From Verrucomicrobiota bacterium (lineage in GTDB: Bacteria > Verrucomicrobiota > Verrucomicrobiia > Limisphaerales > UBA8199), in assembly GCA_012517205.1 (NCBI GenBank), contig JAAYVL010000103.1:2413-66412 (forward strand): a stretch of DNA of 64,000 nt, in the 5' to 3' direction. The translations under genes were made by a program, and so were the position numbers. Shown here one piece after another: positions 1-64,000 of this stretch; positions within the stretch are counted from its first letter, which is position 1, and every line of letters starts with the position of its first letter. Below the pieces are notes generated by a model. That model had not been told where the DNA came from. It searched no databases and was given only the letters and a program-made list of their open reading frames with translations.

Positions 1-850
1 TGGGTTTTTCGATGGTTTCGCCGGCCAGCAGGCTGGTGAGGTGGCCGTTGAGCAACTGGATATCCAGCGCTTCGGGGGTCTCGTAGTTGCGGTCGTTGAT
101 CCAGTCGGTCGGATGCTCGACCAGCGACCAGAAATAGTCATCGAGGTTGAGCATGAGGAACCGCAGGCCCCGTTTCTGGAGCCGTTCGGTCAGTTTGACG
201 GTGGTGGTGGTTTTGCCGGAGGAGCTGGGGCCGCTGACCCACATCATGCGGAGCTGGTCGCCGCTGGCCAGGCGCCGCATGACTTTTTCGGCCGCTTCGT
301 CGAGCGATTGCTCGTAAAGGGCGAGGGATTCCTCCACCAGGGCCTTGATTTTGCCGCGTCGGACGATTTCGTTGAGGCCGGCCACGGTGTCGCAGCCGCG
401 CTGCCGATTCCACGCCAGCGTCTGCTCCATCCGCGCCCGCGGGAAGCCGTTGCCGGCGAACTTGTCCGGCGTGATGGCGCCTTCCCGCAGCCAGTGACGG
501 CCCCACCGGTAGCATTCGTAGGCGTCGGCGGTGTTTTGGAAGCCGTAGCTGCGCAGCGCGTGGAGGACTTCGTCCTGGATGATTTCGATGGTGGGCGGGA
601 AATTGGAGATCAGGTGGTGCGGGTCGGAGTTCAGGCACACGACCACCGCGTCGGCCAGAAACCCGGCGATGGCATCCTCGCTGCGGTAAGCCGCAAAGAG
701 GGTTTCATTGACGCCGGGGACGCGATCCTGTTCGAAGCCGCCGATGGATCGGGCGGCGTTGAGGATCGCCCGCCGGATGCGGGTGTCGTCGAACTTTACC
801 AGGGCGCGGTTGCGCTTTTGGACTTTAACAATGCGGTTCTGGACGGCCAT
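1..850 (-). CDS. ATP-cone domain fused to P-loop uridine-kinase-like nucleoside kinase (start inside window, 3' end runs off the left edge)
   Basis: Manual minus-strand translation from the ATG at 850 gives MAVQNRIVKVQKRNRALVKFDDTRIRRAILNAARSIGG (ATP-cone-like). Further on it gives VSGPSSSGKTTTTVKLTERLQKRGLRFLMLNLDDYF (Walker A, uridine kinase/PRK-like). It is absent from the ORF track because there is no stop in the window. Track ORF 41..859(+) is its antisense shadow. Confidence 0.75.
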   Translation of the reverse strand, partial: MAVQNRIVKVQKRNRALVKFDDTRIRRAILNAARSIGGFEQDRVPGVNETLFAAYRSEDAIAGFLADAVVVCLNSDPHHLISNFPPTIEIIQDEVLHALRSYGFQNTADAYECYRWGRHWLREGAITPDKFAGNGFPRARMEQTLAWNRQRGCDTVAGLNEIVRRGKIKALVEESLALYEQSLDEAAEKVMRRLASGDQLRMMWVSGPSSSGKTTTTVKLTERLQKRGLRFLMLNLDDYFWSLVEHPTDWINDRNYETPEALDIQLLNGHLTSLLAGETIEKP

Positions 851-1014
851 GTATTTTGACTATACATCAGCCCCGGTGGCTGACAATGCCGTTCCTGCCC
901 CGGTTCCGGCTTGGCGGCGGGGGGCGCGCATTTCCCCGCCTGTGCGGGCGGAGGCAGGGAGTTTCCGCGGCGATTTCTGATTGTATTCTCCGTTTCTCCG
1001 GCTAGTATCCAGCT

Positions 1015-4000
1015 ATGAGCGGTGCCTGTTTTCATCGTATTGGCATTGGCCGGGGGCAGGGCTTGCGCGCACGGGTGGCGGGGGTCATGGCCGTTTGGCT
1101 GGCGGTGGCGGGAGGGGCGGGGGAATTCCGCGGGCTCTGGGTGGATAGCTGGAGTCCGGGGCTGTATAACGCCGCGCAAATTTCGCAACTGGTAAGCGAT
1201 GCGCGGGCGGGCCATTTCAATGCGCTGGTGGTGGAGGTCCGGCGGCGGGCGGACGCGTTCTACAACTCTAATTTTGAGCCCAAAGCGGTTGGGGTGGCGG
1301 AGGACTTCGATCCCCTGGCGGATTTGATTGCCAAGGCGCACAACACGAACGACGGTCCCCGGCTGGAGGTTCATTGCTGGATCGTGGCCTACCCGGCTTG
1401 GCTGGGGAGCAGCCCGCCGCCCCAGCCCAACCATCCGCTGAATCTCCATCCGGACTGGCGGAACCGGACCAGCACGGGCGCGTTCTGCACCGATGGGCAG
1501 AACCATTACTTCGATCCCGCGCACCCAGAGGTGCAAAAGCATATTTTCAAGGTGGCCATGGATATTATCTCGCGCTACGACGTGGACGGGTTGAACTGGG
1601 ACTATATCCGTTATCCCGGGGTCCTGTGGGGTTACGGTGAGGCCGCCCTGGCGCGGTTCAATTCGCGATTCCACCGCACGGGCTGGCCCGCCGCCAGCGA
1701 CCCGGACTGGACGGCGTTCCGCCGCGACCAGGTCACCGCCCTGGTGCGCAAGGTGTATCTTTCCGCCATCGCCTGCAAACCCCAGGTGGTGCTTTCGGCC
1801 GCGGTGTTCACGGGCTCGCCGGGCATAACCAACACGGCGGATTTTCCGAGCACGAGCGCCTACAGCAGCGTGCTGCAAAATTGGCTGGCGTGGATGCTGG
1901 AGGGCATCCTGGATTTGAACATGCCCATGACCTATTTTGATCATTCCGTTTCGGCGGCGGCCTACGCGCGGTGGAACAACTTTATCAAGGACCATCGCTA
2001 CCACCGGCAGGCCGTGGTGGGACCGGCGATCGGCCAGAACACGATTTCCAACAGTCTCGTCCAGATCCGCCTGACACGCCAAACGACGCCCGCGGGCAAT
2101 CGCGGCGACGGGGTATCCTGTTATAGCTACGCCAGCAACAACAGTGGGCGGCTGCCCATTGCGGCGTTTCTGGAAGCGCTCACGCAGCCGACGGCCCACG
2201 ATCCCCTCACGCCGCCGGTGTTCAGCGAGTTGGATGTGCCGCCGGACCGGCTATGGAAAAATTCTCCGGTGCGCGGGCACTTGAAGGGTTTTGTTTATGA
2301 CGATCTGGGCCAGGAACTGGACGGCGCCACCATCGCGCTCAGCGGGCCGGCGACCCGGGTGCTGACGAACGATGCCACCGGCTTTTACGGGGCTGTGGAC
2401 CTGGAGCCGGGCCTGTACACCGCCTGCGCTTCGTTTCCCGGCCATGCCCCGGCAACGCAGACGGTGGCGGTCGTGGCGGGAACGGTGGCGGACCTGGATT
2501 TTTCGCTGACGCCGACGGGGGTGGTGATTGTCCTCCAACCGCAGGATCAATCCGCGCTGGTGGGGAGCAATGCGGTGCTGCGCGCGCGCGCGGCGGGGGT
2601 CCGGCCGCTGGGTTATCAATGGTTGCAGAACGGGGTCGCGCTCGCCGGGGAAACGGCCGACAGCCTGACCCTGGCCCATGTTCAGCTCACGAATGCGGGG
2701 ACGTACCGGCTGGTGGTGTCAAACGCCTCGGGGGCGGTCACCTCGCTGGTCGCCACGCTGACCACGCTGCTCCCGGTCAGGGTTTCCTCCGCGGGAAACG
2801 GCACCGTGAGCCTGGCTCCCAACGCGGCGGGGCACGCGCTGAACAGCTTCGTGACGGTGGCCGGCGTCCCGGAGGCGGGCTTTGGCTTCAGCCATTGGTC
2901 GGGCGACCTTGCCAGCACCTTGAACCCGCTTACTTTTCAAGTGACGAACAGCCTGACGATCACGGGCAATTTCGCCCCTTCCCCGGACGACCTGATCCTG
3001 GACAATCCGCAAGCCTCATACACGGGCAGTTGGACGGTGAGCCAAACGGCGGAGGGGCGGTATGGGCTGAATTACCACTACGCCACAACGACGGATGGCC
3101 CGGCCACAGCGACCGCGACGTACCGGCCGCTCATCAGCCGGGCCGGAGCCTACGACGTCTATCTCTGGTACCCGGCGGGCGGCAACCGCGCGACCAACGC
3201 GCCCTGGGTGGTTTCGTATGCGGGAGGATCGGTGACCTCGCTGGTGAACCAAACGACCGACGGCGGGAAGTGGGTCCAGATTGCCGGGGGGAAATACTTT
3301 GCGGCGGGAACGAACGGCAGCGTGCAACTGGCAAACAATACCGGCGCCCGCGGCAAGGTGGTGATGGCGGATGCGGTTCGGTTCGTCCGGGCGCGCGGGC
3401 AACAATATGTTCCAATCCGCCTTGAGCCGGGCAGCCGGGATGTGGCATCCGGTTTCGCGCTGGCGGTGTATGGCAACCCGGATCAAACCTGCTTGGTCGA
3501 AGCCAGCGCGAACCTCCGGCAGTGGGCGCCTTTATCCCGCGTGCGGTTGGGCAGCCAACTCGCGCAACTGGTGGACGCGGATTCCGACGCTTACCCGCAC
3601 CGCTTTTACCGCGCGCGCCAGGTCAACGTGTACTCTCTGGCGGATTTCGAGAACTATGCCAACGGCGTCCGGGTGTTGTTCGGCACCCCGGCGTCCTCCG
3701 GCAGCACCCATGAATTTGTGGATTCGGCCGCCCCGAATTTCTGCCGGGTGACCAACTCTTTTCCCGCGGGCAATGCGAGTGCGAAGGTCTTGCATATTGG
3801 CTGGAGTTTTGTGGCCGGGAGCAGCGGCCAAAGCCCCTGGCTGCGGCTGGCGACATGGGACGCCCCGGGCCTGCCGAATCCGATCGTGAGCTTCCAGCAG
3901 GGCATCGGCTTTGCCGTTCGCACCGACCGCGAAATTTACCTGGCTGTGGGCTTGCGCGAGACGTCTTCGACGGGCCCCATTGGGTCGAATGGGGGAACGG

Positions 4001-4266
4001 TGGGGACCTTGGAATGGATCGGCGGCACTTCGGATAATACGACTGACCCGCCCCGGGGCCGCCGGATCTGCGCCGGCCAATGGATATGGGTGAGTTTTTG
4101 CATCCCCGCCGAACCGGTGCGCGCCTTTGTCGGCAGCGGCAACGGCGTGCTCGAATCCAGCACGGGCAAAGGCGTCTTCGATGAGTTGGTCATTGTCCCG
4201 GCCGATGGTCTCGGCCCCTACAATCTTTACCTCGACAATTTCCAGTTCATCACCTTCGAGCCCTGA
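1015..4266 (+). CDS. Secreted multidomain glycoside hydrolase-like family 10 (GHL10/YngK-like) protein with CarboxypepD_reg-like, Ig I-set-like, InlB-B-repeat-like and golvesin-C-like carbohydrate-binding modules
   Basis: 1083-aa ORF. The N-terminus is hydrophobic. FRGLWVDSWSPGLYNAAQISQLVSDARAGHFNALVVEVRRRADAFYNSNFEP is typical of GHL10. The Ig-like stretch is VLQPQDQSALVGSNAVLRARAAG..YQWLQNG..TNAGTYRLVVSNASG. The golvesin-like stretch is YTGSWTVSQTAEGRYGLNYHYA...ADAVRFV. Confidence 0.85.
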   Translation: MSGACFHRIGIGRGQGLRARVAGVMAVWLAVAGGAGEFRGLWVDSWSPGLYNAAQISQLVSDARAGHFNALVVEVRRRADAFYNSNFEPKAVGVAEDFDPLADLIAKAHNTNDGPRLEVHCWIVAYPAWLGSSPPPQPNHPLNLHPDWRNRTSTGAFCTDGQNHYFDPAHPEVQKHIFKVAMDIISRYDVDGLNWDYIRYPGVLWGYGEAALARFNSRFHRTGWPAASDPDWTAFRRDQVTALVRKVYLSAIACKPQVVLSAAVFTGSPGITNTADFPSTSAYSSVLQNWLAWMLEGILDLNMPMTYFDHSVSAAAYARWNNFIKDHRYHRQAVVGPAIGQNTISNSLVQIRLTRQTTPAGNRGDGVSCYSYASNNSGRLPIAAFLEALTQPTAHDPLTPPVFSELDVPPDRLWKNSPVRGHLKGFVYDDLGQELDGATIALSGPATRVLTNDATGFYGAVDLEPGLYTACASFPGHAPATQTVAVVAGTVADLDFSLTPTGVVIVLQPQDQSALVGSNAVLRARAAGVRPLGYQWLQNGVALAGETADSLTLAHVQLTNAGTYRLVVSNASGAVTSLVATLTTLLPVRVSSAGNGTVSLAPNAAGHALNSFVTVAGVPEAGFGFSHWSGDLASTLNPLTFQVTNSLTITGNFAPSPDDLILDNPQASYTGSWTVSQTAEGRYGLNYHYATTTDGPATATATYRPLISRAGAYDVYLWYPAGGNRATNAPWVVSYAGGSVTSLVNQTTDGGKWVQIAGGKYFAAGTNGSVQLANNTGARGKVVMADAVRFVRARGQQYVPIRLEPGSRDVASGFALAVYGNPDQTCLVEASANLRQWAPLSRVRLGSQLAQLVDADSDAYPHRFYRARQVNVYSLADFENYANGVRVLFGTPASSGSTHEFVDSAAPNFCRVTNSFPAGNASAKVLHIGWSFVAGSSGQSPWLRLATWDAPGLPNPIVSFQQGIGFAVRTDREIYLAVGLRETSSTGPIGSNGGTVGTLEWIGGTSDNTTDPPRGRRICAGQWIWVSFCIPAEPVRAFVGSGNGVLESSTGKGVFDELVIVPADGLGPYNLYLDNFQFITFEP

Positions 4267-4296
4267 CCCGCGCGGGACGGCGGGCCGGTTTGTGCG

Positions 4297-4612
4297 GCAT
4301 GAAATCACGCCCTTTCAGGGCTTGGCGAGGTGTGGGATTCTTTCCCAGGGCGTTGCCCTGGGCTATCACATGGCGCCCCGTTGGGGCGGGGGCGCAAGAC
4401 GGAACGGGTGCGCCAACGAGACCGGAGTTGGCCGCAACAGGCAAGAGGAGATAGCCCAGGGCAACGCCCTGGGAATAGCGTCCCCCAATCAACCCAGCCC
4501 TGAAAGGGCGAAACATGGATCAATCCCACACATAACGCCCCGTTGGGGCGGGGTGGCGGCCCCGTTTGTTGGGACGTTGTCCTGGCTATTGCATAACGCT
4601 CCGTTGGGGGCG
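4297..4612. repeat. REP-like array 1: one forward unit, one inverted unit and degenerate units of a three-hairpin GC-rich repeat
   Basis: Hairpins read directly from the sequence. H1 GCCCTTTCAGGGC is at 4309-4321. H2 CCCAGGGCGTTGCCCTGGG is at 4344-4362. H3 CGCCCCGTTGGGGCG is at 4374-4388. Inverted H2 is at 4455-4473 and inverted H1 at 4497-4509. A second H3 is at 4536-4550, and degenerate copies run to about 4611. The same units flank the RAYT gene at 6694-7146. Confidence 0.85.
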
Positions 4613-4865
4613 GGCAGCTTGGGCATCTTCCACGGCGGGCTTGAAGGTGACGACGAGCACGCGCTTGGCCCCGAGCTTTTTGGCGAAATGGTGTAGTTCT
4701 TGATGTTGGCGGTCTTGAGTTGCTCGGCACGCGCTGCTTCACGCCGCGCGGAGTCTGCCCTATCTTGGGCAATCCCGCATGCGCCGGGTCGCCAATCGCG
4801 TAAGCATAAATACACGGGCGAGTTTCCGGTTTCGGGGCAAGGATTTCTTCGAGGATCTTACGCAT
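4612..4865 (-). pseudogene. N-terminal fragment of a GIY-YIG/T5orf172-helicase type restriction-associated gene (frameshifted, truncated by REP array 1)
   Basis: The ATG at 4865 overlaps the methyltransferase stop by 8 nt (ATGCGTAA). Three frames in succession give MRKILEEILAPKPETRPCIYAYAIGDPAHAGLPKIGQT, then AEQLKTANIKNYTI, then FAKKLGAKRVLVVTFKPAVEDAQ. These resemble a T5orf172 N-domain followed by the start of a helicase. The fragment ends in the REP array. The family call is from memory of motif style only. Confidence 0.45.
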
Positions 4866-6085
4866 CGCTCTCTCCCACCGGGCGAATAGTGGACTCAATG
4901 AACTCGATTTCGTCGGGAGTCAGCCGATATCTTTTGTAGAGTGCCTTATCGGGCCACGACTTTGAGAAGTCTTGGGCCGGGACAAAAACGAATGACCCGC
5001 GAGTGATGTTTTGGGTAAGCAGAATGGCAGAAACAAGGAATCGCACAAATCGCGTGCGCAGATATTCAGCAACGTGCTCCGCCTCCCGTTCTGATTTGAA
5101 CGGCCCTATAATTAAATATGACTCCGTCGCAACTGAATTTGGGGACATGACCTCAATTCTTGACAGCACGCGTTTCCGGCCCGACTTATCAGGCTGGCCT
5201 GCATGCTCGCTCGATGTTTTCGAGAGTAGAACTTTCCATTTCCCGATGAGTTCTGTCCCCTTAATAACATCTTTCCGATCAATCCGACAGTCGCCACTGC
5301 TGGTATATAAATATAGCTCGCCCGTTTTATTTCCCGCTTGGGCCGCAGCGATTCCGAATGGCCTTCTTGCAGAGACGAGGGTTGAAAACTCTCGCTCGCC
5401 TCGTGCTTTCACCTTCTTCACGATGCCGCGCACACGATTATCCCGGACGAAAACCTCATATTCGTTCAGGGATCTCTCCGCTATAACACTTTGGCCATTG
5501 GCGCGAGTCTCCACCATGCAAGTGCCGGGGTTGTCCCGATCCCAAAGGAAATACATAACGCCACCGGCAACATCCACCCCACTGAATGCGTCTCTTGAGT
5601 TCGGATAATCAATTAAATGCCTGATGCGCTGGTCCGAGAGCATCTTAGCGCGAAACTCGTCCAATCCTTTGCCTCCTGAGAACCATTTCGATGGCACGAT
5701 CATTGACAAAAATCTTGGTTCGAGCGAGAGCGCTTGCTCGATGAAACGATGATAGAGCGGTATGGCGCTTGAGCCGTCGCCTCCACCGTCATTAAGCTGA
5801 TACGGCGGGTTTCCAATGATGACGTCGAATTGCATGTTGCCTCCAAAAATCTCGGCGAGCCGAGTCTTGATGTTGCTGTGGGAATGAATGCGCAGGCGTG
5901 AGTTTCAAGTCCCGCCGCCCGGTCGAAAACGGATTTGCCCGCGCCGCAATAGAGGCACTGGTTGCCTTCTCAAGAGTGTTTGATGCACTGGAACCAGATG
6001 TTCCCATCGTCGTTGGAGAGGTTGGTGATGCAGGTCAGCATGTCGGGGTTGCACCCGCGGAGTGCAAAGTTGGTTTGGGCAATCA
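4858..6085 (-). pseudogene. Distal part of an Eco57I-type gamma-class N6-adenine DNA methyltransferase (NPPY catalytic half plus target-recognition region). It has one in-frame TGA and one frameshift upstream of the 325-aa ORF.
   Basis: ORF 4858..5835 starts MQFDVIIGNPPYQLNDGGGDGSSAIPLYHRF (motif IV) and has no AdoMet motif I. Its frame stays open upstream as NSRLRIHSHSNIKTRLAEIFGGN to a stop at 5905-5907. Another frame from 6086 reads MIAQTNFALRGCNPDMLTCITNLSNDDGNIWFQCIKHS, then TGA (5970-5972), then EGNQCLYCGAGKSVFDRAAGLETHA. The region is visibly more AT-rich than its surroundings. Confidence 0.7.
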
Positions 6086-6086
6086 T

Positions 6087-6693
6087 TAGGCGGCCTCCAG
6101 CATGGCGCCCCACACCCGAATGCGGCAAGACGAAATGGGTGCGCCAATGGCCCGGTTTGGCCGCAACGAGGCAAGGCGGAACGGGTACGGCAACGGGCCC
6201 CCGCGCCCCAACGGGGCATCATGCGATAGCCTAGGCAACGCCCTGGGAACAGCGCCCCCCAACCAATCCAGCCCTGAAAGGGCGAAACACGAACCAATCC
6301 CACACATAACGCCCCGTTGGGGCGGGGGGGGGGGCGGCCCCGTTTGTTGGGGCGTTGGCCCGGGGTCCGCATTATGCCTCGTTGAAAACCAGGGGCGCGA
6401 GGATTCAAGCAAGGAACCGCATCTTGAAATCTCGCCCTTTCAGGGCTTGGCGACGTTGCGGGGCTCTTTCCCGGGGCGTTGCCCCGGGCTATCACCGGGC
6501 GCCCCGTTGGGGCGAGAGTGATTCGGCGATTATTATGCGCCCCCGGTGTGGTGGCATGCGCCCGAATGCGGCAAGACGAAATGGGTGCGCCAATGGCCCC
6601 CCCGCCCCAACGGGGCGTCACGCGATAGCCCAGGGCAACGCCCTGGGAACAACGCCCCCAAACCAATCCAGCCCTGAAAGGGCGAAACATGGG
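6087..6693. repeat. REP-like array 2 (two inverted units, one forward unit, and a duplicated spacer motif)
   Basis: Inverted H3 is at about 6204-6217, a degenerate inverted H2 at 6230-6247, and inverted H1 at 6271-6283. H3 is at 6310-6324 and H1 at 6434-6446. The H2 variant CCCGGGGCGTTGCCCCGGG is at 6470-6488 and H3 at 6500-6514. Further inverted copies are H3 at 6603-6617, H2 at 6629-6647 and H1 at 6671-6683. The spacer CGAATGCGGCAAGACGAAATGGGTGCGCCAATGGCCC occurs twice, near 6115 and near 6562. Confidence 0.85.
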
Positions 6694-7146
6694 TCAATCC
6701 CACACATAACGTTCGTCATACGCAACGTTGTATTTTTTCAGCCAACGCCGGTATTCCTCCTGAAACGTCATCGCGCGGTGATGCTCGGCTTGCTCGCCAA
6801 TGTATTTCGCATGCGCCGCGCGGTGGGATGGACTGAGCGAGAAAATGCCATAGCCACTTTGCCAATGAAAGCGGGCATAGCGAAGCCCCTTCGTTTTCAG
6901 CCATTTGGATGTGCCGGTCTTGATCTCCTGGACCAAGTCGGCCGGCGCGCACGTACGGGGCATGGCGATCAGCAGATGAATATGGTCGGCGACGGAGCCC
7001 GCCTTGAGCAGTGTGCCCTGTTGGTTCGCCACGATGCCCCCACAGTACGCGTGGAGTTCATCCCGGATGTCGTCGGCCAGCACCGCCTCCCGGTTCTTCG
7101 TGGAGAAGACCAGGTGCGCGAGGATTTGGGCAAGGGATTGAGGCAT
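6694..7146 (-). CDS. tnpA: IS200/IS605-family Y1 (HUH) transposase of the REP-associated tyrosine transposase (RAYT) type
   Basis: 150-aa ORF MPQSLAQILAHLVFSTKNREAVL...ADHIHLLIAMP (HUH)...WQSGYGIFSLS...EHHRAMTFQEEYRRWLKKYNVAYDERYVWD. Inverted REP units abut both ends. The start codon lies inside the repeat CATGAAATCACGCCCTTTCAGGGC. Confidence 0.9.
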   Translation of the reverse strand: MPQSLAQILAHLVFSTKNREAVLADDIRDELHAYCGGIVANQQGTLLKAGSVADHIHLLIAMPRTCAPADLVQEIKTGTSKWLKTKGLRYARFHWQSGYGIFSLSPSHRAAHAKYIGEQAEHHRAMTFQEEYRRWLKKYNVAYDERYVWD

Positions 7147-7417
7147 GAAATCACGCCCTTTCAGGGCTTGGCGAGGTTGTGGGGCTCTTTCCCAGGGCGT
7201 TGCCCTGGGCTATCCCATGGCGCCCCGTTGGGGCGAGGGTGGCCCCGTTTGTTGGGGATTGCCCCGTTTATTGAGGGTGGCCCAGTTTGTCGGAGGTTGC
7301 TCCGGACTATCGCATGACACCTCGTTGGGGCGCGGGGGGCCGGGCGTGATTGGGGGGCTTTTTCCCGGACATTGCCCTGGGATATCGCAATATGCGCCCG
7401 GGCAGGAGTTGGCGGAT
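7144..7417. repeat. REP-like array 3 (one intact forward unit plus decaying units)
   Basis: H1 is at 7155-7167, H2 at 7191-7209 and H3 at 7221-7235. These are followed by GGCCCCGTTTGTTGGGG-type mini-hairpins and a degenerate H2 (CCCGGACATTGCCCTGGGATATCGC) near 7365-7390. Confidence 0.8.
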
Positions 7418-8062
7418 TTATAGTGTTGCCTGCGGCGTCCTGGCGATCAGCTCACTCACAGTCATCGGGGGGTAGGTTTTGGTGGGCGTGAAAATCTCGT
7501 GCTTGCCGAGTTGGGCAAAGAGCGAGTCCTGAGCACTGAACGCCGAGGACAAAGTCAGGCTTTGCAGGCTAAAGTCGCGCCGCTGGTAACGTCCTTTCCA
7601 AAGATAAGCCCACTCGGCGAAGGTGATGGGCAAATTGTCCCAGGTGCGCATTTTCATGGCGTCGCCGTGGATGAGGTTGACCGACAGCACGCAGACGGCG
7701 GCGCGATAGAAATCATCGGAAGGTTCGAGATTCAAATACTCGGCGAAGATTTCCAGCAGATTGGCGCGGCAATCGGCAATGTTGTCCGGCAACAACTCGA
7801 TGCCATAAACGCACATCAGCGCGAGCAGTGCGTAGTGCCGCCGCTCGAAATCGGATTTGCCGTATTTGAGTTCCACAGCGGCGAGTTTGCGCCTGAGGAT
7901 CTGGACAAGGAAGTTGCCGTTGCCGCACGCCGGTTCCAGAAAGCGCGAGTCAATGCGCTTGGTTTCGCCCTTCACGAGGTCGAGCATGGCCTCGACCATC
8001 CACGCGGGGGTGAAAACCTCCCCGTGGTCGGCGACGCGTTGTTTGGACTTCACCAGCGCCAT
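7418..8062 (-). pseudogene. Proximal part of the same(?) gamma-class N6-adenine DNA methyltransferase (motif X and AdoMet-binding motif I). Its ORF ends a few codons into the REP insertion.
   Basis: 214-aa ORF MALVKSKQRVADHGEVFTPAWMVEAMLDLV...SRFLEPACGNGNFLVQIL...NLIHGDAM. There is no NPPY motif. The last codons (RTPQATL, stop) are read from sequence immediately next to degenerate REP units. Confidence 0.65.
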
Positions 8063-8349
8063 TTTACTTTTCCAGAGTCGAACCAGGTCAAAGCCGGGCT
8101 AGAGCGCAGCAGCCTGGCTTCCGCGAACAAACGGCAGGCTGCAGCTTCATAATGCGGCAGAAGGCGGCTTTTTCGCAACGAAATAACGATGCCGTATTTC
8201 TCCCCGCACCGGCGGGCATGCTCCGGCTCCGGGGCGGCCATTTCGCCGCGGCTCCAAATCCCGTCCGCTCTCCCAAGCCAATCGCCTGGAGCTGAGGTTG
8301 GAGGAAAGCCCGGGGCCACGGTTGCCGCAATGGTTCAGGGGGATGAAAA

Positions 8350-8427
8350 TGGTCGGGGCGGTGAGATTCGAACTCACGACCTCTTGTACCCGAAACAAGC
8401 GCGCTAGCCAGGCTACGCTACGCCCCG
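8350..8427 (-). tRNA. tRNA-Pro (anticodon CGG), CCA encoded
   Basis: Minus-strand read: CGGGGCGTAGCGTAGCCTGGCTAGCGCGCTTGTTTCGGGTACAAGAGGTCGTGAGTTCGAATCTCACCGCCCCGACCA. The acceptor stem is 7 bp (CGGGGCG/CGCCCCG). The anticodon stem is CTTGT/ACAAG with loop TTCGGGT. A GTTCGAATC T-loop is present. Confidence 0.9.
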
Positions 8428-8545
8428 ATCCAATGTCGCCCGAATTTAACCCTTTCCGCCGCCGTTATGCAACTCTGAAAATGCGGCGGCGGCGGAGCGC
8501 GTTGCCGGCGGCTGGCTCCGGTTGGCCGGGCGCCATGTTCGGCGC

Positions 8546-9934
8546 TTACTTTTCCCGGGCTGCCGGGGCGGCGACGGCTTCGTCCACGGCTTCGCTGAGC
8601 ACCGCCAGCCCTTCGCGCAGGGCATCCTCGCGGATCGTCAGGGGAGGGGCTATTTTCACGGTTTGCCCCCAGGCGCCCACCGGCGCGAAGAACAGCAGCC
8701 CTTTATGGAAACAGCGCTCGATGATGTCGTGCGCCAGGTCGTGGTTCGGCTCCTTGCGTCCCGGCTGGGTGATTTGCAATCCGCCGACCAGGCCGCGGCA
8801 ACTGTAATGGCCAATGACCTGCGCGTGCCGCTGCTGGATGGCCCGCAGGCCCGCGTCGAGGATTTCGCCCAGGCGCGCGGCGTTGGCGGTGAGGTTTTCG
8901 GCCACGATCTTTTTCACGCTGGCCAGCGCCGCGGCGCAGCATGCCGGGTTGCCAGTGTGGGTGCTGGTCATCGAGCCCGGCCCGAATTGATCCATAATCT
9001 CACTCCGGCCAATGACCGCCGAGAGCGGCAGCGAACTGCTGATGCCTTTGCCGCAGCAGATCAGGTCCGGCGTGACGCCGTAATGCTCGAAGGCCCAGAA
9101 CCGGCCCGTGCGGCCAAAGCCGGCCTGAACTTCATCGAAGATCAGCAGGGCCTCATGCGCCCGGCACCATTGGGCAAGCTGGCGAATGTAATCCACCGGC
9201 GCGAAGTCCGGCCCCACGCCCTGGTAGGTTTCAAAGATCACGCCGGCGACATTCTCCGGCGCCAGTCCTTTCCGGGCCAGCGTTGCCAGGAAAAGCTCGA
9301 AGCGGGTGTCCTCGGTCCAGTAGCCGTCCGGGAAGGGAACCTGCACGATCGCCGGGTCTTCGTTGACGATCCAGCTCTTTTGCCCGGGAATGCCGCCGGC
9401 TTGCTGCGCGCCCAGCGTTCGCCCGTGGAAGCCGCGTTCCGCGCCCACGAGGCCGATCTTCCGGGGACCGCCTTTGCGGATGCCATGGGCGCGGGCCAGT
9501 TTGAGGGCGCACTCCGTCGCTTCCGAACCGGTTGTCAGCAAAAAGACTTTCTCCAGCCCCGGCGGGGCGACCTGGATCAACTGTTCCACGAGCGCGGCGC
9601 GGACTTCGCTGGGAAACACGTAGTTATGCAGCAGGCCGTGGTTGACCTGGGCGAGAATCGCCTGGCGCACCTCGGGCGCGCAATGCCCCGCGTTGGTCAC
9701 GAGCACGCCGCTGCTCCAGTCCAGCCAGCGGTTGCCGTAGGCGTCGTAAACGAACACGTCTTCCGCCCGGTCCCAGACCAGCGGCGGCTGCCCGCGCATG
9801 GATTGCGGCTCGAACTGGCGCAGCTTCTCCAGCGTGGGCACCGAATCCGGGTGCGGCAGGGGCGTGACGATGCGGCGATGCCGGGTTTCGACCCGCGCAA
9901 CGTGGCGCGGCGTGATGCTAAACTCTTTGCCCAT
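8546..9934 (-). CDS. Class III (PLP-dependent) aminotransferase
   Basis: This is the real part of track ORF 8546..10579. The start MGKEFSITPRH is at 9934. Supporting motifs are LLTTGSEATECALKLAR, LIFDEVQAGFGRTGRFWAFEHYGVTPDLICCGKGISSS and MTSTHTGNP. The upstream 215 codons of the track ORF are antisense to nadE. Confidence 0.85.
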   Translation of the reverse strand: MGKEFSITPRHVARVETRHRRIVTPLPHPDSVPTLEKLRQFEPQSMRGQPPLVWDRAEDVFVYDAYGNRWLDWSSGVLVTNAGHCAPEVRQAILAQVNHGLLHNYVFPSEVRAALVEQLIQVAPPGLEKVFLLTTGSEATECALKLARAHGIRKGGPRKIGLVGAERGFHGRTLGAQQAGGIPGQKSWIVNEDPAIVQVPFPDGYWTEDTRFELFLATLARKGLAPENVAGVIFETYQGVGPDFAPVDYIRQLAQWCRAHEALLIFDEVQAGFGRTGRFWAFEHYGVTPDLICCGKGISSSLPLSAVIGRSEIMDQFGPGSMTSTHTGNPACCAAALASVKKIVAENLTANAARLGEILDAGLRAIQQRHAQVIGHYSCRGLVGGLQITQPGRKEPNHDLAHDIIERCFHKGLLFFAPVGAWGQTVKIAPPLTIREDALREGLAVLSEAVDEAVAAPAAREK

Positions 9935-10147
9935 AATTGATGCGCCCCATACAACCCGCATTGACGCCAATTGGAAAGCCGGAAGTGCGCGGAAGAAACT
10001 CCGCGCTGCCGCCGGGCGCCGGCGAAAGACCGCCCCCGCGGGCCGGCGCCTGAACGTCCCGCTTCTCCCGGCGCGGGATTCCGGAGAGCGTTCACTCCGG
10101 GAGATGCCCGCCAAAAGTAATTTCAGTCGGCGGGCAATCGTATTAGG

Positions 10148-11068
10148 ATGGCCGGGATGAAGACCGCGCAACAGCGAATCAAACTGGCCCGAATGGATCC
10201 GGAACAGGTGGCGGATGAGATCGGGGGCTTTATCGTGGAAGCCGTCCGCCGGCTGCGCAAGACCGGCGCGGTGCTGGGGCTGTCCGGCGGGGTGGATAGC
10301 ACCTGCGTGGCGGCCCTGGCGAAACGGGCCTTTGATCGGCATAACGCGCAGTCCCCCGATCAGCCGCTGGAGCTGGCCGGTTACATTTTGCCCTCGCGCA
10401 CCAGTGAGGCCAGGGACGTGGAGGACGCCCGCCAGGTCGCGACCCGGCTGGGGCTGCGGCATGAAGTCCAGAGCATCGAGCCCATCGTGGAAGCCTTCCA
10501 GACCACCAACCCCGAAGCGCTGCGCCATGCGTATCATCGCGGCAACCTGACTTCGGAGATTCGGGCGGTGATTCTGCATGCCAAGGCGGCCACGGAAAAC
10601 AAGAGCGTGATTGGCACCGGCAACCGGGATGAGGACTACGGAGTTGGCTATTATACGTTATTCGGCGACGGAGCGGTGCACCTGAGCCCGATCGGCAACC
10701 TGCCCAAGCGCCTGGTCCGGGAGATGGCGGCGCATCTCGGGTTCCAGGACCTGGCGGGCCGGGTTTCCTCGGCCGGCCTGGAGCCGGGGCAGACTTCGTT
10801 TAAGGACCTGGGCTGTGATTACGAATTTGCCGAGGTGATTCTAAACGGCCTGGACCAGGGCCTGCGGGCGGAGGAGCTTTCCGTGCATCCCCAGGTCGTG
10901 CCCTATGCCCGGCAGCAAATCGAGAAATACACGCAGTGGTATGGAGCGCCCAAATTTGCGTCCGTTCCGGAACTGGTGGCCGAGGTGTTGCGGCGGCATG
11001 AGCTCGCCCGGCTGAAAGTCCGGCTGGTCCAGCCCGACATCGCCCCGATCACCCTGACCCTGGAGTGA
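10148..11068 (+). CDS. nadE: NH3-dependent NAD+ synthetase
   Basis: LGLSGGVDSTCVAALAKRAF is a PP-loop SGGxDS motif. The length and overall pattern match NadE. The start could instead be the ATG at 10157. Confidence 0.85.
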   Translation: MAGMKTAQQRIKLARMDPEQVADEIGGFIVEAVRRLRKTGAVLGLSGGVDSTCVAALAKRAFDRHNAQSPDQPLELAGYILPSRTSEARDVEDARQVATRLGLRHEVQSIEPIVEAFQTTNPEALRHAYHRGNLTSEIRAVILHAKAATENKSVIGTGNRDEDYGVGYYTLFGDGAVHLSPIGNLPKRLVREMAAHLGFQDLAGRVSSAGLEPGQTSFKDLGCDYEFAEVILNGLDQGLRAEELSVHPQVVPYARQQIEKYTQWYGAPKFASVPELVAEVLRRHELARLKVRLVQPDIAPITLTLE

Positions 11069-11108
11069 GGGCGTCCCGCACGGGCGCGGTTCCCCCGGAG
11101 GACATCCG

Positions 11109-12374
11109 TCAGTCCGAGGAGATCAGCTTTTCCCAGAGCGTCTCGTTCAGCAGCACCTTTTGCAGGAAGCTTTCTTCGGTTTGCGGGGATGCGGCCCGGT
11201 TCGGATCGAGCGGCAACCGCAGCCGGAACGTGGTTCCGCGCCCGGGCTCGCTCCGGGCGTCAATCCATCCCCCGTGATGGTGCACGATGAAATAGCAAGC
11301 CATCAGGTGGATGCCATATTCGGCCGGACTGTCGCTGCGCAGCACAAACGGGTCGAACACCAGCCGCAGCGCCTCCTGGGGCAGCCCCGGTCCGTCGTCG
11401 TTCAGCTCGACCAGCACCTCGGGCTGGCCCGGCGGCCCGGCATCCAGCAGCTTGGCGGTCAGGGTGACCCGGTTGCCGGCGGACAGGCTGACGAGCTCAT
11501 CCCGGAGCAGCAGATCAAACAGCCGCGTGAACTTCGGCAGGTCCACGTTGAGCGCCGGCAGGGAGTCGGGGATGTGGTTCTCCACCACGATCTGCTTGCC
11601 GGCAAACGCATCCTTCAAGCTGGCGATGACGCCCGCCACCACTTCATGCAGATGCGCGCGGTTGGCAAACTCATAGGTGGGCTTTTCCGAAGCGGTCCAC
11701 AGATCCTTGAGCAGGTGGCTGATCTTTTCGATTTGCCCCTGGACGTTCTGGTAATACTCCTTCCAGAAATCCGGGTTGCGCAAACTCTCCATGTCCAGCT
11801 TCTCCTCGGCCATCTTGGAGGGCGCCAGGTCCAGGAACGTCTTGACCGCCACCAGCGCGTTGCGGATGTGGTGGCTCAGGCCGGCGGCCAGCAGGCCAAG
11901 GCTCACAATCCGGTCGGCAATCATCATATTGTGCAGCACGGACATTTTCTCCTTCAGCAACTGGTCGCGCTCGCGCTGCACCATGAAAAACTCCAGCCCG
12001 CGCTGCAGGGTGTTTTCCAGTTGCGGCACATCCCAGGGTTTGGTCACGTATTTGTAAATGGCGCCAGTGTTGACGGCGGCAATGGCCACCTCCATATCGC
12101 TGTAGGCGGTCGCCAGAATGCGAATGATGCGCGGGCGAAGCTGGCGCGCCTTTTCCAGCAGCCAGATGCCCTTCTCGCCGGGCATCCGCTGATCGGTCAT
12201 CAGCAGCCCGATTTCGTCTTTGTGCGCCTCCAGCAGCTTCAGCCCCTCTTGCGCATTAGGCGCGGTAAAGATGCGGAACTGATCCCGGAACGCCCGGGTA
12301 AAATACTTCAGGGACAGCTCTTCGTCGTCAACGTAGAGGATCGCAAATCTCTGGTAGTCGTAAAGATTCTGCAT
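11109..12374 (-). CDS. Response regulator with histidine-kinase-like output domain (PhcR-like architecture)
   Basis: N-terminal receiver: ILYVDDEELSLKYF...LLMTDQRMPGEKG...KPWD. This is followed by the H-box LAAGLSHHIRNALVAVKTF and a HATPase-like C-terminus (LNDDGPGLPQEALRLVFDPF...GRGTTFRLRLP) with a degenerate G2 box (EYGIHLMAC). Confidence 0.85.
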   Translation of the reverse strand: MQNLYDYQRFAILYVDDEELSLKYFTRAFRDQFRIFTAPNAQEGLKLLEAHKDEIGLLMTDQRMPGEKGIWLLEKARQLRPRIIRILATAYSDMEVAIAAVNTGAIYKYVTKPWDVPQLENTLQRGLEFFMVQRERDQLLKEKMSVLHNMMIADRIVSLGLLAAGLSHHIRNALVAVKTFLDLAPSKMAEEKLDMESLRNPDFWKEYYQNVQGQIEKISHLLKDLWTASEKPTYEFANRAHLHEVVAGVIASLKDAFAGKQIVVENHIPDSLPALNVDLPKFTRLFDLLLRDELVSLSAGNRVTLTAKLLDAGPPGQPEVLVELNDDGPGLPQEALRLVFDPFVLRSDSPAEYGIHLMACYFIVHHHGGWIDARSEPGRGTTFRLRLPLDPNRAASPQTEESFLQKVLLNETLWEKLISSD

Positions 12375-12396
12375 AGCCGTTGTCTGATCGTTTCAT

Positions 12397-13758
12397 TTAT
12401 GGCGTTCCCGGGGCGGGAAACTCCAGCGTAATCTCACAAAACTGGCCGGGCTCCGACCGCGCCGAAATCCGGCCGCCGCAATTCTGCATGATCGTGTGGC
12501 ACGTCGCCAGGCCCAGCCCCATGCCCTGGCCGACATCCTTGGTGGTGAAAAACGGGTCGAAGATCTTGTCCAGGTGCTCCGCCCCGATGCCGGGGCCGTT
12601 GTCCCGCACCCGCAGGATGCTCTTGCCCGGTTCGAGGCATCCCTCGATTTGAATGGCCGGGGGCTCGCCCGCGAAGGTCTTGGTCTTGAGCGCATCCAGC
12701 GAATTGGTCAGCAGGTTGAGCAGTGCCTGCGTCAGCAGGTTCTTGTTGGCCCAGACCGTTTGCCGCTCCGCCAGCTTCGACTCGATCCGCACCTTGCCTT
12801 TCCATTCGTTGCTCAGGAACCGCAGCGCCGCGGTGACCACTTCGGCCACCTCCACCGCGTCCCGGCTTTCGGTCTCGGGATGGGTGAACGTGCGCAAGCT
12901 GGATACAATATCCTTCACCCGCTGGACCCCATCCTCCACGTCCTTCAGCACATCCGCGTATTCCTCCTGCTCCGCGGGCGGCAGGTGCCGGCTCTTCTTG
13001 CGCAGCGTGAACAGCCCCGTCGCGGTGAAGTTCAGCGGATTGTTAATCTCGTGAATGATGCCCGCGCTCAGGCGGCCGAGCGACGCCAGCTTCTCGGATT
13101 GCACCAGTTGCAGCTCGGTTTCTTTGAGCTGCTGGATCGTGGCTTCCAGAATCCGGTTCTGCCGGTCCAACTGGTAGCGAAAGGCAAATTCCCCAAAGCG
13201 GATCTTGCTGTGAAAATAGCTGCCCGTGGCCACGATGATTCCCGTCAGCCCCAGGAAATAGACGTTGTTGACAAAAAGATGCCAGGCCACGGGACCCTGA
13301 TTAAAGAAGACCGCGGCCAGGTAGAGGCCCAGCACCAGCACGGCGGCGCACAGGCTCTCGCGAAACGTCCAATGCAGCACAAACGCCAGCACCAGCAGCA
13401 CCAGGTTCAGGCCGGCGTAGTAGGGCGAGGCCGCGCCATCCGGGCTGACCTTGATCATGTAGGCCATGCAGGAGGTGGGCAGCATGAACAGCGTGATGCC
13501 CAGGAACCGGTAATACTTGTGCCCCAGCGGCGTGAGCAGCAGGGCCAGGAAGGCGCCGATCAACACCGCGTTCTCCAGCCGCAATTTGAGGAATTGCGCC
13601 GCCAGCGCGGGATAAACCGCGTGGTCAATAATGACCCCGGCCGGCATCAGCACCATGCCAATCACGCAGGCCACCTTGAAGTTGCTGATCGTCTGCCGGC
13701 GATCATACTCCGCAAACGCCGCCTCGATCTCGCGGTTATGGGGCGCGCCGTCAGCCAT
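12397..13758 (-). CDS. Polytopic membrane sensor histidine kinase (PhcS-like position)
   Basis: The N-terminal half is hydrophobic, with about 6 predicted helices. HisKA: ASLGRLSAGIIHEINNPLNF. N-box: LLNLLTNSLDAL. G-boxes: VRDNGPGIG and GQGMGLGL. The start chosen is MADGAPHN at 13758, which overlaps the upstream stop by 8 nt (ATGGCTGA). The track start is 13788. Confidence 0.85.
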   Translation of the reverse strand: MADGAPHNREIEAAFAEYDRRQTISNFKVACVIGMVLMPAGVIIDHAVYPALAAQFLKLRLENAVLIGAFLALLLTPLGHKYYRFLGITLFMLPTSCMAYMIKVSPDGAASPYYAGLNLVLLVLAFVLHWTFRESLCAAVLVLGLYLAAVFFNQGPVAWHLFVNNVYFLGLTGIIVATGSYFHSKIRFGEFAFRYQLDRQNRILEATIQQLKETELQLVQSEKLASLGRLSAGIIHEINNPLNFTATGLFTLRKKSRHLPPAEQEEYADVLKDVEDGVQRVKDIVSSLRTFTHPETESRDAVEVAEVVTAALRFLSNEWKGKVRIESKLAERQTVWANKNLLTQALLNLLTNSLDALKTKTFAGEPPAIQIEGCLEPGKSILRVRDNGPGIGAEHLDKIFDPFFTTKDVGQGMGLGLATCHTIMQNCGGRISARSEPGQFCEITLEFPAPGTP

Positions 13759-15271
13759 GCTCCGGTTTCCTCGCTTCCACAAAAACATTCACCTCCGTCG
13801 GGTCCTTGAGGACGCGCGTCCGGGCGGCGGAAAGCCCCGGCGGCAGCAGCGCCGCGCTCTGCGCGGGGTTGCGGTAGAACAGGTGCCAGTCCAGCACAAA
13901 TTCCAGCATGTGGCGGAAAGGCTTGCAGTCCTCCACGTTGGTGGCCGCCAGCCGCCCGCCCGGCGCCAGCCAATCGTAAAGCCCCGCCATCACCTGCGCG
14001 GCGATCCGGTCCGACAGGTAATCCAGCAGGCCGGCGCAATAGATGAAATCATATTCCCGAACCGGCGCCGGCGCCGCCCGGGCGCCCTCTTTAATCACCT
14101 GCTGCACCGATTGCCGCCGGATGTCCAGCTCCACGCGCCGCCCATGGCGCCGCCGGCAATCCTCCAGCACCCGCTGAACGTGCCGCGTCGTTTCCTCGTT
14201 GAAATCCCACAGCTCGAAGCGCGCCGGGTGGCCCAAGGCGTCCTCGGCCAGGAACTCCTGGATTTCCCGCGCCGGGCCGCACCCCAGGCTCAACACGCGC
14301 AGCGGCTGCCCCCGGGCCGCCCGGCGGCGCGCCTCCTCCCGCAGCAGCCCCTTCAAATACTGAATGCGATTGCGGTGCGCCCGCGCCGGCCATTGGCTCA
14401 GGAACCACCGGTTTACCACCTTCGCAAACAGCGAGCCGCCCTCATGCGGGTCGCGCAAAATCATGTTCACCATCTCGTAGTCGCCCGCGTAGCCCAGCGG
14501 CTTGTGGTAGGTGCGATGCGCAAACGGCGCGCACAGGACCAGCGGATGCAACAGGCGCTGCGCGAAAACCTGGTGCACCGGCCGCAGCTCCGGCTCGAGG
14601 TCCGCCGCGATGCTCTCCAGGCGCTCATGCATCGCGTCGAACGCCGGCACCATGTCCCGTCCGATTTCGCGCGCGGCGGCTTCCTCCCGCTCCGCCCGCG
14701 CGCCGGGCCGGGCGGCGCGAATCTCCACCTCCGTCTGCTCCAGCCAGAGCCGCAGGTCGCTCAGAAAGGTCTGCATGTCGGCCACCACCACCTTGAAGGC
14801 GGGCCGCACGCGGTAGAGCTTCTGCCAATGGCCCAGGAACGCCTGAAACCCCTCGTGCAAGGGCGCGGGATCCTCGCCCGGGGAAAAGGAAGACAATCGA
14901 AAGCTCCCCTCATCCAGCCGGACTTCGCCGATCAGCATCGTGCCCGCGTTGATCAGCGCGGTGACCACCGCCCGCCCCTCATAAATTACCCGCCCTTGAA
15001 GAATGATCTGGAAGCCCTCGAGCACCTCCGAAAGCTGCAGCACCAGGCCGGGCTGGTAAATCTCCAGCACCGCCGAATACCGGGTAAGCCGCCGCAACCG
15101 GGCGCGCAGCTCCCCCGCCTGGCGGCTTGCGCCAAGAACCAGGTTCTCTGTGGACGCGCCGTTTTTCATGATCCGCGGGACCGCGGCCGTGAGCGTGTCG
15201 CAAGCGGGCGGGCGAAGCAACCCCTTAGCGGCCGCCCCGCTCGCGCTCGACTCCGTCCGTGGTCTTTTCAT
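13751..15271 (-). CDS. Class I SAM-dependent methyltransferase of the PhcB-like (hydroxy-fatty-acid methyl ester synthase-like) type, with an uncharacterised N-terminal region of about 200 aa
   Basis: YHKPLGYAGDYEMVNMIL is followed by the SAM motif RVLSLGCGPAREIQEFL. Later motifs are FDFIYCAGLLDYLSD and LAPGGRLAATNV. The start is uncertain: 15271 (MKRPRTE) or 15169 (MKNGAST). The track start at 15451 would overlap the upstream gene. Confidence 0.75.
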   Translation of the reverse strand: MKRPRTESSASGAAAKGLLRPPACDTLTAAVPRIMKNGASTENLVLGASRQAGELRARLRRLTRYSAVLEIYQPGLVLQLSEVLEGFQIILQGRVIYEGRAVVTALINAGTMLIGEVRLDEGSFRLSSFSPGEDPAPLHEGFQAFLGHWQKLYRVRPAFKVVVADMQTFLSDLRLWLEQTEVEIRAARPGARAEREEAAAREIGRDMVPAFDAMHERLESIAADLEPELRPVHQVFAQRLLHPLVLCAPFAHRTYHKPLGYAGDYEMVNMILRDPHEGGSLFAKVVNRWFLSQWPARAHRNRIQYLKGLLREEARRRAARGQPLRVLSLGCGPAREIQEFLAEDALGHPARFELWDFNEETTRHVQRVLEDCRRRHGRRVELDIRRQSVQQVIKEGARAAPAPVREYDFIYCAGLLDYLSDRIAAQVMAGLYDWLAPGGRLAATNVEDCKPFRHMLEFVLDWHLFYRNPAQSAALLPPGLSAARTRVLKDPTEVNVFVEARKPEHG

Positions 15272-15327
15272 GCAATCTTCACGCGCCGGCGGACGTTTGC
15301 AACCCGCGCTTCCCGCCGCGCCCCGCC

Positions 15328-16665
15328 TCAGGCCGGAGGGCCGCCGCGGCCGCCGCCCGCCGCCCGCCACCCGCGCAGCAGCTTTCGCAGCATTCCCCAG
15401 CAGCCGTCCGCAATCCCCGCCGAGGCAAACGCCAGGTACACATCGGCGCACGGCAGCCAGCCGTTGGACGCAAAGTAAAGCGGCCGCTCGGCGCCGCGGT
15501 ATTTCGATTTGTGAAACGACAGGCCCTGAAAATTATACAGGCCATTGCCAAAACGGGCGCTCCACCGGAACAACTGCCGGGCCGCCCAGTCGTCGTTGAA
15601 CGCCCCGCACTCCAGCTTCCCAAAGGGCGCCAGCAGCAAATTGAGCACCTCCACCCCCTCCGCCCGGAATGTTTCCATGGCTACCATGTGCAGGGCCGTG
15701 GCCAGCCGCCCAAACCGCCGCTCGTCGCAGCGCACGATGTTCGCCGAATAGCCAAACACCCGTCCGCCGCGATACATCGGATCATAAAACGCAAACCCCG
15801 CCACCCGGCGCTCCGGGTCGTAGGCGACAAACTTGCGCACGCCTTCCTCCGGCTCGAAAACCGGGCGGCGCGCATAAAGCCAAATCTCCCGGTCATTGAT
15901 CTTCCGGGAGCGAACCCAACGGGCCGAGAAGGCTTTCAATTCCCGCCGCCGCTGCTTCAGGCTCATCCCGCTTTCCTCGCGGATGGTCAGCCCCTCACGC
16001 CGCGCCTCATTGCGGGCGCGCTTGATCAAGTCCAATTCCTTCCAGTTGCCTTCCGTGTTGTAGGTCTGAACCGCCATGAGCGGCTCATACCCGATGCAAT
16101 TCACTTTGAAGCCCAACGGCCGCAGCGCCCGGGCGCACGCCTCGGAAATGACGCCGAAGGCCGCGTGCCGGTCTTGCGCCAAAAAGCTGCCCACCAGGGC
16201 CGGAACGTCCTCCGGCGCGCAGATCGGGTCGGAAAAAACAATGCGCCGGGGCCGGCGCGCCCAGAGCGGGTGCCGGGCTCGCGTATAGGCAATATAACCA
16301 CTCGGGCCGATAAAATACTCCATCCCCGACTGCAGCGTCGCGTAGGCGATGCCCTCCCGCCCATGCTGCCGCAGAAACGGCGAAAGCAAATCCCATTTCT
16401 GCCGGGAATCCAACGCCCGGGCGCTTTCTCCTTCCAGAACGCGTATGCCGGCGCCTTGCGCCGGGCTGGCAGCCTCCGCCCCTCGCACCCCGGCCTTCGG
16501 CGCCCGCCGGATCCAGCCATCCGCCCGCTCCCGCCTCGCTACGGGGATAAAACTGGCCGGCTGGGCATCGGCGCCGGCAAGCAATGCCGCATCCGAATCC
16601 AAAACTGTGCCCTGACCGGAGTGGTGCATGGACCACGGCAGCGCAGAACTAGACGGCCAATTCAT
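15328..16665 (-). CDS. DUF2156 / MprF C-terminal (LPG_synthase_C)-like aminoacyl- or acyl-transferase domain protein
   Basis: 445-aa ORF. The C-terminal NFQGLSFHKSKYRGAERPLYFA resembles the conserved FKxKF...W.PRY tail of the aminoacyl-phosphatidylglycerol synthase domain. There is no membrane flippase domain. Confidence 0.7.
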   Translation of the reverse strand: MNWPSSSALPWSMHHSGQGTVLDSDAALLAGADAQPASFIPVARRERADGWIRRAPKAGVRGAEAASPAQGAGIRVLEGESARALDSRQKWDLLSPFLRQHGREGIAYATLQSGMEYFIGPSGYIAYTRARHPLWARRPRRIVFSDPICAPEDVPALVGSFLAQDRHAAFGVISEACARALRPLGFKVNCIGYEPLMAVQTYNTEGNWKELDLIKRARNEARREGLTIREESGMSLKQRRRELKAFSARWVRSRKINDREIWLYARRPVFEPEEGVRKFVAYDPERRVAGFAFYDPMYRGGRVFGYSANIVRCDERRFGRLATALHMVAMETFRAEGVEVLNLLLAPFGKLECGAFNDDWAARQLFRWSARFGNGLYNFQGLSFHKSKYRGAERPLYFASNGWLPCADVYLAFASAGIADGCWGMLRKLLRGWRAAGGGRGGPPA

Positions 16666-16961
16666 CTCTTAAGCCCCAATTACAGCGTTCCCGGTGCCAA
16701 CCGTGCGCCACAGGCAGGAAAAATGCAAAAATCTCGCCTTTTCAGGGACTTTACGCGCGAAGGGCGCCGCAAATCGCCCAATTTCACCGGAAACCCCTGA
16801 ACCGGCGCAAATCGTCCAGAACGCATTTGTGACATGGCCACCATGGACAATCCCATCCCCCTCCGGGTTTAACCCCCTCCGCGGGCGCGCCAGGCCGCTT
16901 TTTCGCCCATTCTACAAGCGCTGGCGACCCCACGGCATGGCCCTCGCCAGTTCTAAGCCGT

Positions 16962-17209
16962 CACGATTCAGTTGGGCAACTCAACTGCCAGCCCCCATTC
17001 CATCAGAATCAGGACAGCCCTGATCGCCCCGGCCACAGCCTTGGCGAACCCTTTGTTTAGCAACTTCAAGGGCATGGCTGCTGAATCCCGAGCCTTTCGC
17101 CAGTAAAATCCAGGGTTTAGGCATAAAGAGGGGTAAAATAGCGGCAAAATCTCAATCATCCCGGCTTCGGCGCACCCTGGACATACCCTGAATCTACCCT
17201 GCCTCCAAG
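16962..17209 (-). repeat. Conserved flanking module M, copy A-left (reads on the minus strand away from the hairpin)
   Basis: The reverse complement aligns by eye along its length with 32412-32655. Example of shared sequence: CCTAAACCCTGGATTTTACTGGCGAAAGGCTCGGGATTCAGCAGCCATGCCCTTGAAGTTGCTAAACAAAGGGTTCGCCAAGGCTG versus CCTAAACTATTGATTTTACAGGCGAAAGGCTCGGGGTTCAGCAGCCACGCCCTTGAATTGGTTAAACACAGAGTTCGCCAGGGCTG. Confidence 0.8.
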
Positions 17210-17306
17210 CCGTGTACAAGGGGTGTACAAGGGATGCCCATCGGGAGTCCATAGGATTTTAGCTGGTACATCCGGTGAGCATCCCTTGTACACCCCTTGT
17301 ACACGG
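17210..17306 (-). repeat. Iteron hairpin element, copy 1 (GTGTACAAGGG x2 arms)
   Basis: Left arm: CCGTGTACAAGGGGTGTACAAGGGATGC at 17210-17237. Right arm: GCATCCCTTGTACACCCCTTGTACACGG at 17279-17306. The loop motifs run in the opposite sense to copies 2-4. Confidence 0.9.
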
Positions 17307-17740
17307 CCTGAAGGCAGGGTAAATCCAAGGGGTCTGGGTAGTGAATCTGGATGCCGGAAAAGGCCGAAATCGCGGGGCGGAACGGGAGGTTGAACTCCAA
17401 GCTGCGAAAAAACCGCCAGTTGTGAATCTTTGGCGGATATGAGCGAGATTTCCGAGGGAATCAGATCGCCCGGAAATCGCCCGGCTTAATAAGTGGCTGA
17501 TCCGAAGCGACTTAGCTGGAGGCTTCCATCGCACGCCATCGTTCTATCGAAATCCATTCCACCGCTCCCTGTATGTGTAAACCATTGATTTTATAGTCGA
17601 ACGGTATTTTGGATTTAATGTTTATGCCGTTGAATTTGCTAAAAAAGAGGGTTGCCGGAGCCACGGTCTGGGCGGCCTGGGCTGATCAGGCTCTGATGGA
17701 ACGGAGGCAGGCAGTTGAGCATTTCTCCTGAATCGTTCCG
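17307..17740 (+). repeat. Conserved flanking module M, copy A-right (inverted relative to A-left, with about 200 bp of extra internal sequence)
   Basis: It starts CCTGAAGGCAGGGTAAATCC, compared with CTTGGAGGCAGGGTAGATTC in A-left. The core at 17577-17665 is GTAAACCATTGATTTTATAGTCGAACGG...GCCGTTGAATTTGCTAAAAAAGAGGGTTGCCGGAGCC. The end ...GGCAGTTGAGC...CTGAATCGTTCC matches the other copies. Confidence 0.7.
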
Positions 17741-17962
17741 GCTAAAGGTCCTTGAAGCTGGCAAAAACCATGCGTGACCCTTGCCGGGCTGAGCGAGTGG
17801 GGGTTAACCGCCGCAGAATCAGGGAAAAATCTTCGGGGCACCGTCCCGTCCAGCCCTAATACAGCATGTCCCAAGCCGGGGCAAAGCCAGCCGGGAGGAA
17901 ACCGTCTCGCAGGTCGTCAGAGTTGGGCCGCGGCGGGCCTCTGGAAAACGCCTTCTGTCAGT

Positions 17963-19267
17963 TCAAAAGCGCGCCCCCACCGTCAGCATTACGGCGTGGC
18001 TGAGGAAATCGTAAGTGCCATCCGCCCGTTCGCCGGAGCTCAAGGCGGGCTGCGAGGAGGGTTTGCTGCCGGTGACCTTGTGGCTCGGGCCGTAGCCGAA
18101 TTGATAGGCCAGGTCGAAATTGTAGCGCTTTCCCCGGAACCCGCCGCCGATGCTGAAAAAGTGCCGGTCCAGGTCCGCCGCCAGCGGGGTGTAATAGGCG
18201 TTCGGCACGGAGTTCTCGCTAAAGGCGTAACCGGCGCTCAGATGCCAGCCGGGCTCGAAGTATCGAGTCACGCCAAAGGAGTAAATCCAACTGGATTGCC
18301 AGTAGAGTTTGACATCCACGTTTCTGGAAATGGGATACGGCGGGGCGGGCGATTGGTAGAGCGTGGTTTTGCCAAAGCTGCTCCACTCCGTGTAATCCGC
18401 GTTAAACTCCAGGTTCCATTTCGGGGTGGGCCGGTAGGAAATCCCCACCACGGCCGTTAAGGGGAAGTCCAGTTCCATGTGCGCCGAGCGCCGTCCCTGC
18501 TTGATGTTCGGCTGGCGCAAAAAGTCCGTATTTCCCTCCAGTTTCACCGGGGCTGCACCGCGAAACGTTGCGCCCAGCGAGAGTTTCCTATGCGGCTGGA
18601 AAAGCACGCCCAGGTTGTAACTCTCGCTCCAGCCATCCCCCTTAAAGCGGAAGTAATCCTTCAAAAGCGGGCTGAGCTTGCGCAGCCCCTGCTCCATTTC
18701 CAGGTCCACGTAATTGATCATCAGGCCGCCGCCCAGCGACAGCCAGGACGCCGGCCGGAACGCCACCACCGGGTTGATGGTCGCGTAAGTCAGCGAGGCG
18801 TCCGTGGCGATCGAGCGGAAACCCGTGTTCTGCGGCCAGCTTATGCTGCCGCCATACGGCGCATAAAGCCCCACGCCAAAGCTCAGCGGCCAATCCCGGG
18901 GCGTGTAAGTGGCAAACCCCTGGGGAACCGCCGCCCAGGAATCCTTGATATGATACGTATTGGTGCGGCCTGGCCCGGGCGGCGTAAAGCGCGGCTCGTA
19001 GTAAAGCCCGCTGATTCCGCCCCGGAAGTTGAGCCCCTCAAGCTGGGTAATGCCCGCCGGATTGTAGAAAACGGCCGAGGCATTGTCGGCGGTGGCAACG
19101 AACGCCTCCCCGCGCGCCGTCGCAAAGGCATCCTGGCCTCCCAGCCGGAAGCCGTTGGCCGGGGCCTCCAAGGCCCAGGCCCCCCACAGCAAAACCGTCA
19201 GCAAACCGGAAATCGTCCGCCGGTTATTGATCATAGTCAGTCCAGTCAAATTAGCACGCCGCCTCAC
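17963..19267 (-). CDS. Outer-membrane beta-barrel transport protein, OMPP1/FadL/TodX family
   Basis: A signal-like N-terminus is followed by GFRLGGQDAFATARGEAFVATADNASAVFYNPAGI and a terminal aromatic ...TVGARF. The start may be MINNRRT at 19234. Confidence 0.8.
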   Translation of the reverse strand: MRRRANLTGLTMINNRRTISGLLTVLLWGAWALEAPANGFRLGGQDAFATARGEAFVATADNASAVFYNPAGITQLEGLNFRGGISGLYYEPRFTPPGPGRTNTYHIKDSWAAVPQGFATYTPRDWPLSFGVGLYAPYGGSISWPQNTGFRSIATDASLTYATINPVVAFRPASWLSLGGGLMINYVDLEMEQGLRKLSPLLKDYFRFKGDGWSESYNLGVLFQPHRKLSLGATFRGAAPVKLEGNTDFLRQPNIKQGRRSAHMELDFPLTAVVGISYRPTPKWNLEFNADYTEWSSFGKTTLYQSPAPPYPISRNVDVKLYWQSSWIYSFGVTRYFEPGWHLSAGYAFSENSVPNAYYTPLAADLDRHFFSIGGGFRGKRYNFDLAYQFGYGPSHKVTGSKPSSQPALSSGERADGTYDFLSHAVMLTVGARF

Positions 19268-19876
19268 CTAAACACGGAACGCCCCCCCAGACAAGCAGGT
19301 TTCCTGCCGCGCCGGCCGGAAAACCTGCCACTCAGAGCCAATCCCGCTCGCCGCACTCCTTTGGATTGCCATCGCTGCGCTCCCTTGCCCCGGGGCTTGC
19401 GGCCCCGCGGGCGCTTCGAGGCCTGCAAACTGCGCCGCTGGCAAGGCGGCGGGGCAGTTTTTCGGAGCCGCGCTTGGCTTTCTGGCTGCCTTATGCTTGC
19501 CGCTGGCGGGACAAGGCGGTACGCTGGAGCCGCATAAAGCAAAACATGCGGGCGTGAGTGGCATCGAGAGAAAGAGTGACTCGACGAATGCGGCGGATGC
19601 CCATTATAACGGGCCGACGGGGCAGGTTCCATACAAGGAACTGGCCGAGGTGTTCAAGGCTTCGAGGGTGCGCGTTCGGGACGGGGACGCGCGTGAGCCA
19701 AGCGCGGGATGATCTGCGCGCACGGGGTTGCGCCACCATGCGGAGTATCTTTCGGATGGGAATCGCGGTTCGCGCGCCCGCTCGCGCCAGGCGCTGCGTG
19801 GGCGAAGTGGGCGCAGCGGGTCTGGATGCTATCGTAAGGCAAACACCGCCAAACTTCGGGCAAACAACGAAATCCT

Positions 19877-21391
19877 ATGAGCGCAGAGAACCCGGCAGCC
19901 AGCGAGAACACAAAACAGACCACCGCCTGCAGTCGGCGCGACGCCCTCAAATTCCTGGGGGCGGCCACCGCCGGACTGGCCGTGGCGGCAGCGCCGCCGG
20001 CAATGGCCGCCGCCGGCCCCGCGAAAGGGGCGAATCCCGATGGCGGCGCCCCTGGGAGAGGCATCAGTCGTGAAACGCTGAGCTCACGCGGGAGCGCACA
20101 AGGCGGCATCCTGCCCGTCAAATACGAGGTGGCGGTCTGCGGCGGAGGCCCGGCCGGCCTGATGGCCGCGATTGCCGCCGCGCGAAACGGAGCCAAAACC
20201 ATTCTGATCGAGCGGTATGGCTTTCTGGGCGGGATGGCCACGCAGTCATTGGTCAGCCCGTTAAGCGTATTTAACAAAAACCGGAAAAGGATTATCGGCG
20301 GGATTCCGCTGGAGTTTGCCGAACTGATGGAGACGCTCGGAGGCGCGGACACCACTTACCCGTCCGGGAACATTCACTTTGATCCGGAGATTTACAAGCT
20401 TGCCGCCCAACGAATGGTCTTTGCATCCGGCGGGTCGCTGATTTTGCATTCCTATATTTCCGGATGTCTCAGGGAGGGGGATGGAAATGGCAGAATCACG
20501 GGCATTGTGATCGAGAATAAATCAGGTCGGCAGAAAATCGAAGCCCGGTATTTCATTGACTGCACCGGCGATGCGGACGTGATAAAGTTTGCGGGTCTTC
20601 CGTATGTGATGGGGGACGGCGAAAGCCATGAACTGCAGCCCATGACGCTGTGGTTCAGGCTCGGCGGAGTGGATACGGACCGGCTTGAGAACATGGAGAT
20701 GCGAGAAAGCGGCAAGCGCCACGTCAATTCCCGCATCCGGGACGCGCTCCTCAAGCTGGGGAACGAGGCCCCGGTGCCTCAATTTGGCGGCCCGTGGATG
20801 TTCACAACTTTCCGAAAAGGAGAAGCCTCCGTAAATATGTCGCGCTATGCCGGGAACGGAACCGACGTGCTCAGCCTGACCCAGGCGGAATGCACTTTGC
20901 GCGAGGATGTCTTCAAACTGGTGAAGCTGTTGCGGGAGCACTTCCCGGAATTCAAAAACGCCTACCTTATTGACACCGGGACGCAGGTGGGAATCCGGGA
21001 AACCCGGAGAATCACCGGCTTATACGAGATGACCCTGGATGACATCATGGCCCCGAAGGATTTCCCGGATACCGTGGCCAAAGGCGGCCATCCTGTGGAT
21101 ATACACAAAGCGGGGAGCCGGGAGCAGGATCTCAGGGCAGTCAAAACCGGCTACAATATACCTTACCGATCCATGATTCCTGTGGGATCGGACAACTTAA
21201 TTGCCGCCGGAAGGCCGATCTGCGCGGCCCGGGAAGCGTTTGCCTCAATCCGGGTGCAGGCTACCTGTATGGCCCTGGGGCAGGCGGCGGGCACGGCGGC
21301 CGCGTTGTGCCATCAAAAGGATATTCCGGTCCATAAGCTGGACGGCGCGGAACTCAACGGCATTCTGCGCAAGCAAGGCGCGGTGGTATAA
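19877..21391 (+). CDS. Tat-exported FAD-dependent oxidoreductase (FAD_oxidored family)
   Basis: Twin-arginine-like leader: SRRDALKFLGAATAGLAVAAAPPAMA. Dinucleotide fold: YEVAVCGGGPAGLMAAIAAARNGAKTILIERYGFLGGMAT. Confidence 0.8.
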   Translation: MSAENPAASENTKQTTACSRRDALKFLGAATAGLAVAAAPPAMAAAGPAKGANPDGGAPGRGISRETLSSRGSAQGGILPVKYEVAVCGGGPAGLMAAIAAARNGAKTILIERYGFLGGMATQSLVSPLSVFNKNRKRIIGGIPLEFAELMETLGGADTTYPSGNIHFDPEIYKLAAQRMVFASGGSLILHSYISGCLREGDGNGRITGIVIENKSGRQKIEARYFIDCTGDADVIKFAGLPYVMGDGESHELQPMTLWFRLGGVDTDRLENMEMRESGKRHVNSRIRDALLKLGNEAPVPQFGGPWMFTTFRKGEASVNMSRYAGNGTDVLSLTQAECTLREDVFKLVKLLREHFPEFKNAYLIDTGTQVGIRETRRITGLYEMTLDDIMAPKDFPDTVAKGGHPVDIHKAGSREQDLRAVKTGYNIPYRSMIPVGSDNLIAAGRPICAAREAFASIRVQATCMALGQAAGTAAALCHQKDIPVHKLDGAELNGILRKQGAVV

Positions 21392-21596
21392 AACCGGAGC
21401 CACAGCCGCACCCTCCACCGGCTGGCCCTGCCGGCATACTGTTGCCCCGATCCGCCCCTTCCGCCAATCATCGAGGAACTTAACCGCCGCCCAACCCGCA
21501 GCCTCAACCTCCCTGGCTCATGATCCGCAAAGCAAAGGACCCGGCGCCAACAGGCAAGCTGTCGAGGCCCGCGCCCGCAATCGAAGGCGGGTTGCG

Positions 21597-22487
21597 TCAG
21601 GAACTGGCGCTGGTATAGCGGCGCATGGAAAAGCGCCAGCCCAGCTCGGATACGGCGAAGCAAACCGCGCTCATGCCCAGCAAAAGGAGCACGGGGCCAG
21701 GTGAACTGAGCTTGTCGGCCAGCAGGCGGACGGGCACGTTGGAAACGAGCAGCATCGGCAGGGCGAAAGTGAACAGGGCTTTAAACAGGCCGCCGAAGGC
21801 TTCGTCAGGCAGGCGGGCCACGTTGAAGAGATTGTAATAACCCCAGACAATGCCCTGGGCGCGCACGGTCCAGAAGCTGATGCTGGCCAACAGAAACATC
21901 AGTGAGTAGTGAATCATCACGCCCGCGGCGCAGAGCGCCAGGAAGCCTGCGATCTGCCCGGCTGAGGGCGCCAGCTGCAACTGGCGCGCAGCGTAGATCA
22001 TCACGGCGATGGCAGAAGCGGCGTTGACGAACGCGCCCAGGTCCACTTGCCGGAGCGACACAACAAAGCGTGTGTTGACCGGCAGCAGCAGCAGAAAATC
22101 GAGTTTGCCGTTGCGCACCAGCTCCGAGAGATTGGTGCAGTTAATCAGGAAGAAGGCCTGGAAAATCTGTTGGACGAAGTGGCTGGCGCCAATCAGCAGC
22201 ACGACCTGCCACTGGGTCCAAGTGCCGATGTGTTCCGTGTGCAGGTAGAGCACGCCGATAAAGCAAAGTTGCATGGCGAACCAAAGCAGCTCCACCAGAA
22301 TCCACAGCAGGAAGTTGGCCTTGAAACTCATCTCGCGCGCAACCGAGTTTTTCCAGAGCGCGGCATAGACTCCGCAATACCGGAGCGCCGGGCGGAAAAG
22401 CCGGGAAAAAGAGGGGGAGGCGGGAGGGGGCGGGCGCGTGCCGACGCCGCTTCTTTCGGGTTGGGGATTGGGACTGGTGGGTTTCAT
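21597..22487 (-). CDS. ABC-2 family transporter permease (DUF990-like)
   Basis: 296-aa polytopic ORF placed immediately after its paralog, with a 1-nt gap. Confidence 0.7.
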   Translation of the reverse strand: MKPTSPNPQPERSGVGTRPPPPASPSFSRLFRPALRYCGVYAALWKNSVAREMSFKANFLLWILVELLWFAMQLCFIGVLYLHTEHIGTWTQWQVVLLIGASHFVQQIFQAFFLINCTNLSELVRNGKLDFLLLLPVNTRFVVSLRQVDLGAFVNAASAIAVMIYAARQLQLAPSAGQIAGFLALCAAGVMIHYSLMFLLASISFWTVRAQGIVWGYYNLFNVARLPDEAFGGLFKALFTFALPMLLVSNVPVRLLADKLSSPGPVLLLLGMSAVCFAVSELGWRFSMRRYTSASS

Positions 22488-22488
22488 T

Positions 22489-23295
22489 TCATCCTCCTAC
22501 CGCGGAGTAATGCTTGATCCCGCGCCGCCATGCGAACCGCGCCGCGCCGTACGCCGCGATTACCCAGGAAGCCTGCACCAGCAACCCGCGAAGAAGGTCC
22601 ATGCCCGCCGCTTTGCCGATATAAACACTCACCGGGAAATAGAGTTGGTAGGGAAACGGGGTGAAATAGAGCGCCTGCTCCAGGCCGCGCGGCAGGATGT
22701 CCAGGGGGAAAAGGTGTCCGCTGGCAATATATTCGAACGCGTACAGGATGAAAATAAACGTGGAGACCTCCAGCACCCAGAAGGCCAGCATGGCCATCGC
22801 GTAAGACATGAAAAACTGCAGCAGGGCCGTCAACGCCGTGGAAAGGAGGAAGGCCGCGAGCGCAACTCCGTCCGCCGGCGGCTCCAGGTACGAACGGAAG
22901 CACGCAAAAAAGAGCGCCAGCGGGATGAACGCCACGGCCAGGTAGGTCAGCCGGCCCGACAGGTACAGGCATAGCCGGTACCAAAGGTAATCAATCGGTT
23001 TAAGCAGGAGTTGGCTGATGTTGCCGTCCTTGATATCCGCCGCGATTAACCAATCGTCCTCGTTCACCGCCGTCAGCGCATCCACCACGGTTATGAGCAG
23101 GTAATACGAGATCATTCCAGCCAGGGAATAGCTGCCGACGCTGGTTCCGGCGCCCTTGCCCGCGTAAATCTTCTGCCACACGTATAACATGGCGATGAGC
23201 GGGACCAGGCCAAACAACGCGCGGGCCAGGAAGTTGAATCGGTACGTCAGGCTGTTCTGAATCCCAATATTTATGACGTGCCAGTATTTTTTCAT
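22489..23295 (-). CDS. ABC-2 family transporter permease (DUF990-like)
   Basis: MKKYWHVINIGIQNSLTYRFNFLARALFGLVPLIAMLYVW is typical of the N-terminus of this permease family. No ATPase gene lies upstream. Confidence 0.75.
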   Translation of the reverse strand: MKKYWHVINIGIQNSLTYRFNFLARALFGLVPLIAMLYVWQKIYAGKGAGTSVGSYSLAGMISYYLLITVVDALTAVNEDDWLIAADIKDGNISQLLLKPIDYLWYRLCLYLSGRLTYLAVAFIPLALFFACFRSYLEPPADGVALAAFLLSTALTALLQFFMSYAMAMLAFWVLEVSTFIFILYAFEYIASGHLFPLDILPRGLEQALYFTPFPYQLYFPVSVYIGKAAGMDLLRGLLVQASWVIAAYGAARFAWRRGIKHYSAVGG

Positions 23296-23408
23296 CCACG
23301 CGCAGCAGGAGCGTATCGCAGGGGGAGCCGATTGGGAAGCGCCGATTCAGGCTGGCCTTTTTTCTCCGGCAAGTCATGATTTGCCTCATCGCCGGATACC
23401 GTAAAACT

Positions 23409-23879
23409 ATGATCACGCAGAAGCGCTGCCCGTTTTGCCAAACCCCCGCCGTTATGGGATGCCCACACCTTGCGATTGCGGTGGAAGGCCGCGATTTTGT
23501 CCGCCGCTGCGTGGAACTGTGCCAGGGGCAGAAACAATGGCGCGCCCTGGCCGAGCTGCGCCAGCGGCAGCGGCAGGCGACGGGCGAGTGGACCCCGGAA
23601 CGCGACGACTATACCTGGCTGGAAACGGCTTTCTGTGAGGAGTTTTTGAAGCCGCTCTCCTGGTTTGGGGGCCTGGAACACGAATGGCGGATCGGGCCGA
23701 AGGGCAATCAGGCCGGCTTTCTCGTGCTGTTGTGGTCGAAAGACCCGCGCCGGCTCTGGTGGCAGTTGCGCGATGAACTTGAGCGGCAGGCGCAGGAACC
23801 CTTCCCGGGCAAACGCCGGAAGGTTAAGGGCCAAAGCCCGCGGGCCAGCCGGCGGGATGGCGATTTGCGCCTGCTTTGA
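23409..23879 (+). CDS. Hypothetical protein with N-terminal CxxC...C motif
   Basis: MITQKRCPFCQTPAVMGCPHLAIAVEGRDFVRRCVELC... The composition is protein-like. The opposite-strand ORF 23292..24263 is Arg/Pro/Ala-rich shadow. I recognise no family. Confidence 0.5.
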   Translation: MITQKRCPFCQTPAVMGCPHLAIAVEGRDFVRRCVELCQGQKQWRALAELRQRQRQATGEWTPERDDYTWLETAFCEEFLKPLSWFGGLEHEWRIGPKGNQAGFLVLLWSKDPRRLWWQLRDELERQAQEPFPGKRRKVKGQSPRASRRDGDLRLL

Positions 23880-23921
23880 CGAGGGAGTTGCCGCCGCGGA
23901 AAAGACGACTACACTCGCCGC

Positions 23922-25010
23922 ATGATTCGGAACATCATCTTCGATTGGTCGGGCACGCTGGTGGACGATCTGCCGGCGGTCTGGCAGGCGACGAACTATG
24001 TCCTGGCGCAGGCGCGGCAGCCGGAGATGAGCCTGGAACAGTTCCGCGCCGAGTTTTGTCTGCCGTTCACAATTTTCTACGATCGCCATGTGCCGCACAT
24101 CCCGATGGCGCAGCTGGAGGAATGGTTTCACTGCCAGTTTCGGCAGGTGCAGGCTTCGGTGCGCGCGCTGCCGCATGCGCGGGAATTTCTGGAGTTTTGC
24201 CGCGCGCGCCAGTTTCGCACCTTCCTCCTTAGCACCGTTCACCACGAGTATTTTGACATCCAATCAGCGGCTACCGGCTTTGGGCCTTTTCTCGACAAAC
24301 CCTACCTCAATGTCTGGGACAAGCGTCAGAAAATACACGAAATCCTTGCGGAGAACCAACTGGCGGCCGAAGAAACACTCTTCGTGGGAGACATGCAGCA
24401 CGACATCGAGACGGCGCGGCATGGCGGCATTCATTCCTGCGCCGTGCTTACGGGCTACAACACTCTCGATCAATTGCGGCAGGCGGAGCCGGACTTGATT
24501 GTCGAGCATCTGGGTGAATTGCGCGAAGCCCTGGAAAGAAACGGGTTCAGCCTCAAAGCCTCCCTCCGGCAGGTTTCGGAAGACCGCCTGCCGGTCGCCA
24601 CCGTGGGCGGGTTGATCTTTAATGCCCGGGGCGAGGTGCTGATGATCCGCACGCACAAATGGTCTGATCTTTGGGGCATCCCCGGCGGCAAGATTAAATG
24701 GGGCGAGACGGCCATCGAGGCGCTGCGCCGCGAACTGCGGGAAGAAACCGGCCTCGAGGTTTCCGACATCCGATTTGTGCTCATGCAAGAGTGCATTCAC
24801 TCAAAGGAATTTTATCGCGCGGCGCACTTTATTCTGCTGAATTATACCTGTCGTTGCGTGGGTGAGCCTCAGGTGCGCTTGAACGAAGAGGCGCGCGAAT
24901 GGCGCTGGGTGACTCCGGCGCAGGCCAGCGAAATGCCCCTCAATCAACCCACGCGCACGTTGCTGTCAGCCGCCACCCGGCTCGAGTCCCAAACAAAAAA
25001 ACATGGCTAA
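23922..25010 (+). CDS. HAD-IA phosphatase / Nudix hydrolase fusion protein
   Basis: HAD motif I is IIFDWSGTLVDD, and FVGDMQHDIETA is also present. The C-terminal Nudix box is GGKIKWGETAIEALRRELREETGLEV (Gx5Ex7REUxEExGU). The stop overlaps the folB start by 8 nt (ATGGCTAA). Confidence 0.85.
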   Translation: MIRNIIFDWSGTLVDDLPAVWQATNYVLAQARQPEMSLEQFRAEFCLPFTIFYDRHVPHIPMAQLEEWFHCQFRQVQASVRALPHAREFLEFCRARQFRTFLLSTVHHEYFDIQSAATGFGPFLDKPYLNVWDKRQKIHEILAENQLAAEETLFVGDMQHDIETARHGGIHSCAVLTGYNTLDQLRQAEPDLIVEHLGELREALERNGFSLKASLRQVSEDRLPVATVGGLIFNARGEVLMIRTHKWSDLWGIPGGKIKWGETAIEALRRELREETGLEVSDIRFVLMQECIHSKEFYRAAHFILLNYTCRCVGEPQVRLNEEAREWRWVTPAQASEMPLNQPTRTLLSAATRLESQTKKHG

Positions 25011-25359
25011 GATAACGATTGTTGACTTGGAAGTGTATTATTGCGTCGGGGTGACCGACGAAGAACGGGCCCAGCCCCAGCGCCTGCTGCTGACGGTGGA
25101 TATGAACTTTGATTTTTCTTCCGCCGCGGTGAGCGACCGCATCGAACGAACGATCAACTACCAAACCGTGGCGGAAGACCTGCTGCGTTTTGGGCAGGGC
25201 CGGAGCTGGAAGCTGGTCGAAAAGCTGGCGGACAATATCGCCGAACGCGTGCTCGCAGAATACAAACCCCAGGGGGTGCTGGTGGAAGTAAAGAAGTTTT
25301 CCATCCCGCAAGCGCGTTTTGTCTCGGTGAGCCTGGGCAAGACGCGCCCCGCGCGCTAA
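25003..25359 (+). CDS. folB: Dihydroneopterin aldolase
   Basis: 118 aa. ITIVDLEVYYCVGVTDEERAQPQRLLLTVDM...INYQTVAEDL...KLVEKLADNIAERVL is a FolB-like pattern. Confidence 0.8.
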   Translation: MAKITIVDLEVYYCVGVTDEERAQPQRLLLTVDMNFDFSSAAVSDRIERTINYQTVAEDLLRFGQGRSWKLVEKLADNIAERVLAEYKPQGVLVEVKKFSIPQARFVSVSLGKTRPAR

Positions 25360-25397
25360 ACCAGCCGGAGCGCACTCCCCGCGGGATGAATCGCCGA

Positions 25398-25847
25398 TCA
25401 ACCGGGTAAACCGGTGATGTAGGTTTGCAACTGGCTAATGGTGGAATGCTGTGCGGAAATGATCCAGTTGACCAGGTCGCCGATCGAAACTATGCCGACG
25501 ATTTTATCTCCCTCAAGGACGGGCAAATGCCGGATATGGCGATCGGTCATCAAGCGCAGGCATTCCTCGACCGTATGCGTTGGGCTGACATAGATAACCT
25601 GGCTGGAAAGGATTTCCCGCACCGCGGTCGTTTTGGAGGATTTGCCTCGGAGCACCACCTTGCGTGTATAATCCCGCTCCGAAATGATGCCGACTAGTTT
25701 GCCGCCTTCCGTCACCAGCACGGCGCCGACATTCTTGTCCGCCATCAGTTGGATCGCCTCGAAGACGGTGGCTTCCGGGGCGATGGCCCAGGCAGCCCTG
25801 CCTTTCAGACTCAGGATGTCGCTTACTATTCCGGTTGGTTTCATCAC
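25398..25847 (-). CDS. CBS-domain pair protein
   Basis: 149 aa with two CBS-like repeats: VGAVLVTEGGKLVGIISERD and RHLPVLEGDKIVGIVSIGDL. Confidence 0.8.
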   Translation of the reverse strand: MMKPTGIVSDILSLKGRAAWAIAPEATVFEAIQLMADKNVGAVLVTEGGKLVGIISERDYTRKVVLRGKSSKTTAVREILSSQVIYVSPTHTVEECLRLMTDRHIRHLPVLEGDKIVGIVSIGDLVNWIISAQHSTISQLQTYITGLPG

Positions 25848-25898
25848 TGCCGCAATTTATCACGGCTCCTCACAAATGACACTAACATTCTGCGCCGC

Positions 25899-26675
25899 TC
25901 ACTGACAGAATTGCTCATAGAACGTCACGACGGAAATGATGAAGCCGATAAGCGTGATGATTAGCCGAACCTGTTGTGGGGGAATGCGCTGAGCATAATG
26001 CGCGCCCAGAAAATAACCAAACAGCGCCCCGGCGGTCATCACGCCGGCCTTCGGCCAGTGGATCAACCCCGCACCGATAAACCATCCAGCGGCGACCAGA
26101 TTGATGAGCGAGGCGAGAATGGTCTTCAGCGTGTTCATCTCGTGGATATGGCTCAGGCCCATGAAACCCAGTGAAGCAAGCATCAGGATGCCGATGCCAG
26201 CCCCGAAGTACCCCCCGTAAACCGCGACCGCAAACTGAAAAAAGACCGCCCCCCAAACCGCGCGATGTTTCCCCTTGGAGCTGGTGTGGACGCCCGGGCT
26301 GCCAAACCGGCGGAAGACGCCTTGGGCCAGGAACAGCAAAGTCGCAAACAGAATCAGGAACGGCACGAGTTTTGAGAAGACCCGGTTGCTGGTGCAGGTC
26401 AACAGGATGGCTCCCAGCACTCCCCCCAGCACGCTGACGGGCGCGAAGCGCCATAGCCACTGCCGGACGGGTCCGAGGTGCTCCCGATACCCGTAAATGC
26501 CGCCCGAAGTGCCTGCAACCAGCGCCAGCGTGCTCGTAGCATTGGCGATCACCGGCGGAGTGCCAAACAACAGCAATACCGGAAATGTGATTAATGTCCC
26601 GCCCCCCGCAACGGCATTGACCGCTCCGCCCGCCATCGCGGCAATGACCAAACCCAGGCTTTCCGTCACCATCAT
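25899..26675 (-). CDS. TauE/SafE (TSUP) family anion exporter
   Basis: Polytopic protein with AGGAVNAVAGGGTLITFP and YGGYFGAGIGILM. The start is set to MMVTESL at 26675 because the track start at 26786 overlaps tRNA-Leu. Confidence 0.8.
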   Translation of the reverse strand: MMVTESLGLVIAAMAGGAVNAVAGGGTLITFPVLLLFGTPPVIANATSTLALVAGTSGGIYGYREHLGPVRQWLWRFAPVSVLGGVLGAILLTCTSNRVFSKLVPFLILFATLLFLAQGVFRRFGSPGVHTSSKGKHRAVWGAVFFQFAVAVYGGYFGAGIGILMLASLGFMGLSHIHEMNTLKTILASLINLVAAGWFIGAGLIHWPKAGVMTAGALFGYFLGAHYAQRIPPQQVRLIITLIGFIISVVTFYEQFCQ

Positions 26676-26748
26676 CGTTGACGGGCGAAGATAGAGAGAG
26701 GTGGTGTTAACACAAGCCCAACCTGCTGAGCGGAAACCTTTTATCAGA

Positions 26749-26835
26749 TGGTGCCGATGGAGGGGGTCGAACCCACACACTCTCACGAGTACCAGATTTT
26801 GAGTCTAGCGCGTCTGCCAATTCCGCCACATCGGC
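26749..26835 (-). tRNA. tRNA-Leu (anticodon CAA), long variable arm, CCA encoded
   Basis: Minus-strand read: GCCGATGTGGCGGAATTGGCAGACGCGCTAGACTCAAAATCTGGTACTCGTGAGAGTGTGTGGGTTCGACCCCCCTCCATCGGCACCA. The acceptor stem is GCCGATG/CATCGGC. The anticodon loop is CTCAAAA. Confidence 0.9.
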
Positions 26836-26888
26836 TACCAAAAACAGGCTGAATATGAGGCCGTCAGGGCCAATTGTAAAGCAGAAGA

Positions 26889-28490
<1,602 letters not shown>

Positions 28491-28556
28491 TTTGCCGACT
28501 GCGGCGCGCGTGGACTTTGGGCTTTTAAGCCCGCCGTTTTGGCGTAGGTTGCCTTT

Positions 28557-29843
28557 ATGACATTAACTGAGCAGATGGTCCAGTTGGCGCGGCAGGCGAA
28601 AACCGCGGCGCGCGAACTGGCCCGGTTGACCCCCGACGATAAGAACGCCTGCCTGCTTGCCATGGCCGGCGCGCTCGAACAGAACAAGGCGGACATCAAA
28701 AATGCCAACGCCCGCGATATGGAGGTCGGGGCGGGGATGGGCCTTTCACCGGCCATGCTCGACCGGTTGAAACTCAACGACCAGCGCATCATCAGCATGG
28801 CTAACGGTTTGCGGGAAGTCGCGGCGCTGCCCGACCCCATCGGCAAGGTGCTCGACGAACGGGTGCGTCCCAACGGCCTGAAGCTCCGCAAGATCAGCAC
28901 CCCGATTGGAGTGGTGGTCATCATTTACGAATCACGCCCCAATGTAACGGCCGACGCTGCCAGCTTGTGTTTTAAATCGGGCAATGCAACGATTTTGCGC
29001 GGCGGCAAGGAGGCGTTGAACTCGAATCAAGCCATTGCGCGAATTATGATCGAAGCCGGCAAGCGGGCCTTGCGGGGTTTTCCCGAGTGCGCCATTCAAG
29101 TGGTGCCCACTCCCGAACGCGCAGCGATTAAGGAATTACTGTCTTTGACGCAATACGTGGACTTATGCATGCCGCGCGGCGGGGAGGGCTTGATCCGCGC
29201 CGTTGCCGAGTGTTCTAAAGTGCCTGTGATTAAGCACTACAAAGGCGTCTGCCACGTCTATGTGGATGGTGCGGCTGACTTAAAGATGGCCGAAGCAATC
29301 GCCCTCAACGCCAAGATTCAGCGTCCCGCGGTATGCAACGCAATGGAGACCCTGCTGGTGGATCGCAAAGTGGCGGGCGTATTCCTCCCGGTGGTGGCAC
29401 ATCGGCTGGGGGAAAAAAAGGTTCAATTGCGTGTGGACGCCGCGGCCGGAATGATACTGAAATCCGAAAGCGAAAATCCAACATTCGAGATTAGAGCCGC
29501 CACGGAGCAGGACTGGTTTAACGAGTATAACGACTACATCCTTAACGTGCGGGTGGTGGACGGCGTGCGGCAGGCGATAGACCACATCAATCACTACGGC
29601 TCGGCTCATTCCGACAGCATCGTAACGCAGGATGAAACCTGTGCGCAGCAGTTCCTCGCCGAGGTGGATTCCGCCACGGTCTATTGGAATGCCTCGACGC
29701 GTTTCACCGACGGCGGTGAGTTCGGCATGGGGGCCGAAATCGGGATCAGTACCGACAAAGTCGGCGCCCGGGGACCAATGGGATTGGACGAATTGACCAG
29801 CTACAAGTGGATTGGCATTGGCTCCGGCCAGGTGCGGACCTAG
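28557..29843 (+). CDS. proA: Glutamate-5-semialdehyde dehydrogenase (gamma-glutamyl phosphate reductase)
   Basis: 428 aa. Supporting stretches are MTLTEQMVQLARQAKTAAREL...ANARDME, IYESRPNVT, CNAMETLLV and GAEIGISTDKVGARGPMGL. Confidence 0.9.
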   Translation: MTLTEQMVQLARQAKTAARELARLTPDDKNACLLAMAGALEQNKADIKNANARDMEVGAGMGLSPAMLDRLKLNDQRIISMANGLREVAALPDPIGKVLDERVRPNGLKLRKISTPIGVVVIIYESRPNVTADAASLCFKSGNATILRGGKEALNSNQAIARIMIEAGKRALRGFPECAIQVVPTPERAAIKELLSLTQYVDLCMPRGGEGLIRAVAECSKVPVIKHYKGVCHVYVDGAADLKMAEAIALNAKIQRPAVCNAMETLLVDRKVAGVFLPVVAHRLGEKKVQLRVDAAAGMILKSESENPTFEIRAATEQDWFNEYNDYILNVRVVDGVRQAIDHINHYGSAHSDSIVTQDETCAQQFLAEVDSATVYWNASTRFTDGGEFGMGAEIGISTDKVGARGPMGLDELTSYKWIGIGSGQVRT

Positions 29844-29884
29844 AGCCCGGCATTGCTCGCCGACGCGCGAGATGCTAACGACGC

Positions 29885-31222
29885 ATGAACTCAGCTCAGG
29901 CAAACGCTCCTCCGACCGAGGCCGCTGAACGCGCTCGTTTTGTCTATGAGCACCTGCCCGCCGAAGGGCTGTTCGCGGGCCAGAACTGGCGAATTTCTCC
30001 CTTCCCCTGTCCTTTAGGAGTTGCGCTGGTCAGGGAACTGGAGACGCTTGGGCGCGTTCTGCTGCAGTTCTACCGCGCGGCCAACCTGTTGTACCGCCGG
30101 AGCGTGGAAGGTCGTCAACCCGCTTGGGTCGCCCGGTGGCTCGACCTCGGCAAGCCATCTGAACTCATCCAACTTCAACGATCCCCGGCGCTGAAACAGG
30201 CGCTGCCACGCGTTATCCGGCCGGATTTGCTGATTAGCGATCACGGTTTGAGCGTGACGGAACTGGATTCCGTGCCCGGTGGCATCGGCCTCACCGGCTG
30301 GCTCAACCAAACGTACTCCGCCACGGGCGCAGAAGTGCTTGGCGGCCCCGACGGGATGCTGCGTGGCTTTGCCGGCATTTTTGGCGACGCCCCCAACGTG
30401 CATATCGTCATCTCGGAAGAAGCGGCCACCTATCGTCCCGAAATGGCCTGGCTGGCTGAGCAATTAGGCGCATCCCGATTCCAGGTCCGCGACGCGCAGT
30501 TTAGCGCATGCGCCGACGGCGACGCCGTCTATCGCTTTTTCGAATTGTTCGATCTGGCCAATGTGCCGAGCGCGAAAGACCTCTTTGCCCGGGCGGCGGC
30601 CAGGCGGGTTCACCTGACTCCTCCCCCCAAACCGCTCTTTGAAGAAAAGATGCTTTTCGCGTTGCTGTGGAACCGAAACTTGCGCGGTTTCTGGCGGCAG
30701 GAACTGGGGGAGAACTTCTACCAACGCCTGCTGCGGCTGGTTCCTTACACCTGGCTGGTTGACCCCACTCCGCTGCCCCCCCACGCCGCTATTCCGGAAT
30801 TGAACCTTTCCGACTGGCATCAGCTCAAGGAACTCTCCCAAAAAGAGCGCGGCCTGATCCTCAAAGTTTCCGGGTTCTCCCCCCGCGCCTGGGGCGCGCG
30901 CGGGGTCTTTCTTGGCAGCGACCTGGCGCAGGCGGATTGGGCCATCGTAGTGGACGAGGCCCTTGCGAATTTTGCCCGGTCGCCATGCGTGCTCCAGCGT
31001 TATCACAAGCCCAGGCTGATCCAGGCGCAATGGTTCGATTTCACGCGCCAGCAACTCGTGCCGATGCAGGGGCGGCTGCGGCTTTGCCCCTATTATTTTG
31101 TTACGGGCGATGCCGATGCCGCGCGTGTTGAAATGGGAGGCGTGCTGGCGACGATTTGTCCCGCCAACAAAAAGATCATTCACGGTATGAAGGAAGCGAT
31201 CCTCGCCCCTTGTTCGCTATGA
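29885..31222 (+). CDS. Conserved hypothetical protein, possibly an ATP-grasp-like ligase
   Basis: 445-aa ORF with good coding character. RPDLLISDHGLSVTELDSVPGGIGLTGWL loosely recalls ATP-grasp/glutathione-synthetase-like folds. Function is not supported beyond that. Confidence 0.5.
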   Translation: MNSAQANAPPTEAAERARFVYEHLPAEGLFAGQNWRISPFPCPLGVALVRELETLGRVLLQFYRAANLLYRRSVEGRQPAWVARWLDLGKPSELIQLQRSPALKQALPRVIRPDLLISDHGLSVTELDSVPGGIGLTGWLNQTYSATGAEVLGGPDGMLRGFAGIFGDAPNVHIVISEEAATYRPEMAWLAEQLGASRFQVRDAQFSACADGDAVYRFFELFDLANVPSAKDLFARAAARRVHLTPPPKPLFEEKMLFALLWNRNLRGFWRQELGENFYQRLLRLVPYTWLVDPTPLPPHAAIPELNLSDWHQLKELSQKERGLILKVSGFSPRAWGARGVFLGSDLAQADWAIVVDEALANFARSPCVLQRYHKPRLIQAQWFDFTRQQLVPMQGRLRLCPYYFVTGDADAARVEMGGVLATICPANKKIIHGMKEAILAPCSL

Positions 31223-31863
31223 GCCTGTTTGAATATATTTTCCTGGCCGCCAGCTCGCTTTTTGTCATTGTGGACCCATTTGCGGCGGTGCCGGCGTTTC
31301 TCGCCATGACGCCCCATGATTCAGCCGAGCAACGTATTAAAACGGCGCGGCTGGCCAGTTGCGTATCCGCAGGGGTTCTGTTGGCCTTTGCCATCGCCGG
31401 CAAATGGATTTTTAAGTTCCTCGGCATCACCATGCCCGCTTTCCAGTTCGCCGCCAGCATTGTGCTGTTGCTGGTGGCCCTGGACATGTTGCGCGCGCAG
31501 CGTTCGCGCGTGCAGGAGACCGGCGAGGAAACGGCGGCTGGCCTGGAGAAAGCCGATATCGCCGTGACGCCGCTGGCCATCCCCATGTTGGCCGGGCCCG
31601 GCGCTATTTCCACGGCTATTCTGCTCCATAACCAGGCAGCCAACCTCGGCCAATGCGCGGCCCTCTATGTCTGCATCGCAGTCGTATGCTTTGCGAGCTA
31701 TTGGGTGCTGCGCTTTTCCGCGCGCAGCACCCGCTGGTTTAGCCCCATTGCGATGCGCATCACCACCCGCATCATGGGGCTGCTCCTGGCTGCGGTAGCA
31801 ATGCAGTTCATGCTTAATGCCGTCCGGCAATTGAACCCAGCGTGGTTTCCGCCGGCAGCTTGA
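31219..31863 (+). CDS. MarC (UPF0056) family membrane protein
   Basis: MSLFEYIFLAASSLFVIVDPFAAVPAFLAMT is a MarC signature. The ATG at 31219 overlaps the upstream stop (ATGA). Confidence 0.8.
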   Translation: MSLFEYIFLAASSLFVIVDPFAAVPAFLAMTPHDSAEQRIKTARLASCVSAGVLLAFAIAGKWIFKFLGITMPAFQFAASIVLLLVALDMLRAQRSRVQETGEETAAGLEKADIAVTPLAIPMLAGPGAISTAILLHNQAANLGQCAALYVCIAVVCFASYWVLRFSARSTRWFSPIAMRITTRIMGLLLAAVAMQFMLNAVRQLNPAWFPPAA

Positions 31864-31865
31864 TC

Positions 31866-32196
31866 TTAGCCAAACCCATGTCGCTGGGAGCAGCGAGAGC
31901 GCATGCCTCGACGCGACTGATGGTGCTTCGCTGCCGGTTCATAGAGGTTCTGGGTTTGGATCCTGGCCAAGCGGACTTGCGCCAGTGGACTGAGGTTTTC
32001 AGGGTTTGAACTCTTCGGTGTGGTCATTGTAGAGCACGCGCCCGCCATCCTGGGGACAGCGAGCCGATTCCCAAAACGAGGGCCGCTCCGGTATCTCCAG
32101 CAACACCATGCCGCTGGCAGGCTCAAAGCAGCTCGTGGTCACTTCCCAGTTTAATCCCAATCCCAATAGTTCATGAAATAAGGCCTCGGGCGCCAT
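31866..32196 (-). pseudogene. ISL3-family transposase N-terminal remnant
   Basis: MAPEALFHELLGLGLNWEVTTSCFEPASGMVLLEIPERPSFWESARCPQDGG follows the ISL3 N-terminal pattern (LLGL..W.V....F......V.L.I........CP.CG) but with a broken zinc finger. It stops after 65 codons and the remaining frames are decayed. An AGGAGG RBS precedes it. Confidence 0.55.
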
Positions 32197-32303
32197 CCCC
32201 CAAGCCTGCTCCTCCTTCTGGCCTATTCCGCCGAAATCGTGGAGGAACCGTCATTCCCAACCTAACCTCCGCCATTTCAAGCTATTCCATAGCTACCGCC
32301 TGG

Positions 32304-32411
32304 CCGTGTACAAGGGGTGTACAACGGGTGTACAACGGATGCTCACCAGATGTACTATGGAAAATCCTTTGTACACCCGTTGAGCATCCGTTGTACACCC
32401 CTTGTACACGG
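32304..32411 (+). repeat. Iteron hairpin element, copy 2 (three units in the left arm)
   Basis: Left arm: CCGTGTACAAGGGGTGTACAACGGGTGTACAACGGATGCTCACC at 32304-32347. Loop: AGATGTACTATGGAAAATCC. Right arm: TTTGTACACCCGTTGAGCATCCGTTGTACACCCCTTGTACACGG, ending at 32411. Confidence 0.9.
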
Positions 32412-32655
32412 CGTAGGGGCAAGGTATGTCCGGGCTGCGTTCGGGGTAAGCCGAAATCGGCATGATTCTGCCTCTATTTTATTCATCTTCACACCTAAAC
32501 TATTGATTTTACAGGCGAAAGGCTCGGGGTTCAGCAGCCACGCCCTTGAATTGGTTAAACACAGAGTTCGCCAGGGCTGCAGTTTGGGCGGTCAGGCCCG
32601 GTCAGACTCCAATGAAACGAGGGTGGGCGGTTGAATTACCCAACTGAAGCGTTCC
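32412..32655 (+). repeat. Conserved flanking module M, copy B
   Basis: Homologous by eye to the reverse complement of 16962-17209 and to parts of 17307-17740. The core is at 32495-32580. It ends ...GGCGGTTGAATTACCCAACTGAAGCGTTCC. Confidence 0.8.
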
Positions 32656-32698
32656 AACCAAGGCAGCGAGCAGCCGGGATTGGGGGTGAGGGACGTCT

Positions 32699-33958
32699 TT
32701 AAGCCATCCCGGATTCCCAGGTCAGGTCTATGAGGGAGGGTGCTTCCGGGCCGGCTTTGGTGGACCAGATGGCACGGAGCAGATTGCCGACCGATTCCTT
32801 TGACCACGATGCGGTTGGCCGCGGCAGTGCGGCCACGGCCTGGCCGAGGCCATCCCATTGGTCTATCAGAGAACGGACCGCCGCCGCCGCCCCTTGCGCG
32901 AGGTGAACGGGGCGAATGCCATGCCGCAGGGCTAACCGCATGGTGCCGAAAAAGCGGTCATCGTAACCGAGTTTGCGAACCTGGTCACGGGTGACGCGGG
33001 CGATGAGATCGTTGAGGGTGGGGCGAACCATGCGCGTCAGCAGGTCGTCGGCATAGGCAGCGTAACCTGCGGGAGTAAAGAGGGGATCTCCCAGCGCGGC
33101 GTGTTTGCGGATCAGGGCGGCCCCCGATTCGTTGATAAAGGCGGCCCGCGCGGTCGCCATAATGTCGAGATGCGCGGCCGCATCGGACATGGCCGTCAAC
33201 CCGCGCCGGGCAGCCAGATAAGCGATGAGCGCGTGGATAGCGTTATGGCCGTAGAGTTTGGCTTCTTCAAAAGGCAGCAAGTCGGGCTTTTCGATGAATA
33301 CATCAATTCCACGGGTGAAACCGGGCAGGGTGATTTGCGAGATCAGGATATGGTTGAACTCCTCGACCAGCACGGCTTGGGGAACCGCCGGGGTCAGCGG
33401 CGTCAGCTTCAGCCGCGCCAGGGTGGCGGGGTCGGTGATGACGCCGGACATTTTGCCAATGACCGTGTTGAGGAACTGGATGCCCTGGAGCGTTGGCGGG
33501 GGGCAGTATTTTTCGACGGCCTGGCGGAGCAGCTCGGCAGCGTGATTGTGGTTCTCGGCCGCATAGATGACGGTGGGGCGCGGCGTGGGCCGGAGCGCGA
33601 AACCGTCCGCCAGCGCGCGGGCCACGCTGGTCGGGTGGTCCCGGTCGAAGAAGGCGACGCTGGGCAGCGAGGTGGCTAGTTCGTCACTTTCGGCGATGGC
33701 TTGAACGATTTGGCGGCGATCTTCCGGGACGGCGGGGTTGTAGAGTTCGACGCCGGAAACGGTTGCCGGTTCGATGCGGTCAGGAAGCGCAATGTTGATG
33801 GTGTAGCGCCCGGCGGCGGAGCGAACCGCCTGGACCATGGCCTCGTTTACCTCGGCGACGACGAGGCGCGAGAAATGCCCGGAGCGAAACGCTTCATAGA
33901 GAAAGAGCGCGCTCTGGATTGGCCCGAAGCCGAAGCCGACGAAAGTTCGGGCTGCCAT
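32699..33958 (-). CDS. Mannitol-dehydrogenase-family-like NAD(P)-dependent polyol/sugar-acid oxidoreductase
   Basis: The N-terminal FVGFGFGPIQSALFL resembles a Rossmann motif in the style of MtlD (FGAGNIGRGF). The C-terminal helical domain has KLYGHNAIHALIAYLAARRGL. Confidence 0.6.
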   Translation of the reverse strand: MAARTFVGFGFGPIQSALFLYEAFRSGHFSRLVVAEVNEAMVQAVRSAAGRYTINIALPDRIEPATVSGVELYNPAVPEDRRQIVQAIAESDELATSLPSVAFFDRDHPTSVARALADGFALRPTPRPTVIYAAENHNHAAELLRQAVEKYCPPPTLQGIQFLNTVIGKMSGVITDPATLARLKLTPLTPAVPQAVLVEEFNHILISQITLPGFTRGIDVFIEKPDLLPFEEAKLYGHNAIHALIAYLAARRGLTAMSDAAAHLDIMATARAAFINESGAALIRKHAALGDPLFTPAGYAAYADDLLTRMVRPTLNDLIARVTRDQVRKLGYDDRFFGTMRLALRHGIRPVHLAQGAAAAVRSLIDQWDGLGQAVAALPRPTASWSKESVGNLLRAIWSTKAGPEAPSLIDLTWESGMA

Positions 33959-33961
33959 CGG

Positions 33962-35596
33962 CTAGGCTTTGGCGGCCACGCGAAGCAACTCGTCCTCGGC
34001 GGCCCGGGTCCACTGGCCGTGTTCGAGTTTGGCGGCGACGGTGGGATAGTGCCGGGAGAGGTCCGCCAGCGGGATAAGCCCTACATCATAGAGCATCGGG
34101 TAAACGACGATCTTGCCGGCCAAGGTGCGATTTTCGACGGCGGCAATGCCGGCGCGGGCTCCGGCCATGCCGCTGATGGCGTCCACCGAGCAATTCGTGT
34201 TGAGTTGCCCCGAGGTGACCTTTCGCAGCACGATTTTCATGTCCTCGATAGTCGAGCCGCTGGTGCCGAACATAAAGCAGCGATTGGCAATATAGGTATC
34301 CAAATCCAGCTCATGTTTGGTGGGCGCGGGGATGCCGGCAAAGAGGTTGATGAGGCAGCCGGGCTGGCTGTCGCGGATGCTGTTGGCGACCAGCGCGGGC
34401 ACCGGGGCCATGAGGGCAAAATAAGAATATTTGCCCGGGAGGGGTGTTTGGGCCGTGTTCACCATTTTCAGGGTCACGCCGTTGGCCCGGGCGAATGGCT
34501 CCGCTTTTTGCCGCAGCGAAGCCAGCCGGGCGTCATCCATGTCAGTGCCAATGACAGTGAGGTGCGGCACCCCGGAACAGAGGGCGCGAATGACGTGCAT
34601 TTGGCCCATGGGGCCGCCGGCTCCGATCACGACGAAGTTTTCGCCGCTGCGAAGTTCGCAGGTGCGCGGAATCACCTGGTAGGACTGGGCCGGGTCGCTG
34701 CCAGTCGTGCCGATCCAGCGGGTCATGCCATAGTGAATTCGGCCGACGCCGATGTTGACGGGGGCCCCGATGCGCCGGCCGCCGAGCACGATATTGATGA
34801 TGCCGCGGGCCGCGAGCTTATCATTGAGAACTTCCAAGACCGCTTTGCTGGCGCCGAAGTAGAGGATGTCGTCAAAGGATTGATCAGCCAGAGTCCCAAC
34901 CTGGGCCGGGGTGTGGCGCAAGACTTCGGCGGGCGGACCGGCGGGGGCGTGCGGGAGGCCGTCCAGTGAAACCAGCGCGGGATCATCGGCGACGATCAAC
35001 AGCCGGCCGCCGGCTTTGAGTGTCTGGCGTTCGAGGTTCACATACGAGTCTTCCACGCAGGCCCAAGGCTCCACCAGCGCCACGGCGGCCGCGGCCGGTT
35101 GGTCGCTGACCGGGATCAGGAATCGCTCGCCGGTGGGGTCAATAATTACGCGTTCATCCATCAGCACGTATTCCTGGAGCGCGCCCTCGAAGTTATAGCC
35201 GAAGGCGGAGGCGGAGCCGGCGGTGGGGAGGTCTCGATAGTCGGTCTGCGCGATGCAGCGTTCCCCGACAGAATGGTGCTTGACCTTGGCGCCGACGGCG
35301 ACGATGCGGAGGGTGACCTCGTGGCCCAGGACGGTCGGTTTAGAGCCGGGCACATAGCTGGGGATTTCGCGCAGCGCCTCCGGGCTGATTCCCTTGACGA
35401 CGGCGCCTTTGCGGGGGTGTTGATCAAATTGCTTCAGGAGCTTGAGGTCGGAGAAGCAGAGACTCACGCATTCGATCCGGGCGAGAACCTGGCAGGGGCC
35501 GGGGGGGATGACGGGCTTGGCGGGATTAAGCGTGAGTTGGCCGGGGCCAACCAGTTGAAGCGCGTATTGCGTTGTGGGGAGTGCAGTGTTTGGCAT
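33962..35596 (-). CDS. Medium-chain (zinc-type) alcohol dehydrogenase family protein, long form
   Basis: CQVLARIECVSLCFSDLKLL...GHEVTLRIVAVG is an MDR catalytic-domain pattern. VVIGAGGPMGQMHV is the Rossmann motif. Confidence 0.75.
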   Translation of the reverse strand: MPNTALPTTQYALQLVGPGQLTLNPAKPVIPPGPCQVLARIECVSLCFSDLKLLKQFDQHPRKGAVVKGISPEALREIPSYVPGSKPTVLGHEVTLRIVAVGAKVKHHSVGERCIAQTDYRDLPTAGSASAFGYNFEGALQEYVLMDERVIIDPTGERFLIPVSDQPAAAAVALVEPWACVEDSYVNLERQTLKAGGRLLIVADDPALVSLDGLPHAPAGPPAEVLRHTPAQVGTLADQSFDDILYFGASKAVLEVLNDKLAARGIINIVLGGRRIGAPVNIGVGRIHYGMTRWIGTTGSDPAQSYQVIPRTCELRSGENFVVIGAGGPMGQMHVIRALCSGVPHLTVIGTDMDDARLASLRQKAEPFARANGVTLKMVNTAQTPLPGKYSYFALMAPVPALVANSIRDSQPGCLINLFAGIPAPTKHELDLDTYIANRCFMFGTSGSTIEDMKIVLRKVTSGQLNTNCSVDAISGMAGARAGIAAVENRTLAGKIVVYPMLYDVGLIPLADLSRHYPTVAAKLEHGQWTRAAEDELLRVAAKA

Positions 35597-35614
35597 GTTG
35601 TATTCCTGGCAGTG

Positions 35615-37663
35615 TTACGAGAGCATAACCTGGCCGCCCGTGACAGGCAGCGCCTGGCCAGTCTCGTATTTTTGTTCGATGAGGTAGTAGATGGCTTTTA
35701 CGACGTCCGCGGTGGTGCAGCCGCGGTTCATCGGAACCTTGGCTTCGTAGAATCGCTTCACATCGGCAATTGTCCGGGCCCCCGGCACCTTGCCGCTGCG
35801 CAGGTACTGGGCGAACAGGCCGTTCTGGGGATCGGACCAGAGGGGGCCATCGAAGAAATTGCCGGGGCAGATGGCGTTCACCTTGATGCCATCCTCAATC
35901 AATTCCAGCGCGAATGACTGCGTCAGGCCAACGCCGCCAAACTTGCTGCCGGCGTAGGCGCCGTTGCGATTCGAGCCTTGCAAACCGGATTTGGAGTTAA
36001 TCTGGATAATGTCTGAAGTGTATTCTTTCCGTGCCAGATGCTGTATCGCCAGAATTGGCGCGGCTTTCTGCACGCAAAGGAAGTAGCCCTTGTAGTTTAC
36101 GGCAGTGACAAAGTCGAACTCCTTCTCCGGCAATGTCTTCACGCTGCCCGCCTTGAGCACGCCGGCGTTGGAAATAAATACGTCCAGCCCGCCGAAGACG
36201 CGGACGATCTGGTAAATGGCCTCGGCCACGGAAGCGCCGCTGGTGACATTGATTGGCAGCCCCAGGGCGCGGGGTTTGCCCAACCGGGCATTGATTTGCG
36301 CCGCCGCGGCCACCGCGCCCGCGGCATTAACATCCGTGAGCACCACGGAGGCGCCCTGGGCGGCCAGGTCCTGCGAAATTTCCAGCCCGAATCCCTGGGC
36401 TGCGCCGGTGACGACGATAACCTTGCCGGCGGCGCGTCCAACGGCCTGTCCCGCGGCGCTGACGGTCTTGCGATACGACTCGACCTCCCAGTCTTCGATG
36501 AACTTGCGCAAACCGGGATTCATGTAGCGGATGCCACCCAGGCGGCGGGCTCCGGCCATCACCTTAATGGCGTCGGTGTACACCTGCCGCACGGTCTCGG
36601 CTGCCGTGAGATCGTCGCCGGCGGCGAAAAGCCCCAGGCCCTTGACCAGAACAACGTGCGGCGCTGAACGGGTTTTCCGCGTATGCTGCTGGATTGCCCG
36701 CCGGAGTTGTTCAACTAATGCGGTGGCTGGGGCGCCGGCGGCAGGCTCAAACCACAACGGGAAGGACTTGCAATAAACGATCTGATCCGGGGTCAGCGGG
36801 CCGGCGGTGGCAACGGCCTTGCCTTGCGCGCTGCCGACCAGGTCCATCACTTCGGGCGTATCGGAAAAAGTGACCACCTTCAGGTTGTCGCCCGCAGCCA
36901 GCAGCCCGCGCAGGGCCGGCCCGATGGTTTGAATGAGATTGCGGGCGGCGGCCGGTTCGCTCCCGGCAACCCGGCCAAACGGCGGCGCCTTGCCAACCGC
37001 TGCCAACCGCTGGCGCAGCGTCCGCACCAGCCAGTCGGTATGCCGGCGGATTTGCGCGGGGGTGTCGCCGGAGATGACCAGTCCATGATTCTGCATGAGC
37101 ACGGCGCGTGGACAGCTTCGGCCCGTGGCTTTCTGGTAGTCAGTCAGCGCCTGCCAAAGGGTTCGGGAAAGAATATAACCGGGGTCCACCTCGGGCACCC
37201 AAACCACTTCGGCGGCCAATTGCCGGGCGAGTTCCGGGCCTTTTACGCAGCAGGTCACCATATTCACCAGGGTGCTGTGCGTATGCACAACATACCGCCC
37301 CGGCATAAGATGATGCAGCAGGGCTTCGACGCTCGGGCGCTGGCGCTTCTCCGGGTGAATGCGGGCGGCCAGCGTCGCGGCTTTGAATTCCGCTTCGCGC
37401 TTTAGCCGATTGCTGGACAGGGAACTGTGCAGCAGACTCTCAAGCTGCAGGCGGTCCATCTCAACAAAACCTTCGGGCGAAATGGTGGCCAGGGCATGGC
37501 CGCTGCCTTTGACGAATAGCCGATTGCCAACCTTGACGGAGGTGTTGCCGCCGCCGGCAAGGACAAACTCCGGATCGGCCCCGTAGAAGCGGGAAAGCTT
37601 CACGAGTGCCTCCAGGGGCGTGTCAGATTTGGTAAAAACGGGCCACTGTCTGCGGGATGCCAT
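35615..37663 (-). CDS. Bifunctional class II aldolase (rhamnulose-1-phosphate aldolase-like) / short-chain dehydrogenase
   Basis: 682 aa. The N-terminal aldolase_II-like half has GGGNTSVK and VVHTHS. The C-terminal SDR half has VIVVTGAAQGFGLEI and the YAGSKFG catalytic YxxxK. Confidence 0.85.
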   Translation of the reverse strand: MASRRQWPVFTKSDTPLEALVKLSRFYGADPEFVLAGGGNTSVKVGNRLFVKGSGHALATISPEGFVEMDRLQLESLLHSSLSSNRLKREAEFKAATLAARIHPEKRQRPSVEALLHHLMPGRYVVHTHSTLVNMVTCCVKGPELARQLAAEVVWVPEVDPGYILSRTLWQALTDYQKATGRSCPRAVLMQNHGLVISGDTPAQIRRHTDWLVRTLRQRLAAVGKAPPFGRVAGSEPAAARNLIQTIGPALRGLLAAGDNLKVVTFSDTPEVMDLVGSAQGKAVATAGPLTPDQIVYCKSFPLWFEPAAGAPATALVEQLRRAIQQHTRKTRSAPHVVLVKGLGLFAAGDDLTAAETVRQVYTDAIKVMAGARRLGGIRYMNPGLRKFIEDWEVESYRKTVSAAGQAVGRAAGKVIVVTGAAQGFGLEISQDLAAQGASVVLTDVNAAGAVAAAAQINARLGKPRALGLPINVTSGASVAEAIYQIVRVFGGLDVFISNAGVLKAGSVKTLPEKEFDFVTAVNYKGYFLCVQKAAPILAIQHLARKEYTSDIIQINSKSGLQGSNRNGAYAGSKFGGVGLTQSFALELIEDGIKVNAICPGNFFDGPLWSDPQNGLFAQYLRSGKVPGARTIADVKRFYEAKVPMNRGCTTADVVKAIYYLIEQKYETGQALPVTGGQVMLS

Positions 37664-37670
37664 AGAGGTA

Positions 37671-38960
37671 TTATTTTGAATTCAGGTAACGCCCGATAAC
37701 CGTCTCGCCCAACGACTTAAACGCCGAGATGCGAGCCGCGGCATTGGGATAATTCGGATTGGGCTGGCCCTGCGCGTCCACCAGGCCGCATTCGCCGTGA
37801 AGCGTGAGAAACTGATGCGCGGCCACGACGCAGGCGCCCTCCCAAAAGAGGTCCTTCAGTTCTTCCGGAACCGCCAGGCCTTTCACGCAGGTTGGCTCGA
37901 TGGGAAGCAGGTCCAGGGTGTTATGCTCGGTGCCGGCGGTGACCACCAGGCCCGCCGCCCGCATCGCCCGGGCATACTCGGTTAGCACTTCCGGGGTGTT
38001 GCGGATCGGAATAAACTCGGCGCACGTGAAGCCGCGAGCTTTGATATTGGCGATCAGCTTTTCCACGGGCTGTTCGAAAGGGCAGATGGGGTTGGTGCCG
38101 TCGGCCAGCGTAGGGTAGGCGGGAATGCCGCCCAACTCCAGAATCAGCCGCCAGGCCTGTTCAAAGTTGATAAAAGTCTCGGGCACATACGCGGGCTTGC
38201 CCGCCTTTATAAGCTGGGTGCGAATTTCGTTTTGAATCCCGACGGCATCCTCGGGGCCGAACTTCGGCGTCGTCGCCAACCCCAGAACTTTCACAAGCTG
38301 CTCGATGCGTTCGCCCGCGGGAACACGGGCAAAGATCGCTTCCTGAAAAGCCTGGCAGACATGCCGTTCCTGGAGGTAGATGCGTTGGCGGGGGCATCCG
38401 TGGCGTCGGGCCACCATGTCTATCACGTCGGCCTCCGTCAACGGAATAGGCAGGCCGCGCTGGGCCAGCACCTCGCCCAGCTTGCGGATGACCTCGCGCA
38501 TCCGCGTGCTGTCATTGTGGCGGATCAGGCTCAGCAACCGGTTTGCCTCCGCGCTGAACGGTTCAAGGCGCGTAATGCCTTTGCCGCAGATGTACATCTT
38601 CCCAGGATTGCCGGGATCATTGATCTTCACGCCCTGCTGCACCAATTCGTCAATCAGGCAAATAATCTCCAGCCCAAACAGGGGGAAGATGCCGGCCTGG
38701 CGGGCGCTTTCGGCGAAATCGCCATACACTTCGTAGTCGTAGTAGTTGCTGACGCCAAGAACCTGGATTCCTTGCGCAACAGAAAGCTCAATGGCCTGCG
38801 CCACAGTCTGAAACGCGGAGAAATTCGGCGGCAGGTGGATATGGCTGTTGACTTTCAGCCTTTTCAGGCGTGGGCTGCCGGACCCGGCTTCGGCCGCCAG
38901 GGCCGTGGGCGTTCCCAATCCTTTAAGCAGGGCGAGGGCTTCCGCGGTGCGTTGCGTCAT
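37671..38960 (-). CDS. PHP-like metal-dependent hydrolase domain protein
   Basis: KVNSHIHLPPNFSAF is an HxH metal motif at the start of a PHP-like barrel. The protein is 429 aa. Function is unknown. Confidence 0.55.
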   Translation of the reverse strand: MTQRTAEALALLKGLGTPTALAAEAGSGSPRLKRLKVNSHIHLPPNFSAFQTVAQAIELSVAQGIQVLGVSNYYDYEVYGDFAESARQAGIFPLFGLEIICLIDELVQQGVKINDPGNPGKMYICGKGITRLEPFSAEANRLLSLIRHNDSTRMREVIRKLGEVLAQRGLPIPLTEADVIDMVARRHGCPRQRIYLQERHVCQAFQEAIFARVPAGERIEQLVKVLGLATTPKFGPEDAVGIQNEIRTQLIKAGKPAYVPETFINFEQAWRLILELGGIPAYPTLADGTNPICPFEQPVEKLIANIKARGFTCAEFIPIRNTPEVLTEYARAMRAAGLVVTAGTEHNTLDLLPIEPTCVKGLAVPEELKDLFWEGACVVAAHQFLTLHGECGLVDAQGQPNPNYPNAAARISAFKSLGETVIGRYLNSK

Positions 38961-38984
38961 AAAAATACTTCCAGCAGGCCAATA

Positions 38985-40406
38985 CTACTCCACACCGGCC
39001 GTGACCTGCAAAAACTTCCGAGGCGGCAAATGCAGCCCCATTGCCAGCGCGTCTTCGGCTGCTTCCTTGATGCCTTCGCTGATCGTCGGGTGCGCAAACA
39101 CGGTTTCTGCGATATCCTGCACGCTGACTTGCTGATGCAACAGCGCTCCGGCGGCGGCGATGCATTCGGTTGCATTATGCCCGATCATATGCACCCCCAA
39201 CAGGCGGCCAGTTTCACGATTGCGCACCACCTTTACGAAGCCCTCGGGATCATTGACCGCCAGGGCTTTGCCTAGAAACGACAGCGGGAAATTTCCGACC
39301 GCCACCGGGAAGCCCTGGGCCTGGGCTTCTTCGGCCGTCAACCCCACCGTTCCCACTTCCGGGAAGGTGTAAACGGCGTTGGGAATCGGAGCTTTGAACT
39401 CATGTCCCTGACCCAGCGCGTTCTCAACCGCCACCACGCCATGCGCCGATGCCGCATGGGCCAGCAGGCACCGCCCGTTGGCATCGCCAATGCAGTAGTA
39501 ATCCTTTAACACCGTTTCCATGCGATCGTTCACGCGAATAAACCCGCGTTCGGTCGTCAGTCCAATCGTTTCGAGCCCGATATCAGCAGTGTTTGGCCGT
39601 CGGCCAGTGGCCACGAGCACCCGGTCGGTCTCCAGACTTTCGCCGTTGCCCAGCTTCGCCACTGCGCCCGCCCCGCCCAACGCCAGGCTTTCGATCTTCA
39701 CCCCCGTAAATATTCGAATGCCCCGAGCCACGAGTATCTTCCGCAGCGTCTGCGCCACTTGCCCATCCAGGTTCGGCAGAATCTGGGGCAGCATTTCGAC
39801 CATCGTCACTTCCACTCCCAACGGCTGCATCATGCAGGCAAACTCGCACCCGATAACGCCGCCCCCCACAATGAGCAGCTTTCGAGGCAGGGTCTGCCAA
39901 TGCAGTGCTTCGTCACTCGTGCAAACGACGCGGGTATCTGTTGGCCATCCCGGGATTCTCGACGGCACCGAGCCTACAGCGAGAATGATTTTATCCGCCG
40001 TGAACTCCTCGAGCACGCCAGCCGCCCCGGAGACGACCACTCTTCCCGCTCCGGCCAGGGTGGCGCACCCCAACAGGACGGTTGCCTTTCGCGCGCCGAG
40101 CAAGCCCTTGATGCCTGCCCGCAACGTTTGCAGGATTTTATCCTTGCGCGCCTGAATCTTTCCCCAGTTCGCGACCGTTCCGGCGGGCACTTCGAGTCCC
40201 ATCGCCGCCGCATGCTGGATGCGATGCATTAACTCGGCTGAGCCCAGAATGGCCTTTGATGGAATGCACCCGTTGTTCAGGCAAGTGCCGCCCAGGTGAT
40301 CCTTCTCGACCAGCACGACGCGCGCGCCCATTTGAGCGGCTTTCAATGCCGCAATATACCCCCCCGGGCCGGCTCCTAAAATCGCTATCGTGTAATGCTT
40401 GCTCAT
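38985..40406 (-). CDS. lpdA: Dihydrolipoyl dehydrogenase (E3)
   Basis: ILGAGPGGYIAALKAAQMGARVVLVEKDHLGGTCLNNGCIPSK contains the redox-active CxxxxC. The C-terminal HAHPT-like motif is FAHPTISE. Confidence 0.9.
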   Translation of the reverse strand: MSKHYTIAILGAGPGGYIAALKAAQMGARVVLVEKDHLGGTCLNNGCIPSKAILGSAELMHRIQHAAAMGLEVPAGTVANWGKIQARKDKILQTLRAGIKGLLGARKATVLLGCATLAGAGRVVVSGAAGVLEEFTADKIILAVGSVPSRIPGWPTDTRVVCTSDEALHWQTLPRKLLIVGGGVIGCEFACMMQPLGVEVTMVEMLPQILPNLDGQVAQTLRKILVARGIRIFTGVKIESLALGGAGAVAKLGNGESLETDRVLVATGRRPNTADIGLETIGLTTERGFIRVNDRMETVLKDYYCIGDANGRCLLAHAASAHGVVAVENALGQGHEFKAPIPNAVYTFPEVGTVGLTAEEAQAQGFPVAVGNFPLSFLGKALAVNDPEGFVKVVRNRETGRLLGVHMIGHNATECIAAAGALLHQQVSVQDIAETVFAHPTISEGIKEAAEDALAMGLHLPPRKFLQVTAGVE

Positions 40407-40434
40407 AATGATCCGTAATCAGCCTCAGCCCGGC

Positions 40435-41961
40435 TTAGGCGATCAACTGGAGCGGATTCTCCAGCAACGCTTTGAGCCGCGCCATGAACTGCGCTCCCAA
40501 GGTGCCATCAATCAGCCGATGATCGGCGCTTAAAGTCAGGTGCAAGGTTTGCCCGGCCTTGAGAGCCCCGTCCTTCACAATTACATCCTCACGCACGGCT
40601 CCCACTGCCAGGATCGCCGCCTCGGGCGGATTGATGATCGCCACAAACTCATCCACCCCATACATGCCCAGGTTGGAGATGGTGAAGATGCCCTGTCCCA
40701 TGTTCTCAATTCTGCCGGCGCGGGCCTGGTTGGCCAGGCGCTTTGTTTCCACTGCTAGCTGCGCCAGCGTCAACTGCTCCGCGTTCATAACCACTGGCAC
40801 CACCAACCCATCGTCCATCCCCACAGCAATGCCGATGTTTGCCCCCGAAAACTCGATAACGCTCTCGCCATCTACACGGCTATGCATCGCCGGGAAATCC
40901 ATGATCGCCCGGGCGCTGGCCATGACTATGATGTCGTTCACGCTGCATCCAACCTTGGCTTTCTGGCTTTTGTAGAAGGCCATCATCGGCCCGGCGTTAA
41001 TACGCGCGCGGAGATACCAGTGCGGAATGGTGGTCTTTGATAGCGTGAGATTGCGGGCGATGGCTTTGCGCATGCCGCTCATACGCTTGCGGATGGCCCC
41101 GGCCGGCAATTCTCCAGCGGCCACGGGCTCCGCCGCTGCAAGCCCAGGTTTGGGCGTACCGGTGGCGGGAATATCCGTCGAAAGAATGCGTCCGCCCGGT
41201 CCGGACCCCCGTGCCACGGTTGCCAGATTCACCCCGCGTTCGGCGGCAAGCTTGCGAGCTGCAGGTGAAGCTTTTATCCGCCCGGTGCCAATGGCGGCAG
41301 CGGGAGGCGCCAATTCCACGCTCGGTTTCTCCGCTGCTTCCACCGGGGCCGCTGGGGCTGCGGCAGGTGAAGCCGGGCTAGTGCTGGAGGCGGCAATAAA
41401 GGCGTCAACGTCAGCCTCATTATCCGCCAAATAAGCCACCGGTTGCAGCACCGGGCTGCTGGCGCCTTCCCCGGCCACGATGCGCGCTAATCGCCCGGAA
41501 TCCGTTGCTTCGACCTCAATTGTCGCTTTGTCCGTCTCAATCTCGAAAATAATTTCGCCCTTCTTAATCATCGCCCCGGGCTGGACGTGCCATTTAACGA
41601 TGACGCCTTCTTCTACACTTTGCCCGGCTTTGGGCATGAGTATGGGGATTACTTTGCCGGTGGAAATGGTTGTCTTGGTCACGGGAATAGATTTCTGCTT
41701 GATGGGTTGAGTGGCAGATTGATTTGCCACGCCTTCAATAACCGCCAGAGGTGCCCCGATGGAAATCGTGCGGCCCGCCGGAGCCAGCACCTCCTTAATT
41801 ATGCCATCCATGGCCGATTCGATTACAGCCAAGCCTTCGTCCGTCTCAACTTCCAGCAGGATTTCTCCTTTGCGAACAACTTGCTCTGCCAGCTTTCGCC
41901 AGCGAAGAATCGTCGCTTTAGAAGCTGTTTTGCCTACGGGTGGTAATGTGAGCGTCGGCAT
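40435..41961 (-). CDS. Dihydrolipoamide acyltransferase (E2) with two lipoyl domains
   Basis: Two lipoyl-lysine motifs are present: LLEVETDEGL (degenerate) and IFEIETDKATIEVEA. The E3-binding stretch is ASPAARKLAAERGVNL. The catalytic tail is LSADHRLIDG. Confidence 0.9.
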   Translation of the reverse strand: MPTLTLPPVGKTASKATILRWRKLAEQVVRKGEILLEVETDEGLAVIESAMDGIIKEVLAPAGRTISIGAPLAVIEGVANQSATQPIKQKSIPVTKTTISTGKVIPILMPKAGQSVEEGVIVKWHVQPGAMIKKGEIIFEIETDKATIEVEATDSGRLARIVAGEGASSPVLQPVAYLADNEADVDAFIAASSTSPASPAAAPAAPVEAAEKPSVELAPPAAAIGTGRIKASPAARKLAAERGVNLATVARGSGPGGRILSTDIPATGTPKPGLAAAEPVAAGELPAGAIRKRMSGMRKAIARNLTLSKTTIPHWYLRARINAGPMMAFYKSQKAKVGCSVNDIIVMASARAIMDFPAMHSRVDGESVIEFSGANIGIAVGMDDGLVVPVVMNAEQLTLAQLAVETKRLANQARAGRIENMGQGIFTISNLGMYGVDEFVAIINPPEAAILAVGAVREDVIVKDGALKAGQTLHLTLSADHRLIDGTLGAQFMARLKALLENPLQLIA

Positions 41962-42187
41962 AAATCAACGGGTCTGTGACTGAACTTAATACATAACTCT
42001 TTCAATATTCAGCTAAAGACAGTCAGCAGTCAATCAGATTTTGATAAAAATATGTTGCGTCCTTGTCAGAATGAGGTTAAACCATATTCATTGAATCCGA
42101 TAAGGCGGTCCCGCAACGCTTGGATGGCCAATCTGGGCGGCGAGGCTGAAAGGCAGCAGTTAAGGTTGCCTGGCTTTGGGATAACTT

Positions 42188-42949
42188 ATGAATTCGTTTC
42201 GTCAGCGGCGCGAGAAGATACTTGCGGCCATTTTCGAGAAGCGACACGTCTCTGCTCGAGACCTGGCGGCAAGTTTGCCTGCGTCCGAAGCGACGGTCCG
42301 GCGCGATCTCAAGGCTTTGGCTGCCGACGGGGAGATCGAACTCGTTTATGGCGGGGCGACGCTTCGGCGCCCATCCGACTATTCCTTTCGTTCCAAAGGT
42401 GAGCGTAACGTAGAAGCTAAGCGGATTATCGGGCGGCTTGCGGCAGACCTGGTGCAAGAAAACGAGCAGATTTTTCTGGATTCTGGCACTACATGCTTCG
42501 AAATGCTGCCTTTTTTGAAGACCCGGCGCGGGCTTTCGATTATTTGCTCTTCCGCCCGACTGGCCCTGGAACTGGACACGCCGGGCGTCTCGGTAATCCT
42601 GTTGGGAGGGCAGTATCGGCCGGACCGTATGGATACGGTCGGGGTGCTGGCCTCCGCGACGATTGACCAGTTGCGCGGCTATCTATGTTTTATTGGCGCG
42701 GACGGCCTGGACCGGGAGTTTGGCCCCGCGGCCGCTGATTTGGAAAGCGCGGATCTCAATCGCCGCGCCGTGCGCAATGCCCGCCAGACCGTTCTGCTCG
42801 TGGACCATACCAAATTCGCCGCCGCTTCGTTGTGCAAAGTGGTGGACTGGAAACTGGTTTCCCGCATTGTGACCGACCGCGCCCCAAGCCCGGAGTGGAT
42901 GGATTTTCTGACCGCCCAGGGCATTCAAGTGGATTACCCGGGGGAATAA
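42188..42949 (+). CDS. DeoR-family transcriptional regulator
   Basis: The HTH N-terminus is RREKILAAIFEKRHVSARDLAASLPASEATVRRDLKALA. A DeoR C-terminal sugar-phosphate sensor domain follows. The gene is divergent from the E2 gene. Confidence 0.85.
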   Translation: MNSFRQRREKILAAIFEKRHVSARDLAASLPASEATVRRDLKALAADGEIELVYGGATLRRPSDYSFRSKGERNVEAKRIIGRLAADLVQENEQIFLDSGTTCFEMLPFLKTRRGLSIICSSARLALELDTPGVSVILLGGQYRPDRMDTVGVLASATIDQLRGYLCFIGADGLDREFGPAAADLESADLNRRAVRNARQTVLLVDHTKFAAASLCKVVDWKLVSRIVTDRAPSPEWMDFLTAQGIQVDYPGE

Positions 42950-43015
42950 AGACCCCAGACTTTCAACCGCGTTGTTTATGAACATCAACTTACCGCAAAG
43001 GAACTAACAGCAATT

Positions 43016-45493
43016 ATGCCCAAGAGCCTATTCGTCAATCCCGTCGAGAACCGCCGCCCCGGACAGATCGAATTCACCCCCATTCCGATCAACCAGTACC
43101 GCAAAACCTGCAAAGAGGAATTCGCCGCCAAGCGCTTTTCCAAGGCCGATTTTCTGCGCATCCAGCGCGATATGGAGATTATTCGAGCCTTCGAGAACAT
43201 GCTCAACGAAATCAAGCTGCGCGGCAGCTTCCACGGCATCGAATACAATCACCGCGGCCCGGCTCATCTTTCGATCGGCCAGGAAGCCGCCGCCGTGGGC
43301 CAGGCTTACTTGCTGGGGGTGGAGGACCATATTTACGGCTCCCATCGCAGCCACGGAGAAATCCTGGCCAAAGGCCTCTCGGCCATTGCCAAGCTGTCCG
43401 ATGACGCCCTGCTCAAGATTATGCGCGATTACTTCGGCGGCGACACCCTGCGCGTCGTCGAAAAGGATGCCACCGGCTCCGCCAAGGACCTGGCCATAGA
43501 TTACCTTGTCTATGGCGCGCTGGCGGAAATCTTCGCCAAAGACTACGGCTTCAACCGCGGCCTGGGCGGCTCCATGCATGCCTTCTTTCCCCCCTTCGGC
43601 ATTATGCCGAATAACGCCATCGTGGGCGGCTCGGGTGATATTTCGGTCGGGGCGGCGCTGTATAAGCATATCAATCGCAAGCCCGGCATCGTGATCTGCA
43701 ACATCGGCGATGCCTCGGCCGGCTGCGGCCCGGTGTGGGAAGGCATCTGTTTCGCAACCATGGACCAGTTCAAACTGCTCTGGGATGAAGCCCATCGCGG
43801 CGGGCTGCCTTTGATCCTCAATTTCGTCAACAACTTCTACGGCATGGGTGGCCAGCCGGTCGGCGAAACCATGGGGTTCAAAGTCCTGGCCCGCCTCGGC
43901 GCCGGCGTCAACCCTGAGCAAATGCATGCTGAGCGCGTGGATGGCTACAACCCGCTGGCGGTTATTGATGCCATCGCCCGCAAGAAAAAAATCATCGAAG
44001 ACAAGAACGGCCCCGTCCTGCTCGACACCATCACCTACCGTTTTTCCGGCCATTCCCCCTCCGACGCCTCCAGTTATCGCGAGAAGTCAGAGGTGGACGC
44101 CTGGCGCCAGCAGGATTCCCTCGCCGCGTTCGCGCAGGAGCTCGTAGACGCCAAAATCTGCACCCGCGCCGAGATTGACGAGATACACGCCCAGGCCGAG
44201 GCGATCATTCTCAAGGCCTTTAAGAAAGCCGTGGACATCAAGCTCAGCCCGCGCAGCGATCTCAAGCTCAAGGATTGCATCCTTGAACGCACGATGTTCT
44301 CGAACTTGAAAATCGAGTCCCTGGAGCCGGGCCGCAAACCGGAAGTGCTCCTCACCAAAGAGGAAAACCCCCGCGTCAAACAGTTGGCCCAGCGCAGCCG
44401 TTCGGCCTTCGACGACAAGGGCGCCAAGCTGCCCAAGAGCAAATGCGTCGGTATTCGGGACGCCATTTTTGAGGCCATCCTCGACCGCTTCTATGTGGAC
44501 CCCACGCTGGTCGCCTACGGCGAGGAGAACCGCGATTGGGGCGGCGCGTTCGCCGTTTACCGCGGCCTGACCGAGGCGCTGCCGTATCATCGCCTCTTTA
44601 ACTCGCCGATCAGCGAAGGCGCGATCGTCGGCTCCGCCGTCGGCTATGCCCTGGAAGGCGGCCGCCCGCTGGTCGAGTTGATGTATTGCGACTTTTTGGG
44701 CCGGGCCGGCGATGAAATCTTCAACCAAATGGCGAAGTGGCAATCCATGTCCGGCGGCCTCCTGAAGATGCCGGTCGTCCTCCGCGTCAGCGTCGGCTCC
44801 AAATACGGCGCCCAGCACTCGCAAGACTGGACCAGCATCTGCGCCCACATCCCCGGCCTCAAAGTCGTTTTCCCCGCCACTCCCTACGACGCCAAGGGCC
44901 TCATGAACTCCGCCCTGGTCGGCACCGACCCGGTGGTCTTCTTCGAAAGCCAGCGCATCTACGATGAACCCGAGCATTTCGTCAAGGGCGGCGTCCCCGT
45001 CGGCTACTACGAGGTGCCCTTCGGCGAGCCGGATATCAAGAAACCCGGGCGCGACCTGACGCTTCTCACCGTGGGCGCCACCCTCTACCGCGCCCTCGAC
45101 GCGGCCAAACAACTGGAGGAAAAGTGGGGGCTGTCCTGCGAAGTCATTGACGCCCGCTCGATTGTCCCCTTCAACTACGCGAAGGTGCTCGAATCGGTAA
45201 AGAAGACCCGGAAGATTCTTCTGACCTCTGATGCCTGCGACCGGGGCAGCGCCTTGCAGACCATGGCCGCCAAAATCACCCAGTTCGCCTTCGATGAATT
45301 GGACGCCCCTCCCATTGTGGTGGGCGCCCGCAACTGGATCACCCCCGCCGATGAAGTGGAAGACGCCTTTTTCCCGTTCGCGGTGGATATCATTGACGCC
45401 ATTCATGAGCACCTCCTGCCGCTGAAAGGCTATACCGTCACCCGGGAATGTTCCAACGCCGACCAACTGCGGCGCTACGCCCAGGGAATCTAG
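43016..45493 (+). CDS. Fused E1 alpha-beta subunit of a TPP-dependent 2-oxoacid (acetoin/pyruvate-type) dehydrogenase
   Basis: 825 aa. The alpha half has [18 protein letters not shown] and [16 protein letters not shown], a TPP motif. The beta half has transketolase-like pyrimidine-binding and C-terminal domains ([18 protein letters not shown]). Confidence 0.85.
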
Positions 45494-45510
45494 CCCGGCC
45501 CAGCCGCCGC

Positions 45511-46206
45511 ATGAAGCCGTTCCAGGCCGTCATCTTCGACATGGACGGCGTGATCGTGGACAGTGAGCCGAGCCACGAGCGCGCCTTTCTGGAGGTCATG
45601 CGCGAACTCGGCTACGGCGATACCCACGGCCTGCGGTTTGCGGATTACGTGGGCCGGCCCGACGAAGTCCTGTGGCAGGACTTCATCGCCCGCCACCACC
45701 CGCCGCAGTCCAACGAAGAGCTGCTGGCGCTGAAAACCCGGCGCGTGGTCGAAATCATTCGCCGGGACCAGCCGGTCTTCGCGGGCGTCGCCGAATTAAT
45801 CGAACAGCTCGCCGCGCGGTACGTGCTGGCGCTGGCCTCGGGCTCGGAGCGCCAGATTGTGCGGGAGGTGCTTGGACTCAAGGGCCTGGGGCGCTTCTTT
45901 TCCGCCAGCGTCGCCGGCTCGGAAGTCCGCCACGGCAAACCGGCCCCCGACATCTTCCTCCGCGCCGCGGAAATGATCCGGGTGCCGCCGCGCGCATGCT
46001 GCGTCATCGAGGATTCCAAGCCCGGCATCGCGGCGGGGCTCGCCGCCGGCATGGAAGTGATCGCCATCACCAACACCCACCCCGCGGACGAACTGCGTGA
46101 CGCCACGCATATTGTGCGGACTTACAGCGAGATTCAGCACCTGCTGCTCGGGCCGCAAAGGCGGTGCGCCAACCGCGTTCCGGATACGCGCACCCACAGC
46201 GGGTAA
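45511..46206 (+). CDS. HAD-IA hydrolase (beta-phosphoglucomutase-like phosphatase)
   Basis: The start MKPFQAVIFDMDGVIVDSEP at 45511 carries HAD motif I. CCVIEDSKPGIAAG is motif IV. The track ORF start at 45448 overlaps the E1 gene. Confidence 0.8.
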   Translation: MKPFQAVIFDMDGVIVDSEPSHERAFLEVMRELGYGDTHGLRFADYVGRPDEVLWQDFIARHHPPQSNEELLALKTRRVVEIIRRDQPVFAGVAELIEQLAARYVLALASGSERQIVREVLGLKGLGRFFSASVAGSEVRHGKPAPDIFLRAAEMIRVPPRACCVIEDSKPGIAAGLAAGMEVIAITNTHPADELRDATHIVRTYSEIQHLLLGPQRRCANRVPDTRTHSG

Positions 46207-46529
46207 CGGGCCGGGCCGGGCGGCGGCGCGCCGGGCGCTTCTGGCAGCAGAGCGGCTGTCCCCAAAAAACCGACCGCAGAGAGCCAGGCAGAAATGGCCC
46301 GACTCGCTCCTTTCAACTCGGCTGAGGGCCCAGAAGGGGCGGCCCTTTACGGCGTTGCCCGCGGGCGGGAAGCCCCCACTTGGACTGGCAACGGGCAGGC
46401 CAACATACTCGACTAAAACGTTCCACAAGAGTAAGCGGATACGGTTATATGCGTAGTTCAGGCAGTTGCGTTCGTACACGCGCTGCTGGAGTGTTGGCAG
46501 GGCGAGCATGATCTACTGATAGGAATTTG

Positions 46530-47180
46530 TTTTAGGCGCGCCCGCACCTGCTCAGTGCTGCGCGGGTGAGGGAGAATTGGTTTTTAAGCTCACCAGGCAT
46601 GTGGCGAGCCTTGCGGGAGCCGGTGGCGGTGCCAATGCCCGTTGTTCGCTTTATTCGCGGTAATTTTCGCCCATTCCTGGGTGTAGTCGCCGGGGTTTGG
46701 GGGCGCAGCGTATGGCGGGGCGGAGATCGCGACGGGAACGCCCGGCGCACGGGCGCGCCCCGCTCCGAGCCGGGTGGATGATGCGGCAGTTTGAGCGGCG
46801 GCGGCGGGGAAATGCCGGGGCGGGGCAACGCCAGTTCGGGCGGTCGGCCGCACTGGCGCACACCGCGCATCTTGTTCGAGCACCACCCGTAGTAGCGGGT
46901 TATCTGGGCACCTTTGCCGAGAACGTGCCAGGTGGCGCGGCGCAACCCAGCATGAATCTTCAGCCCCAGGCTCAACGTGGCGCAACCGGTTGAGAACCAT
47001 CTGGCGGGAGCCCTGGCCCCTTGGAAATAGGGCCTGACCCATGCCTTTATGGAGGGGCTCAATAATGTGTTCAGTGCCGTCAAAAGTAAGGCCTACGGCT
47101 ACCGCCCCACCGTCTGACTCCTCTTCAAGCTCCACCTGTTGGATGGCAAACTCTGTATCCCCCACACTTGATTCCACTCA
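46530..47180 (-). pseudogene. IS91-family (Y2 rolling-circle) transposase C-terminal remnant with multiple frameshifts
   Basis: Fragments appear in different minus-strand frames. They are GLTFDGTEHIIEPL, then HVLGKGAQITRYYGWCSNKMRGVRQ (the RYYGW.SN..RG motif typical of the Y2_Tnp C-terminus), then DYTQEWAKI. No intact ORF remains. Confidence 0.45.
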
Positions 47181-47305
47181 AAACGCAGAGAAATCGTCCG
47201 AAAACCAACAAGTATCTGAAAAGAAGCAAGTTATAAATGCGACGACTTCGGCAATCCCGAAGCCAACCATTGCCAGCACCTAAGTCTCTCCTCCGTTATT
47301 TCAAG

Positions 47306-47401
47306 CCGTGTACAAGGGGTGTACAACGGATGCTCAAGGGAAGCTCAAGGAAAAAAAGCATGTTCACCCGGTGAGCATCCCTTGTACACCCGTTGTACAC
47401 G
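47306..47401 (+). repeat. Iteron hairpin element, copy 3
   Basis: Left arm: CCGTGTACAAGGGGTGTACAACGGATGCTCA at 47306-47336. The loop contains CAAGGAAAAAAAGC. Right arm: GGTGAGCATCCCTTGTACACCCGTTGTACACG at 47370-47401. Confidence 0.9.
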
Positions 47402-47506
47402 ACCTATTGGCAGCACTGAAGTGGCTGGGAATGCTGGAGATGACGCAAAGGCGGGGGTAATGGCGTTGCGGGGGAGAGTAGCTGCCAAAAGGGAAGGCCC
47501 GGAATG

Positions 47507-47523
47507 TGTCCAATAATTGGACA
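47507..47523. promoter_or_regulatory. Perfect palindrome TGTCCAATAATTGGACA (copy 1 of 2)
   Basis: Identical 17-mer at 59969-59985, in both cases to the right of an iteron hairpin. Here it is followed by the tandem GGACAGTTG GGACAGTTG. Confidence 0.6.
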
Positions 47524-47548
47524 GTTGGGACAGTTGGGAAAGCTGTTA

Positions 47549-48324
47549 TCAGGTATCGAAGGCGGAGAAGAGGTGGCGGAGTTCTTCCTCGATTTTCTCC
47601 CGGGAGGGGACGGTGCGGGCGGTTTCGGCGTGCGGGATTCCGCGGCAACGGGTGCGCAGGCTGGGGACGGCCATTTTCACCACGGGCGCGGTGAGGTTCA
47701 GGCGGGCGGCGATCCCGGCGTAAGGCCGGGCTGACTCTCCCCGGGCCCAACAGCTTTGTGGAGACTCGAACCGCCTGGCCCGGCCAGAGGCCGCCCACCC
47801 TTCCTGCAACTGCGCCATAGCGTCCTGGAGCAGAGTCATGGCCCATTGCCGGTCAAAGAGCAGGCCGGGCTGGATGTTGGGCGAGGGGTCAGCGGCAAAG
47901 CGGGATTCGGCGAACTCCAGGTCAATGGCGGTTATCCGCGCAAAGCCGCCGCGCTTTTGTGCGCGTTGGCGGTCTCATTCATTAGCCAGGAGCCGTTTCC
48001 AGACCAGCAGGAGGAAGGTGCGAAGCTTGCCCTTCGCTCGCGCCGCTACCTGCAGGCAGTCTTTCTGCAACCGGTGGACGAAGGAGCCTGGGCAAGGTCC
48101 CGCGCGCCCCGGGGCGCATGGCCGTGCCGCCGCCGGAAGGCGCAGAGGGGGTGTCCGCAAGCGCGGCAAAGCGTCTCGAGCGCAGTGGCCGACCTGGGCA
48201 TGTCTTTTTCGCGCGCCGGGGGCACGACCGTCCAGTGGATGGGGGTGAACCAGGCGTCTGAAGCGGGCAGCGGTGCGGGGGCGACGGAACTTCCGCCCGC
48301 GGCGGAGGGACTTGCGCGGCTCAG
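47549..48324 (-). pseudogene. ECF-type sigma-70 factor (plancto/verruco type) pseudogene: one TGA at a conserved Trp position and one 1-nt frameshift
   Basis: The minus strand reads ...THWTVVPPAREKDMPRSATALETLCRACGHPLCAFRRRHGHAPRGARDLAQ. A frameshift near 48086-48094 leads to GSFVHRLQKDCLQVAARAKGKLRTFLLLVWKRLLANE. After the TGA at 47975-47977 it continues DRQRAQKRGGGFARITAIDLEF...LFDRQWAMTLLQDAMAQL...YAGIAARLNLTAPVVKMAV...EEELRHLFSAFDT. No ATG or GTG start is left. Confidence 0.7.
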
Positions 48325-51300
48325 TCTGATTCAGGAGGCCGGGCTGGCGGCGGGTTCGTGTTGTTGGCGTTGGAGTTCTCCGGGAAAAGCCCTCGCAAGG
48401 TGCGCAAGGGCCGGAACGGGAACAGGAAGGGCAGCGTGACCACTTTCGGAACCAGGTAAACCGGATCGCCCTTTGGGGCCCCGAGCGTGCCGGTGATTTT
48501 ATATTCAAACAGCTTCGTCACCGGCCACAAGACGGTGCTGACGAGCGGGCCGACCAGCCAGGCGTCGCGCAGGAGCTCGGCTTCCGCGCGGGCGTTGACC
48601 TGGCCTTGAAAGTCCAGGGTGCCGCGATACTGGAGGCGCATCCCGGTCGAGCGGATTTCCAGGTCTTCCGACGAGATTACGCCGTTGGTAATGCCGAATG
48701 TGCAACGGCCGGCGCTGGCCCGGCTGTTGCCCAGCCCCGGCACCACGCTGTTGAGCGCCTGGGAAAAGAGGCCAAAAATGGGAACGTCCCAAATCAAGCC
48801 GTTCCGCAAAGTCAGGTCGCCGGAGCCGGTCCAGGTGTTTATATCCGCGGTGTTGGCGCGGGTGATGGCCAGGGTGCCGTTAAGCCGGCCGTCGAGATGA
48901 TTGGTCGCGAGGAATAAATCCGTCACGAGCGGCGGCAGGAGCGCGTTCGTGGCCGTCACGGTAAACTGGTAGTCGGCGTCGTGTCCGGGATGAAAGTCGA
49001 ATTGCGCGGAGCCGTGAACCTGGCCGCCATAGCAGCCCGCCCAGATATTGCTCAGGGATAAATGCTGTCCCAGCCAGTGCACGTGGCCGGAGATCTCCGA
49101 CGCCCGGAGCCGCCACCACGTGAAGGCACCGCCGCGCAAGTCAAAGTGCAAATCGGCATCATCCTCCCCGTGCATCGGGATGATGCCCCAAACCCGGGCG
49201 ACCGGCGGCTGGGCGAATTGGTAGGGATGAATCACCCGGGCGACGTGAGGGCCGATGGCGCGCGCGATGGCCAGGGGGTCCCCGGTGCTGAAACCATTGG
49301 AGAGGTAGATTTTCTGCGCCGCAAAGTCGGCTGTGACGGCATCGGCGCTGAGCCGTTCGGCGCCGCGCCCGAGGCGGGGATCCGTGAAGTGCAGCAGGTG
49401 ATTGGTGTATTGGAGGGCCGTCTGCAAATAGCTGGCGGACTCGCCCCGGAAGGTGAAATTGGTCAGTGCCACCCGGCCCTGGAGGCCCGTCCGCCGCGGT
49501 TCGTCCCAGCGCCCCCAAACCCGGGCGTCAATGACAGGCGGCTCGGCAAAGGTAAAGAAGCGGAGCGCGCGCTGCAGATCGGGGGCCAGCAGCGGGCGCA
49601 AATCCAGCACGTTCACCGAGCTATGCAGGCGGCCGTGATACTCCCGGGTCCGAAGATCGGTTTCCACGGCGGCCTCCAACTGTCCTTCGGGCCGGATGAT
49701 TCGCAAGTCCGGCAGGCGCCAGACCTGGTTCGAGCAGGAAATATGGGATTGGACGGCGGAAACCGCCACGCCCTGGCAGGCGAGGCCCCGGGCAAAGTTG
49801 AGATCAGCCTGCAAGCGGAGCGTCGGCAGCACTTCCGCCCGCCAGTCGGGCTGACGATTCGTCCAGGCGGGCCAGACCAGCGAGGCTTCGCCGGCCACGG
49901 TCGGCGGCGTTTCCCAGGCAAGCCGCGCCAGCCAGTCGCCGGCCGCTCCGGTCAGGAGTGGCGAAAGCTCGTGGGGATCAATGCTCGAAGTAAAGCGGAC
50001 GCGCGCCCGGCGGGTGGATACGTCCACGTCGCCGCGCCCGCCGAGCGGCTGCTGCGCGAGCGCGGCCTGAATCCGGGTGAGCGCCAGCGTGGGCGCGCGC
50101 CATTGCCCGGCGCAGGCGACTTCGCGCAGGCGTAGTTGAGACGATTGCAACGTGTCCGCGCGGCCCTCCCAGTCCAGCGCATAAGGTTCGAGCGCCGCCC
50201 ATCCGCCCCAGGATTCATCGGCGCGGAGCGGCCGATCGTGGCCGGGCATCGCGAGGCGGGCGTTGATTTGCAGTTCCCGCGCAGTGGCCCATGAGTTGGA
50301 CGCCTGGGCGCAATGCAGGCTGGCCGTGCCGGACAGGGGCTGGAAATCGGCCCGCGAGTGCATCCATTGGGCGCGGAGGTGCGCGTTGGTGGCGCCGCCC
50401 CAGCGGGACGCGGCGCGCGCCACGGTGAGGACCGCATCGGTGGTGGCCAGGTTTGTCTGGCCCGCGATCGCGTCCGCCTGAAGGGCGAGCGTCAGGTGCG
50501 CGGCGCTCGCCCAGGAGGAATCTGCGCGCTCGGCACACAAGGTCAGTTCGAGGTTTCCCCAGTTGGTTAGCGACGCGAAAGCGGCCAGCCGGGCATTCAG
50601 GCTCAAATTCGTCGCCGTCGCCCAGCGCGTTTGCGCCCCGCCGGCTTCGAGGTTCAGCTCGGCGTGGGAGAGGTCATTGGTTGCCGCCGGGAAAAGCCGG
50701 GCATTCACCCGGCCCCGGACCAGGCGGCCCCAGGGCGTGTGGGCCTCCGGGGTGTTCAGCAGCGCATGGATGGTGAAACTGTGGGGAACGCGCGCGTCGC
50801 CCCGGACATCGAGTTTGAACTCCGGCGGGGCGGAGAAATGGATGCGTTCCAACACCTCCGCGATTTCGCCGGGCCAGTTGCGCCGCGGGGCGCCGGCCGG
50901 GGCCGGTTCCGCCTGAAACGCCGTCCAATGGCGCACGGCGGAGGCATTGGTGACCGTGCCGGACAACCGGATTTTAGCGCCGGCGAAAACCGCCGTGAAG
51001 TGATCCAGCGCCCATTCATCGCCGGGCAGGAACCGGAGTTCGGACTGGATCTGGTCAAGAACCAACTGCCGCGGGGCCCGGTGGGTTTCCGCGACGGGCC
51101 AGACCAGGCGGCCTTTGCGCAGCCGGAGCGCGTCCGTCTGGATTTGGAGCCGGGCGAGCGCCCGCAGATTGAGGCGCACCTGGACTTGCGCGAGCGTCAG
51201 TTGCGGGCTGAGGGGGGCGTCGGGGCGCACGAAGCGGACGTTCTCCGCGACGATGCCCCGATACCAGCTCAGGCGCAGGCGGGAGAATTGCAGATCCAGG

Positions 51301-51476
51301 CCGCGAGCGCGCAGATTGTTCAGCAGCGGGGTCTTGGCAAAGCCGGGCAGCCCGGCCTGGTTGAGATAAATCAGCGCCCCCAGCACGGCGAGAATCAGGA
51401 GCCAAACCGCCATGCGGAACCGGCGGAAATAAACCCAGCCGGCCCGCCCGAAACTGCCCTTGCGGCGGTTCGCCAT
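48321..51476 (-). CDS. AsmA-family / YhdP-like large envelope protein (N-terminal anchor, AsmA_2-like C-terminus)
   Basis: The start MANRRKGSFGRAGWVYFRRFRMAVWLLILAVLGALIY at 51476 lies 2 nt after the upstream stop. The C-terminus is DVPIFGLFSQALNSVVPGLG...CTFGITNGVISSEDLEIRSTGMRLQYRGTLDFQGQVNARAEAELLRD...KITGTLGAPK. The 85 upstream codons of the track ORF overlap the previous gene. Confidence 0.75.
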   Translation of the reverse strand: MANRRKGSFGRAGWVYFRRFRMAVWLLILAVLGALIYLNQAGLPGFAKTPLLNNLRARGLDLQFSRLRLSWYRGIVAENVRFVRPDAPLSPQLTLAQVQVRLNLRALARLQIQTDALRLRKGRLVWPVAETHRAPRQLVLDQIQSELRFLPGDEWALDHFTAVFAGAKIRLSGTVTNASAVRHWTAFQAEPAPAGAPRRNWPGEIAEVLERIHFSAPPEFKLDVRGDARVPHSFTIHALLNTPEAHTPWGRLVRGRVNARLFPAATNDLSHAELNLEAGGAQTRWATATNLSLNARLAAFASLTNWGNLELTLCAERADSSWASAAHLTLALQADAIAGQTNLATTDAVLTVARAASRWGGATNAHLRAQWMHSRADFQPLSGTASLHCAQASNSWATARELQINARLAMPGHDRPLRADESWGGWAALEPYALDWEGRADTLQSSQLRLREVACAGQWRAPTLALTRIQAALAQQPLGGRGDVDVSTRRARVRFTSSIDPHELSPLLTGAAGDWLARLAWETPPTVAGEASLVWPAWTNRQPDWRAEVLPTLRLQADLNFARGLACQGVAVSAVQSHISCSNQVWRLPDLRIIRPEGQLEAAVETDLRTREYHGRLHSSVNVLDLRPLLAPDLQRALRFFTFAEPPVIDARVWGRWDEPRRTGLQGRVALTNFTFRGESASYLQTALQYTNHLLHFTDPRLGRGAERLSADAVTADFAAQKIYLSNGFSTGDPLAIARAIGPHVARVIHPYQFAQPPVARVWGIIPMHGEDDADLHFDLRGGAFTWWRLRASEISGHVHWLGQHLSLSNIWAGCYGGQVHGSAQFDFHPGHDADYQFTVTATNALLPPLVTDLFLATNHLDGRLNGTLAITRANTADINTWTGSGDLTLRNGLIWDVPIFGLFSQALNSVVPGLGNSRASAGRCTFGITNGVISSEDLEIRSTGMRLQYRGTLDFQGQVNARAEAELLRDAWLVGPLVSTVLWPVTKLFEYKITGTLGAPKGDPVYLVPKVVTLPFLFPFRPLRTLRGLFPENSNANNTNPPPARPPESD

Positions 51477-51478
51477 AC

Positions 51479-53272
51479 TCAGCGGGAGGGGGCGAACAGG
51501 TAGCGCTGCACGTAATCGTACAGCCAGATCGGGAACTCGAAAAACCAGGGCTCCCCATTCAGCGTGACGGCGGCGGCGGGCGGTTGGCCGGGCGTTTCCC
51601 GGGCGAAATCGAGCGCGGCCTTCTCGCCATTCCGGAGCTCGAGCACAAGCTGGCGGTCGTTGTCCGCAAAGCCCAGGCGGGCGCGGTTGGTCTCGCCCCG
51701 GCCCAGCCAGGCCGCCGCGGTCAACTGGCACAGCCCGCTCACGGTTTCCTCGACGGCCAGGTCGTTCATCGCGCCCGGGGAACCGGGGGCCAGCGACCAG
51801 CTATAGGGTCCGTTGCGGATCATCTGGCGGAGCTGCCCCGGCTGCCGGAGGGTGACGCGCGCCACCTCGTTGGTGGAGAGGCTCCAAATCCGGCGTTCGC
51901 GCATCTGCCACCCCGCCGTTGGCAGGCGCAGGAACTCCGCGCGCGGAACGGCATAAACAAAGCTCTCGTCCGCGCGCTGCGCGAAGACCTTGTCGGCCTG
52001 GTTGGTTCCGAAACGCAGTTCGGCAATGACCGGGTTGGTCAGACCTGCCGGGCCATTGGTCGCGGCGGCCCGCAGTGTGTATTGCCGCAGCGGCGAATCC
52101 AGGCCGTAGGCGGGCAAATCCGCCGCCACCACCACGTCCTGGGTGAACTCGACGATTGGCAGTTCGTTCAGGGCGGTGAGCAGCTCGTTGACCAGGTCGG
52201 CATCAGCGGGAAAATCCTCCGGCCAAACGCGCCAGGCGCCATTGGTCTGCCGCTGCAAAGAGAAGCTCTCCGGCGCGCGCACCTCCACCCCCGCGACGGG
52301 AACGGCCGAGTGCAGCAGGTAGGGCTCGCGGAAATCGTTCACCGCGGCATACCAGGGCGCCAGCAGATCTTTGGACACCGTCACGATGGCCTCAAGCCCC
52401 ACCCGGCGGGCATAAACCAGTTTGGCGTCGTTGGTGGGGCTTTTCCCAAACTGCAGCCATGCGATGGTGTTGGTGCCCTGGCCGATGACCACTTCGAGCT
52501 CCGGCGGGTGCAGGCCAAACGTCTCCAGGTCCGCCCTGGGGTCGTGGGAGATAAACTGCCGCGCGCGCACACTCTGCAGCATTTGCAGCGATTCCTCGAT
52601 CCGGGCGTTGTTGGCGCGGGCCGATAACGGATAGTGCATGCGCCACAGCCGGTCGGTGGCGGAACGCCGCAGCTCGAAAATCTTCGACCCATTGGTGACT
52701 GCCAGCCGTTCGAAGGTCATGCCGGACAAATCCAGCAGCGCCGTGCTGCGCCAGTCATCGGGGGTGCGGGGGAGGAACTGCAGAAACCCGGCGTCCACGA
52801 CATAGACCCCTTCGACGCCGACCACCTGCAGGAACACCTGGTCGCCCGGCGCCGTTCGCGCGCCGACTCGCAACCGCGCGGTATAGCCGGGTTGCTCGAT
52901 AATGATGGAGGCCTGGGGCGTGGTGAACCCAAACTCTTCGTCCGCCCGGGGCTGCTCGCGCAAGGCGCGGGCCGTGAGGTAGGGCGCCGGCACCAACTGC
53001 TCCAACTCCGCGAGAAACTTCTCGATGCTCACGGCCTGGGCGGGGTAAACCAGCGGTTCGACAAGCTGCCAGGAACCGTTGGTGCGCGCCGCGCAGATTT
53101 CCAGGCGCGCGGCGGGGCGCACCTGCACGCGCGTGACCGCGGCGGGCCGCAGCGCGGGGAGGACCGGGCCGGGGCCGGAACTGGTCTTCCGCAGGTATTT
53201 GTGGTGGAAGAAAATAAAGGCCATCAGCGCCGCGGCCACGATTGCCCATCGCCAGATGCTGCGGGGATTCAT
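51479..53272 (-). CDS. DUF4340 domain protein (GldG-associated)
   Basis: The start MNPRSIWRWAIVAAALMAFIFF at 53272 is a single N-terminal anchor. The protein is a long beta-rich periplasmic type in the position typical after GldG-like genes. Confidence 0.65.
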   Translation of the reverse strand: MNPRSIWRWAIVAAALMAFIFFHHKYLRKTSSGPGPVLPALRPAAVTRVQVRPAARLEICAARTNGSWQLVEPLVYPAQAVSIEKFLAELEQLVPAPYLTARALREQPRADEEFGFTTPQASIIIEQPGYTARLRVGARTAPGDQVFLQVVGVEGVYVVDAGFLQFLPRTPDDWRSTALLDLSGMTFERLAVTNGSKIFELRRSATDRLWRMHYPLSARANNARIEESLQMLQSVRARQFISHDPRADLETFGLHPPELEVVIGQGTNTIAWLQFGKSPTNDAKLVYARRVGLEAIVTVSKDLLAPWYAAVNDFREPYLLHSAVPVAGVEVRAPESFSLQRQTNGAWRVWPEDFPADADLVNELLTALNELPIVEFTQDVVVAADLPAYGLDSPLRQYTLRAAATNGPAGLTNPVIAELRFGTNQADKVFAQRADESFVYAVPRAEFLRLPTAGWQMRERRIWSLSTNEVARVTLRQPGQLRQMIRNGPYSWSLAPGSPGAMNDLAVEETVSGLCQLTAAAWLGRGETNRARLGFADNDRQLVLELRNGEKAALDFARETPGQPPAAAVTLNGEPWFFEFPIWLYDYVQRYLFAPSR

Positions 53273-53280
53273 GCGCGCGC

Positions 53281-54768
53281 CTAGTTCCGCCGCCGCAACC
53301 AGACCAGCCCGCCCAGCAGGAGAGCGGAGCCCGGCAGCACGCCCAGGAGCAACCATTGCGCCTGGCGCATCTGCGCCTGGGTCATGACGATGCTGTACTG
53401 CGTGATGGGCCGCGGCCCCAAACCCGCCAGCAGGTGCGGGCGCTCCAGCAGCCAGTTAATGGCGTTGCCCGCAAAATCACGGTTGGCAGCCGACTCGATC
53501 TGGAGATTGCCCAAAAACAGGGAGTCGCCGACGACGATCATACGGGTCGCGCCCCGCTCGGCGATCAGATCCTTGATCGCGCCTTTCTCGACGGCCACCA
53601 AAAGCGGGAAGGGCGCGTGGTGGGTGGAATCGCCGGCCGCCCGGGCCCGGGGACCGGAAAACGCCAGCTCATCCACCCGCGGCGCGTCGGCGGCCTCGGC
53701 GCGCGCCGTCAACCGCCCCACCGACCGCGGCAGGCTGACATGCAGCCGCGATCCCCGCAAAGAATCCACTACCGCATGCTGGCCAAAGCGGCTGATAATG
53801 ATATCCGTCCCCTTGGCGGTATTGTCCGGGTCGGTGACGATATTGCGCCCCACATCCACCCCCCATTGGGCCAGCAGGGTTTCCAACCCCGTGTTCTTGC
53901 GGGCCGCGCTAAAGTTAAACAAGGCCAGCAAGCGCCCGCCCTGGTTGAGATACTGCTCGATCTTGACCAGCTCGGCGTCCGGGATGGCGTCGCGCGGCCC
54001 GGCGATGATCAGCAGGTTGCAGTCCGGCGGCACCGTATTGGTGCCCAGGAGCGACAGCGGCTCGGCCCGCACGCGGTTCTGCTCCAGCAGCGACGCAAAC
54101 TTGAGGTAGCCGGTCACTTCGTCGCCGCTATCCATTTGATGCTCGCCATGCCCCTGGAGAAAATAGGCCGTCAACGGCCTGGGGCTGGTCACGTCCAGCA
54201 AGGCGGAGGTAAAGGCCATCTCTCCCAGAAACGCCGTTGGCCGGCGCCGGAACGACCAGCCATTGGCGCCGACCACCGCGTTGGTCACCTGCTCCACCAC
54301 ATACGACGCCAGCGCGTTGCCGTCCACCGGCTTCACCTTGCCCTCGCAGTCGAAGATGACCAGGTTTTTATCGGTCTGGGCGGAAAGGTTGTATTTGGCT
54401 TTGGTTTTTTGCGCCAGCGCGGGATTGCGGATGTAGTCCACGGTTTCCAGCCGAATCTTCGGGTTGGCCAGCCGGTATTCGTTCAGCAGATCCCACACCG
54501 GGCTGTAGAGCGCCTCGGCATCGTCGGTATCATAGTAGAGGATCACCCGCACCTGGTTGGTCACCGATTTGAGCAGGCCCAGGGTGCGCGCGGAAAGTTC
54601 GATGCGGCTGCGCGCGCTCAGGTGGAAGCGGAGAAAGTAGTTCGCGCTGAGGTAGTTCACCATCACCACGACCGCCAGGACCAATACCCCCGCCAGCAGC
54701 ACCTGCAGGCCCGAGCCCCATTTGCGGCCGGGCGTGAAGCTGGGAGGGGAGGAGGAATCCGTCGCCAT
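53281..54768 (-). CDS. GldG-like ABC-transporter auxiliary protein
   Basis: The start MATDSSSPPSF is at 54768. VLLAGVLVLAVVVMVNYLSANYFLRFHLSARSRIELSARTLGLLKSVTNQVRVILYY is the characteristic GldG N-terminus. A C-terminal TM helix is also present. Confidence 0.75.
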   Translation of the reverse strand: MATDSSSPPSFTPGRKWGSGLQVLLAGVLVLAVVVMVNYLSANYFLRFHLSARSRIELSARTLGLLKSVTNQVRVILYYDTDDAEALYSPVWDLLNEYRLANPKIRLETVDYIRNPALAQKTKAKYNLSAQTDKNLVIFDCEGKVKPVDGNALASYVVEQVTNAVVGANGWSFRRRPTAFLGEMAFTSALLDVTSPRPLTAYFLQGHGEHQMDSGDEVTGYLKFASLLEQNRVRAEPLSLLGTNTVPPDCNLLIIAGPRDAIPDAELVKIEQYLNQGGRLLALFNFSAARKNTGLETLLAQWGVDVGRNIVTDPDNTAKGTDIIISRFGQHAVVDSLRGSRLHVSLPRSVGRLTARAEAADAPRVDELAFSGPRARAAGDSTHHAPFPLLVAVEKGAIKDLIAERGATRMIVVGDSLFLGNLQIESAANRDFAGNAINWLLERPHLLAGLGPRPITQYSIVMTQAQMRQAQWLLLGVLPGSALLLGGLVWLRRRN

Positions 54769-54770
54769 GG

Positions 54771-55520
54771 CTATTTCCAGCGGCGGCTTTCCACCACCCG
54801 CAAAGTCAGAAAGAGGAAAAGAAAGGTCGCGCTGGCGAGCAGCACCACGGCCCGCGTATCCACAATGCCGCGCGCGAAATCGTGCATCTGCTCGAACAGG
54901 GCCAGGCTGCCCAGCACCTGCGTCTGCCAATCCTCCTGCGCCGGAAGCTGGCTGGCCAGGTATCCCAGCAGGAAAACGCTGGCGCCGAAGCCCAGGCTGA
55001 TCATGGCCGCGACCGCCTGGCTGCGCGTGAGCGCCGAGGCGCAGCAGCCCCAGGAAAGGAACATGCCGCCATACAACAGGATGCCCAGGAACGTGCTGGC
55101 CGCCACGCCGGCATCCAGCGCGCTGGGATCGTTGGTTTGGTGGCGCACCACCAGCAGGCAGCCCAGGAGCGGCAGCCACATCACCAAATAGAACAGCAGG
55201 GCCGCCGTGAACTTGGCCGCCACCACCTGCCCATCGCTGACCGGCGTGGTCATGAGCGTTTCAAAGGTGCCGGTGAACTTTTCCTGCGCGAACAGCCGCA
55301 TGGTGATCACCGGCGTGGTCAGCAGCAGGATCAGCCAGAAGAACGGGGTGATATAAAACAGCTCGGTGATGGGCATCGGCGTCGGCTTCTGCAGTTTGGC
55401 GAGAATGACGATGAAGCTGTAGCCCATCAGGAACAGCGCCGCCGCGATGATGATGTAGCCGCCCAGGGACAGGAAAAACCCCGCCAGCTCCCGCCGCACC
55501 AGCGTCCGGAAAACGAGCAT
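54771..55520 (-). CDS. ABC-2 type permease (GldF-like)
   Basis: The start MLVFRTLVRRELAGFFLSLGGYIIIAAALFLMG at 55520 shares 1 nt with the ATPase stop (TCAT on the plus strand). The protein is polytopic. Confidence 0.8.
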   Translation of the reverse strand: MLVFRTLVRRELAGFFLSLGGYIIIAAALFLMGYSFIVILAKLQKPTPMPITELFYITPFFWLILLLTTPVITMRLFAQEKFTGTFETLMTTPVSDGQVVAAKFTAALLFYLVMWLPLLGCLLVVRHQTNDPSALDAGVAASTFLGILLYGGMFLSWGCCASALTRSQAVAAMISLGFGASVFLLGYLASQLPAQEDWQTQVLGSLALFEQMHDFARGIVDTRAVVLLASATFLFLFLTLRVVESRRWK

Positions 55521-56479
55521 CAACCCTCCTCCTCCTCCGGCCGGGTGACCCGGACGTAGATGTCTTCGAGCGAATGGCGGCTGCGGGTCAGCTCGCGCAG
55601 CGGCCAGCCCCGCTCCCGCGCCAGCGCAAAGATTTGCGGCCGCAAATCCACGCCGTCGCGCGGCGTCAGCGCGCAGCGGAAATACTCGCCCTCGGCCGGG
55701 GACACGTCGAACTGCTCCACCTCCGCCATCTGCGCCCAGCATTCCCGCAACTCCTCGGGCGCCGCGGCGATCTCCGCGATCACCTGGCTGCGGCTGCTCA
55801 TAAGCTTTTGCAGGTTCCCCGGCGTATCGGCCACCAAAATGCGCCCGTCATACATGATGACGACCCGGTGGCAGGTCATTTCCGCCTCGGGCAGGATATG
55901 GGTGGAAATCAGCACCGTATGGGCGCCGCCCAGCCCCTTGATGAGCTGGCGGACCACGCGAATCTGGTTCGGGTCCAGCCCGATGGTCGGCTCGTCCAGG
56001 ATGATCAACTCCGGCTCATGGACCAGGGCATCCGCCAGCCCCACCCGCTGCCGGAACCCCTTGGAGAGCTGCCCGATCATCCGCCGGCTCACCTCGGTCA
56101 GCCCGCACTGCTCCATGACCACATCCACGCGCGCGCGCGAATGTTTGCGGCTCAAACCTTTCAGCCGGGCCCGGAACTTCAGGTATTCCCGCACCCGCAT
56201 GTCATAGTGCAGCGGGTTGTTCTCCGGCATATACCCGATGCGGCGGCGCACTTCGTCGGATTGCGCAAAAACATCCAGCCCGGCCACCCGCACGGTGCCG
56301 GAAGTCGCCGCCAGGTAGCAGGCCAGGATGCGCATCGTGGTGCTCTTGCCCGCCCCGTTGGGGCCCAGCAAACCCACGATTTCGCCCCGCCTGACCGAGA
56401 AGGAGATGTCCGAAACAGCCGGATTGCCCGCGTAGCGCTTGGTCAGGTTGGCGACTTCGATCATCAAGTCATCGCTCAT
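55520..56479 (-). CDS. ABC transporter ATP-binding protein (GldA-like)
   Basis: Walker A is GLLGPNGAGKSTT, the signature is LSKGFRQRVGLA, and Walker B is LIILDEPTIGLD. Confidence 0.9.
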   Translation of the reverse strand: MSDDLMIEVANLTKRYAGNPAVSDISFSVRRGEIVGLLGPNGAGKSTTMRILACYLAATSGTVRVAGLDVFAQSDEVRRRIGYMPENNPLHYDMRVREYLKFRARLKGLSRKHSRARVDVVMEQCGLTEVSRRMIGQLSKGFRQRVGLADALVHEPELIILDEPTIGLDPNQIRVVRQLIKGLGGAHTVLISTHILPEAEMTCHRVVIMYDGRILVADTPGNLQKLMSSRSQVIAEIAAAPEELRECWAQMAEVEQFDVSPAEGEYFRCALTPRDGVDLRPQIFALARERGWPLRELTRSRHSLEDIYVRVTRPEEEEG

Positions 56480-56553
56480 TGAGTCCAGCTCAGGAGAATA
56501 ATCTAGTTCAGACCCGCGGGGCTAAGCCAACAAAATCGGCGGCGTCCGCCGCG

Positions 56554-57954
56554 CTAGCGCGCCACCAGCTCCACCGTGGCCTGCCGCAGCACATTGAAGT
56601 TCCCCATCCGCTGCGGCACGGCGATTTCCATCTGCACCCGGTCGCCTTTCTTCCGGGCGTAAAGCCCCTTGGCCACCGCGCAAACATCCATCGGCAGTTG
56701 CCCGTCCAGGGCGGTGATCAGGATGCCGCGCTGCAACCCCGCCGCCGCCGCCGGGCTGTCCTCCTGCACCCCGGCGATGTAAAACGCATCCGCAACCCCC
56801 ACCCCATAGCGGGCGGCCAATTGCGGCGTCAGCTCCTCCAGGTCCAGCCCGAGCTTGTCGCGGATCATCCCGGCGTTGAAAACGGTCTTCTCCGGCACCA
56901 GCCGCACGGTGACCTCCTTGCGCTCCGTCCCCCGCTGAATGGCCAGCGTCACGCCCGAACCCGGCCGAGCCGCCAGCAGATCGGCAAAATCAATGAAACT
57001 CCGGGGCGCCCGCCCATTGACCTGGCGGATCGCGTCGCCCGCCCGCAAACCCGCCCGCCCGGCGGGGCTTTGCGGCTGCACACTGGTGATGACCAGCGGC
57101 GTCGTGCCCACCTTGACCCGCGCGCCGAACCAATAGGTTTTGACAAACTCCGTCGGGAAAATGTCCGCCAGGGACTCCAGCACGCGCCGGATGGGGATGG
57201 CAAACCCGATCCCCTGCGCGCGCTGCCCCATGACCTCGTTCAGGACGGCGACATTGATGCCGATCAGCTCGCCCCGCAGGTTGACCAGCGGGCCGCCGCT
57301 ATTGCCCACGTTGATGGGCGCGTCGGTTTGCAGCCAATTCGGGATGTCCAGCGGCACGCCTTCCTTGGGCAGCACCCGGCTCTTGGAGCTCAGAATGCCC
57401 CGGCTGACCGAGCCGCCCAGGCCAAACGGGTTGCCCAGCGCCACCACGGTTTCCCCCAGCAGCAAATCATCCTCGCGGGCAAACTGGATGGCCGCAAACT
57501 TTTCCCCCGGCCGGCTGTTGAGCTTGAGCAGGGCCACGTCGCTCTTCGGGTCGCTGGCGACGACGCTGGCCGTGTAAACATTGGTTCCCGTGCAGAACTT
57601 GATGGTGATCTTATCGGCCCGCCGCACGACATGGTCATTGGTGAGCAAGTAGCCCTCCTCGTCAATAACCACCCCCGAACCGAGGCTGTACTGCGAGTTG
57701 GGCGGCTGCCGGCGGTGATACGGATCCCAGAATTGCCGAAAGAACTCCTCGAAGGGATCGCGCACGCGGATGAGAGTCTCGGTGGCGATGTTCACCACGC
57801 AGGGAATGGCCTTCTCGACAGCCTGCACGGTCGCGTCCCGGCGGACATCATCCGGCGCGGTTTGCCCGATGACGCCGCAACTGCCGGCGCACAACACCCC
57901 TGCCCACCACCAAGCTCCCAGCCGCCGCCGGCTCTTACTTGTTTGCTGATTCAT
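56554..57954 (-). CDS. HtrA/DegP-family periplasmic serine protease with two PDZ domains
   Basis: This is the real part of track ORF 56554..59052. The start MNQQTSKSRRRLGAWWWAG is at 57954. The triad context is TNDHVV, DVALLK and GNSGGPLVN, followed by two PDZ-like segments. Confidence 0.85.
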   Translation of the reverse strand: MNQQTSKSRRRLGAWWWAGVLCAGSCGVIGQTAPDDVRRDATVQAVEKAIPCVVNIATETLIRVRDPFEEFFRQFWDPYHRRQPPNSQYSLGSGVVIDEEGYLLTNDHVVRRADKITIKFCTGTNVYTASVVASDPKSDVALLKLNSRPGEKFAAIQFAREDDLLLGETVVALGNPFGLGGSVSRGILSSKSRVLPKEGVPLDIPNWLQTDAPINVGNSGGPLVNLRGELIGINVAVLNEVMGQRAQGIGFAIPIRRVLESLADIFPTEFVKTYWFGARVKVGTTPLVITSVQPQSPAGRAGLRAGDAIRQVNGRAPRSFIDFADLLAARPGSGVTLAIQRGTERKEVTVRLVPEKTVFNAGMIRDKLGLDLEELTPQLAARYGVGVADAFYIAGVQEDSPAAAAGLQRGILITALDGQLPMDVCAVAKGLYARKKGDRVQMEIAVPQRMGNFNVLRQATVELVAR

Positions 57955-58107
57955 ATCTATAATAACCACCAACCCCCGCGCGGGTTGCGCCTCGCCTCGC
58001 CGCTCGGCTCCAGCCGGCCCCCGCCGCCGCGCCGCCCGGCGCCCGGGAGCCGCCGCGCCGCTCAAAGCTTGACTTTGCCGTCCCACCCGCGCAAAAGCAA
58101 GGGCAAG

Positions 58108-59547
58108 GTGCTTTCGGCGCAAGCCAGCTTTTATGCCCGGTGGCGCGTGCGGTGCGGAGTCGTCTCCGACCTGCGCGAGGAACGGGACTCGCCGCCCGAA
58201 CAGCTCCTGCAATCCATCTGGCAGCACCAGCGGTTGCTCCGCGAGCAGCTCAAAACCTTGGACGGCCGCCCGGTCCGGATTCTTCATCCCGGCTTTCGCA
58301 GCGTCGAGGGCGGGCCGGATTTCCGCGGCGCGGTCGTGCAATTCGGCGATCGCCCCCCGCAAAGCGGCGATGTGGAGGTGGACCTGCGCCCCCGCGGCTG
58401 GCGCGCTCACGGCCACGACCGCAACCCCGCCTTTCAGCGCGTCCTGCTCCACGTGGTCTGGGAAGACGGCCCGGCCGCGCCCGGCGCGCCGCCGACCCTG
58501 GGGCTGCGCCGGGCGCTGGATGCCCCGCTGGGCGAGCTGAGCCTGTGGCTGGGCGGCGAGGCCGCGCCGGGACTGCCGGAAACGCTGCGCGGCCAATGCT
58601 GCGCCCCGCTGCGCCAGCTTTCCCCGGCGCGGCTGACGCGCCTGCTGCACCAGGCGGCGCGGGTGCGCCTGCAAAGCAAGGCAACCCAATTTCAAGCGCG
58701 CGCCCGGAGCGCCGGCTGGGAACAGGCGTTGTGGGAGGGGCTCTTCCGCGCTTTGGGCTACAAACACAACTCCTGGCCCATGCTGCGCCTGGCCGAACTG
58801 CGGCCCCGCTGGCAGACGCCCGGCGCGCCGCCGTTCGCCTTGCAGGCGCGCCTGTTCGGCATCAGCGGCCTGCTGCCGGCCGAGCTGCCCCGCGCCCCCG
58901 CGGGCGGCAGCCGCTACGTGCGCCAAATCTGGGACTTCTGGTGGCGCGAACGCGACGCGTTCTCCGACTGCCTCCTGCCGCACACCCTGTGGCGCCTGCA
59001 CGGCTCGCGCCCCGCCAACCACCCGCTGCGCCGCCTCGCCCTGGCCTCCCAATGGCTGCGGGATGACCGCCTCGCGCCGAAACTGGAAGCATGGTGCCGC
59101 CGCGAAGTGCCGGCGGCGGCTCTGCCCGATTCACTGCTGGAGACGCTGCCCATCGAACCGGATGAGTTCTGGTCCTGGCATTGCACTTTCCGTTCGCCCC
59201 GCCTCCGACGGGCGCAGCCGCTCCTGGGCGCCGCGCGCATGACGGATTTGGCGGTCAATATCCTCCTGCCCTGGCTCTGGATGCGGGCGGCCGAGGGCGG
59301 CAATGCCCGGCTGCAGCACGCCCTCGAACAGCGCTATTTCTCCTGGCCGCCCGCCCAGGACAACTCAGCCCTGCGCCTGGCCCGGCAGCGATTGCTGGGC
59401 GGCGCCACCCCGCGCGCCCTGCCCGGGGCCGCCGCGCAACAGGGCCTGTTGCAAATGGTGCGGGATTTCTGCGACCACTCGAACGCCATCTGCGACCACT
59501 GCCAACTGCCGAAACTCGTGCAGGACTGGATGGCCGAGGACCCATAA
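58108..59547 (+). CDS. DUF2851 family protein
   Basis: This is the real 3' part of track ORF 56479..59547. PEQLLQSIWQHQRLLREQLKTLDGRPVRILHPGFRSVEGGPDFRGAVVQF matches the DUF2851 N-terminal pattern. The start is uncertain, either the GTG at 58108 or the GTG at 58147. There is no in-frame ATG. Confidence 0.65.
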   Translation: MLSAQASFYARWRVRCGVVSDLREERDSPPEQLLQSIWQHQRLLREQLKTLDGRPVRILHPGFRSVEGGPDFRGAVVQFGDRPPQSGDVEVDLRPRGWRAHGHDRNPAFQRVLLHVVWEDGPAAPGAPPTLGLRRALDAPLGELSLWLGGEAAPGLPETLRGQCCAPLRQLSPARLTRLLHQAARVRLQSKATQFQARARSAGWEQALWEGLFRALGYKHNSWPMLRLAELRPRWQTPGAPPFALQARLFGISGLLPAELPRAPAGGSRYVRQIWDFWWRERDAFSDCLLPHTLWRLHGSRPANHPLRRLALASQWLRDDRLAPKLEAWCRREVPAAALPDSLLETLPIEPDEFWSWHCTFRSPRLRRAQPLLGAARMTDLAVNILLPWLWMRAAEGGNARLQHALEQRYFSWPPAQDNSALRLARQRLLGGATPRALPGAAAQQGLLQMVRDFCDHSNAICDHCQLPKLVQDWMAEDP

Positions 59548-59832
59548 GCCCGGTGCCGGAATAAGGACGTTGACCTTTCGACCCCTCCGCGCCGGGAAAA
59601 CGAATACCCCAGCCCATTCCGACTTCCCGGCAACCTGAACCCCATAACCTCGGGAATATGCTCCCTCCCGAACCGGACGCCCAACTGTGCCAATTTGGCA
59701 CACCTCAGCCTCGACAGCAGCGCCCCATTGACCCTCTCGTGCGAGCCACTTTCGGGTAGCTCCTACAAACCATTCCATTTCCGCCAGCATCTTCATTCCT
59801 GCCAAAACCCCTGCTTTTCCCGTCCCAATTAG

Positions 59833-59929
59833 CCATGTACAAGGGGTGTACAAGGGATGCTCACCGGGTGAACACGGAAAAATCTGATGTGCATCCGGTG
59901 AGCATCCCTTGTACACCCCTTGTACACGG
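59833..59929 (+). repeat. Iteron hairpin element, copy 4 (best preserved)
   Basis: Left arm: CCATGTACAAGGGGTGTACAAGGGATGCTCACCGG at 59833-59867. Spacer: GTGAACACGGAAAAATCTGATGTGCAT, 27 nt. Right arm: CCGGTGAGCATCCCTTGTACACCCCTTGTACACGG at 59895-59929. The arms are complementary at 34 of 35 positions. Confidence 0.95.
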
Positions 59930-59968
59930 CTATGGATCAGCCAGTTGATAGCGGGAAATGATGGAAAG

Positions 59969-59985
59969 TGTCCAATAATTGGACA
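59969..59985. promoter_or_regulatory. Perfect palindrome TGTCCAATAATTGGACA (copy 2 of 2)
   Basis: Identical to 47507-47523. It lies about 40 bp right of hairpin copy 4. Confidence 0.6.
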
Positions 59986-60178
59986 GTCTGGGTTGCTGCG
60001 GGAAACGGAGGGGGGACGTGGTTGTTGGTGGCCGATTGGGTTGATAGGGTCGTCTTGAATTGCTGGCTCGCGGCGGAATTATCCGTGGGTGATTGGTGTG
60101 CCAATTTGGCACAGTTGATGGGCAATGCCTGGCTGGGGAGCATCCCCGGGAGACTCTTTCGGCGGGGCTCCGCCGGTC

Positions 60179-61633
60179 TCAAGGCAGGGCTTTAACGGCT
60201 TCGGTTGCCAGGTTCAGGATTCCGCCGGGGAACAGGCCCAGGTAGAGCATTCCCGCGATGCAGGCGTAGATGGCCAGGCGGATGGGGCCGGAAATCGGAA
60301 TGGGGGACAGGTCGGTTGCGTTGGCGGACCAATAGATGACCCGCACGACGTTGAAATAGTAGTAGAGCGAAATCACGATGCCGGCCAGGGCGAGGAAGGT
60401 CAGGTAATAATAGGCGGCACAGGCGGGGGCTTGTTCGAGGACGGCTTTGAGGAGCAGGAACTTGCCGAAGAAGCCGGCCAGCGGGGGAATCCCGGCGAAC
60501 GAGGCCATGGCCAGCGTCATCGTGGCGGCCAGCAGGGGCGAGCGCCGATGCAACCCCGCCAGGGCGCCGAGGTCTTCCCCGTCCACCTGGCGCAGCGCGA
60601 CACAGATCACGGTGAAAGCCGCCAGCACCGTGAACAGGTAGCCGCTTAAATAATAGAGGACCGCGGCGCGCCCGGCGGCGCTGAGGGCGGCCACGCCCAA
60701 AAGCAGGTAGCCGGCGTGGGCGATGCCGGAATAGCCCAGCAGCCGCTTGAGGTTGCGCTGCGGGATGGCGCACAGGTTGCCATAAAGAATGGAGGCGCCG
60801 GAAAGGAGCATGAGCAGGTGCGGCCAGTGCGCCGTGATGTCCGGCACGGCGAGGAAGAGCACGCGCAGCAGCAGGACAAAGCCGGCCGCCTTGGAGCCGA
60901 TGGCCAGAAACGCGGTGGTCGGGACCGGCGCGCCCTGGTAAACATCCGGAACCCAGATCTGGAACGGCACCACCGCAATCTTGAAGCCCAGCCCCGCGAG
61001 GATCAGCACCAGGCCAAAGAGGAAAACCCGGTTGCCGCCCAGGGCGCCCGCGGCCCGGGCCAGCCCGTCGAAGCTCAGGGTATGCGACAGGCCATACACC
61101 AGCGCGATGCCAAAGACCATGAAGGCGGTCGAGAGGGCGCCGATGACCAGGTATTTCACGCCGGCTTCGAGCGACGCCACCCGGTGGCGCTGGAAGCTGG
61201 TGAGGATGTAGAAGGTGATGGTGATCAGTTCAAGCGCGGCAAAGAGCAGGGTGAAGTTGTTGGCCGAGGCGGCAAACAGCATGCCGGCGAGGGCAAAGAG
61301 AACCAGGGCGTAATACTCGGAAAGGCCCGACGTGATGCGGTCGGCGAACTCGACCGACAGGAGCAGGACGAGGAGCGCCGCCAGCAGGAAGAAGCGCTTG
61401 AAGAAGAGCGCCAGTCCATCCAGCACATACATCTGGCTGAACGCATAGCCGGCCGCGCCCTCCGGGGGCACCCGCACGCAGACCAGGCTGTAGAGCAGGA
61501 TCAGGCCCGTGCCCAGCGCGGCGACGTAGCCGAGTTTGCGTTTGGCCGGGAGCGGCAGCCATAAATCCACGAGCAGCAGCCCCAGCCCGAGGGCGAGCAC
61601 CAGCAGTTCGTGACTGAGCAACAGTGTGTTCAT
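60179..61633 (-). CDS. nuoN: NADH-quinone oxidoreductase subunit N
   Basis: 484-aa polytopic antiporter-like subunit, the last of the L-M-N order. The start overlaps the nuoM stop by 4 nt. Confidence 0.9.
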   Translation of the reverse strand: MNTLLLSHELLVLALGLGLLLVDLWLPLPAKRKLGYVAALGTGLILLYSLVCVRVPPEGAAGYAFSQMYVLDGLALFFKRFFLLAALLVLLLSVEFADRITSGLSEYYALVLFALAGMLFAASANNFTLLFAALELITITFYILTSFQRHRVASLEAGVKYLVIGALSTAFMVFGIALVYGLSHTLSFDGLARAAGALGGNRVFLFGLVLILAGLGFKIAVVPFQIWVPDVYQGAPVPTTAFLAIGSKAAGFVLLLRVLFLAVPDITAHWPHLLMLLSGASILYGNLCAIPQRNLKRLLGYSGIAHAGYLLLGVAALSAAGRAAVLYYLSGYLFTVLAAFTVICVALRQVDGEDLGALAGLHRRSPLLAATMTLAMASFAGIPPLAGFFGKFLLLKAVLEQAPACAAYYYLTFLALAGIVISLYYYFNVVRVIYWSANATDLSPIPISGPIRLAIYACIAGMLYLGLFPGGILNLATEAVKALP

Positions 61634-63234
61634 CCGCGAGAATTACGGGGGAAGGCCCCGGCCCGGCGGAGCGCCGCCGGGGAGGCGTCGGGGGGTTGAG
61701 GCGCGTCCCGGTCCGGAGCGGGGCGCGCGAGGATCCCCGGGCGGGCGGGGATTTCCGGCGCCAGGGCGGGGGCGACTTTTTCGCTGACGGCCGGCTTGAT
61801 TTTGTCGGTGAGCAGGCGCGGGTAGCATCCGAAGATCAGCAGGCTGGCCAGCAGGAGGAGGAAGGGGGCTTTGCGCCAGAGGTGCGGGGCGTCGGCCACT
61901 CCGGCCCAGGCTTCCGGCAGGGGGCCGTGCAGGAGGCCGCGGATCGCCCGCAGCATATAAACCGCCCCGATGACCAGGGCGCCCCAGCAGGCGAGGATCG
62001 TCACCAGCCGGTAGCTTTGCCAGGCGCCGAAGAAGACCGTGATCTCGCCGGCAAAGTTGGCAAATCCCGGCAGGCCGCACCCGGCGAACGCGGCCATCAT
62101 CAGCGCCGCGCCAATGAACGGCAGCCGCCGCAGCAGGCCGCCGAGCCGCGCGATTTCCAGCGTGCCGGTCTGCTGATACAGGTAGCCGCTCAGGCCGAAG
62201 GTCAGGGCGGCGAGGAAGCCGTGCGCGATCATCACCAGCACCGCGCCCGTGATTCCGACGAGGTTCAGGGCGGCGATGCCCAGGAAGACGAAGCCCATGT
62301 GGGCGACGCTGGAGTAGCCCACCAGGCGGTTGAAGTCCTTTTGGCGCATGGCCACCCAGCCGCCATAGAAGAGGTTGCCCAGGCACAGCCAGGCGAGGAT
62401 CGGCATCCAGTCGCGCGCCGCATCCGGCAGCAGCGGCAGCGCGATGCGGATCAGGCCGTAGAGGCCGAACTTCTTGAGCACGCCGGCATGGAGCATGGCG
62501 GTGGCGGAGGGGGCGGCGCTGTAGCCCGGCGGCGCCCAGGTGTGGAACGGCCAGAGCGAGACCAGGATGCCGAACCCGAACAGCAGCAGCGGGAAGATGA
62601 AGCCCTGGGCTCCGGGCGACAGGGGATGAGCGCGGAGATGCGCGGCCAGTTGCGGGATGTCGAACGTGCCCGCGCCCGCCTGCACGTAGAGCGCGATCAG
62701 CCCCACCAGGGCGAGGAGCGCGCCGAGGCTCAGGTAGAGCGTGATTTGGAAGGTGGCGTAGTCCTTTTGCTCGCCGCGGCCCCAGACGCCGATCATGATG
62801 AACGTCGGCACCAGCGCCAGCTCATGGAAGAAGTAGAAGCAGAAGAGATCGAGCGCGGCAAAGGCGCCGAGAATGCCGCCGGTCATGACCAGCAGCAGGA
62901 GGTAGAACTCTTTTTCGCGCTCCCGGATTTCCCAGGAGACGCAGGCCGCGGCGAAGGCCACGAGCGCCCCCATCAGGACCAGGCCGACGTTGATGCCATC
63001 CACGCCGACGTGGTAGCTGAGGCCCAGGCTGCGCACCCACGCCACCTGCTGCTCAAACTGGTAGCCGGCGGCGGCGGCGTCAAAGCGAAGGAACATTTTC
63101 ACCGCCAGCACCGCCGCCATCAACGTGGCCAGGATGGCGATGCCGCGGATCACCGGCCGGAAGGTGCGCGGCACCAGCAGCAGCACGATGGCGGCGCCGA
63201 GCGGCCAGCCCAGGATGTAGGTCAGCGGCGACAT
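61630..63234 (-). CDS. nuoM: NADH-quinone oxidoreductase subunit M
   Basis: 534 aa with a NuoM-like sequence (HTWAPPGYSAAPSATAMLHAGVLKKFGLYGLIR) and a Pro/Ala-rich C-terminal tail. Confidence 0.9.
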   Translation of the reverse strand: MSPLTYILGWPLGAAIVLLLVPRTFRPVIRGIAILATLMAAVLAVKMFLRFDAAAAGYQFEQQVAWVRSLGLSYHVGVDGINVGLVLMGALVAFAAACVSWEIREREKEFYLLLLVMTGGILGAFAALDLFCFYFFHELALVPTFIMIGVWGRGEQKDYATFQITLYLSLGALLALVGLIALYVQAGAGTFDIPQLAAHLRAHPLSPGAQGFIFPLLLFGFGILVSLWPFHTWAPPGYSAAPSATAMLHAGVLKKFGLYGLIRIALPLLPDAARDWMPILAWLCLGNLFYGGWVAMRQKDFNRLVGYSSVAHMGFVFLGIAALNLVGITGAVLVMIAHGFLAALTFGLSGYLYQQTGTLEIARLGGLLRRLPFIGAALMMAAFAGCGLPGFANFAGEITVFFGAWQSYRLVTILACWGALVIGAVYMLRAIRGLLHGPLPEAWAGVADAPHLWRKAPFLLLLASLLIFGCYPRLLTDKIKPAVSEKVAPALAPEIPARPGILARPAPDRDAPQPPDASPAALRRAGAFPRNSRG

Positions 63235-63236
63235 TT

Positions 63237-64000
63237 TTAGAACAAAACCAGGTAAAGGATCAGCCCCACGCCCAGCGCGAACAGGAGGGCGTAGGTCTGC
63301 AAGTTGCCCGTTTGCAGCAGGCGCAATGCGCGCCCGGCCAGTTCGGTGGTGCCATGCGTCCCGCGCACCGCCACGCCCGCAAGGATCCAGCGGTCGAACC
63401 CGTCGGCCACCCGGGCCAGGAAATCGTGCCCGCGGATGACGGTGGCCTGGTAGAGCTCGTCAAAGTAGAAGCGGTTGCGCATGGCCCGCCCCAGCGCCCC
63501 CAGCATCCCGGGCAGCGGATCTTGCGCCGCGCGGGCGTAAAGCCCATAGGCCGCCGCCAACCCGATGAGCACGGCCAGCAGGCCGCTGCCCGCCGCCACC
63601 GGCGCGTGGAGGAACGGGGCCACGAGGTCGCCGAGGAACGAGGCGGGCGCCGCCGCCGGTGCGGCGCAAAGCTGCCGCGCATACAGCCGCTCCCAGCCCA
63701 GGAGCCCGCCGGCCACGCTCAGCAGGGCCAGGATTCGGAGCGGCCAGGCGATGACCGGCGCGGATTCGCGGGCGTGCCCCGCCGCCTCGGATTTGGCTGA
63801 GCCCAGGAACGCCACGAAGACCAGCCGGAACATGTAGAGCGTCGTGAGGGCGGCCACCCCGATCCCCAGGGCGAACAGTCCGGGGTTGTGGTGCGCGGCC
63901 AGCGCCAGGATGCTGTCCTTGCTGTAAAAGCCGCTGAACGGAGGCACCCCGGCCAGGGCCAGCGTGCCCGCCATAAAGGTCCAGAACGTGACGGGCATCT
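63237..64000 (-). CDS. nuoL: NADH-quinone oxidoreductase subunit L, C-terminal part (5' end beyond the window)
   Basis: GTLALAGVPPFSGFYSKDSILA... The frame stays open to the window edge. The internal Met of the track ORF is not the true start. Confidence 0.85.
   Translation of the reverse strand, partial: MPVTFWTFMAGTLALAGVPPFSGFYSKDSILALAAHHNPGLFALGIGVAALTTLYMFRLVFVAFLGSAKSEAAGHARESAPVIAWPLRILALLSVAGGLLGWERLYARQLCAAPAAAPASFLGDLVAPFLHAPVAAGSGLLAVLIGLAAAYGLYARAAQDPLPGMLGALGRAMRNRFYFDELYQATVIRGHDFLARVADGFDRWILAGVAVRGTHGTTELAGRALRLLQTGNLQTYALLFALGVGLILYLVLF

Follow-up and report, generated by a model that had tools for sequence, protein, structure and literature searches.

Five genes lie co-oriented on the minus strand of the window (the whole stretch of 64,000 nucleotides that was analyzed). 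They code for a FadL-type channel, a DUF2156 protein, a methyltransferase, a sensor kinase, and a receiver protein (Table 1), and they are predicted to be one tightly packed transcription unit. The last four open reading frames had been described in a first-pass annotation and were found at the coordinates given there. The 8-nt overlap between the methyltransferase and kinase genes (ATGGCTGA), the 22-nt gap between kinase and receiver protein, and the motifs KPLGYAGDYEMVNMIL, LSLGCGPAREI, and SHHIRN were each found in the sequence, and the 56-nt gap between DUF2156 and methyltransferase was confirmed by the coordinates. This last gap would be 158 nt if the methyltransferase started at the alternative ATG, a start that may be the correct one because the homologs are mostly about 473 amino acids long and the alignment with Cupriavidus PhcB begins at M35 of the open reading frame originally proposed. 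Promoter and terminator scans of the locus produced nothing exceeding chance.

Table 1. Features of the locus and the evidence for their assignment.
Feature	Position	Strand	Evidence or remark
FadL/TodX-family outer-membrane channel for hydrophobic molecules	17963..19267	-	Pfam Toluene_X, 1.6e-47
FadL-DUF2156 spacer, 1297 nt	16666..17962		Holds REP-like palindromic repeat at 17186-17330
Free-standing DUF2156/MprF C-terminal-type transferase, predicted aminoacyl-tRNA-dependent	15328..16665	-	PF09924, 1e-32
PhcB-family SAM-dependent methyltransferase	13751..15271	-	35% identity to Cupriavidus PhcB; start by homologs, ATG 15169
PhcS-like polytopic sensor histidine kinase	12397..13758	-	Membrane sensor domain + HisKA/HATPase; 31% to Cupriavidus PhcS
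Soluble REC-DHp-degenerate CA protein, PhcR/PhcQ type	11109..12374	-	Pfam REC (Response_reg) + HisKA + HATPase_c

The phcBSRQ operon of Cupriavidus (L082) was used as the Phc reference, and the Cupriavidus and Paraburkholderia orthologs stand in for PhcB of R. solanacearum. Homology to the products of phcB, phcS, and phcR spans the methyltransferase, kinase, and receiver protein from end to end, and the gene order is the same, which agrees with the earlier proposal of a phc-type module outside the Burkholderiaceae. A plasmid-borne Paraburkholderia operon gave the same picture. The identity between the methyltransferase and PhcB extends over 466 amino acids (E 3e-98). Regions specific to PhcB, on which the first-pass annotation had made the assignment depend, are present, since the N-terminal half alone matches PhcB (31% over 212 amino acids, E 1.5e-36). 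Pfam matches to class I methyltransferases cover amino acids 309-449 and are at or just under the gathering scores (Methyltransf_12, 30.0 vs. a cut-off of 30; three other profiles, slightly under theirs). The PhcB motifs KPLGYAGDYEMVN, AHRNR, and GCGPA are common to both systems. An alignment of 49 sequences from Verrucomicrobial and Burkholderiales members has 70 invariant columns, among them KPLGYAGDY, AHRNR, and the SAM motif GCGPA. In the structural model (pLDDT 86), an N-terminal beta-barrel and a helical domain accompany a class I Rossmann fold, and the closest folds are those of diverse small-molecule methyltransferases. Verrucomicrobial homologs bear the JGI name 'extracellular factor 3-hydroxypalmitic acid methyl ester biosynthesis protein', and a literature search found no paper on these PhcB-like proteins. 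The product of PhcB itself is methyl 3-hydroxymyristate or methyl 3-hydroxypalmitate (PMC8578825, PMC11960443).

The kinase aligns with Cupriavidus PhcS over 422 amino acids (31% identity, E 1e-61), membrane sensor domain included. This domain alone shares 29% identity with PhcS over 174 amino acids (E 2e-12), and the SPYYxGLNL motif is common to both. The HisKA and HATPase_c domains are preceded by a hydrophobic N-terminus, and a crude hydropathy scan detected at least four hydrophobic segments in the protein. Residue H236 is aligned to the phospho-accepting histidine of PhcS, where the autophosphorylated residue is H230 (PMC11960443). In 45 of 58 relatives the kinase has about 900 amino acids and contains an additional kinase core and a receiver, indicating that the signaling logic of most of the family is unlike that of Ralstonia.

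The receiver protein has no DNA-binding domain, and neither do PhcR and PhcQ (PMC8578825, PMC11960443). It was compared with both of them, also by hhalign. Its earlier identification as PhcR holds for the architecture and fails for the receiver and linker, which are nearer PhcQ (45% over 183 amino acids vs. about 27% for PhcR, the latter over 394 amino acids). The degenerate G2 box that had been pointed out is real and proved to be a family trait. Across 69 orthologs, G2 reads e.Gi.LM and not GxGxG, the N-box Asn is likewise substituted (LLl.dE), and the receiver aspartate (D61), the H-box (with H168 as its histidine), and G1 (DnGPG) are preserved. The ATP-binding site of Cupriavidus PhcR is unlike this degenerate one.

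The gene arrangement is far beyond chance because the order methyltransferase, kinase, receiver protein recurs in 58 of the 58 related loci with enough flanking sequence, most of them from Verrucomicrobiota; the outer flanks of the cassette vary between loci. Recurrence of the synteny elsewhere had been singled out beforehand as decisive, and the cassette is indeed conserved widely outside the Burkholderiaceae. In 29 of 52 related loci, a FadL homolog is encoded no more than 4.5 kb upstream of the methyltransferase, and in close relatives the conserved cluster starts with this gene. Packing can be tighter than in the window: in L087, FadL ends 1 nt ahead of the longest open reading frame containing the DUF2156 gene, which is followed by the methyltransferase after 5 nt, and the kinase and receiver-protein frames abut or overlap; in L089, the DUF2156 and methyltransferase frames overlap by 4 nt.

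[quoted passage not shown] Homology is full-length in all three (35%, 31%, and 27%), the sensor membrane domain and the position of the phospho-accepting histidine are common to both, and the output lacks a DNA-binding domain. Unlike phcBSRQ, the cassette belongs to a different phylum, with low identity; it has no separate phcQ, its third protein joining a PhcQ-like receiver to a PhcR-like, ATP-site-degenerate kinase module; no LysR/PhcA gene is found among the ten flanking open reading frames scanned; and most of its relatives possess the double-kinase sensor. Furthermore, FadL and DUF2156, both missing from the Cupriavidus locus, are probably co-transcribed upstream of it. The Phc homology of all three proteins and their strict order suggest a conserved producer-sensor logic. 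Vibrio CqsA/CqsS and Legionella LqsA/LqsS/LqsR are hydrophobic-autoinducer systems with membrane-embedded kinase sensors, in which the synthase gene also adjoins a polytopic kinase that senses a lipid-like signal, and phosphotransfer proceeds to a receiver protein without a classical DNA-binding domain. The likeness is one of organization; CqsA and LqsA are PLP-dependent acyl transferases, an enzyme class unrelated to the SAM methyltransferases.

Judging from the sequence comparisons, this genome of a soil or freshwater Verrucomicrobiota member appears to contain a distant yet seemingly complete version of the fatty-acid-methyl-ester signaling cassette of the plant pathogen Ralstonia. We estimate the probability that the locus is the Verrucomicrobial version of the Phc lipid-ester signaling cassette, acting by the mechanism that follows, at about 0.6. 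The methyltransferase would O-methylate the carboxyl group of a fatty acid, probably a 3-hydroxy one, and generate a hydrophobic, diffusible methyl ester. The ester would pass the outer membrane aided by the FadL-type channel; FadL has been linked to modulation of extracellular long-chain AHLs (PMC9938287, abstract). The kinase would sense it within the membrane, autophosphorylate on H236, and transfer the phosphoryl group to D61 of the receiver protein. Because the ATP-binding N and G2 boxes were lost and the H-box was kept, the latter is most likely a phosphorelay or partner-binding module and not a kinase or a DNA binder. It may act as PhcQ does on PhcA, to which PhcQ binds (PMC13320629, abstract). 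Since identity to the characterized clade is 27-35%, both the signal and the substrate may differ from those of Ralstonia.

The DUF2156 protein scores 113.9 bits with LPG_synthase_C/DUF2156 (PF09924; cut-off, 27.5), a domain also carried by MprF/LysPGS/AlaPGS, LpiA, the free-standing or fused fungal ErdS/ErgS, and VlmA. With phmmer it matched L-PGS (4v36), LpiA (5vrv), and MprF, similarity to the solved synthases being low (E 2e-8, about 20% identity). Its AlphaFold model has the double-GNAT fold of the aaPGS enzymes, with a TM score of about 0.75 to the synthase domains of 4v36, 5vrv, and 6lv0, and a basic inter-domain helix, LDLIKRARNEARREG, in which K215, R216, and R223 are invariant. The N-terminal 71-75 or so amino acids of the frame show weak or no conservation and are disordered in the model, the conserved core beginning at about residue 74. 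Hydropathy and domain scans found no transmembrane segments or flippase domain, so that, unlike MprF-type enzymes, the protein is predicted to be soluble. Its most probable activity is the transfer of an amino acid from aminoacyl-tRNA to a lipid hydroxyl group; characterized DUF2156 enzymes acylate such groups, e.g., the secondary 3-beta-OH of ergosterol (PMC7334510). Its genomic partner is a signaling cassette, unlike in known DUF2156 enzymes, where it is an aaRS or a regulon for antimicrobial-peptide resistance. The first-pass annotation had placed DUF2156 at the head of the operon. The linkage was substantiated, as the cassette lies directly downstream of close DUF2156 relatives in about 17 of 20 metagenome loci with enough downstream sequence (the scan covers relatives of at least about 51% identity; L111, L112, and L115 have DUF2156 and no methyltransferase match downstream). 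A general head it is not, for it accompanies only 7 of 52 methyltransferase-anchored cassettes. DUF2156 belongs to a sub-clade, as a lineage-specific accessory to the cassette. The operon link between the cassette and a tRNA-dependent lipid-aminoacylating enzyme hints at a modified signal or at a linked membrane-lipid function.

In most relatives DUF2156 is paired with or fused to (about 700 amino acids) an alpha/beta hydrolase that resembles monoacylglycerol lipases, with an OprB porin after it; neither hydrolase nor porin is present in the window. Pairing of a synthase with a neighboring alpha/beta hydrolase is the norm in lipid aminoacylation systems (PMC7334510). It is possible, at somewhat less than even odds, that DUF2156 and the relatives' hydrolase form an ordinary module for membrane-lipid aminoacylation and homeostasis that does not touch the signal, comparable to MprF/LpiA with AcvB or ErdS with ErdH. 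Such a module would share a transcript with the Phc-like two-component system or be under its control and, along with FadL and OprB, the two outer-membrane channel genes of the cluster, would serve as its envelope-remodeling output. The best sequence and fold matches, which are phosphatidylglycerol aminoacyl synthase domains, agree with such a role. However, known bacterial aaPG synthases have the integral membrane domain that is missing here, the aaPG hydrolases known from bacteria are located outside the cytoplasm, in contrast to the relatives' hydrolase with its fusion to a cytoplasmic-type synthase, and near-exclusive attachment to a Phc-like cassette is unexpected for a housekeeping lipid-modifying enzyme.

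That same attachment, set beside the many cassettes devoid of DUF2156, gives the kind of asymmetry that an accessory tailoring enzyme should show. DUF2156 could then belong to signal biosynthesis, a role that we consider unlikely: with aminoacyl-tRNA as the donor, it would form an ester at the free 3-hydroxyl of the hydroxy-fatty-acid methyl ester, or at that of a precursor. The close spacing in L087 and L089, the absence of a membrane or flippase domain, and the lipid hydroxyls acylated by characterized enzymes are consistent with this role. In the case of VlmA, the acceptor is a small molecule. Against it, the linkage could partly be shared descent at the identities scanned, three loci have DUF2156 without a methyltransferase match downstream, and the window lacks a hydrolase partner. 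If it were true, the lineage would signal with an O-aminoacyl hydroxy-fatty-acid ester, which the relatives' hydrolase would trim or recycle.

It is also improbable that the cassette serves no cell-cell signaling, with a methyltransferase that alters or detoxifies some hydrophobic compound after its import (e.g., a fatty acid entering via FadL) and a kinase and receiver protein that sense this substrate or the envelope lipid state and regulate uptake and metabolism: the uptake channels and lipase-like hydrolase (OprB and hydrolase in relatives), the low identity to PhcB, the lack of a PhcQ output gene and, among the flanking frames scanned, of a PhcA one, and the variety of the methyltransferase's structural neighbors would fit, but the Phc homology of the three core proteins, which includes the sensor membrane domain, their strictly conserved order, and flanking housekeeping genes unrelated to lipid catabolism argue against it.

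The spacer between FadL and DUF2156 is unusually long when compared with the approximately 1-650 nt found in relatives. The REP-like repeat within it is inverted, with 59-nt arms that are 88% complementary. No match in Rfam was found, and three further copies of the repeat are located elsewhere in the window.

The DUF2156, methyltransferase, kinase and receiver-protein genes, which the first-pass annotation had proposed from the sequence as a phc-type signalling operon headed by DUF2156, were examined, and the last three were compared with the operons of Cupriavidus (locus L082) and Paraburkholderia, used as proxies for the Phc proteins of R. solanacearum. All four ORFs were present where they had been drawn on the minus strand, and the motifs quoted from them were found in the translations. 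The ATGGCTGA overlap of the methyltransferase and kinase genes, the 22-nt gap before the receiver-protein gene and the 56-nt gap after the DUF2156 gene also agreed with the sequence. The table lists the features together with their counterparts in the canonical Cupriavidus layout, which is completed by PhcQ (332 aa, with a receiver domain, REC). NCBIfam had no methyltransferase model and added nothing specific for the four proteins. A crude hydropathy scan showed at least four hydrophobic segments at the N-terminus of the kinase and none in the DUF2156, methyltransferase or receiver proteins.

Features of the window, with the Cupriavidus (L082) counterparts of the three cassette proteins
Feature	Coordinates	Strand	Matches and remarks	Cupriavidus counterpart; comparison
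DUF2156 gene	15328-16665	-	Pfam LPG_synthase_C/DUF2156, 1e-32	
Methyltransferase	13751-15271	-	Pfam class I methyltransferase matches over aa 309-449, at or just under gathering scores	PhcB, 463 aa; 35% identity, 466 aa, E 3e-98
Kinase	12397-13758	-	Pfam HisKA + HATPase_c	PhcS, 443 aa, MASE8 + HisKA + HATPase; 31% identity, 422 aa, E 1e-61
Receiver protein	11109-12374	-	Pfam Response_reg + HisKA + HATPase_c	PhcR, 381 aa, REC + HisKA + HATPase; 27% identity, 394 aa, E 3e-36
Type II restriction-modification DNA methylase fragment	4858-5835	-	Eco57I methylase domain	
Type II restriction-modification DNA methylase fragment	7418-8062	-	MmeI methyltransferase domain	
REP-like element, four copies	17186-17330, 32306-32409, 47308-47400, 59835-59927		Each between long ORFs listed	

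The methyltransferase belongs with PhcB, as had been proposed, on evidence that goes beyond the class I fold. The match is full-length and includes the family-specific N-terminal half; this non-Rossmann half alone aligns with Cupriavidus PhcB at 31% over 212 aa (E 1.5e-36). When 49 sequences of the two clades were aligned, 70 columns proved invariant, including KPLGYAGDY, AHRNR and the SAM motif GCGPA, and homologues of the protein carry the JGI name 'extracellular factor (EF) 3-hydroxypalmitic acid methyl ester biosynthesis protein'. Among the Pfam models, Methyltransf_12 scored 30.0 with a cut-off of 30, and the other three were slightly under theirs. The predicted structure (pLDDT 86) consists of an N-terminal beta-barrel, a long helical domain and a Rossmann fold. 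The closest solved folds found by Foldseek were only generic small-molecule and natural-product methyltransferases, and a sequence search of the PDB returned no homologue. A PilZ-like identity for the beta-barrel was unsupported; the Pfam search (E ≤ 5) of the N-terminal 121 aa was empty. In Paraburkholderia graminis, tblastn of the plasmids located an operon of a methyltransferase, a kinase and two response regulators. When this methyltransferase was used as the query, a Burkholderiales clade was recovered with Cupriavidus, Paraburkholderia, Massilia and Janthinobacterium among the matches listed, and no Ralstonia sequence was among the best 120 listed.

The start of the methyltransferase gene may differ from that in the earlier gene model. 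The ORF beginning at 15271 exists as annotated, and ATG 15169 is at least equally likely to be the start because most homologues have about 473 aa and the alignment with Cupriavidus PhcB begins at M35 of that ORF. Within 15169-15451 the ORF has two possible upstream starts, ATG 15271 and GTG 15451, the latter giving an overlap with the 3' end of the DUF2156 gene; the extra 34 aa or so are common to the closest relatives only (L001 and L013). In L087 and L089, two relatives that carry DUF2156, the methyltransferase start lies no more than 5 nt from the DUF2156 stop, and it therefore seems that the lineage of the window has acquired about 100-150 nt between these genes. The first 75 aa or so of the DUF2156 ORF are unconserved in relatives and disordered in the model. 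An Rfam scan of 10500-20000 (E ≤ 0.1) produced no match. Promoter and terminator scans of 10900-19500 found sites no more commonly than in shuffled sequence, with none in the intergenic gaps, and operon status is therefore based on spacing and synteny.

The kinase has the features expected of the PhcS-type sensor that had been suggested. Its membrane sensor domain alone aligns with that of Cupriavidus PhcS (29% over 174 aa, E 2e-12) and shares the motif SPYYxGLNL, and H236 aligns with the Cupriavidus histidine that corresponds to PhcS H230, the autophosphorylation site. Pfam matched nothing in the membrane domain at E ≤ 5, and its MASE8 model misses even Cupriavidus PhcS; since this model gave no match, the homology of the polytopic domain is drawn from pairwise alignment. 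A single protein of about 900 aa (for example, L086:9772-12471) takes the place of the kinase in 45 of 58 loci and is composed of the membrane domain, HisKA1-HATPase1, REC and HisKA2-HATPase2. The window kinase is a 453-aa short form in which the membrane domain is joined straight to the second-type kinase core, with an H-box, HEINNPLN, of the PhcS type. The extra block of the long sensors is bordered by two similar coiled segments (..DKNQK.. and ..SKQNQ..), which suggests that the two forms differ by an internal deletion or insertion through recombination. The idea that the window kinase is a fusion of two genes of its relatives was rejected; the relatives encode one protein of about 900 aa and the window encodes the PhcS-like short form.

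The receiver protein has the architecture of PhcR, that is, REC, HisKA and HATPase_c; PhcR has been described as a receiver with a kinase-like module and no DNA-binding domain (PMC8578825), and none is found in the window protein. However, its REC and coiled linker match PhcQ at 45% over 183 aa, much nearer than PhcR, and a profile of 69 orthologues gave 43% over 194 columns for PhcQ versus 27% over 354 columns for PhcR. These orthologues retain the receiver Asp (D61) together with the H-box (LsHhiRN) and G1 (DnGPG), and the N-box Asn is replaced (LLl.dE). The degenerate G2 box noted in the first-pass annotation is real and is a family trait, since the pattern e.Gi.LM extends across the 69 sequences. 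While Cupriavidus PhcR retains the N-box Asn and G2, both are altered in the window protein. Its kinase-like module is probably unable to bind ATP normally and would more likely be a phosphorelay or interaction domain. The window has no separate phcQ, as tblastn with Cupriavidus PhcQ matched only the receiver-protein gene. The gene that follows is a convergent NAD synthase. In the Phc system the LysR regulator PhcA is the output under control; ten flanking ORFs of the window were scanned and none had a LysR domain.

A pattern-limited scan, in which each species was represented by one genome, yielded 282 methyltransferase relatives, of which 80 were fetched. As deposited, these loci are overwhelmingly from Verrucomicrobiota (Limisphaerales, Pedosphaera, Chthoniobacteraceae), and a few are labelled Deltaproteobacteria, Binatia or Acidobacteria, some of them evidently mislabelled bins. 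Five contigs (L004, L011, L048, L053 and L073) carry this typically Verrucomicrobial cassette under record names such as 'uncultured Bifidobacterium sp.' or 'Chitinophaga pinensis', probably through mis-binning or mislabelling of MAG contigs. The co-oriented order methyltransferase, membrane kinase, REC kinase-like protein, recognized earlier as that of phc, is the same in Cupriavidus; wherever at least 4.5 kb of downstream sequence was available (58 loci), the methyltransferase is followed by a kinase and by an orthologue of the receiver protein. A FadL homologue is found within 4.5 kb upstream of the methyltransferase in 29 of 52 loci, and DUF2156 upstream of it in 7 of 52. The conserved unit is the cluster and not the surrounding neighbourhood; of all the relatives, only the closest, L013, has the window's outer flanking genes (NAD synthase, aminotransferase). 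When the first 290 aa, the PhcB-specific part, served as the query of an exhaustive HMMER search, 1250 clusters (at 50% identity) reached E ≤ 1e-3, 604 reached E ≤ 1e-10 and 166 reached E ≤ 1e-30; at the middle threshold this N-terminal part delimits a family of about 600 clusters.

The DUF2156 protein matched PF09924 with 113.9 bits (cut-off 27.5) over profile positions 8-297 of 298. Its core aligns throughout with the synthase domains of B. licheniformis LysPGS, Agrobacterium LpiA and P. aeruginosa MprF. The AlphaFold model, with pLDDT mostly 85-95 in the core, gave TM values of 0.72-0.77 to 5vrv, 4v36 and 6lv0 and predicts a tandem GNAT fold with a basic helix between the halves (residues 212-223, LDLIKRARNEARREG), in which K215, R216 and R223 are invariant. 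Unlike bifunctional MprF, which has an N-terminal integral-membrane flippase domain, the window protein has no such domain and no hydrophobic segments, and the NCBIfam MprF equivalog reached 36 bits, its cut-off being 600. By its domain content, then, the protein is a free-standing synthase-type enzyme and not MprF, because the membrane domain is absent.

A metagenome scan anchored on DUF2156, which reaches relatives of at least about 51% identity, returned 37 loci. The usual layout, on one strand, is (FadL), alpha/beta hydrolase, DUF2156, OprB porin, methyltransferase, kinase and receiver protein; it was seen in about 17 of the 20 loci with enough flank, the exceptions being L111, L112 and L115. 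In L087, FadL, DUF2156 and methyltransferase are 1-5 nt apart, and the ORFs of the kinase and the receiver protein adjoin or overlap each other; L089 shows a 4-nt overlap of the DUF2156 ORF with that of the methyltransferase. The linkage is asymmetric, since DUF2156 is nearly always found with the cassette and the cassette is usually found without DUF2156, a pattern that identifies DUF2156 as accessory to the cassette. The hydrolase of the relatives, of the Hydrolase_4/monoacylglycerol-lipase type, is encoded directly upstream of DUF2156 (e.g., L006:4383-5258) or is fused to its N-terminus, and many homologues are such fusions of about 700 aa (P0276, P0281, P0286-P0300 and others). Fusion of a cytoplasmic synthase to a hydrolase is unusual in a pair that would serve lipid-aminoacylation homeostasis. 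In most relatives the OprB porin gene (e.g., L006:6446-7870, Pfam 9e-64) lies between DUF2156 and the methyltransferase. Both hydrolase and porin are absent from the 64-kb window, and its nearest relatives likewise lack them.

Homology and synteny with Phc are direct observations, and we infer the chemistry, secretion, density dependence and output by analogy: the cassette is most likely a producer-sensor system that would work as in Ralstonia. In the Phc system the methyltransferase product is (R)-methyl 3-hydroxypalmitate or (R)-methyl 3-hydroxymyristate, which acts as a density signal. The window methyltransferase would make a hydrophobic fatty-acid methyl ester and FadL would ease its passage across the outer membrane; the precedent for FadL described in PMC9938287 concerns long-chain AHLs. 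The PhcS-like kinase would sense the ester within the membrane and then phosphorylate the receiver protein, which would act through partners and not on DNA; PMC13320629 describes the binding of PhcQ to PhcA. On the somewhat more likely of two readings, DUF2156 would be one half of a membrane-lipid aminoacylation/hydrolysis pair, co-transcribed with the sensor system or controlled by it; pairing of synthase and hydrolase is the norm in the literature (PMC7334510). Somewhat less likely, DUF2156 could tailor the signal. The characterized DUF2156 enzymes esterify lipid hydroxyls, including the secondary alcohol of a sterol (PMC7334510), and a 3-hydroxy ester has such a group. A two-enzyme signal, in which the PhcB-like methyltransferase would be joined by a tRNA-dependent DUF2156 enzyme that O-aminoacylates a hydroxy-fatty-acid ester to give a new class of aminoacylated lipid autoinducer, is unlikely. 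If it existed, it would be, to our knowledge, the first quorum-sensing signal with a synthesis that draws on aminoacyl-tRNA.

As judged by these comparisons, the cassette core is a distant member of the known Phc kind, and it was already recognized, since automated annotation labels its homologues. The cluster is more than another Phc member because it differs from the known ones in the presence of FadL in the operon, in DUF2156 (with a hydrolase and porin module in relatives), in a PhcQ-like third protein with a degenerate ATP site and in the double-kinase sensors of about 900 aa of most relatives. The literature searched discusses Phc signalling only for Ralstonia and its relative Cupriavidus, with other phyla unmentioned, and contained nothing relevant on PhcB homologues in Verrucomicrobia. 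Hundreds of Verrucomicrobiota genomes, of soil, sediment and freshwater origin, share the three-protein Phc logic. Should the cassettes use fatty-acid esters as signals, signalling by methyl-ester lipids would be widespread in the environment and not a speciality of pathogens, and cell-cell communication could be approached concretely in a phylum with few cultured members. The close linkage with DUF2156, a free-standing tRNA-dependent transferase, offers a route, open to direct testing, to new signal chemistry or to a new link between quorum-type sensing and membrane-lipid aminoacylation.

Two other kinds of element were observed in the window. A palindromic, REP-like element, its core about 95 nt long (GCCGTGTACAAGGGGTGTACAAGGGATGCTCAC ... 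GGTGAGCATCCCTTGTACACCCCTTGTACACGGC), occurs in four copies in the 64 kb, where none would be expected by chance, and the first copy is located within the unusually long spacer between FadL and DUF2156. The two ORFs with restriction-modification methylase domains may be pieces of a disrupted gene by tRNA-Pro (8350-8427).

Follow-up and report, generated by a model that had tools for sequence, protein, structure and literature searches.

A probable compound MITE carrying a conserved palindromic module between a FadL-like gene and a DUF2156 operon in Verrucomicrobiota

Results

Genomic context of the block

In the window (the whole stretch of DNA that was analysed, 64,000 nucleotides), a gene encoding a FadL/TodX-type outer-membrane transporter (17963-19267, minus strand) is separated by 1297 bp from a gene encoding a DUF2156/LPG_synthase_C protein (15328-16665, minus strand), downstream of which a methyltransferase gene and then two histidine-kinase genes are found. 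This gap holds a fold-back block of 786 bp (16957-17742), intergenic and free of genes, which is built around a palindrome (H) and a flanking module (M; Table 1). The FadL-DUF2156-methyltransferase-kinase order is kept in relatives, in which the DUF2156 protein is 66-80% identical and the gap measures 195 bp (L043 and L044; the prefix L denotes the loci used for comparison) or about 340-450 bp (L040). Neither H nor M nor the repeat was found in the FadL-DUF2156 gap of the relatives sharing this gene order. Homology with L040 ends at window position 17839 and restarts at 16799, and therefore the window lineage carries about 1 kb of extra DNA, the palindrome included; the empty site is not alignable base for base with L040 because the intergenic DNA is too diverged. 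Comparison with relatives, which have the same intergenic region free of the element, accordingly agrees with the palindrome being an insertion. Exact protein matches assign the window to Verrucomicrobiota MAGs. Three contigs from this species terminate within the element, and the repeat family breaks assemblies in uncultured Verrucomicrobiota. Within the species, L038 and L039 differ at position 17047.

Upstream of the DUF2156 start, an 18-nt block (TTGGCACCSGGAACGCTG) with the GG-N10-GC spacing of sigma-54 promoters is exactly conserved at a distance of 15-18 nt in all orthologous loci (L040-L044). The pattern TGGCAC-N7-GCT has a single occurrence in the 64-kb window, at 16684-16701, about 255 bp downstream of the edge of the element and untouched by it. 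The original prediction had placed the palindrome where the promoter of the operon must be, but this is not supported, since the conserved sigma-54-like block is intact and lies outside, between the element and the start codon. Neither a sigma-70-like promoter nor an intrinsic terminator was predicted in 16500-18100. The element may nevertheless keep the operon apart from transcription reading through from FadL, or from sites far upstream.

Table 1. Coordinates of the palindromic block, its component parts and the related features of the window
Feature	Position	Strand	Remarks
Target-site duplication, left copy, TAA on + strand	16954-16956	.	direct TTA/TAA pairs also flank the L060, L064 and L067 elements
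Left outer terminal inverted repeat, GCCGTCACGATTCAG	16957-16971	+	2 mismatches to GCCGGAACGATTCAG; 13/15 complementary to 17728-17742
MITE-A copy 1 (distal M, complete 209-bp unit)	16957-17165	-	family repeat at both ends
MITE-A copy 1 inner repeat, GCCGGGATGATTGAG	17151-17165		within distal M
Left proximal arm	17166-17211	.	17186-17211 is palindrome extension outside H
H, 93-bp palindrome, 4+4 inverted 11-bp units, 5-bp centre ATTTT	17212-17304	.
Right proximal arm and start of module R	17305-17438	+	BLAST to L007, L012, L030; alignment
Degenerate repeat-like sequence, GCCGAAATCGCGGGG	17362-17376		inside right proximal arm / R start
Filler, 116 bp	17439-17554	.	no counterpart among the other copies compared
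MITE-A copy 2, inverted relative to copy 1	17555-17742	+	outer end intact, inner end missing; 70% to copy 1
Right outer terminal inverted repeat, GCCGGAACGATTCAG on - strand	17728-17742	-	0 mismatches
Target-site duplication, right copy, TAA	17743-17745	.
Sigma-54-like block, TTGGCACCGGGAACGCTG, outside the element	16684-16701	-	just upstream of DUF2156 start codon (16665)
Second family member: H 104-bp variant (32306-32409), then M	32306-32658	+	degenerate outer repeat 32644-32658
Third H copy, 93 bp, without M	47308-47400	.	P box 47507-47523
Fourth H copy, 93 bp, between DUF2851 and nuoN	59835-59927	.	P box 59969-59985

Architecture of the block

The outer arms of the block are inverted with respect to each other, 16956-17075 and 17624-17743 being 71% complementary over 120 nt without gaps, and their predicted likeness withstood formal alignment, BLAST pairing 178 nt of them at 70% (E = 4e-13). 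Positions 16958-17741 fold end to end onto themselves (-188.8 kcal/mol, z = -16). Each end of the block is formed by a 15-bp terminal inverted repeat, GCCGGAACGATTCAG, the two being complementary at 13 of 15 positions and the left one carrying 2 mismatches to the family consensus, and on both sides of the 786 bp a TAA is present in direct orientation. The motif with which both arms were said to start was found just at the two predicted places, GGCYTGRAGGCAGGGTARAT occurring only at 17192-17211 (minus strand) and 17305-17324 (plus strand), with 0.04 occurrences expected. Module M is found in the window at 16957-17211 (minus strand) and 32410-32658 (plus strand), and at about 17555-17742 (plus strand) its distal part only. 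The nested palindrome is consequently real, with a hairpin core between inverted M copies (16957-17165 and about 17555-17742), and the first hairpin copy was correctly recognized, although its core is refined here to 17212-17304 from 17210-17306. The extra sequence of about 200 bp ascribed to the right arm is also present, but it is not a simple insertion into M, as 17305-17438 corresponds instead to module R. The suggestion of a foldback-type element or duplicated end-pair is supported by the 15-bp terminal repeats, the 3-bp direct duplication, the inverted 211-bp MITE arms and the lack of the element in the corresponding gap of relatives.

The 15-mer of the family is found also inside M, at 17151-17165, and therefore the distal 209 bp of M constitute a small MITE, here designated MITE-A. 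This internal repeat is better kept elsewhere, for example as GCCGGAAAGATTCAG in L032, and alignments of M and of the flank module R have the same 15-bp sequence finishing both (CTGAATCGTTCCGGC). A solo MITE-A of 211 bp abuts a composite element in L060 (880-1090), and copy 1 of the window aligns with it, as well as with the copies in L020, L032 and at 32 kb in the window. In the right arm, an extension (17305-17330) is followed by R-type sequence up to 17438, the 116-bp filler and the inverted MITE-A. Likewise, H is flanked by M on each side in L048, L059 and L061, and about 21 of the 27 metagenome matches to the M core have an H at most 200 bp away. With regard to the layout of a composite, the left MITE-A has both of its ends and the right copy its outer end only. 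The MITE-A pair in the window is 70% identical, less than the left copy and L030 (79%), and consequently the pairing could be the product of recombination between elements and not of a designed compound. The single TAA duplication suggests that the block moved as one unit. Pfam gives no match to the only ORF of the element (16968-17252, 94 aa), the frame of which is broken by indels among copies; a coding function of M was rejected, given that the frame common to two copies is broken in others.

Distribution of the family

Independent relatives of 754-786 bp, which come from other metagenomes and MAGs, number six when the window copy is included. At the L030, L052/L066 and L064 sites, the elements bearing these ends are 754 bp long, several of them recurring in different samples, and those at L060 and L067/L071 are of similar length. 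Four of the six independent sites (window, L060, L064 and L067) display perfect direct flanks of 3 bp, which read TAA/TAA in L060 and TTA/TTA in the other three (the window being read on the minus strand); at L052 the flanks have one mismatch, and at L030 there is no duplication (TTC versus TAA). Altogether, the element family occupies about 15 independent and unrelated sites across MAGs and metagenomes, and its copies share a sequence identity of just 70-85%, so that the family is old and may be inactive. The second family member of the window (32306-32658) is found at the same locus in the metagenome contig L070. No description matching the element was found in the literature on MITEs of Verrucomicrobia, and a literature search with the H unit sequence returned unrelated primer matches only; the repeat family, which belongs to uncultured Verrucomicrobiota, was not described before.

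The palindromic module H

At the center of the block the palindrome of H reaches 17186-17330, in arms of 59 nt (17186-17244 and 17272-17330) that are 88% complementary, and as single-stranded DNA the hairpin region has a folding energy of -53.8 kcal/mol (z = -12.3 against shuffles). The 26-nt extension of the palindrome (17186-17211) is shared with L012, L026 and L030. Four H copies are present in the window, at 17.2, 32.3, 47.3 and 59.8 kb, and across Verrucomicrobiota MAGs H was found at at least 33 loci, with 0 matches in viral contigs. The module can be divided without remainder into four units of 11 bp, a center of 5 bp that is mostly T/A, and four inverted units, the unit consensus being RTGYWCAMSGG with T2, G3, C6, A7, G10 and G11 nearly invariant. 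Its length changes in steps of 11 bp: of the 41 distinct copies, 35 measure 93 bp, three 82 bp and three 104 bp. From the outer to the innermost unit the arm-to-arm identity falls from 99% to 62%; the length is nonetheless fixed. In a 27-sequence alignment, base pairing was observed in 85.3% of cells and, with shuffled partners, in 85.4%. Therefore, the symmetry of H reflects the unit consensus and not the compensatory upkeep of a hairpin, and selection for a hairpin was rejected, pairing being no better than that of shuffled columns.

The module is found in several contexts. An unrelated 465-bp MITE of MAG MFD02979 contains H between ends of a different kind (GGGCGCATCTCA..., GGGCGCATCTCAACTT...); its copies are 96% identical and display clear 9-bp duplications in L017, L022 and L028, and the end of this MITE may resemble those of IS1. 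At further sites the flanks of H are yet others, the modules L and T; an orthologous site retains H in two species (L010 and L029). The copy at 59.8 kb lies within about 590 bp of extra DNA, the nuoN-DUF2851 spacing in a relative being 42 bp, and is bracketed by a Q box (GTGCCAATTTGGCAC) that is absent from the other loci. A palindromic 17-bp P box stands beside H at many sites. The remaining three H copies of the window adjoin unrelated genes, two of them being placed between convergent genes. No convincing protein family is recurrently encoded beside H; genes for ECF sigma factors are near H in L005, in L022 and at 47.5 kb in the window, about as often as their abundance predicts.

Discussion

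The 786-bp block is probably a non-autonomous DNA transposon (MITE) that entered the space separating the FadL-like gene from the DUF2156 operon, and it represents a family that is new but of a known kind, the MITE, here in compound form. Two inverted MITE-A copies of about 210 bp, each bounded by GCCGGAACGATTCAG, bracket a passenger consisting of the H palindrome and the proximal arms, in a composite-transposon layout with small MITEs replacing full insertion sequences. The whole 786-bp unit would move by cut-and-paste, its two outermost repeats being recognized by a DDE transposase whose gene lies elsewhere in the genome, and a 3-bp TWA target would be duplicated. H is not the end used for transposition; it is a conserved module of eight helically phased 11-bp units carried by several unrelated MITE families. 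The IS1031 group of IS5 has three-nucleotide insertion sites (PMC2516522); the canonical Harbinger elements, grouped with IS5, duplicate 3 bp as well (PMC12730594). A 3-bp TNA/TWA duplication, a feature of IS5 (IS1031) and PIF-Harbinger, is displayed by the element. No transposase ORF was found between matching repeat pairs in the 64-kb window and 74 loci, and therefore it is from the length of the duplication and its target only that we infer a putative IS5 (IS1031-type)/PIF-Harbinger style. The conspicuous palindrome of 780 bp would then be a transposon insertion and not a regulatory invention of the operon, the promoter-like block of which was left intact.

Five other readings each fail at least one direct test. 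The palindrome could have grown in situ, H driving fold-back priming or template switching by which the left M was copied in inverted orientation to the right, with no transposition of a unit. In most contexts the palindrome does run 3-26 nt beyond H in context-specific sequence, and arm symmetry without the covariation that selection would leave fits the copy-correction of quasi-palindromes; nevertheless, the M arms are 70% identical, below the identity of M to copies in other genomes, R-type sequence stands between H and M in the right arm, and, like its relatives, the block ends in proper terminal repeats and is flanked by a direct duplication of 3 bp, all of which makes such an origin unlikely. 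We attribute a similarly low probability to a host regulatory device, in which H, with or without the arms, would be an operator, enhancer or insulator of the DUF2156-methyltransferase-kinase operon selected for its upstream position, a winged-helix response regulator reading 11-bp direct repeats being the candidate binder. Head-to-tail 11-bp units and a fixed length suggest cooperative protein binding, and both the retention of H at the orthologous site of L010 and L029 and the P box that accompanies it at many sites are in line with a host function. However, the orthologous operons of relatives keep their own promoter-like block and lack the element, the other three H copies of the window lie by unrelated genes, two between convergent ones, and the block has transposon ends.

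The Y1_Tnp gene at 6694-7146 of the window, together with another one located about 900 bp away from an H in L005, brings to mind REPINs, in which case H would be an inverted REP-like doublet that the IS200-like Y1 transposase of the window mobilizes in single-stranded form, and the size, hairpin form and dispersed intergenic location of H are indeed REPIN-like. This RAYT/REPIN reading is rejected because the Y1 transposases belong to another repeat family, a GC-rich Acido-Lenti-1-like hairpin family at 4300-7340. Moreover, H begins with GTGTAC and is devoid of the GTAG/CGTC tag described for REPs (PMC3733652), its pairing is not kept up by compensation, and none of the H copies examined is a bare insertion, all being embedded in 0.5-1 kb of extra DNA, so that we regard this origin as highly improbable. 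The very stable fold-back potential of the block would also fit a structured RNA gene located between FadL and the operon, or a transcription terminator or attenuator placed there. Yet Rfam, at gathering as well as permissive thresholds, returned only generic or spurious miRNA-hairpin matches, neither a T-run terminator nor covariation was detected, and variable positions often break pairs, notably in units 3-4 (arms 82% and 62% identical); an RNA function has, in our view, very little likelihood.

The compound MITE leaves the passenger H as the part worth following, on account of its 11-bp phasing, quantized length, cross-species conservation and presence in MITEs with different ends. Its carriage by several kinds of element makes it a conserved module, and these properties point to a module that binds protein and plays a part in the biology of the elements or of the host. 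From the 11-bp phasing, the fixed length and the lack of covariation we infer that H is most likely a double-stranded array for an oligomerizing DNA-binding protein. More tentatively, and with a probability well below even, H may be a functional protein-bound module that at least two unrelated MITE families, of the 3-bp and 9-bp duplication types, have spread through Verrucomicrobiota chromosomes. If this were true, H would seed sites for one regulator or nucleoid protein genome-wide, amounting to a bacterial instance in which transposons rewire a network of binding sites. An iteron origin or partition site was discarded in view of the housekeeping neighbors, the four copies in 64 kb and the lack of matches in viral contigs.

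Arrays of 11-bp direct repeats are bound cooperatively in the pho boxes and the ArcA sites of OmpR/PhoB-type regulators, and further 11-bp repeat arrays are the parC iterons to which ParR binds on plasmid R1, and the bind locus of pMV158. H resembles them in its period of 11 bp, in having several units head to tail and in the placement of conserved positions on one face of the DNA, but it has no adjacent rep, par or regulator gene, occupies many chromosomal sites and is composed of mirror-image arrays. REPINs, BIMEs, ERIC and Correia elements are, like H, intergenic hairpin repeats of about 100 bp at high density (here four in 64 kb), and the combination of H with M, R, L, T or P boxes recalls the mosaic modules of BIMEs; in contrast to these repeats, H has neither a RAYT association nor a GTAG/CGTC tag, consists of eight phased 11-bp units with a quantized length and is carried in DDE-type MITEs. 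Foldback (FB) elements also have long inverted arms with short tandem repeats and can fold back as a whole, but they are eukaryotic and their arms consist largely of tandem repeats up to the termini, whereas here tandem units are restricted to the central 93 bp. Tourist-like MITEs, and those of IS5/PIF-Harbinger, are closer in being short and non-coding, with terminal inverted repeats, a TTA/TAA 3-bp duplication and many diverged intergenic copies; the present element differs from them in that its 15-bp end was matched to no named IS and in that it is compound, with two small MITEs and a passenger, and not a simple deletion derivative. Finally, in composite transposons and mobile insertion cassettes inverted smaller units likewise flank a passenger, and the outermost ends of the block were apparently used together, leaving one duplication around the whole; the flanks here are non-autonomous MITEs of about 210 bp, however, and the passenger is a non-coding palindrome instead of a gene.

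Results and Discussion

Palindromic boxes, MITEs and other neighbors of H

H, a palindrome built from inverted 11-bp units, is accompanied by further palindromic boxes (Table). Both copies of H in the window that lack the flanking repeat module M carry a P box, with the general form TGTCYM-N5-TGGACA, at a distance of 40-130 bp, and of the first 33 genome loci listed, 14 also have a P box close to H, with unrelated intervening sequence. We may hypothesize that the P box is a putative second protein-binding box coupled to H. H and its P box at 59.8 kb lie between two copies of another palindrome, the Q box, which are 411 bp apart; a search for the Q box in the other loci returned no match in any of them.

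In the metagenome-assembled genome MFD02979, H and the P box are found together as the cargo of a 465-bp MITE, whose copies share 96% identity; variants occur in which about 100 bp of the interior is deleted. This MITE appears to have been recently active. Within MITE-A, the MITE of about 210 bp forming the distal part of M, two further assemblies from the window's species (L038:1-126 and L039:1-53) diverge from the window at 17047 and continue into sequence resembling an IS end (reverse complement GGTAGTGTCCTAAAAGTTCTGCAAAAAGC...), which is not found in the window. This departure probably reflects the strain-specific insertion of an IS into the proposed compound MITE upstream of the DUF2156 operon.

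Individual copies of H also differ. At L020:1266-1320 an IS21-like element, which has an IstA-like ORF and TGACAATTA repeats, splits H in the middle, and at L033:555-610 a single four-unit arm, bracketed by CCATTG/CAATGG and lacking its partner, lies directly downstream of an aspartyl-tRNA-synthetase-like gene. Arrays of H units can therefore occur without the palindrome. A decayed transposase C-terminus (47049-47117; MEGLNNVFSAVKSKAYGYRPTV followed by a stop), preceded by stop-riddled sequence, sits about 190 bp to the left of the 47.3-kb H. ECF sigma-factor-like genes adjoin H at three sites, probably by chance, since such genes are common in this phylum.

Table. Coordinates of boxes, mobile elements and genes
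Feature	Position	Strand	Remarks
P box	47507-47523; 59969-59985		TGTCCAATAATTGGACA; perfect palindrome, 17 bp
P box near H	L002, L003, L006, L008, L013, L014, L017, L018, L021-L025, L027
Q box	59687-59701; 60098-60112		GTGCCAATTTGGCAC; palindrome
465-bp MITE	L017, L022, L027, L028, L006		MFD02979; ends GGGCGCATCTCAACTTCTTGC; 9-bp duplications
ECF sigma-factor-like genes (PF07638)	47549-47974; L022:6921-7589; L005:1059-1568	- (window)	adjoin H
Sigma-54-like block	16684-16701	-	TTGGCACCSGGAACGCTG; 18 nt; exactly kept in L040-L044
IS200-like Y1 transposase ORF	6694-7146	-	surrounded by GC-rich palindromic repeats
Type IIG restriction-modification-like fragments	4858-5835; 7418-8062		Eco57I domain; MmeI/N6_Mtase; either side of repeat cluster

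A separate repeat cluster and the DUF2156 operon

A dense cluster of GC-rich palindromic repeats, of a family distinct from H, occupies 4300-7340, and one copy (4344-4388) matches Rfam Acido-Lenti-1. The Y1 ORF and the repeats around it are likely to represent a RAYT with its REPs. The position of the cluster between two type IIG gene fragments suggests that its insertion split a restriction-modification-like gene.

At the DUF2156 operon, the sigma-54-like block lies 15-18 nt from the downstream DUF2156 start codon in all relatives, and the leader between them is, unusually, very short. The order FadL-type transporter, DUF2156, methyltransferase, MASE8 histidine kinase and hybrid response-regulator/kinase (window 11109-19267) is kept in the relatives L040, L043 and L044, and this conserved arrangement is compatible with the putative "phc-like" label given to the operon in the original prediction.

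Follow-up and report, generated by a model that had tools for sequence, protein, structure and literature searches.

The four hairpins in the 64,000-nt stretch of Verrucomicrobiota DNA analysed here (the window) are conserved cores inside larger composite non-coding repeats, and not free-standing elements. The original prediction of autonomous elements of about 100 bp was not borne out, as copies of the hairpin, which we refer to as H, are internal to larger repeats, most of which look like miniature transposons (MITEs). As a repeat family H is new, though of a kind already familiar, and it does not amount to a new kind of system. To the more specific reading, that H is the conserved apical core of non-autonomous, non-coding foldback repeats (MITE- or BIME-like) in a clade of the Verrucomicrobiota, we give about an even chance.

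Design of the hairpin core

The window contains four hairpins of approximately 95 nt built from 11-nt units, and its sequence agrees with the original prediction in the four copies, their coordinates and their overall plan:

17210–17306, no strand assigned: H copy 1, with an extended stem at 17186–17330 (unit matches, inverted repeat, folding)
32304–32411, no strand assigned: H copy 2, a 106-nt variant in which one arm has one additional 11-nt unit
47306–47401, no strand assigned: H copy 3 (unit matches, inverted repeat)
59833–59929, no strand assigned: H copy 4 (unit matches, inverted repeat, folding)

There are 18 matches to GTGTACAAGGG with at most one mismatch in the window, versus 0.49 expected, and every one of these lies within the four H copies, while Tandem Repeats Finder reports a period-11 array for each arm of the H copies. 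The plan consists of four diverged 11-nt units (TGYWCAMSGGR), followed by a short loop and then by these four units in inverted form, starting with 5'-TG and finishing with CA-3', with two phased half-sites per arm, and each arm of the window copies has a TGTACA-N5-TGTACA layout. The sites of H always come as an inverted pair whose complementarity extends well beyond them. The arms of copy 4 were confirmed as 35 nt with one mismatch, and the inverted repeat is longer than first described, reaching 45 nt in copy 4 and 59 nt in copy 1. The predicted arm plan holds overall but not for the inner arms, which deviate in copy 1 (left, ATGCCCATC), copy 2 (right, GTTGAGCAT) and copy 3 (left, ATGCTCAAGG). 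Single strands of H fold with z-scores of −8 to −17 versus shuffled sequences, and as RNA the hairpins have an extremely high predicted stability (−86 to −120 kcal/mol). The motif CTCCG..ATTTCAAGC noted in shared left flanks is real, and is part of a recurrent flank motif C(A/T)TCATTTCC. The polarity ascribed to the loops likewise exists in the sequence, but it has no constant relation to the flanks, as the interior is found both ways round in the same carrier.

Larger repeats carrying the hairpin

The carriers are 434–786 bp long (about 460 bp for type C), have no coding signal and are present in dozens of copies per dataset. In the window the following parts were delimited:

16957–17742, plus strand: type A carrier holding copy 1, a 786-bp non-coding element with terminal inverted repeats (TIRs), with ends GCCGTCACGATTCAG... 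and ...CTGAATCGTTCCGGC
16956–17128 and 17569–17743: imperfect long TIR of type A ('module X')
16954–16956 and 17743–17745: TAA target duplications of the type A carrier of copy 1
32412–32655, minus strand: the half of a type A element on its X side, to which copy 2 is joined
about 32200–32303: other flank of copy 2, belonging to an unrelated flank family
47199–47445, plus strand: type B repeat unit around copy 3, approximately 250 nt, common to three copies from the DAOPPX01 genome
47506–47523, no strand assigned: P1 palindrome GTGTCCAATAATTGGACA, a module that accompanies H, near copy 3
59683–60116, no strand assigned: type D composite unit around copy 4, 434 nt, in the order P2 - H - P1 - P2'
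59683–59704 and 60095–60116: inverted palindromic 22-mers bounding type D (AACTGTGCCAATTTGGCACACC and GGTGTGCCAATTTGGCACAGTT, respectively)
59968–59985, no strand assigned: P1 palindrome GTGTCCAATAATTGGACA within the type D unit

The type A family has the TIR GCCGGAACGATTCAG and a TWA duplication of 3 bp; the TWA on one side matches that on the other exactly in six of approximately ten independent complete copies, the window copy among them. The copy 1 element is missing at the orthologous site in a related genome (L156), where the intergenic region between the FadL and LPG-synthase genes is 194 nt versus 1297 nt in the window, with a boundary which is not base-clean, since approximately 290 nt more also differ. 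Copies 1 and 2 have 342 nt in common because both derive from one MITE family, and with one flank from half a type A element and the other from an unrelated family, copy 2 is a chimera. The copy 3 locus has a syntenic ortholog (L021). Type C carriers have the TIR GGGCGCATCTCA... and crisp ends, with 9-bp target site duplications (TSDs) in 4/5 copies. The type D architecture is repeated in three other loci (L119, L122 and L100), and as type D has no clear target duplication, it may be a palindrome mosaic and not a transposon. All P1 sites (53/53) and P2 sites (23/23) in 1.2 Mb of loci are within 450 nt of an H.

One and the same core thus occurs in two or more carriers whose TIRs are unrelated and whose TSDs differ in length (3 bp versus 9 bp). 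The distance from the hairpin to these other TIRs and target duplications is 140–500 nt in at least two carriers, and therefore the H arms are not the transposed termini there; the earlier reading of the arms as a protein-binding array fits with regard to the boxes, but in these carriers not with regard to arms as transposed termini. No empty site was found for H alone, and there was no direct target duplication beside it, the immediate flanks being inverted (GCCG/CGGC) and not direct. A candidate empty site for copy 4 proved to be a synteny break, with each relative having a different gene after DUF2851. Insertion of H into the tips of existing palindromes was rejected, as the 1.2 Mb of loci did not contain GCCGGC-centred empty palindromes resembling the H flanks, nor were GCCGGC-centred palindromes enriched there over those centred on other CG-centred hexamers. 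Copies 1 and 2 have independent insertion or recombination histories, and the four copies are not fragments of a single duplicated segment.

Like the Correia elements of Neisseria and the ERIC elements of enterobacteria, the carriers are small, dispersed, non-coding, multi-copy and intergenic units with long hairpins, with TIRs (types A, C and D), target duplications (types A and C), and presence or absence between relatives, as with the L156 ortholog. They differ from these MITEs in that the internal hairpin is conserved across families and not the termini, in that the core is made of 11-nt tandem units, and in that carriers with unrelated TIRs share one core, without a known parent insertion sequence.

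Distribution of the family

More than 150 H copies were recovered from Verrucomicrobiota metagenome-assembled genomes (MAGs) and metagenomes. The loci number at least 33 from genomes and at least 114 from metagenomes, and almost all of them come from MAGs of Verrucomicrobiota; all copies external to the window were found with a pattern requiring one intact arm. An nhmmer search for decayed copies gave a single diverged locus (L095/L096). Many copies are on contigs of 1–3 kb, some of which are assigned to unrelated phyla. The expectation that the family is uncatalogued was upheld: scans of viral contigs, plasmids and phages gave zero copies, Rfam gave no match at the gathering score and only sub-threshold matches to generic miRNA-precursor-like hairpins at E≤10, and H falls outside the REP definition, which calls for a GTAG or CGTC tag on an imperfect palindrome of 20–40 bp (PMC3733652). 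Literature searches with the 11-mers returned primers only, and those on Verrucomicrobia and MITEs or foldback elements did not include a description of H.

Linked genes and nested insertion sequences

A gene for a cognate protein linked to a copy, which the original prediction proposed to look for, was not found near the H loci, where the only recurrent neighbours are large PVC paralog families (GFO/IDH/MocA, N_methyl, PATR, ECF sigma and FGE-sulfatase). Searches for an autonomous element with H-type ends or an H-linked transposase gene were negative, and the 1.2 Mb of loci did not contain an autonomous insertion sequence with the carrier TIRs. The type C TIR loosely resembles that of an IS256-like element, and the 9-bp TSD of type C fits the IS256 family. 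Other insertion sequences have repeatedly inserted at H, with IS21 in the loop in L020 and IS256-like elements in L131, L080 and L004; these, together with the IS256-like element in L058, are inside or abutting the repeat and were rejected as parent transposons, being nested insertions.

The genomes do contain Y1_Tnp genes, one of which is in the window (6697–7146, E 6.5e-22), with a 41%-identical paralog 0.9–1.1 kb from an H copy in four loci (L006, L067, L096 and L144). This raises the alternative that H is a REP/REPIN-type single-stranded DNA hairpin mobilised in trans by a Y1 (HUH-type) transposase of the IS200/RAYT family, which we consider unlikely. As in the REP, BIME and REPIN systems with RAYT of E. 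coli and Pseudomonas, H is a palindromic, intergenic inverted doublet with a hairpin of approximately 100 nt, forms mosaics with other small motifs and is a target for insertion sequences; its lack of direct target duplications would also fit, as would the flips described below, which imply that the hairpin forms. However, H has no GTAG/CGTC tag, and its arms are 35–45 nt of phased repeats, far longer than a REP. Moreover, the palindromes on either side of the window's Y1 gene belong to another family, and the Y1 gene in L067 has its own palindromes and is set off from H by an ECF sigma-factor gene.

Readings of the copies as replication iterons or centromeres found no support: such sites are clustered at one locus beside rep or par genes and an AT-rich region, whereas the H copies are scattered over the chromosome and their surroundings lack rep and par genes. 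Integron attC sites have R and L boxes (GTTRRRY) and form same-orientation cassette arrays next to intI; H was rejected as an attC site, as its copies are single and dispersed, with no GTTRRRY core and no integrase nearby.

Constraint, inversion and mosaicism

The length of H varies in 11-nt steps only, with 109/118 copies of 95 nt, 8/118 of 106 nt and 1/118 of 84 nt. In 22 pairs of copies from the same locus, the two outer 22-nt boxes diverge by 0.6–0.8%, versus 7.5% for the centre, 6.8–7.5% for the stem extension and 7.6–8.2% for the flanks, making the boxes about 10-fold more conserved than everything else. Within H, resistance to divergence is confined to these outer boxes, TGTACAAGGGGTGTACAAGGGA with its inverse, which are separated by about 49 nt. 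The boxes could seem more constrained than they are because of the intact-arm search pattern in combination with possible conversion between arms. The original suggestion that the phased repeats are putative protein-binding boxes fits this box-only constraint.

The boxes could be putative operators for a host DNA-binding protein, spread by MITEs, with H serving regulation or chromosome organisation; candidates are a nucleoid-associated protein or an OmpR/PhoB-type response regulator. The latter bind hexamer-N5-hexamer direct repeats with an 11-bp period as a winged-helix dimer, and the TGTACA-N5-TGTACA layout on every arm would suit this, as would the confinement of constraint to the boxes, with stem interior and extension drifting at a neutral rate, and the presence of H in intergenic regions of all types. 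Nevertheless we regard this alternative as improbable, since, for the sites of one regulator, a density of four per 64 kb is high, the neighbouring genes have no common theme beyond their large paralog families, and the constant inverted doublet with its long complementary extension would be needless for an operator.

Among 20 unique type A copies the interior is flipped fully in four and partially in two, and L079 and L086 have common flanks with inverted interiors; apart from this pair, none of the same-locus pairs (0/90) was flipped. A fast phase-variable switch was rejected on this count, as was an inverton, which has inverted repeats enclosing a promoter, a recombinase of its own and both orientations in a population, since in addition the flippable interior of H is only about 27–49 nt and there is no linked recombinase. 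The predicted hairpin or cruciform at the DNA level is consistent with the interior flips and the exact 11-nt indels. Different flanks are joined at H, with flank families assorting independently (including X-H-X' forms), and synteny stops at H-containing elements. A small conserved repeat as the junction of variable modules and recombination site is also seen in the neisserial dRS3/NIME elements, although dRS3 is a 20-bp phage-integrase site, whereas H is without a linked recombinase. Eukaryotic Foldback (FB) transposons likewise have long inverted arms of short tandem subrepeats which fold back, vary in unit number and promote rearrangements, but the arms of FB elements run to hundreds or thousands of bp, and the likeness is one of design, with no homology implied.

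Gene context

The original prediction placed copy 1 beside the start of a phc-like operon, which is wrong, as its neighbours are:

15328–16665, minus strand: LPG_synthase_C-like gene, its start facing copy 1
17963–19267, minus strand: FadL/TodX-type outer-membrane protein gene, its stop facing copy 1

The position between convergent genes is correct for three window copies, but is not a family trait: by a crude gene calling, the 58 unique H sites are 36 tandem, 14 divergent and 8 convergent, equal to background, without preference for gene 3' ends or convergent genes. H is found in all kinds of intergenic region, including divergent promoter regions, and it lacks a U-tract as well as sites resembling terminators or promoters. 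With the lack of context preference, H does not fit an intrinsic terminator, in which a GC-rich hairpin precedes a U-tract at the 3' ends of genes.

H might act as RNA: in 3' or 5' untranslated regions so stable a hairpin would end transcription, shield mRNA ends or be a target of RNase III, roles reported for Correia, ERIC and REP elements. That H acts in such a way is very unlikely: the stability of the predicted hairpins, the three convergent positions in the window and the transition mismatches of copy 1, which are G·U in 8/8 cases on the minus strand, the strand of both flanking genes, speak for it, but copy 1 is a lone 8:0 outlier in a strand test of G·U versus A·C mismatches without overall asymmetry (68 copies without one-strand G·U excess, mean maximum fraction 0.68 versus 0.69 expected), and the missing terminator- and promoter-like sites and 3'-end preference, the flipping interior and the lack of an Rfam family speak against it.

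A model for the spread of the hairpin

In the reading that we favour, with H as the core of non-autonomous foldback repeats, the spread of H would be mostly passive, via amplification of the MITEs holding it; the best-documented transposition is that of carriers in which H is internal, and hence of the carriers rather than of H itself. As a near-perfect palindrome in many copies, H would form hairpins or cruciforms during replication, which would account for the flips, for slippage in 11-nt steps and for the continued complementarity of the arms, and it could recombine with other H copies in either orientation, which would account for the chimeras and the adjacent synteny breaks. Judged from sequence, the outer boxes are putative binding sites for a trans-acting protein, most likely a DDE-type (Asp-Asp-Glu) transposase because of the 5'-TG/CA-3' ends of H and the two phased half-sites per arm.

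It is doubtful that an undescribed foldback mobile system of bacteria has H as its active site. There, a trans-acting protein, not encoded beside any copy, would recognise the two phased 22-bp boxes on the extruded hairpin or cruciform and move, invert or recombine H, with H capturing the flanks that are joined; if so, several MITE families would have been seeded by H, which would also be a driver of rearrangements in this clade of the Verrucomicrobiota. If, on the other hand, only hitch-hiking and ascertainment bias are involved, H would be an ordinary MITE/REP-like family.

With H, a little-studied and uncultured lineage gains a repeat family that is both well delimited and abundant, and such repeats break assemblies and confuse binning. 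The fixed boxes amid drift, the single core in differing carriers and the reshuffled flanks suggest a DNA-binding protein, and the pattern of constraint points to one which may act sequence-specifically on the boxes. Together with this, our analysis suggests that H is a hotspot of recombination and rearrangement.

Four hairpins built from 11-nt units

The four hairpins of the original prediction were borne out, as was the plan ascribed to them, with coordinates as follows:

17210-17306: hairpin core (H), copy 1
32304-32411: H, copy 2
47306-47401: H, copy 3
59833-59929: H, copy 4
17186-17330: extended inverted repeat of copy 1, 59-nt arms

The motif GTGTACAAGGG, allowing up to one mismatch, has 18 matches in the window (0.49 in shuffled sequence), every one inside the four H copies, and each arm contains period-11 arrays according to Tandem Repeats Finder. 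The predicted inverted repeats are likewise present, with arms that had been put too short and reach 45 nt in copy 4 and 59 nt in copy 1, while single-strand folding of the H regions is well above that of shuffled sequences (z −8 to −17). Read in 11-nt register, an arm contains a single unit, TGYWCAMSGGR, repeated four times in diverged form, the two outermost copies forming the outer box (TGTACAAGGGGTGTACAAGGGATGC); the units are clearest in the type C copy from another genome, which reads TGTACAAGGGG TGCTCACCGGA TGTACACCGGA TGCACAAGGGG, TTTT and the inverse units. Both outer arms could be recognised in 118 copies; the core is 95 nt long in 109 of these, 106 nt in eight (window copy 2 is this variant) and 84 nt in one, and it therefore changes length only by whole units.

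Constraint within H was compared in 22 same-locus pairs with diverged flanks.

Divergence within and around H in same-locus pairs
Flanks: 7.6-8.2%
Stem extension: 6.8-7.5%
Centre of H: 7.5%
Third unit: 4.5-7.4%
Two outer units, either arm: 0.6-0.8%

Across 82 unique copies, the outer units are invariant to 98% or more, the GCCG/CGGC foot of H is about 90% conserved, and the columns of the stem extension hold several Watson-Crick pair types (one column, for example, has GC 19, CG 15 and AT 14). All external copies were found with a pattern needing one intact arm, which together with conversion between arms, if any, would exaggerate the difference between the boxes and the rest, but this requirement cannot easily explain 0.7% in both arms at once.

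Carriers of the hairpin core

H is held within larger non-coding repeats, here called carriers:

Genome CAWGGD01: type C carrier, ~460-bp repeat with crisp ends, H ~140 nt inside
16957-17742: type A carrier of copy 1, 786 bp, ends GCCGTCACGATTCAG and CTGAATCGTTCCGGC, TAA on both sides
47199-47445: unit of copy 3, ~250 nt, three further copies in genome DAOPPX01
59683-60116: unit of copy 4, 434 nt, bounded by inverted AACTGTGCCAATTTGGCACACC

The type C carrier is a MITE with H internal; its TIR is GGGCGCATCTCA(A/G)..TTCTTGC, and 9-bp direct duplications flank four of the five copies (TTCCTGCCG, CCCAGCCGT, CCGCGTTGG and one imperfect pair at L007). Type A, the commonest carrier, is flanked left and right by the same triplet, TAA or TTA, in six of about 10 independent complete copies, the two triplets of the remainder being one base apart. 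The orthologous spacer between the FadL and LPG_synthase_C genes is 194 nt in CAZDOO01 versus 1297 nt in the window, and since both edges align, the type A carrier is present in one lineage and absent from the other, with an imprecise boundary because ~290 nt more differ. Copy 2 has 342 nt in common with copy 1 (76.6% identity) on one side only, and is a chimera because its other flank comes from a different flank family. The syntenic ortholog of the copy 3 locus, L021, has 81% nucleotide identity over 5.8 kb rightward, and this synteny ends at the left edge of the copy 3 unit. The copy 4 unit has the order P2 - H - P1 (GTGTCCAATAATTGGACA) - P2', where P1 and P2 are palindromes accompanying H; this order recurs at three further loci (L119, L122 and L100), and no target duplication was seen at the copy 4 unit. 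Every one of the 53 P1 and 23 P2 sites in 1.2 Mb of loci has an H no more than 450 nt away, and a search for H-less palindromes resembling the H flanks found none.

The type A flank beside H (17174-17201 in the window, and copies elsewhere) is also 11-nt periodic (ACCCTGGACAT ACCCTGAATCT ACCCTGCC...), with units similar to that of H in inverted orientation and one additional unit in some copies. Just upstream of the LPG_synthase_C-like gene, both genomes conserve TTGGCACC(C/G)GGAACGCTG (window 16666-16720; CAZDOO01 locus L156, 4940-4987), which resembles a sigma-54 -24/-12 promoter. A relative with a 70% identical FadL (P0123 contig, ENA ERZ1426824) has a spacer of 732 nt after fadL and a 150-aa Y1_Tnp gene two genes upstream of it. 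The copy 3 unit is adjoined on its left by a degenerate transposase C-terminus (...THAFMEGLNNVFSAVKSKAYGYRPTV*; 46842-47118, plus strand) with in-frame stops upstream, which we take to be ISL3-like and at which the L021 synteny breaks. The minus-strand gene to the right is a single 298-aa ORF in L021 and is split in the window by a stop codon at 47975-47977 (47552-47974 and 47978-48517), for which pseudogenisation, recoding or a sequencing error may be responsible.

Flips, mosaicism and nested insertions

With the type A flanks as reference, the interior of H is found in both orientations, there being four full and two partial flips with differing breakpoints among 20 unique copies; L079 and L086 have common flanks and inverted interiors. 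Flips are rare among close relatives (0/90 same-locus pairs). The flank on the side of X, the long imperfect TIR module at type A ends, is paired with its usual partner 24 times, with itself six times and with unique flanks five times, and the flank families of H assort independently.

Insertion sequences of other kinds are nested within H or the surrounding carrier. The H loop of L020 contains an IS21-family element (1300-3861; IstA 497 aa, IstB 248 aa), and one IS256-like element (transposase 418 aa; left inverted repeat GGTAGTGTCCTAAAAGTTCTGCAA; right inverted repeat, reverse complement, AGTTGTGTCCGTCAAGTTCAGCAA) lies inside or abutting H in L131 (from 12322), L080 (about 60-105) and L004 (about 230-275), and in the carrier in L058 (2440-3890). 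P1 looks like two abutted tips of the TIR of this element, to which the TIR of the type C MITE (9-bp TSD) also bears a loose resemblance.

Distribution

Scanning one genome per species gave at least 33 H loci, which among the matches listed are nearly all in Verrucomicrobiota MAGs; the few under other labels are on 1-3 kb contigs and most likely mis-binned. Metagenomes yielded at least 114 further stretches, with three records labelled activated sludge. H was absent from the viral contigs scanned, as it was from the plasmids of PLSDB and the phages of INPHARED. MAG GCA_035341455.1 matches the species of the window, and the nuoN/DUF2851 spacer is identical across four assemblies. Just one of the H-like hairpins found was strongly diverged; this hairpin, at L095 2502-2595 (one locus with L096 33-125), has other units (GTGTACAACGG GGGTACAAAGG AGGCTCAAAGG ...) in an unchanged 11-nt register. 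At 58 unique H sites, the distribution of intergenic contexts was the same as background (p = 0.26, crude gene calls). A linked gene for a cognate protein, envisaged in the original prediction, did not emerge, as no family recurs beside H except large paralog families.

A separate repeat family around Y1_Tnp

6697-7146, minus strand: Y1_Tnp gene, 150 aa, IS200-like (Pfam E 6.5e-22)
4293-4590, 6075-6711 and 7134-7390: palindromic repeat clusters around it (GCCCTTTCAGGGC, CCCAGGGCGTTGCCCTGGG, CGCCCCGTTGGGGCG)
4344-4388: Rfam Acido-Lenti-1 match
4861-5835 and 7421-8062, both minus strand: Eco57I/N6_Mtase-type restriction-modification gene fragments

Y1_Tnp was rejected as an H-flanked gene, the palindromes on both sides being of a different family; together with them it looks like a REP/RAYT 'REPtron'. 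The Acido-Lenti-1 match is one unit of these repeats, and this 'RNA motif' may therefore be a REP-like DNA repeat. The gene fragments lie either side of the cluster, as if it had disrupted a restriction-modification gene.

Nature of the element

H has a periodic foldback design, TIR/TSD-bounded carriage, orthologous presence/absence, mosaicism, flips and box-restricted conservation, and we place it among the MITE/BIME-like intergenic repeats. The boxes would be putative binding sites of a trans-acting protein, for which a transposase is the favoured candidate because of the TG...CA termini and paired half-sites; the palindrome may form hairpins during replication, and the copies may recombine with one another.

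Three other readings carry lower weight. The first is a REP/RAYT-type single-stranded DNA element; REPs are 20-40 bp with a GTAG or CGTC tag (PMC3733652). The second is a host operator spread by MITEs. With regard to the third, an RNA hairpin, transition mismatches showed no one-strand G·U bias over 68 copies (0.68 vs 0.69 expected), with copy 1 a lone 8:0 outlier whose minus-strand RNA is predicted to fold into an unbroken 55-bp stem, and no promoter-like or terminator-like sites were found around this copy. The Rfam search gave no family for H; at E<=10 the matches were confined to miRNA-precursor models below threshold, a sign of no more than a long hairpin.

As a MITE/BIME-like repeat, H is of a kind already well known. 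No described repeat family matching it was found, and compared with known elements of its kind it is unusual in conserving an internal core, not its termini, and in having that core made of 11-nt units.
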